DNA from: Planctomycetota bacterium | GTDB taxonomy: Bacteria; Planctomycetota; B15-G4; JADJEK01 | DNA length: 35,035 bases | Direction: 5' to 3' | Assembly (NCBI GenBank): GCA_044225365.1 | Contig: JBGAIQ010000056.1 | Coordinates: 1 to 35,035 of the forward strand | Shown here: positions 1 to 35,035 of the stretch, in pieces | Layout: the number at the start of each line of letters is the position of its first letter | How positions within the stretch are numbered: position 1 is the first letter of the stretch | Program-made: the position numbers and the translations under genes | The notes under the pieces: model-generated | Seen by the model: the letters and a program-made list of their open reading frames with translations, nothing else | What the model was told of the DNA's origin: nothing | Databases searched by the model: none

Positions 1-1455
1 CTCGCGTTCCCGCGCGGTGAGGAATCCCGTGACGAGGAGGATCAGCGGATACGCGACGACCACGGCGGAGCCGCGCCGCAGGATCTGCCCGATGAGCTCG
101 AGCTTCGTCGGATCCTCGGGCATCGGCCAGTAGTGCATCATCGTGAAGATCACGACGATCGCGAAGCCGATGCGCACCACGCGAAGCCACTCGTATCGAA
201 CCTTCAGGTACTTGTACGAAGCGATGCCGATCAGGATCGCGAGCGCCGAATACGCTCCGAGTTGCGCGTATCCGGCGCCTCGGATGTCGATTCGGGGGAT
301 CAGGAAGAAGTTCAGCGCGGCGCAGATCACCGCCGCGATCGCGACGAGCGGCGGCATCTTCTTCGTCGATCCCGAGACCATGAGGCCCACCTTCGTGACC
401 TCGGAAAGACCGTAGATCGCAAACGCGAACGCTAGCAGCGGAATGACCGCGTGTGCGCTGCGGAAATTCCGGTCGAGCATCAATGCGACGAGCGGCTCGG
501 AAACCGCCGAGAGACCGAGCGCGAGGAGGACAGCGACCACGAGGTAGTACGTGGCACAGCGCCCGAGATCGGTCGTCGCGCTCTTGCGCTTCGCGACCTC
601 GTAGTAGACGGAGGGCCACAGCATCGTGAACGGCATCAGCAACACGCCGTCGAGGATCGATGCGAACGAAGCGCCGCGTCCATAGAGTCCGCTCGCCGAC
701 AGTCCGTTCTCCTCGCCGAGCAAGAACACGAAGATGAACAAGCTCGACGTATTGAGCAGGAAGATGAAGATCGCCTGCGGCACGAGCGGCAATCCGAAGT
801 GGACCATCTCCTTCGCACGGACGACATCGAAGCCGTTCCCGATCGATTGCGGCACGAATCGAACCGCGAGCAGGAGTGCGACTCCGGCTCCGATCAGATT
901 CGAGTAGATCATGCCGGCGGCGCCCATGCGTTCGACGACGACGAAGTAGATGTTGAGTCCGGCGCAGAGCAGGAATTCGGAACAACTGACGATGAGGAAT
1001 TCGCGACTGCGGTAATCGGCGCGGAGGATCTGGAAGCAGATGTTCTTCAGGTTCGCGAAGAAGTACGTGAGCAGCACGAATACGACGAGAGGCCAGTAAT
1101 CGCGCTTCCCCGTCACCAGGTGAGATGCATAGGGAGCGAGGGCGCCAACGAGGATGGCGACGATGGCGCTGCTCACCAGCGTGTAACGAAAGGCCGTCGA
1201 GATCGCGAGGGACTTCTCCTGGTCGTCGCGCGCCGAGTAGGCGTAGGCGCGGAAGAGCCCCGAGGGTACGGCTTGCGCCGCGATCATCATCGCCAGGTTG
1301 GAGAGTTGCGCGAGGTTGTCGGCGAGCCCGTAATCCTGCGGGGAGAGAGCGCGCGAGAGAATGGGCGACAAGATGAAGCCGACGAGACGCGTGAGCATCA
1401 AGCCGACCGCGAAGGCGGCTCCATGCCGCCCCATCTTGGTCAATACGTCTCGCAT
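1..1455 (-). CDS. wzx: Wzx-type oligosaccharide flippase (polysaccharide biosynthesis/MOP family), runs off the left edge
   Basis: Not in the ORF track. Spot translation by hand from ATG 1455: MRDVLTKMGRHGAAFAVGLMLTRLVGFILSPILSRALSPQDYG...FGLPLVP...AHAVIPLLAFAF...VVAYPLILLVTGFLTARERE. Multi-TM protein with the typical flippase N-terminal R-x-L-S-P-x-D-Y-G motif. Confidence 0.85.
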   Translation of the reverse strand, partial: MRDVLTKMGRHGAAFAVGLMLTRLVGFILSPILSRALSPQDYGLADNLAQLSNLAMMIAAQAVPSGLFRAYAYSARDDQEKSLAISTAFRYTLVSSAIVAILVGALAPYASHLVTGKRDYWPLVVFVLLTYFFANLKNICFQILRADYRSREFLIVSCSEFLLCAGLNIYFVVVERMGAAGMIYSNLIGAGVALLLAVRFVPQSIGNGFDVVRAKEMVHFGLPLVPQAIFIFLLNTSSLFIFVFLLGEENGLSASGLYGRGASFASILDGVLLMPFTMLWPSVYYEVAKRKSATTDLGRCATYYLVVAVLLALGLSAVSEPLVALMLDRNFRSAHAVIPLLAFAFAIYGLSEVTKVGLMVSGSTKKMPPLVAIAAVICAALNFFLIPRIDIRGAGYAQLGAYSALAILIGIASYKYLKVRYEWLRVVRIGFAIVVIFTMMHYWPMPEDPTKLELIGQILRRGSAVVVAYPLILLVTGFLTARERE

Positions 1456-1561
1456 TCGATCAGGAGCTCATGGCCTTCTGCGGAATCCACTCGTTTCGGC
1501 TCAAGTCGCGCGCGGAAGTTAGCGAAAAGAAGGACATCGCGAACTCCCGGGAGCCCGAAAC

Positions 1562-2083
1562 ATGGATGGTACGACCCGTCGCCTCTCATTCATCGAAGCG
1601 CTGATGTGCGGGGCCATCATCCTCGCGTCGGCGGGCGTCGTCGTTCCGACTCTCAAGATACGCGACATGGACGAACGGCGCTCGCAGATCGAACGAGATC
1701 TGCAATCGATCGCCGATGGAGTCCGGCACTACATCGACGACACGCACACGTTCCCGACCGGGGCTGCCGGCGCAACCTCGATCCACTTCCTCTATTCTGA
1801 CGGAATTCGGCCGGCAAACAACCCGTTCGAATCCGGACCGGGCCTGCCCGTCGGTGACTTCTTGCGCACCAGCTCCCTCGGCGGCGCGAATTGGCGCGGA
1901 CCCTACATGCCCGAGAAGATCGGCCCCGATCCGTGGGGCCACGCCTATATCGTGAACGTCAACGGCTTCTTCTCGAGTTCCGAGCGCACGATGGTGATCT
2001 GCGCGGGACCGAACGGCCAGATCAACACCGCCGCGTCCGCCACGATCGCGGGCGGCGACGACATCATGATGCTGATCGAGTAG
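1562..2083 (+). CDS. Type II secretion GspG-like (pseudo)pilin
   Basis: N-terminal hydrophobic helix with Glu at +5 (LSFIEAL). GspG-type motifs WRGPY, DPWG, AGPNG and GDDI. Confidence 0.75.
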   Translation: MDGTTRRLSFIEALMCGAIILASAGVVVPTLKIRDMDERRSQIERDLQSIADGVRHYIDDTHTFPTGAAGATSIHFLYSDGIRPANNPFESGPGLPVGDFLRTSSLGGANWRGPYMPEKIGPDPWGHAYIVNVNGFFSSSERTMVICAGPNGQINTAASATIAGGDDIMMLIE

Positions 2084-2100
2084 CTCGCGGGCACGAGCGA

Positions 2101-3240
2101 TCACGGCTTCAGGAACTCGACGCTCGACACCGCGACGTCGCCCGTCGTCTGGCCTCCGACGACGAGGACTCGTTGATCGGGTAGGACCACTGCGGCGGCA
2201 TCGTCGCGCGCGACTGCGAGTGATTTCGATTTCGAGAACGTGAGACTCAACGGGTCGAACACCTCGACCGACGCGAGGATCTCGTCATCGTCATGGCCGT
2301 CGTCCGATTCGCCGCCGAGGACGACGACGCGACCGTCCGCGAGAAGGACCTGACAATGGTCGGCGCGTGCGACTGCGAGCGAACCCGTCGCGCGGCACCG
2401 CAGGGTCAGGGGATCGAAGATCTCGGCGGACGCCTGGACTCGCGCCTTCTCGTCCTGGCCCGCGGTGATCAGGACGCGACCGTCGGAAAGGCGCGTCGCT
2501 CGGTGATCGTCACGCACCGTCGTGAGATCGGGACCGCGAACGAGCTTCATCGCCTTGGGATCGAAGAGATCGGTGGAGCGGCGTCCGACTCCGCCCGCGA
2601 TGAGCACGCGGCCGTCCACGAGCAAGGTTGCCGTGTGCGAGAGGCGCGGCTCCGACAGATCGGGCCCCGCGACGCTCTTGTTCGTCTTCGGATCGAAGAT
2701 CTCGGTCTTCGCGGTCGGCTTCTGATTGGCAAAGGCGCCGCCCGCGATGAAGATGCGGCCGTCCGGAAGCAATGTCGCGGTGAGCCCGAAGCGCGGACCG
2801 TGCAGCAGGACGCCGAGCGTTCGACACTCGCCGCGCACTCCCTTCGAAGGGTCGTAGAGTTCGATGCTGCCCGCGACGTCGCCGCCGACCAGGAACACGG
2901 CTCCATCGCTGCGCCTCACGGCGTCGTGGAACGCGCGGGACGCGAAGAGCTTGCCGGCGAGGGGAAAGGGCGGTGAGACGCGGCCTTCGCCGTCGTGGTA
3001 CGAGGGATCGACGATCTCGGCGGTCGCGAGCGTTGCCGTCAGCGACGTCTGCTTCGTGAGTCCGCCCGCGACGAATACGTTGCCGCCCGTCGTGAGCGTC
3101 GCGGTGCAGTTCACTCGCGGCGTGCTCAGGTGGAGCGGAACGAACGCGTCCAGCGCCTCCTTGTCGTCGTCGCCGGGACCGACGATCGGGGACGCCGACA
3201 CGGGGAAACCGAGCAAGAGCGCGAAAACAGCCGTGAACAC
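2101..3240 (-). CDS. Secreted Kelch-repeat (galactose-oxidase-type) beta-propeller protein
   Basis: Seven repeats such as RLSHTATLLVDGRVLIAGG. Start reassigned to GTG 3240, which has an AAGGAAGG SD and a signal peptide MFTAVFALLLGFPVSA. The track start at 3543 would overlap speD. Confidence 0.85.
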   Translation of the reverse strand: MFTAVFALLLGFPVSASPIVGPGDDDKEALDAFVPLHLSTPRVNCTATLTTGGNVFVAGGLTKQTSLTATLATAEIVDPSYHDGEGRVSPPFPLAGKLFASRAFHDAVRRSDGAVFLVGGDVAGSIELYDPSKGVRGECRTLGVLLHGPRFGLTATLLPDGRIFIAGGAFANQKPTAKTEIFDPKTNKSVAGPDLSEPRLSHTATLLVDGRVLIAGGVGRRSTDLFDPKAMKLVRGPDLTTVRDDHRATRLSDGRVLITAGQDEKARVQASAEIFDPLTLRCRATGSLAVARADHCQVLLADGRVVVLGGESDDGHDDDEILASVEVFDPLSLTFSKSKSLAVARDDAAAVVLPDQRVLVVGGQTTGDVAVSSVEFLKP

Positions 3241-3254
3241 GGGACGAGCCTTCC

Positions 3255-3282
3255 TTGACCGATCGTGCGCCGAACCTACACT
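3255..3282 (+). promoter_or_regulatory. Putative sigma70 promoter of the speD operon
   Basis: TTGACC (3255-3260), 16 nt, TACACT (3277-3282), 33 nt before the speD ATG. Confidence 0.5.
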
Positions 3283-3315
3283 CCGCGAAGCACCGTTCGA
3301 AAGCGCATAACGTCG

Positions 3316-3699
3316 ATGAAAAACCTCGGACTCCACGTCCTGCTCGACCTTGGTGGTTGTCCGCCGGAGTCCCTCCACGACCGCGATCTCCTCGCGCGAA
3401 TCCTGCGCGAAGCCGCCGCGGCGGCCGGCGCCACGATCGTCGGCGAGTTGTTCCATCGTTTTGCTCCCGTCGGGGTCTCCGGCGTCTCGGGTGTCCTCTT
3501 GATCGCGGAGTCCCACGTCTCCATCCACACGTGGCCCGAGCACGGTGCCGCCGCGCTCGACATCTACACGTGCGGCGACTCGTTCGACGCGGACGCCGCG
3601 GCGACGCTCCTCGAACGCGCACTCGGCGCCACGCAGGTGCAGCGTACAAGAGTTCGGCGCGGCATCGAACGCACGGCCAGCAGTCCTCGAGTCGCGTGA
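3316..3699 (+). CDS. speD: S-adenosylmethionine decarboxylase proenzyme (class 1B, pyruvoyl-dependent)
   Basis: GLHVLLDL N-terminus, self-cleavage motif AESHVSIHTWPE, DIYTCG. Adjacent to speE. Start at ATG 3316. Confidence 0.92.
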   Translation: MKNLGLHVLLDLGGCPPESLHDRDLLARILREAAAAAGATIVGELFHRFAPVGVSGVSGVLLIAESHVSIHTWPEHGAAALDIYTCGDSFDADAAATLLERALGATQVQRTRVRRGIERTASSPRVA

Positions 3700-4580
3700 C
3701 TTCGAGTCCTCACCAGCGCCGCTTCCGCGACACGTTCACGCCCGGCGAGACGATCGAGTACGACATCGTCCGAACGCTCCACGAGAGCCGCTCCGAGTAC
3801 CAGGAGATCGCGATCCACGAGTTCGTCGGCCACGGCCGTACGCTCGTGCTCGACGGCAACATCCAATCGTCCGAAGCGGACGAGCACCTTTATCACGAAG
3901 CCCTGGTGCAGCCGGCAATGCTCCTCTCGCGCGTTCCACCCAAGAGCGCGCTCGTGCTCGGCGGGGGCGAAGGCGCGACGCTGCGCGAAGTGCTGAAGCA
4001 CAGCTCGATCGAGCGAGCGGTGATGGTCGATCTCGATGCCGACGTGATCGCGGCCTGCCGCGAGCATCTCCCGATGTTCCATCGCGGCTCGTTCTTGGAC
4101 CCGCGAACGACGCTCGCCTTCGGCGACGCCTGCGAGTACCTCGCGCGACTCGACGGCACGGTGAAGTTCGACGTCGTGATCTCGGACGTCGTCGATCCGA
4201 ACGAGGCGCCCGCGAAGCACCTGTTCAGCCGCGAGTTCTTCGAGCTCGTGAAAGCGCATCTCGCGCCGGACGGCATGTTCGCCGCGCAGATCGGCCCCGC
4301 GTTCGCCGAGCACTTCGAGGCGGGAGCGCGCGCGGTCGCCGACATGAGCTTGGTGTTTCGAGCCGTGCTCGCGGGACACGTGTTCGTCCCGGTCTACCTC
4401 AGCCCGTGGGGCTTTGCCTGCGCCGCGGATCTTCCCCCCGATTTCACGACGATCGAGCGGCGCATCCGCGAGCGACTCGTGATCCCGCCGCGCTCGTTCG
4501 ACGCCGCAGACTTGCCCACCCTGCTCCACCTGCCGCTCGAACTGCGTGACGAGATCGCGGCGGCGAGGGCATCACGATGA
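3696..4580 (+). CDS. speE: Polyamine aminopropyltransferase (spermidine synthase family, GGGEG type)
   Basis: SEYQEI, LVLDGNIQS, YHEALV, LVLGGGEGATLREVLKH, MVDLD, FDVVISD. GTG start overlaps the speD stop (GTGA, 3696-3699). Confidence 0.9.
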   Translation: MTSSPHQRRFRDTFTPGETIEYDIVRTLHESRSEYQEIAIHEFVGHGRTLVLDGNIQSSEADEHLYHEALVQPAMLLSRVPPKSALVLGGGEGATLREVLKHSSIERAVMVDLDADVIAACREHLPMFHRGSFLDPRTTLAFGDACEYLARLDGTVKFDVVISDVVDPNEAPAKHLFSREFFELVKAHLAPDGMFAAQIGPAFAEHFEAGARAVADMSLVFRAVLAGHVFVPVYLSPWGFACAADLPPDFTTIERRIRERLVIPPRSFDAADLPTLLHLPLELRDEIAAARASR

Positions 4581-7099
4581 AGCCCTCGTGGTCGGCGGCC
4601 CGCACCGCGGCGGCGCTCACCTTCGTGGCTCTCGTCGCGGTGCCGATCTTCGCGAATCCCCTCTCGGCTCGCGTCTTCGACCCCGAACGCGCGATCCTGC
4701 TTCGCCTGCTGTGCATTCCCGCCTTGTTCGCGGCCATGCTGGCGATGGACGGGATCGCCCTTCGGACGCGGATCGACCTCGGGGCCGCTCTCTACTTCCT
4801 CGGCACGTTGCTCTCCTGCTTCTTCTCCGAGGCGCCGTCGTTCGCACTCTCCGGCGAGTACGCGCGGCAGATGGGCATCTTGACGGACGTCGCGCTGATC
4901 GGGGTGATGCTCGGCGCGGCGCGGATCGGCAAGGTCCCCGCGACGAGCGATCTCCTGATGCGCGCGCTCCTGCTCGTCGGTGCGGCTCACGGCATCCTCG
5001 CTGGAATCGAAGCGATCACTTCGAGGACGCTCGAAGGGCGGGCGATCGCGCTCGCGGGTGGAGCGACGTTCCTCGGCTCGCACCTCGGGCTCTTGCTCCC
5101 CGTTGCCATCGCACGCACGAAGAAGAAGACCGACATCCTCGTCACTCTCGCGATCGCGATCGGACTCCTGGCGAGCGGATCACGGGTCGCGCTGCTCGCC
5201 GCTGGCGCCGGCATCGGCGCGACGGCCATGCTGCGCGGCGGGAGAGCGGCGCGACGAATCGTCCTCGGCCTCATCGTCGCGGTCGGCCTCGTGGCGATTT
5301 CCGCATTGCCGCCGATTCGGACGTTGTTCCCCGATCAGTCGCTTCCCGCGCGGGTCGGCGCGCTCTTCCAGAGCGGCGATGTCGAACAGCGCTGGATGCT
5401 CTATCGCGACGCGCTGCACTCGCTGTGGAACGAGCCGCTCACCCTGCTGACGGGTCACGGTCCCGACTCGATCGGGACGATCTTCAGCGCGGACATCAGC
5501 GAATCACTGCAGCGTCGCCTCGGCGGCCGCGCACGTCTCGATCGATTCCATTGCGACCTGCTCGACCTGCTGTTCACGCGAGGGATCCTCGGGCTCGTCG
5601 GCCTCCTCGTCTTATTGGTCTCCGCGATCGTCTCGTCGCGCCGGCAGGAGACGGCGGATTCGGAGAAGCGCGGCCTGTACGGCTTGCTGATCGCGGCGCT
5701 CGTCGATTCGCTGCTCTCGGTGCCCGGAGTGACGAGCCGCTTGTTCGTGTTCGCAGCGGCAGGACTCGTCGAGGACTCCGCACCCGAGGCTCGTGTGGCG
5801 AAGGACGCCCCACTCCTGAGTACGAGCCCGAGCACGAGACCGGCGGGTTCGGTCGCGGGGCTCGTCGTGGCCACGGCGGCGATCGCGATCTTCTTCGCGA
5901 CGGCGGGGGACGCGAGGTCGCTCGTGGCGCTCGCCCTCGTCCCGCTCCTCGTCGTGAACTCGCCGTTGCGTGCGATCCTCACCGGATGCGGAGCGCTCGT
6001 ATTCTTCGTGTTCGCGCGGTTCCTCGTCGCACTCGGATTCGACATTGGGTCGTATCCCGAGATGGCCGCGATGCGATCGTTCGAGATCGGTCTCGTCGAC
6101 GTGGCGCTGATCGGAATCGCGCTCGTCCTCGCACGAGCGCTGGGAATCGAACGAGGGGCCGCACAGGAAGCCCCTCCTCGCGAGCAACGACCGCTGCGCA
6201 TCGGGCTCTCACTCACCGGCGTCGTCCTCGTCGGACTCGCCCTGCGCGACGACGTGCTCCGCCAGTCCGCCGACGCGCACGCCGCCATAGCGACTGCGGC
6301 GCAACACGACGTGCGTCGACCCGAGATCGCCACCGACCTGCTCGATCGCGCGACGCAGTTCGCCCCGGAGACGCTGCGCTACGAGATGCGGGCGGCGCTC
6401 GCCCGCGTCGACATCGCGGAATCGAAGCCCTCCTCCGAAGTCGCCGCGCTCGAGGAACTCTGGGTGAAGGCTGCGGAGCGGATCCACGCGGTCTCGCGTC
6501 GCGCCCCACGCGACGGCTTCCTGCTCGCGGAAGGCGCCGACGGACTGCTGCGACTCGCTTCACGCATTCCTTCGCAGCGCGGTCTCATCATCGCGCATGC
6601 GGCTTCACTCGCTCGGCCCGCGCTCGCGTATGCGCCGTACGCCTTGCCCGCGCTCCAAGTGAACGCGCGACTCGAACTCGAGCTCGATCATCCGGACATG
6701 GCACGCTCGCTCCTCGAACGCGCGCTCACGATCGACAACTCACCCGGACTCACGCACGTGCTGATGGGTCGGGCGAGCGCGCGGCAGGGCGAGGTCGCGA
6801 GCGCCGCGTGGTACTACGCGCTCGCACTTTCCAGCAACGTCGGCCGCGGCGAATCGCTCGCGGGGATCGCGCTCGCGGCGGCGGCGCAGGGCGGAACGAG
6901 CGAGTCCGCACAGGTCGTGCTCGAACTGACCGCGATCGCAAATCGCTACGCCGATCTGCGCGCCGAGGTGCGCGGCGCGCGGCCGCTGCTTCGCTACGTG
7001 GCGTGGGACCGACTCGTCGCCGTGATGGCGAAGGCCGAGCAGGATTGGAAGGGGGATCGCGCGACGTTCGAACGCGTGCGCGACGCTCTCGACTACTGA
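4577..7099 (+). CDS. O-antigen-ligase (Wzy_C)-like multi-TM protein with a C-terminal TPR-like helical region
   Basis: Many TM segments. SGSRVA (conserved Arg), GHGPDS and DRFHCDLLDLLFTRGILG match the G-x-G...H...G-x-x-G loop of WaaL/O-OTase-like proteins. Ala/Leu-rich helical repeats at the C-terminus. ATGA overlap with speE. Confidence 0.65.
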   Translation: MKPSWSAARTAAALTFVALVAVPIFANPLSARVFDPERAILLRLLCIPALFAAMLAMDGIALRTRIDLGAALYFLGTLLSCFFSEAPSFALSGEYARQMGILTDVALIGVMLGAARIGKVPATSDLLMRALLLVGAAHGILAGIEAITSRTLEGRAIALAGGATFLGSHLGLLLPVAIARTKKKTDILVTLAIAIGLLASGSRVALLAAGAGIGATAMLRGGRAARRIVLGLIVAVGLVAISALPPIRTLFPDQSLPARVGALFQSGDVEQRWMLYRDALHSLWNEPLTLLTGHGPDSIGTIFSADISESLQRRLGGRARLDRFHCDLLDLLFTRGILGLVGLLVLLVSAIVSSRRQETADSEKRGLYGLLIAALVDSLLSVPGVTSRLFVFAAAGLVEDSAPEARVAKDAPLLSTSPSTRPAGSVAGLVVATAAIAIFFATAGDARSLVALALVPLLVVNSPLRAILTGCGALVFFVFARFLVALGFDIGSYPEMAAMRSFEIGLVDVALIGIALVLARALGIERGAAQEAPPREQRPLRIGLSLTGVVLVGLALRDDVLRQSADAHAAIATAAQHDVRRPEIATDLLDRATQFAPETLRYEMRAALARVDIAESKPSSEVAALEELWVKAAERIHAVSRRAPRDGFLLAEGADGLLRLASRIPSQRGLIIAHAASLARPALAYAPYALPALQVNARLELELDHPDMARSLLERALTIDNSPGLTHVLMGRASARQGEVASAAWYYALALSSNVGRGESLAGIALAAAAQGGTSESAQVVLELTAIANRYADLRAEVRGARPLLRYVAWDRLVAVMAKAEQDWKGDRATFERVRDALDY

Positions 7100-7171
7100 A
7101 GCACGAACATCGTCTCCCGCGGCGCTCGCACCGCGTATCATTCGACCGTCCCTCTCCGCGGTGATTCGAGA

Positions 7172-8293
7172 ATGCGATCCGTAGCGCTGTCCCGCTTCCT
7201 GCTCGTCCTGGCTTCGACGACGATCTGCTTGATCGTCGCCGAATGTGCCTTGCGATGCATCCACCCGGAAGTAGCGGAGAATCGTCCGCTCAGTCTCTAT
7301 CGCTCCGACGCGATCACGGACTTCTCGCTGACTCCGGGTTACAGCAACAAGCAACCCGACGGCTCGACGATCACCATCAACTCGCTCGGATTGCGCGACG
7401 ACGAGATCGACGTGAAGAAGCCGCAGGGACGCCGGCGAGTCCTCTGCCTCGGCGACTCCTTCCCGTTCGGGCTCGGCGTCGAAGCGAAGGAGTCGTTCCC
7501 CAAGGTCTGCGAAGGCATCCTGCGCAGAGCGGGTCATCCCGAGGTCGACATCGTCGACTGCGGCGTCCCCGGATTCGGGACGGATCAATCGCTGCGATTC
7601 CTCGAGACGCGCGGACTCGAGCTCGAACCGGATGGCGTCGTGCTGTCGGTCTTCCCCGGCAACGACACGTTCGACGACATCACGAGTGGCGAGTATCAGG
7701 TCGTCGACGGACTGCTCGTGCCCGCCGGTTCGAATCACTCCGTGAAGGTGGCGCGATTCCTCGACCGCTTCGCGCTCTATCATCTCGTCGAATCCGCCTT
7801 CGCCAAGGACGAGAGCTCGCCGCGCGGGGGAACACCAGCGGCGAACGCGGCGCGCAAGCGCACCCCGCTCGAGATGTACGCGATCTACTCGAAGGTCGAC
7901 GAGGCCGGCAGCGAGGTTCTGATCGGGCGCGCCCACACCTTCGAGAACATCGCGAAGATGCAACTCCTCCTGCGCGCGCGAGGCATCCCGTTCGCCGTCG
8001 TCATCTGCCCGGGATTGCCGGAAGTCGATCGCGAGGCCGCGACGTCGACCGTCAAGACATTCGGCAAGGACTCGGCGGACTACGATTTCGCGAAGCCCTT
8101 GAAGCTCCTCGAGGTCGAGCTCACGCGCCTTGCGGTCCCGTTCGTCGATTTCGCGAAGCCCTTCGACGCGCTCGCGAAAGGTGACGGGCGACGGTTCTTC
8201 CTGCGCAACTACCACTACAACGCTCGCGGGAACGCGATCGCGGCGCAGGCGCTCGCCGATCTACTGCAAGCGACTCCGGGCCTCCTCCGCTGA
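7172..8293 (+). CDS. Membrane-anchored SGNH/GDSL-family protein (esterase or O-acetyltransferase-like)
   Basis: N-terminal TM, INSLGLRD, block I LCLGDSF, block II GVPGFGT, block III GND, C-terminal His in NYHYNARG. Confidence 0.85.
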   Translation: MRSVALSRFLLVLASTTICLIVAECALRCIHPEVAENRPLSLYRSDAITDFSLTPGYSNKQPDGSTITINSLGLRDDEIDVKKPQGRRRVLCLGDSFPFGLGVEAKESFPKVCEGILRRAGHPEVDIVDCGVPGFGTDQSLRFLETRGLELEPDGVVLSVFPGNDTFDDITSGEYQVVDGLLVPAGSNHSVKVARFLDRFALYHLVESAFAKDESSPRGGTPAANAARKRTPLEMYAIYSKVDEAGSEVLIGRAHTFENIAKMQLLLRARGIPFAVVICPGLPEVDREAATSTVKTFGKDSADYDFAKPLKLLEVELTRLAVPFVDFAKPFDALAKGDGRRFFLRNYHYNARGNAIAAQALADLLQATPGLLR

Positions 8294-8295
8294 GT

Positions 8296-9117
8296 TCACG
8301 CCGGACGGATTCGTTCCGCGCCGGAATAGACGTTGAAGCGATTTCCCCGCAGGAATCCCACGAGCGTGAGATTACCTTGCTTGCAGACGTCGATCGCGAG
8401 CGACGACGGTGCCGACACGGACGCGAGGATCGGGATCCCGGCGCGCCACGCCTTCTGCGCGATCTCGAATCCCGCGCGCCCCGACACCAGGAGGATCGTG
8501 TTCGAAAGGGGCAGGAGTCCAAACCGCATCGCGGCGCCGATCACTTTGTCGACGGCGTTGTGGCGGCCGACGTCCTCTTTCAGTTCGAGCCGATGGCCAA
8601 GCGCGTCGAACAACGCGGCGGCGTGGAGCCCGCCCGTCCCCGCGAACACCGCTTGCGCGGACGCGAGCGATTCCGGCAACTGCGTGAGGATCTCGTGCGC
8701 AATGAAAGGACCGTCGGCAACGCGCGGCGCCTTCGCCTTCAATTCGTCCAGCGTGCGCTTTCCACACACGCCGCACGCCGCGCTCGCGAGTTGCAGGCGC
8801 TGCGAGACGAGTCGCCGCGGATCGAGTCCATCGCGCAACTGCACGCTCACCACGTTGCCTCGCTCGTCCTCCTTCGCCTCGTCGCACCGCGCGAGTCCCG
8901 CGATGTCGTCCGGCGACTCGACGAATCCCTCGCTGTACAAGAGGCCGCGAACGAGGTCGAAGTCGTCGCCCGGCGTGCGCATCGTGACGAGCAGACGCTC
9001 GCCCGTGAGACGGATCTCGAGCGGTTCCTCGACGACGACGCGGTCGACTTCGCTCGCACCGCCGGGATATCGCACGAGTGATGCGTCGCGCGAGGCATCG
9101 TCCTCGCGGGAGGTCAA
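8296..9117 (-). CDS. fdhD: Formate dehydrogenase accessory sulfurtransferase FdhD
   Basis: VVEEPLEI, TMRTPGDD, SAACGVCG, TGGLHAAALF, EDVGRHNAVDKVIG, VSAPSSLA. TTG start 9117 overlaps the upstream stop (TTGA). Confidence 0.93.
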   Translation of the reverse strand: MTSREDDASRDASLVRYPGGASEVDRVVVEEPLEIRLTGERLLVTMRTPGDDFDLVRGLLYSEGFVESPDDIAGLARCDEAKEDERGNVVSVQLRDGLDPRRLVSQRLQLASAACGVCGKRTLDELKAKAPRVADGPFIAHEILTQLPESLASAQAVFAGTGGLHAAALFDALGHRLELKEDVGRHNAVDKVIGAAMRFGLLPLSNTILLVSGRAGFEIAQKAWRAGIPILASVSAPSSLAIDVCKQGNLTLVGFLRGNRFNVYSGAERIRPA

Positions 9118-11360
9118 GCGACGGGCTCCAGGGTGACGGCCACGTTGTAGTCGGGCACGCCGCCTTCGCGGTCGATCACGTCGTGCGGGAGGAGATGGTT
9201 CACCTCCGGCCAATGCCCCTGCACCGTGCCTTCGGCGACGTCGAACAGGAACGCGCGTCCCGTGAACTCGCCGCGCTCGCTCACGAGCTTGATCCGCTGA
9301 TCGTGTGCGATGTGAAGGCGTGCCGCGTCCTTCGGCGAAACGAGCACGTGATCGCGCGCCGCACCGGTGAGCGGATCGACTTCGGCCTGCACCATCGAAT
9401 TGAACTGCTTGCCGCGGCGCGTCGCGAGATACAGGCGCGCCGGCTCGTTCTCGCCCTCGCACGGCACGAGGTGACGCGGCGGAGTGAGCGGAGCGAAGTG
9501 CGCCTTGCCGTCGCTCGTCTTGAACTTGCGACCCGCGCACAGATGCGGCCCGCCCCATTGGAACTGGTCGCCCTGCTTCTCGAGCTTCTCGATCCCGGCA
9601 TAGGACGGAACCGCAGAAGCGATGTCGCGACGGATCGCGGCGCCATCGTCGAAGTGGATCTTCGCGTACTCCTCCGGCCGCACCGCCTTGGCGAGCGCGA
9701 GCAGCATCTCCCATTCGCTTCGAGCTTCCCCCACGCGATGGCCATCGATCGTCGGCGAGAAGATGACGCGCCGCTCGGTCGAGGTCTCGGTCCCGCCGCC
9801 GTCCTGCTCGTAGCGCGTGCGCGAGGGGAACACGTAGACGACTCCATCGCTCGTGGCCGGTTCGACGCACATCTGCGACGTCATCACGATGTCGGTGTGG
9901 ACGCGCAGCGGGATCCGCGACAGCGCGCTCGCGACGCGATCGGGATCCGGCATCGTCTCGAGGAAGTTCCCGCCGATGCACCACAGCGCATCGATCCCGC
10001 CCGCCTCGGCCTGCGACAGCCACTGCGTCGTCGTGAGTCCCGGGCGTGTGGGGACGTCGAATCCCCATCGTGTGCTGAAGTCGCGTGCGGACGGTTCGTC
10101 GATCGGAACGCCGCCGGGGAACGCCGTCGCATAGGCTCCCATCTCCGCGCCACCCTGCACGCCGGAGTGCCCGCGGATCGGCATGAGCCCGCAGCCGTCG
10201 CGACCCACCCACTCCTTCAACAGGCCGAGGTTCACGATGCCGCGAACGGTGTCCGCGCCGTGCGCATGCTGCGTGATGCCCATCGACCACACGAGTACGC
10301 CCTTGCCCGCCCGCTCGATCTCGCTCACGAACGCATCGGCGTCCGCGCTGGTCACGCCGGCCTGCGCGAGCAAGGCTTCATCGTCCTGCGCGGCGAGGGT
10401 CGCAGCGAATGCGTCGAATCCGCTCGTCGCGGCTTCGATGAACTCGCGCGCGATGGCGCCGCGCGAGACGAGTCGCTTGCACACGACGTTCAGGAATGCG
10501 AGGTCGCCTCCGACCTTCACCAGGAAGAAGCGATCCGCGATGTTCGTGCCGAAGAGCGCGGAGTCGACGTTGCTCGGGATCCAGTAGCGATCCATGCCCG
10601 GTTCGCGCGCGGCGTTCACGACGAGGACGCGCGCCCCTCGCTCCTTCGCCTCGGCGAGGTACTTCATCGCGACCGGCTGATCGTTCGCGGGATTGCTGCC
10701 GAAGAACACGATGAGATCGGTCGCGAACCAATCGCGATACGAGCACGTCGTCGCGGCGACGCCGATCGTCGATTTCAGGCCGGCCGTGCTCGGCGAGTGA
10801 CAGAGCCTCGCACTGTTGTCGACGCTGTTGCTGCCGAGGTAACGCATCACCTTCTGCGCGACGTAGTACACCTCGTTCGTGATCCCGCGGCTCGTGACGT
10901 ACATCGCCGTCTTCTTGGGGTCCGCCTTCCTCCAGCGCGCGCCGATGTCGGCGAACGCTTCGTCGAACGAGACGCGCGTGAAGCCACGCTCGCCCTTCCT
11001 TCGTCGCAGCGGGAAGCCGATGCGACCCATCTCGCGCAGCTCGCGACTGGTCTTGCCGCGCAACATCGCGGCGTCGGAAGCGAGTTCCGGCGCGAAGGCC
11101 TGCGCAGTGTTGAGCTCGAGCAGGTTGAGGCGCACGAGACACAGGTGCGTCCCGTCGATGGTCCAGTCCTTGAGGCCCGACGTCCCGAGCGCGCAGCCGT
11201 CGCAAACTCCCCGCGTGAGGATCTTCCAGGCGTACGGCAGGTTCCTCCGATTGCGCCAGGCGATGCGGAACATCTCGCGGAAATGATGCGGTTTCACGTG
11301 CCCGAGGCCAAAGGGCACGAAGTCGTGGGATCGCGCGAAGAAACCCGAATTCGAAGACAT
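9114..11360 (-). CDS. FdhF/YdeP-family molybdopterin oxidoreductase
   Basis: CDGCALG, YVTSRG, NSARLCH (Cys Mo ligand), PIRGHSGVQG, C-terminal TRRGKQFNS and PDYN. Coupled to fdhD. No signal peptide. Confidence 0.9.
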   Translation of the reverse strand: MSSNSGFFARSHDFVPFGLGHVKPHHFREMFRIAWRNRRNLPYAWKILTRGVCDGCALGTSGLKDWTIDGTHLCLVRLNLLELNTAQAFAPELASDAAMLRGKTSRELREMGRIGFPLRRRKGERGFTRVSFDEAFADIGARWRKADPKKTAMYVTSRGITNEVYYVAQKVMRYLGSNSVDNSARLCHSPSTAGLKSTIGVAATTCSYRDWFATDLIVFFGSNPANDQPVAMKYLAEAKERGARVLVVNAAREPGMDRYWIPSNVDSALFGTNIADRFFLVKVGGDLAFLNVVCKRLVSRGAIAREFIEAATSGFDAFAATLAAQDDEALLAQAGVTSADADAFVSEIERAGKGVLVWSMGITQHAHGADTVRGIVNLGLLKEWVGRDGCGLMPIRGHSGVQGGAEMGAYATAFPGGVPIDEPSARDFSTRWGFDVPTRPGLTTTQWLSQAEAGGIDALWCIGGNFLETMPDPDRVASALSRIPLRVHTDIVMTSQMCVEPATSDGVVYVFPSRTRYEQDGGGTETSTERRVIFSPTIDGHRVGEARSEWEMLLALAKAVRPEEYAKIHFDDGAAIRRDIASAVPSYAGIEKLEKQGDQFQWGGPHLCAGRKFKTSDGKAHFAPLTPPRHLVPCEGENEPARLYLATRRGKQFNSMVQAEVDPLTGAARDHVLVSPKDAARLHIAHDQRIKLVSERGEFTGRAFLFDVAEGTVQGHWPEVNHLLPHDVIDREGGVPDYNVAVTLEPVA

Positions 11361-11366
11361 GGCGAG

Positions 11367-11372
11367 AGACTA
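11367..11372 (-). promoter_or_regulatory. -10 element of a probable leaderless transcript
   Basis: Minus strand reads TAGTCT-CTCGCC-ATG(11360), with no SD sequence. Confidence 0.45.
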
Positions 11373-11492
11373 TCGCAGAACCCTGCGATTCGATACGCGG
11401 TTGCTCTCGGCCGTGAATACGCTTGAGAGGCTTGGCGCATCACGTATCTTCGAGCCCCCAATCGACAGGCTCGACGAACTCGAAGCAGGCCC

Positions 11493-12236
<744 letters not shown>

Positions 12237-12330
12237 GTCGCGCCCGGGCCGAGGGGAGATGGAGCACGGCCATGCGCCGTCTCGCTGGTATCCTCGATGG
12301 TGGCCCCGCGCACTTTCGAGGAGGTCCGTC

Positions 12331-13815
12331 ATGGTTCGGATTGGAAGCCGTATCGCTTCGCCCTGGATTCGCGTGCTCTGTATCGGAACCGCGTGTTGTG
12401 GAACGACCGCCCTCGCGCAGACCTATCAGCTCCGCGACCTCGATCCTACGAACCAGCTCGCGTCGGGCTTCTGCTCGCGCACCACGATCTCGGGGGTGAC
12501 GATCGGGGGCGGCGCGCCGTATGGGGCGCCATACTCGATGGCGGTGTACTACGACGCTTCGGGCTCGCACGTCCTGCCCGTACTTGCGGGCGACGAGGCG
12601 GGGTTCGGCGCGGACATCAACTCGAGCCTCACGATGGTCGGCAGTTCGACCGATGTCGTCGTCCTCCACCACTTGATCAAGTTCACCGATCACCCCGCGA
12701 TGTGGCAGAACGGGCAGGTGACCGACATCCGGTCGCTCGTGGTGAGCGGGCCGAGTCTCGATCTCATCGATGCCGTCGGCATCAACGACGCCGGCACGAT
12801 CGTCGGTCTCGCGCGCGATCCCGCGACCCAGATCGGGCGGGCCTATCGACTCGAGAACGGCGTGCTGACGGATCTCGGATTCCTCGCGGCGACGCCATCG
12901 CAGGGCTCCACGCCCACTGCGATCGGCATGGATGGAAGCGTCGTCGGTTCGTCGACGGCGAACGGCGGGTTCCATCACGCCGTGCTGTGGCAGAACGGGC
13001 AGATCGTCGACCTGCACGCGCAGGCGCAGATTCCGGGCCGCGTCAGCGAGGCGTTCGACATCAATCGTTTCGGCGTGATCGTCGGCGGCGCGGACTACGT
13101 CGCGGACTTCCAGGACTTCGAGGTCGCGACGGTCTGGGTGAATGGCGTCGCGACGAATCTCGGGACGCTCGGCGGGCCGGGCGCGCCGCCCGTCGTCGAG
13201 TCGTTCGCCCGCGCGATCAACGATCTCGGAGTGATCGTCGGCACCTCGGTGACGCTGAACTACGAAGTCCACGCCTGCATCTGGCGAAACGGCAGCATCG
13301 CGGATCTCAACACGCTGATTCCACCCGGGTCCGGATGGCTCCTCGCGAATGCCTATGACATCGACAACGACGGACGGATCGTCGGTGAGGGTTTCTTCAA
13401 CGGGACGATTCGTCCGTTCGCCCTGAAGCCGGTCTGCAACGGCAAGTTCGAGGTGTACGGAATCGGCTGCGCGGGCGCGACCGAGACGCCCGCGCTCCGA
13501 GGCTACGGTTGCCCGACGCCGAACGAACCCTTCGCGATCGAGATCACGCACGGCGGTGCGAACGCCCAAGGTCTCCTCTTCCTAGGCGGTGGCGCCGGCG
13601 TCGCTCCGATCGTCCCGACGTGCGCCGTGCAGATCCTCCCGCTCCTGCCCCTCACGATCCCGGTCGTGCTCGATCCCGCGGGCGGGCTCTTCTTCGTGAC
13701 CGAGTTGCCCGCGGGCACTCCGTCGTTCGACGTCTGGTTGCAGTCGTTCCTCGCCGACGGCTCGGTGCTTTCCGGGATCCGGGGCACGCAGCCGCTGAAG
13801 CTCCATTTTCAGTGA
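12331..13815 (+). CDS. Secreted HAF-repeat beta-propeller protein with the shared C-terminal domain
   Basis: Start ATG 12331 after GAGGAGG. Signal peptide ends TALA|QT. Repeats such as HHAVLWQNGQIVDL, GINDAGTIVG and NLGTLGG. C-terminal domain at 13435-13815. Confidence 0.85.
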   Translation: MVRIGSRIASPWIRVLCIGTACCGTTALAQTYQLRDLDPTNQLASGFCSRTTISGVTIGGGAPYGAPYSMAVYYDASGSHVLPVLAGDEAGFGADINSSLTMVGSSTDVVVLHHLIKFTDHPAMWQNGQVTDIRSLVVSGPSLDLIDAVGINDAGTIVGLARDPATQIGRAYRLENGVLTDLGFLAATPSQGSTPTAIGMDGSVVGSSTANGGFHHAVLWQNGQIVDLHAQAQIPGRVSEAFDINRFGVIVGGADYVADFQDFEVATVWVNGVATNLGTLGGPGAPPVVESFARAINDLGVIVGTSVTLNYEVHACIWRNGSIADLNTLIPPGSGWLLANAYDIDNDGRIVGEGFFNGTIRPFALKPVCNGKFEVYGIGCAGATETPALRGYGCPTPNEPFAIEITHGGANAQGLLFLGGGAGVAPIVPTCAVQILPLLPLTIPVVLDPAGGLFFVTELPAGTPSFDVWLQSFLADGSVLSGIRGTQPLKLHFQ

Positions 13816-13943
13816 CGCGAGCGTTACGAACGCCCTATCCGACGCGACCGATGATCGGCGAATCGCAAGGGTTGCGATGAACGGAGTGGTACGCCCGTAG
13901 CCGAGCGTACGGCGAAATCAGGAAGAGCGCGTCCACGCGCTCC

Positions 13944-13949
13944 TACGCT
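13944..13949 (+). promoter_or_regulatory. -10 element of a probable leaderless transcript
   Basis: TACGCT-GTTCCC-ATG(13956), with no SD sequence. Confidence 0.45.
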
Positions 13950-13955
13950 GTTCCC

Positions 13956-16900
13956 ATGCTCGACGCGATCCTCCTCACGTTGGCGCTCGTCGCATCGAAC
14001 GCCGATCCCGCGCAATTCCACGACAAGGCTGTCCGCGATCTCATCGCGTTCGACGAGCCAGGCTTCCCGGTCCACGAGGCCGGCATGGCGTCGCCGATCC
14101 CACAGCCGTTGGTAGCGACGAAGGACCGCATCGCGGCGATCCCCGAGGGCGCCAAGATCGCGACGTCGGGAACCGAGTTGAACGACTTGCTCGCGAGGTC
14201 TTCGCACTCGGTGCTGATCTGGCGCCACGGCTCGACGTTCCCCGCCGAATCGTGGACCGCGATCCTCGGATTCCTCGAGCGCGGGGGCTCTTTGCTCTCC
14301 CTCTGCGGCGAGCCCTTCACCCGACCCGTGACGGGCTCCCCCGGAGCGCGCCACATCGGTGAACGCACGCTCGCGCCGTCCCATCAGCTCGGTCTCCTGC
14401 ATCCGCGGCTCGAGAGCGCCGGCGGGTTGACTTGCCTCTACGAGAAGGGCCGCGACCCGGAGCGGGTCCTCGCCCCAAACGATCAGGCGGTCGCGGTCGC
14501 GGTGTTCGAGCCGCGCTTCTCGAACTCGCAGAACGTTCCGAACGAAGAGGGTTCGCCCGGTCCGCGCGAAGCGTCGCTCCAGCGACTCGCGTTGCTGACC
14601 CACGGAGGCCTCCGCGATGGCGGGCCGCCTCTCTACGCGGGCGCCGTGGCGATCGATCGACTTCGTGGGCGGTTCGCGGGCGGACGTTGGGTGTTCCGTC
14701 TCCTCACGAGCGTTCCGACGCAGGATGAGACGACGCGTCTCGTCCGCGAGGCGTTGCGCGAGCCCGCCGAGATCGCCGTGACTCCGACGCTCGCCTGTTA
14801 TCACGAAGGCGAGGATCCCACGCTGCGACTCGTCCCCGTCGCGCCGTCCCGCGCGGCGCAATGGACGGTGCATCTCACGCTGATGGGCCCTGACGGCGGC
14901 GAACTCACGCAACTCGATGCAATGATCGAGACGACGCACGGCGAGTCGTTCGTGCAACTGCCCGCATGCAAGTCGAAGGGCTTGTATCGGGTGCGAGTCG
15001 AGTGCGACGCGATCGCGCCGTTCGAGACGGGATTCGAGGTCTTCGACCCCGATCTGCTGCGAACGCCGTCCGCCGTCGAGTTCCGAGGCGATCAGCTCTA
15101 TCGCGACGGCAAGCTCGTGCCGCTCATCGGCACGACTTCGATGTCGCCCGACGTGCATCGCGAGTTCCTGTTCGAGCCCAACCCGGTGCTGTGGAATCAG
15201 CGATTCGCGACTTTTGCGGCGATGAAGTTCAACGTCGTTCGCACGGGACTGTGGAGCGGTTGGAAGCGCGCGGCTCCCGCGGAGGGCGAAGCCACCGAAG
15301 CGTTCTTGCGATCCATCGAAGCCTACGCGCTCGCGGCAAGGCGACACGGCATCCTCGTCGTCTTCAACTGTTTCGCCTTCCTGCCCGAGACCTGGGGCGG
15401 TTCCCATCCCTATCTCGATTCGAAAGCGGTCGCCGCCCAGCTGCGATTCGTGAAAGCGATCGCGAGCCGCGTCGCGACCGACCGCGAGTGGTTGTTCGAC
15501 CTCGTCAACGAGCCCTCGTTCGCGCCGCCCGCGCAGATGTGGAGCTGCAGGCCGACGTACGGCGAGATCGAGGAGAGCGCATTCCTTTCCTGGTTGAAGC
15601 AACGCTACGGCGGAGATTCGTTCGAAGCCGTCGTGCGCGAGCGCTGGCACCTCGCCCCCGACGAGAAGATCGGCCTGCCGACTCCCGCCGACTTCGAGAG
15701 CCCGCAGGTCTTCGCGGATCGGCGACCGCAGCGCGCGAGCGACTTCCTCCACTTCGCGCAGGATGCGTTCGCGAGTTGGGCGAAGTCGATGAGCGCCGCG
15801 ATCCGCTCGGTCGCTCCCGATGCTTTGATCACGGTCGGGCAGGACGAAGGCGGCGTGCTCGAGCGTCCATCGCCCCTCGTCCACGCTCCGGTCGTCGATT
15901 TCACTTCGATGCACTCGTGGTGGTGGAACGATGCGCTGCTGCTCGACAGCCTCGCGGCGAAGGCGCCGGGCAAGCCTCTTCTCGTGTCCGAGACCGGTCT
16001 CCAGCCGCGTGAAGTGTTCACCGGGGAGAGCCAGCGCGATCCCTATGCCGGCGGCCTCCTGCTCTCGCGCAAGCTCGCCTCCGCCTTCGCGGGCCGCGCC
16101 TGCGGTGTCATTCAATGGTGCTACGACGCGAATCCGTACATGAACTCGGATGCCGAAGCCCTGATCGGCCTCGTGCGCGCCGATGGAAGCGCGTCGTGGG
16201 AGCTCGCCGCGATGCGCGGCTTCTCCGAATTCCTCGCGCGCAACGCCGCGCGACTCGAATACGCGGGACGGCCCGACGTCGCGTTCGTGCTGCCGCAGTC
16301 CGATCTCACGGGCCCGCGTCCGATGCCGATCGCGAGCATCGCGCATTGCCTCGAACGATTGACCTACGGTCTCGGGCTCACCGTCCAGGTCTACTCCGAA
16401 TGGAACCTACGCGGCCTCTCCGATCACGACGTGATCGTGATCCCCGCGGCGCGCGGCTACGACCAGTGCGTCTTCGACGAAGTGGAAATCGCGCTGCATC
16501 GCGGCGCGACGGTCCTGATGTCGGGATGGCCGTACGCACGCGACCGCTTCGCTCATCACGGCGTGCCGATGAGCGGGCCGCAACGACTCGCGCGACGCCA
16601 AACCACCACGATCGGCGACACGACGCTCGACGTCGAATTCCCTCTCGCGATCCAAGAGTCGGCGGCGGCATCGAGCTTCGCGTCCGGGATGGCGAGCTTC
16701 CCGGTCGACAAGGGCCGCGTCATCGCGTCGGCGTTGCCTCTCGAATGGTCGCTCGATCCCAATGTCGTCGAGACCTTCTATCGTGCGGCGCTGAAGGACC
16801 GAATGCAGTCCGCGCTCTCGAAGCCTGCCTCGCGCATCTTCATGACTCGGATCCCCCTGAAGGACGGAACCCTCGTCGTCGCGATCAACGAGACGGATCG

Positions 16901-17024
16901 GGGCGAGGAGTTGGAGTTCGCGCCCGCGAATGCGAGTCGCGAGAAGATCTACCTCGACGCCGGGCAGGGCAAGTTGATCCTGCTCGACGCGAGCGGCCAG
17001 TGGATCGACACGACGCAATGGTGA
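13956..17024 (+). CDS. Secreted multidomain clan GH-A glycoside hydrolase (GH5/GH42-like)
   Basis: Signal peptide. KFNVVRTG, acid/base motif FDLVNEP, nucleophile motif LLVSETG, QWCY. Extra N- and C-terminal domains. Confidence 0.75.
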   Translation: MLDAILLTLALVASNADPAQFHDKAVRDLIAFDEPGFPVHEAGMASPIPQPLVATKDRIAAIPEGAKIATSGTELNDLLARSSHSVLIWRHGSTFPAESWTAILGFLERGGSLLSLCGEPFTRPVTGSPGARHIGERTLAPSHQLGLLHPRLESAGGLTCLYEKGRDPERVLAPNDQAVAVAVFEPRFSNSQNVPNEEGSPGPREASLQRLALLTHGGLRDGGPPLYAGAVAIDRLRGRFAGGRWVFRLLTSVPTQDETTRLVREALREPAEIAVTPTLACYHEGEDPTLRLVPVAPSRAAQWTVHLTLMGPDGGELTQLDAMIETTHGESFVQLPACKSKGLYRVRVECDAIAPFETGFEVFDPDLLRTPSAVEFRGDQLYRDGKLVPLIGTTSMSPDVHREFLFEPNPVLWNQRFATFAAMKFNVVRTGLWSGWKRAAPAEGEATEAFLRSIEAYALAARRHGILVVFNCFAFLPETWGGSHPYLDSKAVAAQLRFVKAIASRVATDREWLFDLVNEPSFAPPAQMWSCRPTYGEIEESAFLSWLKQRYGGDSFEAVVRERWHLAPDEKIGLPTPADFESPQVFADRRPQRASDFLHFAQDAFASWAKSMSAAIRSVAPDALITVGQDEGGVLERPSPLVHAPVVDFTSMHSWWWNDALLLDSLAAKAPGKPLLVSETGLQPREVFTGESQRDPYAGGLLLSRKLASAFAGRACGVIQWCYDANPYMNSDAEALIGLVRADGSASWELAAMRGFSEFLARNAARLEYAGRPDVAFVLPQSDLTGPRPMPIASIAHCLERLTYGLGLTVQVYSEWNLRGLSDHDVIVIPAARGYDQCVFDEVEIALHRGATVLMSGWPYARDRFAHHGVPMSGPQRLARRQTTTIGDTTLDVEFPLAIQESAAASSFASGMASFPVDKGRVIASALPLEWSLDPNVVETFYRAALKDRMQSALSKPASRIFMTRIPLKDGTLVVAINETDRGEELEFAPANASREKIYLDAGQGKLILLDASGQWIDTTQW

Positions 17025-17758
17025 ACGCCGAACTCGAGTCGCCCGTCGCGGACGCCCGCGAACTGCTCGCGCGCAGCGAGTTGGCGCATGTTGCGACTCG
17101 CGGGGACGTCGCTCTGCCCGCGATCGCGATCGTCGCGATCGCGGTCGGCCTCTTCCTCGACCGCACGTTCGGATATCCGGGACATCTCCTCGCCGACGGT
17201 TTCGTGCTGCTCTGCTGGTTCGCGGCGCGGCGCATCGCGACGCGCGTGGAGCGCGTCGAACAAATCCTGTGCGTCGTGCTCGCGACCCTCGGTGAGCTCT
17301 TCCTCTGCTTCGGCTGGGGCCTCTACGAGTATCGGTTCCACAACATCCCGTTGTTCGTGCCGCTCGGGCATTCGCTGATCTTCCTCGCCGGACTGCGACT
17401 CGCGCGACGCGCGCCGCCGCGCATCGCGCAGCTCATCGTCCCCATCGCGCTTGCCGCAGTGATCTTGCTCGCCTTGCGCGGCGACGATCGGCTCGGGTTG
17501 CTCTTGTTCCCGCTCTTCGCGCTCTGCCTTCTCGTGAAGCGACAGCGCCGGCTCTACGCCGTGATGTTCCTCGTGTCGTACCTCGTGGAGATCGCAGGCA
17601 CGCGCGCGCAGGCGTGGCGCTGGATCGCCGTCGATCCCGTCTTCGGGCTCACGCTGACGAATCCGCCGGTCTGCGCGGGGACGTTCTACTGCGTGCTGGA
17701 TCTGCTCGTGCTCATCGCGCAGCGGATCTGGAGCGGCCCATCGTCGCTTCGTTCGTGA
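17018..17758 (+). CDS. Integral membrane protein of unknown function
   Basis: Start ATG 17018 (or GTG 17021) overlaps the glycosidase stop. About 7-8 hydrophobic segments. Motifs GELFLCFGWGLYEYRFHNIPLFVPLGH and EIAGTRAQAWRW...NPP. Confidence 0.8.
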   Translation: MVNAELESPVADARELLARSELAHVATRGDVALPAIAIVAIAVGLFLDRTFGYPGHLLADGFVLLCWFAARRIATRVERVEQILCVVLATLGELFLCFGWGLYEYRFHNIPLFVPLGHSLIFLAGLRLARRAPPRIAQLIVPIALAAVILLALRGDDRLGLLLFPLFALCLLVKRQRRLYAVMFLVSYLVEIAGTRAQAWRWIAVDPVFGLTLTNPPVCAGTFYCVLDLLVLIAQRIWSGPSSLRS

Positions 17759-17762
17759 CCGG

Positions 17763-19208
17763 TCACGGAACCTTCTGGATGAAGTACTCCATGATCGATG
17801 CGCGCAGATCGTTGGGAGCCTGCTGACTCGGGATCTGCAGTTCGCCGACCGGGATGCCGTTGATCGGACCGCCGGGATTCGTGTAGCGCAGGATCTTCGG
17901 ATTTCCGGCCGTGATCACGGTGCTGCTCTGGAAGGTCACGAGCACGCGGTCACCCGCCTTCGCGATCCCGTTCTGCGCCGTGAGATCGAACTGCACGGTG
18001 TTCGCGCCGGCCTGGAACCCAGCCGTGTTGCCGAGGCCCCACCCGCCGTTCATCACCGCGAAGGTGAACCCGAGACCGGGCGAGATCGCGTCGACATGCA
18101 GTCCGAACGTCGTATTGCCGTCGCCCTTCAGCACGGGGAACGGGCCGATCCACGACTCGGCGAAGCCACCTTGACCGTCGGGGTACGCGCAGTGGAGCGA
18201 CACCGCGAGCGTGCCTTCGAAATCGGCCCACGGCAGCGGCGCGAAGTGACGCCGACAGAACGCGAGGTAGACCGGGTCGTCGACGCCGACGCCATCGAGA
18301 GCCCCCGTCGTCGCCGCGACCGCGCCGATGTCGCCGCCGACCGAGGGCGGAAGGTTCTGGATGTCGATGCGGGACGTGCCATCGGGCGCCTTGCGCAAGA
18401 GGCCCATCTGGAAGCCGACGGGTCCGCTGCGCTGGATCGGGAACGCCGAGACGATCGTCGCTCCATCCTGTGCGTTGATCGTGGTGTCGGAGAGCACGAG
18501 CGTCGCGATCGCGATCTGGACGAGCGGCGGCTTGTACACGAACACGCCGTCCTGCCCGCCCGCTTGATGTTTGAGGGCGACGATCTCTTCCTTGCCGTCC
18601 GAATCGTAGTCGAGCGAGAACAGCGCGTAGTTGTCCTCGGTCGCCGTGGCAAACGCCCAATCCGACGAGATCGCCTGCCCAAGGCCCTTGTTCAGACCCT
18701 TCGGCATCTTGAAGATCTCGAGCCGCTCTTGCGTCGCACCCGATCCGCGAACGACGGCGATCTCGTCCTTCTTGTCGCCATCGAGATCGATCGCCCCGAT
18801 CGCCTTCAACGGCAGGCTTCCGCCCATCGCGAGCGCACCCTTCTTGTAGGAGAAGAGCGGTTGGCCGAGGTCACCGTTCAGTATCGTCGGCGCCTTGTAG
18901 ACCTTGAGATCGACCGGGCGATTCGCCTCGGTCGCGTACTCGGTCACCACCACGATCTCGTCGATTCCGTCGCCCGTCGCATCCGCCCCGAACACGTAGC
19001 GGACGATCTTCTTCCCCGTGCTCTTGCCGATCTTGATGTCCCCGGCCGACTGCGTCCCGATCACTCCAAGCCCGCCGTTGGCCTGGGAATAGATTTCGAG
19101 GCCGACCGGAACGCCCTTGCCGAGGGGGTCGAGTCGCAGGAGCCCGTACTCGTCGATCTGACCGAGGAGCGAACAGGCGATCGTCGTGGCTGCGAGAGTG
19201 AGGAACAC
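17763..19208 (-). CDS. Secreted protein with divergent FG-GAP-like Ca-binding repeats and an unknown C-terminal beta-rich domain
   Basis: GTG 19208 after GGAG. Signal peptide MFLTLAATTIACSLLG|Q. Repeats DATGDGIDEIVV, DLDGDKKDEIAV and DYDSDGKEEIVA. Confidence 0.75.
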   Translation of the reverse strand: MFLTLAATTIACSLLGQIDEYGLLRLDPLGKGVPVGLEIYSQANGGLGVIGTQSAGDIKIGKSTGKKIVRYVFGADATGDGIDEIVVVTEYATEANRPVDLKVYKAPTILNGDLGQPLFSYKKGALAMGGSLPLKAIGAIDLDGDKKDEIAVVRGSGATQERLEIFKMPKGLNKGLGQAISSDWAFATATEDNYALFSLDYDSDGKEEIVALKHQAGGQDGVFVYKPPLVQIAIATLVLSDTTINAQDGATIVSAFPIQRSGPVGFQMGLLRKAPDGTSRIDIQNLPPSVGGDIGAVAATTGALDGVGVDDPVYLAFCRRHFAPLPWADFEGTLAVSLHCAYPDGQGGFAESWIGPFPVLKGDGNTTFGLHVDAISPGLGFTFAVMNGGWGLGNTAGFQAGANTVQFDLTAQNGIAKAGDRVLVTFQSSTVITAGNPKILRYTNPGGPINGIPVGELQIPSQQAPNDLRASIMEYFIQKVP

Positions 19209-19387
19209 GGGGTCGACTCCAGGTGCACACGAATCGGAGGCGGAGGATTTCGCAACGATCTCGAAATCCAGCATATCGCGTTCCGCCGCGCGCGGCCGCC
19301 GTTTGCCGCCGTTTGGAATTGGCGCATTGTAGCCCGTGGCCGAGCCGGGGTGACAACGCGGCCGGGCACGGACGCTCGACCACCAAG

Positions 19388-21586
19388 TCACCGCAAGAGC
19401 GATGAACTCTCGCTCTCGGACGCGAGGAACTTCTCGGTGTAAGCCGGATCGACGTCGCGGCAGGCGCGCGTCGCTCGTTCTACGATCTCGGCGTAATCGG
19501 GATCCTCGGTCCGACGGAGGAATTCCTGCGCCAGGATCACGAGGCGCAACAGGTGCCGGAAGACGAGCCCTTCGTTCTTCTGCAGCGAGCGCGACTTCAC
19601 GAAGCGATTGAAGTCGTCGCCACTGTCGAAGATCCCGCCCGCGACCCATTTGGCTTGGACGATCGGTGCGTCGGGATGCGGCAGATCCTTCTCGTACGCG
19701 ATGCGCAGCATGTCGGGGAATTCCGGCGGACGCTCTTCGCGCTCTTCGTCGTCGTCGCGGAAGTGGTCGAGGATCGATTCCTTTCGCTCGGGTTCGGGCT
19801 CGCCCTCCTTCGGGGCTTCGGCGGCGAGTCGCACTCCCATCGCGATCATCAGCGGTTCGAGGAGATCCCGCTGCAGCGGACCCTTGCCGTGATCGTGCGG
19901 ACCGGCTGCGCGAATGACCTTCCACGGAACCTCGAGCACCGACTCGAGTGCGCCGACTTTCTCCACCACGTCCGCGCGCGCGAGGATCTTCGTGAGGAAC
20001 ACGCCGTACGGCGGATCGATGGAACGGAAGTCGAGGAGCGTCTCGATCGACTTGTCGACCTCGACGTGATCGGTCGCCGCGTCGCGCTTCAAGAAGCCCA
20101 TCGACTCGAGGTTCGCGATCATGCGATCGAGTTGCGAGTCGAAGAGCGCGAGGCGATCGGGCGTATCGAAGCGACTCTTCAGGAAGCGGCGCACGTCCGC
20201 GAGGTCGCGGCTCTTCGCGAGCAGGTACACGAGCACGCCGTACGGAATCATCCCGCGGCTGCTGAGTTTCTGCGGCCCCGCCTTGATGAGCGCTTCGAGC
20301 TGGCCCTTCGTCCAGTATTGCTCGGTCGAGCGCCGCGACGGCTTCTTGCGATCGAGCTCCTTCAACGCCTTCAGGATCCCAAGGTCCTTACTCTGCTTCG
20401 AGAGCGCGTCGTACTTCACGCGCCACTTCGCGATGCGGACGTCGTCCTCATGGGCGAGCACGTAGACGTAGCCTTGCTTGTCGAATTGCGGCCGCCCGGC
20501 GCGGCCGAACATCTGATGGGCGGAGGACGACGGAATCACCTTCTGCGATCCCGGCTTGCCGGTGAGCAGCTTCGTGAGCACGACGGAGCGCGCCGGAAGA
20601 TTGACGCCCGCCGCGAGCGTCTCGGTACACACGACGAACGGCACGAGCTTGCGCAGGAACAGCGCTTCGACGAGTTCCTTGTGCTTCGGCAGGAGGCCTG
20701 CGTGATGGACGCCGACACCTCGTATGAGCATCTGCGACAGCTTGGGCCCGATGCCCTGCGTGAGGTCGCGCTCCTTCAACTCGGCTTCGATGACGTCGCG
20801 CGTCTCGCGCGGGATCAGCGGCAAGCCCTTCAGTCGATCGGCGACCTCCCAGCACTCGTCGCGCACGAAGCAGAACACGAGCGCGGGAACGCGCGCGGCC
20901 GATTCGTCGCCCGCGGGCGGCAGCATCGACTCGAGTTGATCCTGGAGCAGCTTGTCCTCGACCCAGTTGAATTCGAGCGGCACGCGGCGCTCGTTCGTCG
21001 TCACGAGACGCAGGGATCGACCGTGGTGTTTCTCGAGCCAGATCGTGAAGTCGACGGCGTTGCCGACCGTCGCCGACAACAGGAGCAGACGCACGTGCTT
21101 CGGCAGGAAGACGAGCGCGAGCTCCCACACGATCCCGCGATCGAGATCGTTGAACCAGTGGAACTCGTCCATCACCACGGCGGACACATCGTCGAACGCC
21201 TGGTTCGAGAGCACGTGATTGAGAAGGATCTCCGCAACGACGACGCGGACGCGCGCGTCCGGATTGACCTTGCGATTGCCCGTGATGAGCCCGATGTCCT
21301 CGCGGGCAAAGCCCCACTCCTCGGCCTTGTCCTGCAGGTCGCGGAACTTCTGGTCGGTGAGCGCGATGAGCGGCGTCGTGTAGTAGATGCGCTCGTTGGC
21401 GCGCAGCGCTTCGAAGACCGCGGCTTCTGCGATCAGCGTCTTGCCCATCCCCGTCGGCGCGGTGACCAGCACGCCGCCCTTGCACTCGAACCACGCGAGC
21501 AGCGCCTCTTCCTGGAACGGATACAGCGTGTGCGGTATCCGATCGAGGAACTCGGCGCAGATCTCGTCGCGGGAGGGTCGGGGCAT
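19388..21586 (-). CDS. Ski2-like SF2 DEAD/DEAH-box helicase (HelY-like)
   Basis: Q motif YPFQEE, APTGMGKT, DEFH, LSAT, HHAG, TETLAAGVNLPAR, QMFGRAGR. Confidence 0.92.
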   Translation of the reverse strand: MPRPSRDEICAEFLDRIPHTLYPFQEEALLAWFECKGGVLVTAPTGMGKTLIAEAAVFEALRANERIYYTTPLIALTDQKFRDLQDKAEEWGFAREDIGLITGNRKVNPDARVRVVVAEILLNHVLSNQAFDDVSAVVMDEFHWFNDLDRGIVWELALVFLPKHVRLLLLSATVGNAVDFTIWLEKHHGRSLRLVTTNERRVPLEFNWVEDKLLQDQLESMLPPAGDESAARVPALVFCFVRDECWEVADRLKGLPLIPRETRDVIEAELKERDLTQGIGPKLSQMLIRGVGVHHAGLLPKHKELVEALFLRKLVPFVVCTETLAAGVNLPARSVVLTKLLTGKPGSQKVIPSSSAHQMFGRAGRPQFDKQGYVYVLAHEDDVRIAKWRVKYDALSKQSKDLGILKALKELDRKKPSRRSTEQYWTKGQLEALIKAGPQKLSSRGMIPYGVLVYLLAKSRDLADVRRFLKSRFDTPDRLALFDSQLDRMIANLESMGFLKRDAATDHVEVDKSIETLLDFRSIDPPYGVFLTKILARADVVEKVGALESVLEVPWKVIRAAGPHDHGKGPLQRDLLEPLMIAMGVRLAAEAPKEGEPEPERKESILDHFRDDDEEREERPPEFPDMLRIAYEKDLPHPDAPIVQAKWVAGGIFDSGDDFNRFVKSRSLQKNEGLVFRHLLRLVILAQEFLRRTEDPDYAEIVERATRACRDVDPAYTEKFLASESESSSLLR

Positions 21587-21845
21587 TGGGGGCTCGGAAT
21601 CGTTCGCGGAAGTCGCCGCAGCCTAGCAGCCCGTCGCGATCGACTGCGCGATGGAGCTCTGAAGATGAAACATTGGCAAGAATTCCCGCGCGAACGAGAC
21701 AAGCGATTAGTTTCTCCGATTCGGCCAAGAGGAGCGTCGGCGAGGAGTTCCGACGATGGCCGTGTGTCGCGCGGGGGCTACCTCGTTGCCGCCCCGCACG
21801 GCCTTTGCGATTCGATTCAGCTCTCTGCAGGAGCCCGCGAAGAGC

Positions 21846-23510
21846 GTGGCAGAAACGACGAACGATTCGGCCCCGTCGAAGCTCGAGATACCGATCCTCG
21901 TGATCGCGTTGTCTCTCGCTTTCGCTGCGCTGCTCTACAACATCGTGTCGGAGCCACTCGACCACGGGTACACCCGCTACGGCTCGATCGCCTGGCACAT
22001 GGTGGCGACGGGAGACTACGTCGTCCCGCGCCTCGGCGATCAGATCTACATCCTGAAGCCGCCATTGCAGAGCTGGATGATCGCGCTCGGGATCGAGCTC
22101 GTGGGCGCTGTCCCGAATTGGGTGACCCACATCCCGAATCTGCTCGGCGCCACGGCGAGCATCGCGGCCACGTGGTTCCTCGCGCGGCGCCTCCTGAACA
22201 GCGCACGCGGTGCGACCCTCGCCGCGCTCGTCCTCGCTTCGTTCAGCACGTTCGTCGAACACTCGCGCGGCGAGCGCGTCGATCCGCTGTTCGCCGATTC
22301 CCTCGTCACGGCGATCACGTTCTTCCACGCCGCGATGCTCGACGACGGCAAGCGCGTCGGCCGCGAACTCGCGGCGATGTGGCTCTCCCTCGTCGTCGCG
22401 CTCCTCACCAAGGGGCCGTTCGGGATCATCTTCTTCCTCGCGGTCACCCTGCCGTACGCGATCTCGATCGGTAAGGCGAAGCTGTTCCTGTCGCGGACGA
22501 GCGTGATGTTTGCGCTCGTCGCCTTCGCGATCACGGCGATCTGGCCGTGCCTCCTGATCCACCGCCTAGGTTGGGACGAGGTCGTTCGCGTCTTCCAGAT
22601 GTCGGAGTTCACGAAGCAGGCGGGAGGGCCGCTCTTCTACCTCAGCGCGATTCCGCTCTCGATCGTGCCGTGGGCGATCTTCCTGCCCGCTCTCGCGTTC
22701 TTCCTCGGCCGGGCGAAGCCGTGGAGCGATTCGTTGAGCCTGCGATTGCCGTGCATCTGGATCGGCATCTTCGTCGTCGCGCTGCATCTCTCGATGACGC
22801 GTCACGAGCGTTACCTGCTGCCCATCCTCGCGCCCCTGGCGATCCTCCTCGCGGCGATGGCGATCCACTCCGATCCACTCGTGCAGCGAGTCACCCGCTG
22901 GACCGGGATCGTCGGTGCGGTCGGCATCGCGGCCATCGCGGGTGGAGTGCGCATCGTCCCTCCGCAAGTATTCGACGTGCCCGCAGAGTTCTCGACTCGC
23001 TCGGTCGTCGTCCTCTTCTTCGCCGCCGCCGCGCTCTACGAGTTCTTGCGTCAGCGGCCCGTGATCCACGGAACGCTCCGGCTCGGCCTCGCCTGCCTGC
23101 TGATGTTCGCGCTGCGCGACGTCTACGACGCGAAGAAGATGATGAAGATGGACGGCCGCAAGGAGGCGATCGCCGAACTCCTTCCGACCCTTCGAGAGCA
23201 CACCGTTTACTCGCACGTCAGCGTCGACTACGAGAAGCTCGGCATGATCGAGATGATCGTGCGGCACGAGCTGCCGCGGCTACCGCGAGCGTCTCCGAGC
23301 GCGCTCGCGATCTCCGAGGTGATCGACGCGGAATCCGGCCAGTCGCTGCGGCCCAAGGGCCTCGCTCCCGGCGACGCGTTCTACGTGCTCGCGTCCCCCA
23401 CCGCGTTCGGGATTCCTGCGGACCTGCAGGGGCTCGGCGAAACAGAGGTCGTCGCCAAACTCGAACTCGACGAAACGAAGTTCGTGCTCGTGCGCTGCCG
23501 GACGTCCTAG
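21846..23510 (+). CDS. ArnT-like GT-C glycosyltransferase
   Basis: RY...M..TGDYVVPRL...KPPL..W, LLTKGP, PLFYL, PW, RYLLP. Multi-TM. Start uncertain (GTG 21846 with upstream AGGAG, or ATG 21756). Confidence 0.8.
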   Translation: MAETTNDSAPSKLEIPILVIALSLAFAALLYNIVSEPLDHGYTRYGSIAWHMVATGDYVVPRLGDQIYILKPPLQSWMIALGIELVGAVPNWVTHIPNLLGATASIAATWFLARRLLNSARGATLAALVLASFSTFVEHSRGERVDPLFADSLVTAITFFHAAMLDDGKRVGRELAAMWLSLVVALLTKGPFGIIFFLAVTLPYAISIGKAKLFLSRTSVMFALVAFAITAIWPCLLIHRLGWDEVVRVFQMSEFTKQAGGPLFYLSAIPLSIVPWAIFLPALAFFLGRAKPWSDSLSLRLPCIWIGIFVVALHLSMTRHERYLLPILAPLAILLAAMAIHSDPLVQRVTRWTGIVGAVGIAAIAGGVRIVPPQVFDVPAEFSTRSVVVLFFAAAALYEFLRQRPVIHGTLRLGLACLLMFALRDVYDAKKMMKMDGRKEAIAELLPTLREHTVYSHVSVDYEKLGMIEMIVRHELPRLPRASPSALAISEVIDAESGQSLRPKGLAPGDAFYVLASPTAFGIPADLQGLGETEVVAKLELDETKFVLVRCRTS

Positions 23511-23638
23511 CGAACGGACGTCGAGCGTTTCCTTCCGCGCGATCCTCTTGGTGTAGGATGCTCGAGTTCGACGCAATCCTCGGCTGGCGCCCGATGGATT
23601 CGGAAAAGGGTACGACGAACTCTCGAGAAGGACGAACC

Positions 23639-26143
23639 ATGAAGGCACTCATCTTCGCGTTGGCTCTCGGAGTCGCGCCCAGCGTCTTCGCGCAAACCTG
23701 CTTGCCCTTCATCGGCAGGCAATACGACGCCGGGGACAATCCCAAGTCCGTGGCGATCGCTGACCTGAATGGGGACGGCGCCGCCGACCTCGCGGTCGCG
23801 GACTATTCGGTCGACGGAATCTCGGTGCTCTACGGAACCGGAGCCGGGCGCTTTGCCGCGCCGATGAAGATCGCGATCGGAGCGAAGCCCGCTTCCATCG
23901 CATGCGCGGATTTCAACGGTGACGGACGCCCCGATATCGTGACTGCGAATCCGGACAGCGCGAACGTGTCCGTCCTGATCTCGAAAGGGAACGCGTTCTT
24001 TCCGCCCACCACTTTCGCAACGGGCCTCAGTCCGCAGTTTGTCGCGGTCGGTGATCTCAACGTCGACGGCAAACTCGACCTCGCGGTCATGACCTACTTC
24101 AACGGGGTCTCCGTCCTCCTCGGAAACGGAACCGGAGGATTCAAGAAGCGAAAGCAGTACGGCGGCGGCGCAGGAGGACTTGGCGTCGCGATCGGAGATC
24201 TGAATGCGGACGGGCTCCCGGATCTGGCTTTGGCGAGCGAGCTAGGCGACGTGTCGATCTTGCTCGGCCTCGGACTCGGTGCGTTCGCAGGACCCAAGAG
24301 TGTGTATGCCGGATACGGTCCGTTCTCGATCGCGATCGCGGACTTGACCGGAGATGGAAAGCCGGACCTGGCTGTCGGCAATAGCGGCGCGAAAAAGGTC
24401 TCGTTCCTCGTCGGCAATGGAGCTGGCGGCTTCGGCCCGCCGACCACTTTGATCGTCGGATTGAGTCCCGCCTCGGTTGCGATCGATGACCTCAACGGCG
24501 ACGGCAAACTCGACATCGCGACGGGAAACAACTGGGACTACGACGTCTCCATCCTCTTCGGCGACGGACTCGGGACATTCTCCGAGGCGAAGTCCATCGC
24601 GGCCGGATCCGACATCCGTTCGATCCAGATCGGCGACCTCGATGGAGACGAGCATCCCGACCTCGTCGTCGTCAATGACTCCTCGGACACGGCTTCCGTT
24701 CTATTGAGCGATGGAAGCGGAGGCTTCATCGAGCCCCCCAGCCTCGGCTTCGGGCCGCGGGCGATCGTGCCCACGGACATCGACGACGACGGAATACTCG
24801 ATCTCGTGATGCCGTTGAACTATCCGCACTTCCTCGCGACGGTGTTGGGCGATGGGAAGGGCGGGTTCTCCGCGGCTGTGTACTTCGACGGCGATTTCAC
24901 TTTCTACTCGCGAGACCTCGCGGTCGGGGACCTCAACAAGGATGGGAAGAAAGATGTCGTCGTCGCGAGTTACACGCCTTCCAAGGTGACTGCGGCGCTG
25001 GGAGACGGCCATGGCGGATTCGTCGCGGGAGCTTCGATCGCCCTCGTCGATGGAGCGACCGCGGTCGCGATCGCAGACTTCGATGGGAATGGACACTCGG
25101 ACCTCGCGATCTCGTCGGGGAAGTTCGTTTCCATCGCCCTCGGCGATGGCCAGGGCGGATTCTCCGCGCTCGTCGATCACGCGTTGGTATCCAATACCAA
25201 CGACATCGTGATCGGGGACTTCGATCACGATGGCAAGCAGGATCTCGCGGTCGCGAACGAGTCGTACGACCACGTGATCTCGATCCTGCTCGGGTATGGT
25301 TCCGGCGGATTCTCGGCGCCGAAGAACTTCGATGTAGGGGACTTTCCTGTCTCGATCGCGATGGTCGATTTCGATGGGAACGGCAATCTCGATCTCGCCG
25401 TCGCCAATCGCATCTCGAACAACGTCTCTGTGCTCTTCGGAGACGGGCATGGCGCGTTCTCCCCGCCCTCGAACTACGGCGTCGGCGAGTCCCCCGTCTC
25501 CATCGCCGCTCCCGACGTGAACGGCGACGGGAAACCGGATCTCGTCGTTGCGAATCAGTACCCGAGCAATCTCTCGCTCCTCCTGAACACGGGGAACGGA
25601 CAATTCGGTTCGGTCGTGAACTACCTCGGCGGCATGGGTCCGCAGGCCATGACGGTCGGCGACTTCAACAAAGACGAACTGCCCGACCTCGCCGTGTCGG
25701 ACGGTTACACGAAGCCGGCTCTTCGAATCCTGCTACACCAGTGCTCGTCGCGCCCTGTCGTCCCTTTTGGTGCGGGTTGCGCGGGCTCGAGTGGGTTCGT
25801 GCCGTCGCTGGGGACGAGTTGCTGTCCAGGCCCGGGTCAAACCGTGATCGTCACTCTCGAGCATGGCCTCGGCGGGGCGAACGCGGTTCTCCTCGTCGGC
25901 CTGAATCCAGCCGCGATCGTGCTCCCAGGACCCGGCTCGTGCTCTCTTCTCGTCGATCCCGTTCTTCCGTTGATCGTCTCGCTTCCTCTCGACGGGAACG
26001 GCCCGGGAAACGGCACCTTCCGGATCGAAGCGTCGATTCCTCCGGGCGTCTTCGTCGACGCCCTGACGATTCAGGCATTCGTCGACGATCCCGGAGTGCC
26101 GCAGGGTTTCGCGAGCACGAACGGCCTCGAACTGAAGATGTAA
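23639..26143 (+). CDS. Secreted FG-GAP/VCBS-repeat protein (14 repeats, likely two 7-bladed propellers) with the shared C-terminal domain
   Basis: ATG 23639 after GAAGGA. Signal peptide MKALIFALALGVAPSVFA|QT. 14 D-x-[ND]-x-D-G-x-x-D-type repeats counted. C-terminal domain at 25742-26143. Confidence 0.9.
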   Translation: MKALIFALALGVAPSVFAQTCLPFIGRQYDAGDNPKSVAIADLNGDGAADLAVADYSVDGISVLYGTGAGRFAAPMKIAIGAKPASIACADFNGDGRPDIVTANPDSANVSVLISKGNAFFPPTTFATGLSPQFVAVGDLNVDGKLDLAVMTYFNGVSVLLGNGTGGFKKRKQYGGGAGGLGVAIGDLNADGLPDLALASELGDVSILLGLGLGAFAGPKSVYAGYGPFSIAIADLTGDGKPDLAVGNSGAKKVSFLVGNGAGGFGPPTTLIVGLSPASVAIDDLNGDGKLDIATGNNWDYDVSILFGDGLGTFSEAKSIAAGSDIRSIQIGDLDGDEHPDLVVVNDSSDTASVLLSDGSGGFIEPPSLGFGPRAIVPTDIDDDGILDLVMPLNYPHFLATVLGDGKGGFSAAVYFDGDFTFYSRDLAVGDLNKDGKKDVVVASYTPSKVTAALGDGHGGFVAGASIALVDGATAVAIADFDGNGHSDLAISSGKFVSIALGDGQGGFSALVDHALVSNTNDIVIGDFDHDGKQDLAVANESYDHVISILLGYGSGGFSAPKNFDVGDFPVSIAMVDFDGNGNLDLAVANRISNNVSVLFGDGHGAFSPPSNYGVGESPVSIAAPDVNGDGKPDLVVANQYPSNLSLLLNTGNGQFGSVVNYLGGMGPQAMTVGDFNKDELPDLAVSDGYTKPALRILLHQCSSRPVVPFGAGCAGSSGFVPSLGTSCCPGPGQTVIVTLEHGLGGANAVLLVGLNPAAIVLPGPGSCSLLVDPVLPLIVSLPLDGNGPGNGTFRIEASIPPGVFVDALTIQAFVDDPGVPQGFASTNGLELKM

Positions 26144-26341
26144 CGCAAGCGCGATTCCGAAGAGCTTGGTCAGCAGCCCGTTGAACAACTCGGCCGGCAT
26201 TCGCCCGGCTGCGAAGCGCCAGGACATCGTCGGACATCGTCGCCATATCGTTCCTGAGCCAGTGATCTTCATTTCTCACGCGATCGTCGTACGATCGAGG
26301 CTCGTTCGGCGCCGGACAATTCTCCAACGGGTTCGGGTTCG

Positions 26342-29300
26342 ATGCGCTCCAGCACACCCTCGAAGATCCACGGAATCGTTCTCGTCGGGGTCATCGCCCA
26401 CACGGGGCTCGCCGCTGACGCCACGGTCGACTTCAATCGCGACGTGCGACCGATCCTCGCGCAACACTGCTTTCCCTGCCATGGGCCCGATGAGGGCAAG
26501 CGGCGCGGCGGACTGCGACTCGATCTCGAGCAGAGCGCAGGCATGGAGCTGAAGAGCGGCCATCGCGCGATCGTGCAGAAGGACGTCTCCGCGAGCGAAC
26601 TCGTGAAGCGCATTCGCGCCGCAGACGCGGATGAGCGCATGCCGCCCGCCGAGGCGAAGAAGCCGCTCGCAGAAAGCGACATCGCGACGCTCGTGCGCTG
26701 GATCGAAGCGGGTGGGCGCTACGACGAGCATTGGGCGTTCAAGGAGCTTCCCGCCGAGGTGCCGATCCCGGAGGTCGCGAATTCGAACGGCAGCGAGAAT
26801 CCGATCGATCGCTTCGTCGTCGCTCACCTGCAGCACGAAGGAATGAAGCCGTCCCCGGAGGCCTCGCGCGAGACTCTGCTGCGACGCGTCAGCCTCGATC
26901 TCGATGGGATCCCGCCGACGCCGGAGGAGGTCGCGGCGTTTCGCGGCGACGCGAGCGAGAACGCCTACGAGAAGGTCGTCGATCGCCTGCTCGCGAGTCC
27001 GCGCTTCGGCGAGAAGCTGGCGCAGGGCTGGCTCGACGTCGCGCGCTACGCCGACTCCTACGGTTATCAGTCCGATCAGTTGTCGAGCTTCTGGCCGTGG
27101 CGCGACTTCGTGGTGCGTTCGTTCAACGAGAACCTGCCCTACGACCAGTTCCTGACCTGGCAGCTCGCGGGCGATCTCCTTCCCTCGCCGACGCGCGACC
27201 AACGACTCGCGACCGCGTTCTCGCGACTGCATCGCATGACGAACGAGGGCGGCACGATCCACGAGGAGTTCCGCGTCGAGGGCGTCGTCGATCGCGTCAA
27301 TACGTTCGGAACGGCGTTCCTCGGGCTCACGATCGAGTGCGCGCGCTGCCACGATCACAAGTTCGACCCGATCACGACGCAGGACTACTACGGCCTCTTC
27401 GCACAGTTCCAGAACATCGAGGAGGAGGGCACGTACCTCGACTCCGGGATCATCCCGACGCCATCGCTCCTCCTGCCGACGCCCGAGCAGGAAGCGCAGA
27501 GGAACGCCGCAATGGCGAAGGTCGCGACGGCCCGCGCCGCGCTCGACGAAGCGATGCGGTCGAGCCGACCGACGCTCTCCGACTGGATCCAGAGTCGCCC
27601 GGGCGATGCGAAGATCGAGGATCGCGGATGCGTGGCGCGCGTCGACTTCGAGTCGATCGACAACGGAGTCGCAGCGAGTTCGCCCGCGACGCTCGCCGGC
27701 ATGAACCTCGGCGGCAGCAAGGTCGTGGACGGCGCCGACGCGTTCCGCGGCAAGGCCCTCCTGCTCAACGGCGAGGACGGTGCGAGTTTCGATCCTTCGA
27801 AGCTCGCGCCCGAGATCGGCGAAGTCTTCGTGCCGTTCACGCTCGGTTTCGAATTGAAGATCCCGGCGTCGCTTGGCGATTCTTCGCGCGTCATCGTCTG
27901 CCGCTCGGGCGGAACCGATGTCGGCTACCACGGCTTCGATCTCATGCTCGATGACGGCGCCGTCGCGGCGCGGATCTATCGCCACTGGCCGGGAAACGCG
28001 ATCGCCGTGAAGACGAAAGCGCGACTGCCCCGCGACCGCTTCGTCCACCTCGCGTGCAGCTTCGACGGCATGGGTTCCGCCGCGGGCTTCGCGATCTACT
28101 TCGATGGCGAGCGCATGCCCGTCGACGTGATCCACGACAAGGCCTGGAAGACGACCGAACCCGGCAACGGCTGGAGCGGCGGAGTGGCCTTCGGCGCGCG
28201 CTTCCGCGATCGCGGACTCGCCGGTGCGGTGATCGACGACGTCGTCGCCTACGACCGCGCGCTCGCCCCGATCGAGGTGAAGAACCTCGTCGATCCGACC
28301 GCGATCGAGAAGGCGCTTCACGCGCCGCTGCAGGACGCGATGGAGCTGCGGGGCTACTTCACCGCCGTCGTCTCCGAGCCGATCCGCACCGCTGCGGCGA
28401 ACGTGCGCAGCGCGTTGAAGGAACAGGTCGCGATCGAGAATGGCATCCAGGAGATCGCCGTCATGGAGGAGAGCGCGACGAAGCCCGCGTTCGTCCTCTC
28501 GCGCGGACGCTACGACCAGAAGGACGCCGCGCGTCCCGTGGCCGCCGCGGCGCCCGCGCATCTCGGACTGCCCAGCGCGCTCGAACCGAAGAACCGACTC
28601 GGGCTCGCGAAATGGCTCTGCGCTCCGAATCACCCGCTCACGGCCCGCGTCGCGGTGAATCGGCTTTGGGCCCAGTGCTTCGGCAAGGGGCTCGTTCCGA
28701 CGCTCGAGAACTTCGGAATGCAGGGCGAGATGCCGGCCCATCCCGAATTGCTCGACTGGCTCGCGCGGGATTTCGTCCGCCATGGCTACGACGTGAAGCA
28801 CGTCTTGAAGACGATCGTGATGAGCCGGACCTATCGCCAGTCCTCGGCGCGAAGTCCGAACGATCGCGACCCGGAGAATCGGCTGTTCGCGCGCGGGCCG
28901 AGCAAGCGCCTGCCGGGCGAAGCCCTTCGCGACAGCGCGCTGTACGCGGCGGGTCTCCTCCACGAGCGACTCGGAGGACCGCCGGTTTCGCCGTACCAAC
29001 CCGCGAACTTCTGGACCGAATCCAATTCGATGAGTCCGGGTTACTCGGAGAGCGTCGCACCCGACGTGTGGCGACGCAGTCTCTACACGGTGTGGAAGCG
29101 CACTTCGCCGATGCCGAACATGACGCTGTTCGACGCGCCGAGCCGCGAGGTCTGCGTCGCGCGCCGCTCGTCGACGAACACGCCGCTCCAAGCGCTCGTT
29201 CTCCTCAACGACGTGCAGTTCGTCGAGGCCTGCCGGGTGCTCGCGGAGAAGGCGATGAAGGCGTCGGACGCGACGCCTGCGCGAATCGCGGACTGCTTCG

Positions 29301-29524
29301 TGCGACTGTGTGCGCGAGCGCCGGATGCGGACGAGCTCGCGACCCTCGAGGATCTCGTCGCCCGGCAGTACGAGTTCTTCGCCGCGGACCTGCCCGCTGC
29401 GAAGTCCTTCCTCTCCATCGGCAAGGCGGCGCGCGACGAGTCGCTCGATCCCGCGCTGCACGCGGCGTTCACCGCGGCGGCGCAAGCGATCATGAATTCC
29501 GACCTCTTCATCACGGAACGCTGA
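26342..29524 (+). CDS. Planctomycete cytochrome c + DUF1549 + LamG-like + DUF1553 (PSD1) protein
   Basis: Signal peptide. [79 protein letters not shown]. Two CxxCH motifs. Confidence 0.93.
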
Positions 29525-29532
29525 GACACACG

Positions 29533-30987
29533 ATGAACGATCCTCGCAACGAATCGATCGCGTCGCGTTGGACTCACCTCGCGCGCCGTGAGCTGCTCGC
29601 CGCGAGCGGAGTGTCTCTCGCCTCGCTCGCGCTGAACGGATTGTTCGCGCGCGACGTTCTCGCGAGGCCCGCGCGAGGGACGGGAGGGAGTCTCCCTGCC
29701 CCCCATTTCCCGCCGCGCGCTCGACGAGTGATCTACCTGTTCCAGTCCGGCGGTCCGGCGCAGCAGGATCTGTTCGATCCGAAGCCGCTGCTCGTCGAGA
29801 AGAACGGTCAGCCCCTGCCCGACAGCGTGCGTCAGGGCCAGCGCCTCACCGGCATGTCCGCTTTCCAGGCCGCGCTCCCGCTCGCGGGCAGCGTCTTCCG
29901 CTTCGAGAAGGCGGGCCAATGCGGAATGGAGCTCTCCGAGCTCCTGCCCTATCACGCGAAGATCGCGGACAAGATCTCGCTCATTCGCTCGATGCACACC
30001 GAGGCGATCAATCACGACCCCGCGATCACAATGCTGCAGACCGGCGCGATGCTCGCAGGTCGCCCGTCGTTCGGTTCGTGGGCCTCGTACGGCCTCGGGT
30101 CCATGAACGACGATCTGCCGACGTTCGTCGTCCTCGTCACTCCGAACAAGGGCGATCAGCCGCTGTACGCCCGCTTATGGGGCAGCGGGTTCCTGCCGAG
30201 CGAGCACCAAGGAGTGCAGCTGCGGCCGAACGGCGTCCTCTTCCTCGACGACCCCGCGGGCATCAGCCGCAAGAGCCGGCGCTCGCTGCTCGATGCGATC
30301 GCGAACCTCGACCGAAGGGAGGAGAAGGCTGAACTCGATCCCGAGGTCGGCGCGCGGATCGAGCAGTACGAGATGGCGTTCCGGATGCAGACGAGCGTTC
30401 CGGAGGCGATGGACCTGAAGGGTGAGCCCGAGTCCACGTTCGCACTCTACGGCGAAGACGCGAAGAAGCCGGGCACGTTCGCGGCGAACTGCGTGCTCGC
30501 GCGGCGCCTCGCCGAGCGCGGCGTGCGTTTCATCCAGCTCTATCACCAGGGCTGGGATCAACACGACGGCCTGCCCGGCGCGATCCGCAATCAGACGCGC
30601 GAGACGGATCAACCCGCCGCCGCGCTCATCACGGATCTCGAACGTCGCGGGATGCTCGACGACACGCTCGTGATCTTCGGCGGCGAGTTCGGTCGCACGA
30701 GCTATTGCCAGGGTCGACTCTCCCCCGGCAACTACGGTCGCGATCATCATCCCCGCTGTTTCTCGATCTGGCTCGCGGGCGGCGGAGTGAAGCAAGGCCA
30801 CGTCCACGGCGAGACCGACGAGTACGGCTACAACATCGTCCGCGACCCCGTCCATGTCCACGACCTGCAGGCCACGGTGCTGCACCTCCTCGGCGTCGAC
30901 CACGAGCGACTGACGTATCGCTATCAGGGTCGCGATTATCGGCTCACCGACGTCGAAGGCTCGATCGTGCACGACGTGATCTCCTGA
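29533..30987 (+). CDS. DUF1501 (sulfatase-like) protein with a Tat-type signal
   Basis: ATG 29533. ARRELL twin-arginine motif, VIYLFQSGGP.Q.DLFDPKP, ARRLAERGVRF, WDQH, GEFGRT, GRDHHP, HVHDLQAT. Confidence 0.93.
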   Translation: MNDPRNESIASRWTHLARRELLAASGVSLASLALNGLFARDVLARPARGTGGSLPAPHFPPRARRVIYLFQSGGPAQQDLFDPKPLLVEKNGQPLPDSVRQGQRLTGMSAFQAALPLAGSVFRFEKAGQCGMELSELLPYHAKIADKISLIRSMHTEAINHDPAITMLQTGAMLAGRPSFGSWASYGLGSMNDDLPTFVVLVTPNKGDQPLYARLWGSGFLPSEHQGVQLRPNGVLFLDDPAGISRKSRRSLLDAIANLDRREEKAELDPEVGARIEQYEMAFRMQTSVPEAMDLKGEPESTFALYGEDAKKPGTFAANCVLARRLAERGVRFIQLYHQGWDQHDGLPGAIRNQTRETDQPAAALITDLERRGMLDDTLVIFGGEFGRTSYCQGRLSPGNYGRDHHPRCFSIWLAGGGVKQGHVHGETDEYGYNIVRDPVHVHDLQATVLHLLGVDHERLTYRYQGRDYRLTDVEGSIVHDVIS

Positions 30988-30991
30988 CGGA

Positions 30992-31012
30992 CCGGATTCC
31001 GTCGGAATCCGG
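30992..31012. terminator. Perfect hairpin between convergent genes, possible terminator
   Basis: CCGGATTCC-GTC-GGAATCCGG, 4 nt after the DUF1501 stop. No U-tract on either side. Confidence 0.4.
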
Positions 31013-31045
31013 CTCGACGGGAGATCGCGTGGTTCTCGCGGCCGA

Positions 31046-31180
31046 TCACTCGCCGTCGAGGAGAAGCATGACGATGAGAATGAGCAGGAGCAGACCGCCG
31101 AATCCTCCGAACACTACGCTCTTGGCGAGCGCGCTCACGATGAGAAGGATCAGCACGAGGGCGAAGAATCCGGTAATCAT
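31046..31180 (-). CDS. 44-aa two-helix membrane microprotein
   Basis: Hand translation: MITGFFALVLILLIVSALAKSVVFGGFGGLLLLILIVMLLLDGE*. GAAAGG upstream, GC-rich third positions. Below the track's length cutoff. Confidence 0.7.
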   Translation of the reverse strand: MITGFFALVLILLIVSALAKSVVFGGFGGLLLLILIVMLLLDGE

Positions 31181-31220
31181 GGGGCACGGGGCCTTTCTGT
31201 GGAGAAGATGAACTGCGCGG

Positions 31221-32177
31221 TCACGCGAGTGCGGGACTGTCCATGGTGATCGTCTCGATCACGACGGCGCTGCGCCGGACTACCGAGGCTCCGATCACGC
31301 CGCCGATCAGGGACGCCGCGAGAGCCAGCGCGGCTCCGACGAAAGCGAGCCAGAGAGCGACTTCCGTGTACTTCTTCGCGGTCTCCGCCGCGGCGTCGAT
31401 CTTCGCCCGCAGCTCGTTGGCCTTCGCATTGGTGGACTCGACGAGCTGGTCGATCTGCGCACGAGTCAGATCGGTCCGAATCGCGAGAACGTTCTTCGCG
31501 CTCTCGACTCGACCGGCGAGCAGCTCGCCCGAGGCCTCGACGAGCGTCGCAGCGTCCAGCTTCGCAAGCTGATCCGCCGTCGCCTTGCGGTCGGCTTCGG
31601 TCGCGTTCTCCTTGGTGAGCGCCGTGCGCGCTGCCGACTTGAGCGAAGCCTCGATCTCGAGCGACGAGGTGGAGCGCAGGAGCGGTATCCCGGAGCGCGG
31701 CGCATCACTTCGCCGCGCATCCAGGTTCGAGAGTCCGGTGGCCGCCGCGCTCCCGGCATGCGCCGCCGAATTCAAGACGCTGGTACCGACGCCAAACGCT
31801 CCCCCCACGCCGATCAGCGCGAGGAGCAAGGTTGCGCAAACTCCGAACCCCCACACGGCTGCGCCATGCATCAGGCCGACGGACTTCGAGGGCGAGCCTG
31901 TCAGACGGGCCGTGAGCAGCGCTCCGACGAAGTACGCGACGATCCAGCTCGCGATGATCCAGAGGGTCGCGCTGAGGCTGATCGTGCTCGCTTCGGGGGT
32001 GACGTCCTTCTCGGCGAGGATGCTGACGCCGAGCGCGGAGCCGAGAAGCATCAACAGCCAGCCCAGTCCCGTGATGACTCCGAGTCCCGCGAGGAGTGGC
32101 ACCCAACGGGCGAGGGACGGCGAATTGCGATCGGCGATCATCGTGCGCTCGACTCGATCGAACATGGAAGACTCCAT
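31221..32177 (-). CDS. Membrane protein of unknown function (4 TM, helical linker, C-terminal TM)
   Basis: RWVPLLAG...AYFVGALLTARL...GLMHGAAVWG pattern, Ala-rich helical region, terminal TM. Two possible ATGs (32177 and 32165), each with GGAG. Confidence 0.8.
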   Translation of the reverse strand: MESSMFDRVERTMIADRNSPSLARWVPLLAGLGVITGLGWLLMLLGSALGVSILAEKDVTPEASTISLSATLWIIASWIVAYFVGALLTARLTGSPSKSVGLMHGAAVWGFGVCATLLLALIGVGGAFGVGTSVLNSAAHAGSAAATGLSNLDARRSDAPRSGIPLLRSTSSLEIEASLKSAARTALTKENATEADRKATADQLAKLDAATLVEASGELLAGRVESAKNVLAIRTDLTRAQIDQLVESTNAKANELRAKIDAAAETAKKYTEVALWLAFVGAALALAASLIGGVIGASVVRRSAVVIETITMDSPALA

Positions 32178-32323
32178 GGAGGACTCCTGGATTTCTTGGT
32201 TCTTGGAACGAGAGCGTGAACGTCGCTTGGAGTCGTTTCCGCCCGCACCGAGAACGCGCGATCGCGTCGTCATCGTCGTGCACGTCGGAGTCCAATCGCC
32301 GAATTCTCTCTGGGTTTGTCATG

Positions 32324-32339
32324 CGCAAGACCCATGCCG
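32324..32339 (-). promoter_or_regulatory. Sigma54 (RpoN) -24/-12 promoter
   Basis: Minus strand CGGCATGGGTCTTGCG: GG-N10-GC with GGCA and TTGC cores, intergenic and oriented toward the 32177 gene. Confidence 0.65.
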
Positions 32340-32655
32340 CGAGATCGACGCTCTCGAATCCCCGTTCCACGGCCCAACGCAACGACGACGGCACTCGTTG
32401 GGGCCATCCCGCAGCGTGTGAAGGGTGAAGTCGGCGCGAGATGCGCTTTCCATCCCTCGGTCTTTGTAGAAACGGCCAGCGCCGAATCGTCCCGCTCACG
32501 AGCTGCGCCGCGAGACGAACGGCTCGCAGGTCGGTGCGGAGTCGACCCTCCGCATTTCGGACTGCCGCGCGCGCCGCTCCCATCGCGGTCTGCAACGTGC
32601 TTCGCAAGGACGACGGACTCGAACCATCCGGCCATCCCTCACCCAAGGAGTTCCC

Positions 32656-33144
32656 ATGACCTCTGCCTCGAGATTGCTCGTGCTCGAAACGACCCGAAGC
32701 GCTCTCGTTGCGCAGACCGTGACGGGGATGCTCAACGCCGAGTGCGTCGCCGCCGTCGTTCAAGACTGTGAGGAGAACGATCCGCTCTCCTGGACGCAGC
32801 GCGCGATGGGCACGCGAGGGTGCACCATCCTCGTTCCGAGCGATCAACTCGATCGCGCGAAGCGCATGCTGGACGACTGGAAACGATGCGGTGCGCTCGA
32901 AGCAGCGGCGGTGCGACGCCCGCGCGGGTCGCGCTCTGCGCGCAAACCGTCCGCCCTGCGAACGACTCGCGGGGCCGCACCGAAGAAGAAGACGCGAAAG
33001 GCCGCCGCGACGAAACGCGATGGCGGTGCGAAGAGCGTCAAGAGCCCGACGCGGGCACGGAAAGTCCTATCGAAGGACAAGCCGACCGCGAGCGGTCCGG
33101 GGTCGCGATCGAACCAGAGCCGGGGAAGTAAGAAAGTCCGCTGA
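32656..33144 (+). CDS. DUF2007-like domain fused to a Lys/Arg/Ala-rich histone-H1-like tail
   Basis: AAGGAG SD. N-terminal ALVAQTVTGMLNAECV...ILVPSDQLDRAKRML resembles DUF2007. The last ~75 aa are basic and low-complexity. Confidence 0.6.
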   Translation: MTSASRLLVLETTRSALVAQTVTGMLNAECVAAVVQDCEENDPLSWTQRAMGTRGCTILVPSDQLDRAKRMLDDWKRCGALEAAAVRRPRGSRSARKPSALRTTRGAAPKKKTRKAAATKRDGGAKSVKSPTRARKVLSKDKPTASGPGSRSNQSRGSKKVR

Positions 33145-33292
33145 CCTCGCCCGCCGTATCGGTTCGCACGCTTCTAGGAAGCACCGACTTCGATGTAGAC
33201 TCACTTCCCGCCGCGGATGGTTCGTCCGCTTCTGCTTCCATCTTCCATCGCGCTTGCGGCGAGGTCGTTCGTTCACTCGAGGAGGTTTCGGC

Positions 33293-34360
33293 ATGCGTCT
33301 GCGCTCGTTCGCCCCGTTCGTCGTGATTTCGCTCCTGTATCTGCTCAGCGCGAGTGCATCCGCGCAGACCTGCCCGGGCGCGGCGGATCAGTTCTGGAAG
33401 AACGACAACCTGCCGCAGAATCCGTCCGGCGCGACCGCCGTCGCCGTCGTGCCCGGCCTCTGTCCCGGCGAGGCTTCGGGATCGGTCTTCAACCTCACGA
33501 CGGGCCAGGCGCCGCAGCACGTGAAGCAAGTCTCGGTCGGATTCGGCGCGCAAGGCGGCGTCGGCGGCAAGACTGCTCAGGTGAACATCGAGATCTACGA
33601 CGGCGTCACCTGGAACGGCACCAAACCGGTGCTCGGTCCCAAGGTGTTCGACTACAACGTGGCGAACGGATCGAACGTGACGGTGCAGAGTCACGGCATC
33701 AACGTGTTCGACATCTCGAGCAACAACGTGCTGGTCGGGCAGGGCACGACGGCCTTCGCGGTCGTCTTCCGCATGGTCTCGAACACCAACGGAAGCTGCG
33801 CCGCCGGATACACCGCGAACTTCTTCACCGACGCGACGTCGACGTTCAGCTGCTCCGCGAAACCGAAGGCGAACCTCATGTTCATCCTCGGGCAAGGATT
33901 CGTCGACCCGAGCAACGCCACGGTGAGCGGCTTCCCGCTCTGCCCGCTCTTCTACAACGGCAACTTCGCGATCCGAGCGTGCACCGAGGCCGCGATCTGT
34001 CAGGTCGACAAGGGCTTCGCCGGACCGGGCGACGCGCGCATCAGCATGTGCGGCGGAGATCTCAGCGCCGGCACGTCGGCTCAGTTCAAGCTGGTGAAAG
34101 CGAACGCCAACGTCGTCGGTCTCGCGTTCGTCTCGGTCGCGTTCAACCCGACGTTCGCGGGAGTGATCGGCGGAACGATTTGCCCGGTTCCCGCGCTCAC
34201 GGTCATCGCGCTGCCGACCAATGCGAGCGGTGAGATCCTCGTGCCCGTGCCCGGCGGCGGCGGGCCCGCGTTCTTCTTCGTCCAGATGGTGACGCCGAAC
34301 GCCGCGATGCCGAAGGGTTACGAGGTCACGAACTGCTTGCAGGTCGTGCTGCTCGCCTGA
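33293..34360 (+). CDS. Secreted Cys-containing beta-rich protein with a variant of the shared C-terminal domain
   Basis: ATG 33293 after GGAGG. Signal peptide ends ASASA|QT. Strong codon bias. C-terminal domain at about 33998-34360. Confidence 0.88.
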   Translation: MRLRSFAPFVVISLLYLLSASASAQTCPGAADQFWKNDNLPQNPSGATAVAVVPGLCPGEASGSVFNLTTGQAPQHVKQVSVGFGAQGGVGGKTAQVNIEIYDGVTWNGTKPVLGPKVFDYNVANGSNVTVQSHGINVFDISSNNVLVGQGTTAFAVVFRMVSNTNGSCAAGYTANFFTDATSTFSCSAKPKANLMFILGQGFVDPSNATVSGFPLCPLFYNGNFAIRACTEAAICQVDKGFAGPGDARISMCGGDLSAGTSAQFKLVKANANVVGLAFVSVAFNPTFAGVIGGTICPVPALTVIALPTNASGEILVPVPGGGGPAFFFVQMVTPNAAMPKGYEVTNCLQVVLLA

Positions 34361-34362
34361 CC

Positions 34363-35035
34363 TCAGGCCTCGGTCAGTCGAAGAATGAACGCCTGCGCCC
34401 GGATCGTGAATCCGCCGGGGAGCGGAGGCAATGTCGCGTTGACGGTCACGGATGCACCGCCGACCGAACCATTGTTGGTCTTCAACGGCAAGGTCACGGG
34501 CAGCAGTTGACTCAGGTAGAGATGACAGCCGTTGGGAAGGACCGCGTTCGCCGCGCCGGCGCCGAACAACATCACGACCGGTGCGTTGCCGATGCAGTTG
34601 TCGATCTTCAACAGAACGTGTCCACCGGTAGCGAAGCACCCGGTGATGTCCAAGGTCGGCACGAAGTTCAGCGAGCCCTTGCATCCCGCCCCCACGTTCG
34701 CCGACGTACCGCAAGCACCTTTGTAGACGCGTACGTACTCCGGCAAACGCTGATCGCTCGTCGAGTGCATCCCGACCGCGAAGTCGGACGCTCCCTGGGA
34801 ATCAATGTCACCCGGGATCGCGACGGAGATGCCGAAATGATCGAGGGCGTGCGCGCCTTCCACCTGGTAGAGCTTTGCGAACGATGCTCCGGAGAACAAC
34901 GTCGCGGTACCGGCCGCCACGACGCCCCCGTGGATGTCTTCGTTGGGCGCGCCGACGACGAGATCGGGAATTCCGTCTCCACTCAGATCCTCGCCGCTCG
35001 CGACCGCGAAACCGAATTGCGATCCTGGGACGTCC
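34363..35035 (-). CDS. Integrin-alpha-type FG-GAP protein, 5' end outside the window, with a truncated shared C-terminal domain
   Basis: Frame is open to the right edge: SQFGFAVASGEDLSGDGIPDLVVGAP, HFGISVAIPGDID. C-terminal domain at 34363-34713. Confidence 0.85.
   Translation of the reverse strand, partial: DVPGSQFGFAVASGEDLSGDGIPDLVVGAPNEDIHGGVVAAGTATLFSGASFAKLYQVEGAHALDHFGISVAIPGDIDSQGASDFAVGMHSTSDQRLPEYVRVYKGACGTSANVGAGCKGSLNFVPTLDITGCFATGGHVLLKIDNCIGNAPVVMLFGAGAANAVLPNGCHLYLSQLLPVTLPLKTNNGSVGGASVTVNATLPPLPGGFTIRAQAFILRLTEA

Follow-up and report, generated by a model that had tools for sequence, protein, structure and literature searches.

An undescribed C-terminal domain family, mostly confined to Planctomycetota, on secreted proteins with unrelated passengers

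In Bacteroidota, the T9SS, whose translocon and sortase components include SprA/Sov, PorV, and PorU, acts on Sec-exported proteins that carry a folded, all-beta type A sorting domain at the extreme C-terminus. This domain occurs on many unrelated passengers and in many copies per genome. PEP-CTERM, found on secreted proteins of environmental bacteria, is a stretch of about 24 residues in which a PEP motif is followed by a transmembrane helix and then a basic tail. In other proteins a sandwich that follows a propeller is an accessory to it, as in the integrin alpha thigh, domain 3 in galactose oxidase, and the GH32 C-terminal sandwich. To our knowledge, how proteins are placed on the unusual envelope of Planctomycetota is poorly understood.

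We examined a stretch of 35,035 nucleotides from a Planctomycetota bacterium (contig JBGAIQ010000056.1; hereafter the window), in which a sequence-only reading had picked out four proteins with different passengers and a shared C-terminal segment. The coordinates it gave for the segments are exact (Table 1), and all four extend to the stop codon, copy D from its start at 34713 on the minus strand. The start codon of carrier A was set by a database form of the protein (P0159), and the open reading frame listed from 22547 for carrier B is an in-frame over-extension upstream of the start at 23639. Both proteins have an N-terminus that resembles a signal peptide and, read by eye, all three carriers with a visible N-terminus appear to bear Sec signals, as had been suggested. 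Carrier C matched no family in Pfam and NCBIfam searches and has 130 database homologues at E ≤ 1e-3. The domain is selective in its occurrence, again in line with the earlier reading: HMM scans did not find it in the Kelch, GH5-like, and FG-GAP-like (17763-19274, minus strand) secreted proteins of the window.

Table 1. Carrier proteins in the window and their copies of the C-terminal domain.
Feature	Position	Strand	Details
Carrier A: HAF-repeat beta-propeller protein	12331..13815	+	494 aa; TIGR02913 HAF_rpt 3.6e-29
Domain copy A, canonical type	13435..13812	+	126 aa; family HMM 6.6e-31; BLASTP to copy B 9.4e-13
Carrier B: FG-GAP repeat protein	23639..26143	+	834 aa; FG-GAP_3 1.4e-106, 13 stretches
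Domain copy B, canonical type	25742..26140	+	133 aa; family HMM 3.1e-45; copy used for AF2 model
Carrier C: 33293 secreted protein	33293..34360	+	355 aa; Cys-rich unnamed passenger of ~210 aa
Domain copy C, divergent subtype	33998..34357	+	120 aa; family HMM only E 0.45
Carrier D: FG-GAP (integrin-alpha-like) protein	34363..35034	-	FG-GAP 6e-9; N-terminus past window end
Domain copy D, canonical type	34366..34713	-	116 aa; family HMM 3.6e-31, profile positions 1-112

Judged by sequence comparison, tails A, B, and D are clearly homologous. BLASTP aligns the HAF tail (A) with the FG-GAP tail (B) at 33% over 125 aa, the FG-GAP tail with the integrin-like tail (D) at 34% over 107 aa (7.2e-14), and the HAF tail with the integrin-like tail at 2.9e-5. 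The 33293 tail (C) has no significant BLASTP match to the other three (1.6, 0.022, and 3.7), and an HMM built from copies A, B, and D finds those three alone in a six-frame translation of the window, with the 33293 tail at E 5. When the HMM of our 157-sequence family alignment was run on the 33293 protein, it gave a single 7.9-bit stretch spanning the last 54 profile positions, with the C-terminus in register. The relatives of this protein are more informative. Among its homologues, 77/119 match the family HMM at i-E < 0.1 (best 2.4e-20), and hhalign aligns the family with a 33293 orthologue alignment along the entire domain (113 columns) at a probability of 94.2% (E 1.2e-7). In the reciprocal search, the C-type HMM matches the HAF tail with an E-value of 0.0034. 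Copies A, B, and D thus fall directly within our working definition of the family, an HMM match that ends no more than 2 residues from the stop, and copy C falls within it as a divergent member, placed there solely through its homologues and the profile-profile comparison. The four tails, whose alignments are significant, represent a single, so far undescribed family of C-terminal domains; the homology claimed for all of them is real, and it is distant in the case of the 33293 tail.

The domain is about 125-133 aa long, and copies C and D are shorter. An AF2 model of copy B is an all-beta sandwich of nine strands (pLDDT 94.3, pTM 0.87), a confident prediction that supports the beta-sandwich fold proposed before. 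Across the 157 family sequences, Cys13 and Cys67 occur together in 153 and are jointly missing from 3; for Cys1 and Cys28 the corresponding numbers are 112 and 13. These two covarying pairs (1-28 and 13-67) are compatible with disulfides, and the earlier suggestion of disulfide bonding is supported insofar as they fit it. Gln111 is found in 157/157 sequences and Asp116 in 154/157. The family consensus shows both motifs first seen in the window, Cys/Gly at the N-terminus and Q...G...T-N at the end. The Cys pairs and the Q-x4-D ... T/S-N terminal motif are complete in copies A and B. Copy D keeps the four Cys and the Gln and is missing the terminal D-P...G...T-N-G hairpin (a 14-residue gap in the alignment); none of the shifted frames that we inspected encodes a continuation. 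Copy C keeps the first Cys pair and the terminal motif, with no YGxGC-type N-terminal motif and no conserved 13-67 pair.

As the sequence-only reading had supposed, the tails belong to no named family, and we found no sequence match to a characterised one. The four window tails match nothing in Pfam or NCBIfam, the three-copy profile run against PDB sequences retrieved a chance-level match only (mesothelin, E 1.7), and literature searches covering titles and abstract openings turned up no mention of the domain. When the single domain was compared with the PDB by Foldseek, every match had an E-value above 1e-3; these matches were generic sandwiches, the best being those of MD-2, NPC2, GM2 activator, and Spo0M (E 2e-3 or worse). 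ML/Ig-like sandwiches matched with TMq 0.35-0.47 and rmsd 5-12 Å, MD-2 and NPC2 among them at 0.41-0.47 (E ~3e-3). Sandwiches related to ML and MD-2 are likewise secreted, disulfide-bonded, and of comparable size, and the ML family gave no Pfam match. The same is true of carbohydrate-binding modules in Pfam, and the Foldseek results include a few glycan-related sandwiches (3wnl, 3uam, 5ftz, 2r5o) at E 5e-3 to 9e-3 and TMq 0.30-0.44. In the ESM Atlas, the 30 nearest clusters all lack a name, and their commonest phylum is Planctomycetota. The nearest named clusters there are CHRD at 0.83 and Spond_N at 0.75, which we regard as leads only.

The domain shares with the T9SS type A domain the features described above, together with its place at the same junction in HAF proteins. 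It differs in its size (125-133 aa and nine strands against a 72-position TIGR04183 model), its two putative disulfides, the lack of a preceding linker, and its Planctomycetota carriers. Searched for the T9SS sorting domain (TIGR04183 / PF18962), the four proteins of the window gave no match at E ≤ 1, and 24 domain-centred sequences gave none even at E ≤ 10; this library does recognise TIGR04183 in the HAF homologues P0228 and P0256, which served as a positive control. Remote kinship also found no support when the family was compared by hhalign with a shallow alignment of five T9SS tails (1.6% local, 0.04% global), and no T9SS cargo tail is among the PDB matches listed by Foldseek. Like PEP-CTERM, the domain is strictly C-terminal, is found on secreted proteins, and sits on the same HAF passengers directly after the last propeller strand, but it is a soluble fold of about 130 aa. 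Each of the four tails closes with a beta-strand, 2-4 residues ahead of the stop, and has neither a hydrophobic helix nor an Arg/Lys cluster; TIGR02595 does not match them in the window. Dockerin, a family of paired calcium-binding repeats, has no Pfam match at E ≤ 10, and the AF2 model is all-beta. Tail inspection and the Pfam/NCBIfam searches agree with the earlier view that there are neither a transmembrane-plus-basic tail nor dockerin Ca loops. The sandwiches of integrin alpha thigh, galactose oxidase domain 3, and the C-terminal domains of sialidases and GH32 proteins also come straight after a propeller. Each of these is specific to one propeller family and is not restricted to the chain end, whereas the new domain has at least 39 passenger groups, including non-propellers, and no sequence match to the propeller-linked sandwiches.

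The family is large. The three-sequence profile recovers 1901 cluster representatives (clusters at 50% identity) at E ≤ 1e-3, and 23/25 carrier genomes are labelled Planctomycetota or Phycisphaer-type. Single genomes hold at least 17, 10, 9, and 8 copies, counts that are lower bounds from a single restrictive DNA pattern derived from a 7-row alignment. The lineage expansion that had been predicted is therefore supported, and the family is mostly confined to Planctomycetota. Its position is strict. In 153/154 database matches the domain envelope comes to within 0-2 residues of the protein end, the lone exception stopping 16 residues before it, and 82/82 complete copies in unannotated genome DNA finish 0-1 residue ahead of the stop codon. 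Matches are many, and none is internal among those examined. Of 126 apparently complete carriers, 113 have a hydrophobic N-terminal segment, as scored by a hydrophobicity rule (the window carriers were read by eye) rather than by a trained signal peptide predictor.

Passengers are as diverse as the reading had claimed from four proteins. By BLAST, the 129 passengers that reach 150 aa sort into 39 mutually unrelated groups, whose representatives comprise 11 propeller types, 7 other folds, and 21 without a Pfam match. Propellers are the commonest of the identified passengers (FG-GAP 22/90, FG-GAP_2 13, DUF4394 10, HAF 8). The seven non-propeller types are Beta_helix+Chlam_PMP, F5_F8_type_C (discoidin), GHL10+Golvesin_C, Cytochrome_C7+Big_9/cadherin, GBD_T9SS_assoc, DUF4082, and DUF2510. 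The passenger of protein C is found with either tail subtype, and among the listed proteins 26 of other lengths, including two FG-GAP proteins, bear the C-type tail. Mapping passenger labels onto the domain tree requires 13 label changes, compared with 30 when shuffled and a minimum of 2. The domain thus tends to track its passenger, which suggests that the fusions are old and not freely shuffled, on a tree that is poorly resolved (14/129 branches starred) and too weak to date or count them.

The HAF propellers allow the domain to be compared with described signals in one place. Among homologues of the HAF passenger, 25/120 carry the domain, and others have a sorting signal directly behind the last propeller strand. 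The cut-off for PEP-CTERM (TIGR02595) was reached in 7/9 candidates chosen by eye, and that for the T9SS type A sorting domain (TIGR04183) in 2/5 candidates. The domain therefore occupies a position equivalent to that of a sorting signal, and the presence of both signals at this junction strengthens the analogy. Choice-of-anchor domains are treated in PMC11878542.

We clustered all ORFs of 120 aa or more in six-frame translations of 58 loci (25 genomes) and the window. Within 10 kb of the domain, no non-carrier family occurs in more than 4 of these loci, with the exception of one widespread cluster of 45 ORFs at 36 loci. The representative of this cluster, the one member checked, lies antisense over a domain copy, and we take the cluster to be an antisense shadow frame of the domain. 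Genes of the T9SS translocon or sortase type are not recurrent within the same distance.

Our best explanation, which we hold tentatively and by analogy, is that the folded tail targets proteins to the surface or anchors them there. Sec would export the carrier; in the periplasm, the tail would fold into its nine-stranded beta-sandwich and be locked by two disulfides. The folded module would then be recognised by a single partner common to all carriers, be it a component of the envelope or a device for export or attachment, and recognition would bring unrelated binding proteins, chiefly beta-propellers, to the cell surface or retain them. A role in surface or outer-membrane export or attachment was also what the sequence-only reading envisaged. 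In its favour are the strict position, the hydrophobic N-termini of carriers, the modularity, the choice-of-anchor pattern on HAF propellers, the expansion and selectivity, and the conserved Cys pairs and polar site. Against it stand, besides the points taken up below, the tendency of the domain to track its passenger on the tree and the lack of kinship to known sorting domains in our comparisons. We looked for a linker between passenger and domain and none is present. The AF2 model of the full-length HAF protein is confident (pLDDT 91.9, pTM 0.88 over 494 residues), and in it the domain seems to be docked fixedly on the propeller. Together these suggest that the domain is more likely to be retained, as an anchor or adaptor, than cleaved like a T9SS signal. 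A cleaved tag would belong to an undescribed outer-membrane translocon or sortase-like system, analogous to T9SS, and would be removed or swapped for an anchor. We think this unlikely, given the apparently rigid docking, the lack of any recognisable cleavage motif ahead of the domain, the lack of a conserved peptidase or translocon in the neighbour search, and a domain that exceeds the TIGR04183 model and has no similarity to it. It does draw on the same positional, cargo, modularity, and choice-of-anchor evidence as surface targeting or anchoring, the folded beta-sandwich is like T9SS C-terminal domains, and one passenger carries Pfam GBD_T9SS_assoc. The most far-reaching reading, in which the domain would serve as cargo tag for an undescribed Planctomycetota envelope sorting pathway with a folded, disulfide-locked signal and a dedicated outer-membrane translocon or attachment enzyme, is in our judgement improbable.

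Fixed docking would be just as expected if the domain were a partner of the propeller with a purely structural or ligand-binding task. With no machinery or conserved neighbour found, no linker, and the high full-length pTM, a passenger-accessory role keeps some likelihood, in which the domain would be a structural cap or a second ligand-binding module beside the propeller and have no role in localisation. The top Foldseek matches of the full-length HAF model are proteins that combine a propeller with a sandwich (Micromonospora sialidase, integrin alpha headpieces, BT4663, and galactose oxidase; E 8e-7 to 3e-5), but the TM-scores to these two-domain structures are just 0.27-0.41. The predominance of propellers among passengers also fits, and a ligand or metal site would be in keeping with the invariant polar Gln and Asp. 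However, the domain also accompanies seven or more kinds of passenger that are not propellers, as well as propellers from many unrelated superfamilies; such accessory domains are not normally fixed at the last residue in every case; and related HAF propellers lack the domain or have a sorting signal instead. On balance we consider an accessory role somewhat unlikely. A module that links carriers into dimers or surface arrays seems very improbable. It has no specific support, and the conserved glycine-rich loops and polar Gln/Asp would be unlike a typical hydrophobic dimer face; what speaks for it is the general plausibility of a terminal beta-sandwich and the clustering of carrier genes (17/58 loci with two or more domain copies). 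A two-copy domain complex prediction (score 0.00) gave no verdict and counts neither for nor against this.

The domain is a large unnamed family (at least 1901 clusters) that marks a defined set of putatively Sec-exported proteins, most of them propeller-type and so probably ligand-binding, and its place is the one taken by PEP-CTERM and T9SS signals on related proteins from other phyla. Its profile provides a catalogue of likely surface proteins in carrier genomes, as well as a query for a partner search. If the domain were merely an accessory sandwich, it would still be a sizeable new family meriting a Pfam/NCBIfam entry. If a sorting pathway exists, it would be the Planctomycetota counterpart of T9SS in Bacteroidota and of exosortase in many other Gram-negative bacteria, and the roughly 2000 known cluster representatives would define its secretome.

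Four proteins of the window, referred to here as carriers A to D, were said in the sequence-only reading to end in one candidate sorting or surface-anchoring domain. Their translations agree with the description given there, and all four tails begin at exactly the positions it named (see table). The shared tail itself is also borne out. Tails A, B and D are plainly homologous by BLASTP (pairwise E-values of 9.4e-13, 7.2e-14 and 2.9e-5, spanning 106-125 residues) and by HMM, as a profile built from the three matched only these tails when the window was searched in all six frames. Tail C had no significant pairwise BLASTP match to A, B or D and scored E 5 against this three-sequence HMM and E 0.45 against a family HMM built from 157 domain sequences. 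Its one matching stretch (7.9 bits) covers the last 54 profile positions and keeps the register with the chain end. We nevertheless place C in the family because intermediates bridge the gap: 77 of the 119 protein C homologues listed match the family HMM at i-E <0.1 (best 2.4e-20), and its close orthologues do so at about 1e-6 to 1e-7. Likewise, hhalign joined the 157-sequence alignment to one of C and 15 orthologues (94.2% probability, E 1.2e-7, 113 columns, i.e. the whole domain), and reciprocally an HMM of this C-type matches A (E 0.0034). Judged by sequence comparison, the copies in the window are canonical in A, B and D and of a divergent subtype in C.

Features of the window discussed in the text
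Feature	Position (nt)	Strand	Annotation
Polysaccharide-type gene set, upstream of the carriers	1-8293		Polysacc_synt flippase-like; T2SS G-type pseudopilin-like; Kelch protein; 840-aa Wzy_C (O-antigen ligase-like); SGNH/AlgX-like
C-terminal ~270 aa of a long ORF ending at 8296	8296-9110	-	adjoins molybdopterin oxidoreductase
Molybdopterin oxidoreductase	9114-11360	-	
Carrier A, HAF-repeat propeller	12331-13815	+	TIGR02913, 3.6e-29
Putative signal peptide of A	12331-12430	+	
Copy A of the domain	starts 13435	+	
Window protein 17763	17763-19274	-	
Membrane-protein gene	21756-23510		
Over-extension of ORF 22547	22547-23638	+	high GC; ORF begins 1092 nt early
Carrier B, FG-GAP protein	23639-26143	+	13 repeat matches
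Putative signal peptide of B	23639-23700	+	
Copy B of the domain	starts 25742	+	
Two adjacent proteins	26342-30987	+	PSCyt1-PSCyt2-Laminin_G_3-PSD1 protein, then DUF1501 protein
Carrier C	33293-34360	+	no match in Pfam or NCBIfam
Putative signal peptide of C	33293-33375	+	
Passenger of C	33293-33997	+	Cys-rich, ~210 aa, unnamed; no match in Pfam or NCBIfam
Copy C of the domain	starts 33998	+	
Carrier D, FG-GAP protein	34363-35034	-	truncated at window end
Copy D of the domain	starts 34713	-	
End of copy D	34366-34420	-	

HMM searches found no domain in the Kelch protein, the GH5-like protein or window protein 17763, as expected from the claim that it is selective. Copy D stops directly after the strand with the invariant Gln and lacks the final hairpin, fourteen residues (D-P...G...T-N-G) kept by 154/157 relatives; we looked for this hairpin in shifted frames and found it encoded in none. 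The closest relative of copy D is the database protein P0011 (66% identity).

The N-termini of A, B and C look by eye like signal peptides, in line with the Sec signals first reported for them. Each of these putative signal peptides has A-Q-T as its last residues, and in two of them the next residue is Cys. The Gln and Cys at this position in protein C are invariant across 16 orthologues; the pattern may reflect a common cleavage context or an N-terminal pyroglutamate. For the FG-GAP protein B, the Arg-rich extra part of ORF 22547 overlaps the true membrane-protein gene in a different frame. The passenger of protein C, paired with either a divergent or a canonical tail among the 119 homologues listed, is a second undescribed domain family. 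Engelhardtia mirabilis, which is in culture, also has a relative of protein C.

The window has a GC content of 62-68% and contains the planctomycete hallmark genes PSCyt1/PSCyt2/PSD1 and DUF1501, a gene pair frequent across Planctomycetota. The polysaccharide-type set does not recur beside the domain in other genomes (58 loci). The ~270-aa stretch next to the oxidoreductase looks like a putative formate dehydrogenase accessory protein (FdhD).

Beyond the window, the observation extends to a large family. The three-sequence profile matched 1901 representatives of clusters made at 50% identity (E <= 1e-3), of which 733 also passed the stricter threshold of E <= 1e-10. For the 150 listed among these 1901, plus four others, the distance from the end of the domain envelope to the last residue of the protein was 0 residues in 89 cases, 1 in 57 and 2 in 7; in the one remaining case it was 16. 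Scanning species-representative genomes with one DNA pattern gave 58 loci in 25 genomes, and a six-frame search of these loci found 85 domain copies. A stop codon follows the domain by 0-1 residue in all 82 copies with a complete profile end; the remaining three are cut at a contig end or partial. At least two carrier genes are present in 17/58 loci, and single genomes hold at least 17, 10, 9 and 8 copies. Twenty-three of the 25 genomes are labelled Planctomycetota or Phycisphaer-type, the exceptions being one unclassified 'bacterium' and one Chloroflexota bin. The latter locus (L029), the sole match labelled with another phylum, lies on a contig of 2.8 kb in a MAG carrying the label Candidatus Aquidulcis; mis-binning is likely, since the contig is short and the assembly series is shared with a nine-copy Planctomycetota MAG. 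A hydrophobic segment occurs within the first 60 residues of 113/126 apparently complete carriers, and the other thirteen appear to come from truncated gene calls.

Copy B, modelled with AlphaFold2 from a 24-row alignment, is all-beta with nine strands (mean pLDDT 94.3, pTM 0.87). Across the 157 aligned copies, Gln111 is invariant, Asp116 is present in 154, and several Gly and Pro positions are near-invariant. Cys13 and Cys67 are both there in 153 and both missing in three; Cys1 and Cys28 are both there in 112 and both missing in 13. These covarying pairs would be compatible with two disulfides and an extracytoplasmic location.

The domain is absent from every family library searched. Nothing in Pfam or NCBIfam covered the window tails at E <= 1, 24 domain-centred sequences had no Pfam match at E <= 10, and no family was common to more than 22 of 90 full-length carriers. 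A PDB sequence search returned only noise. Foldseek of the copy B model against the PDB gave no match at E <= 1e-3, the top matches being Spo0M, MD-2, NPC2, GM2 activator and Ig or FnIII domains (TMq 0.27-0.51). In the ESM Atlas the 30 nearest clusters are all unnamed and without a common Pfam 38.1 family, with Planctomycetota the commonest phylum. The nearest named clusters, both of Planctomycetota proteins, have CHRD (276 aa; 0.83) and Spond_N (355 aa; 0.75) and are leads only; these lengths suit one such domain plus a tail, so CHRD and Spond_N may be further passengers. The titles and abstract openings searched contain no description of the domain.

Passengers are diverse. With the domain removed, the 129 passengers that were 150 aa or longer fell into 39 single-linkage BLAST groups (sizes 49, 22 and 11, three of 3, five of 2, and 28 singletons), and Pfam was run on one representative per group. 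Eleven are propeller types (FG-GAP, HAF/DUF3466, PQQ_2, WD40, Rax2/DUF5122, SBBP twice, PD40, LDL-receptor class B, Kelch and lactonase), seven are other types (Beta_helix+Chlam_PMP, F5_F8_type_C, GHL10+Golvesin_C, Cytochrome_C7+Big_9/cadherin, GBD_T9SS_assoc, DUF4082 and DUF2510), and 21 have no family. The domain tree, which is weakly resolved, partially tracks passenger type: placing the three large groups on it takes 13 label changes, where the minimum would be two and shuffled labels average 30.

When the HAF passenger alone was used as query, 25 of the 120 homologues listed bore the domain. Many others stop just past the last propeller strand, and some carry a known sorting signal exactly there, so that PEP-CTERM and T9SS type A signals occupy the same junction position as the domain. 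Among 14 candidates chosen by eye from tails and precomputed Pfam labels, 7/9 reached the cut-off for TIGR02595 (PEP-CTERM), while 2/5 reached that for TIGR04183 (T9SS type A sorting domain) and 3/5 fell below it. Four of the HAF-propeller homologues (P0180, P0194, P0195, P0201) lack the C-terminal domain and carry, by precomputed label, PF00413, presumably a matrixin-type peptidase domain. The HAF tail swap is an instance of the choice-of-anchor pattern that NCBI applies to surface-protein domains (PMC11878542).

What does the domain do? We lean, tentatively, towards a targeting or anchoring module. A role in localisation is suggested because the domain is strictly terminal, sits on Sec-type carriers with unrelated passengers, is present in many copies per genome, is restricted to one phylum, is selective within the window and swaps position with PEP-CTERM and T9SS signals. 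A shared envelope partner would recognise it as a folded unit; no conserved neighbour gene was found beside it in the 58 loci. The domain would then more probably stay on the mature protein than be cut off, because no Pro-, Thr- or Gly-rich linker separates it from the passenger and the full-length HAF protein gave a confident AlphaFold2 model (pLDDT 91.9, pTM 0.88, 494 residues including the disordered signal peptide). Such a pTM would be hard to attain unless the tail were confidently placed against the propeller.

The same facts favour the main rival, a sandwich that is simply an accessory of its passenger. Foldseek of the full-length HAF model returned propeller-plus-sandwich proteins (sialidase, integrin alpha, BT4663, galactose oxidase), with TM of only 0.27-0.41. 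However, non-propeller passengers exist, as do relatives without the domain, and we consider this explanation rather unlikely. That the domain is a cleaved, T9SS-like signal is unlikely; hhalign between it and the T9SS tails of the HAF homologues gave 1.6%, i.e. no kinship, from a shallow alignment. A role in oligomerisation seems highly improbable.

The tails first noticed in this window belong to a large domain family of Planctomycetota that is undescribed and strictly C-terminal. The family is new, and we infer that its function would be of a known kind, that of C-terminal sorting or anchoring modules.
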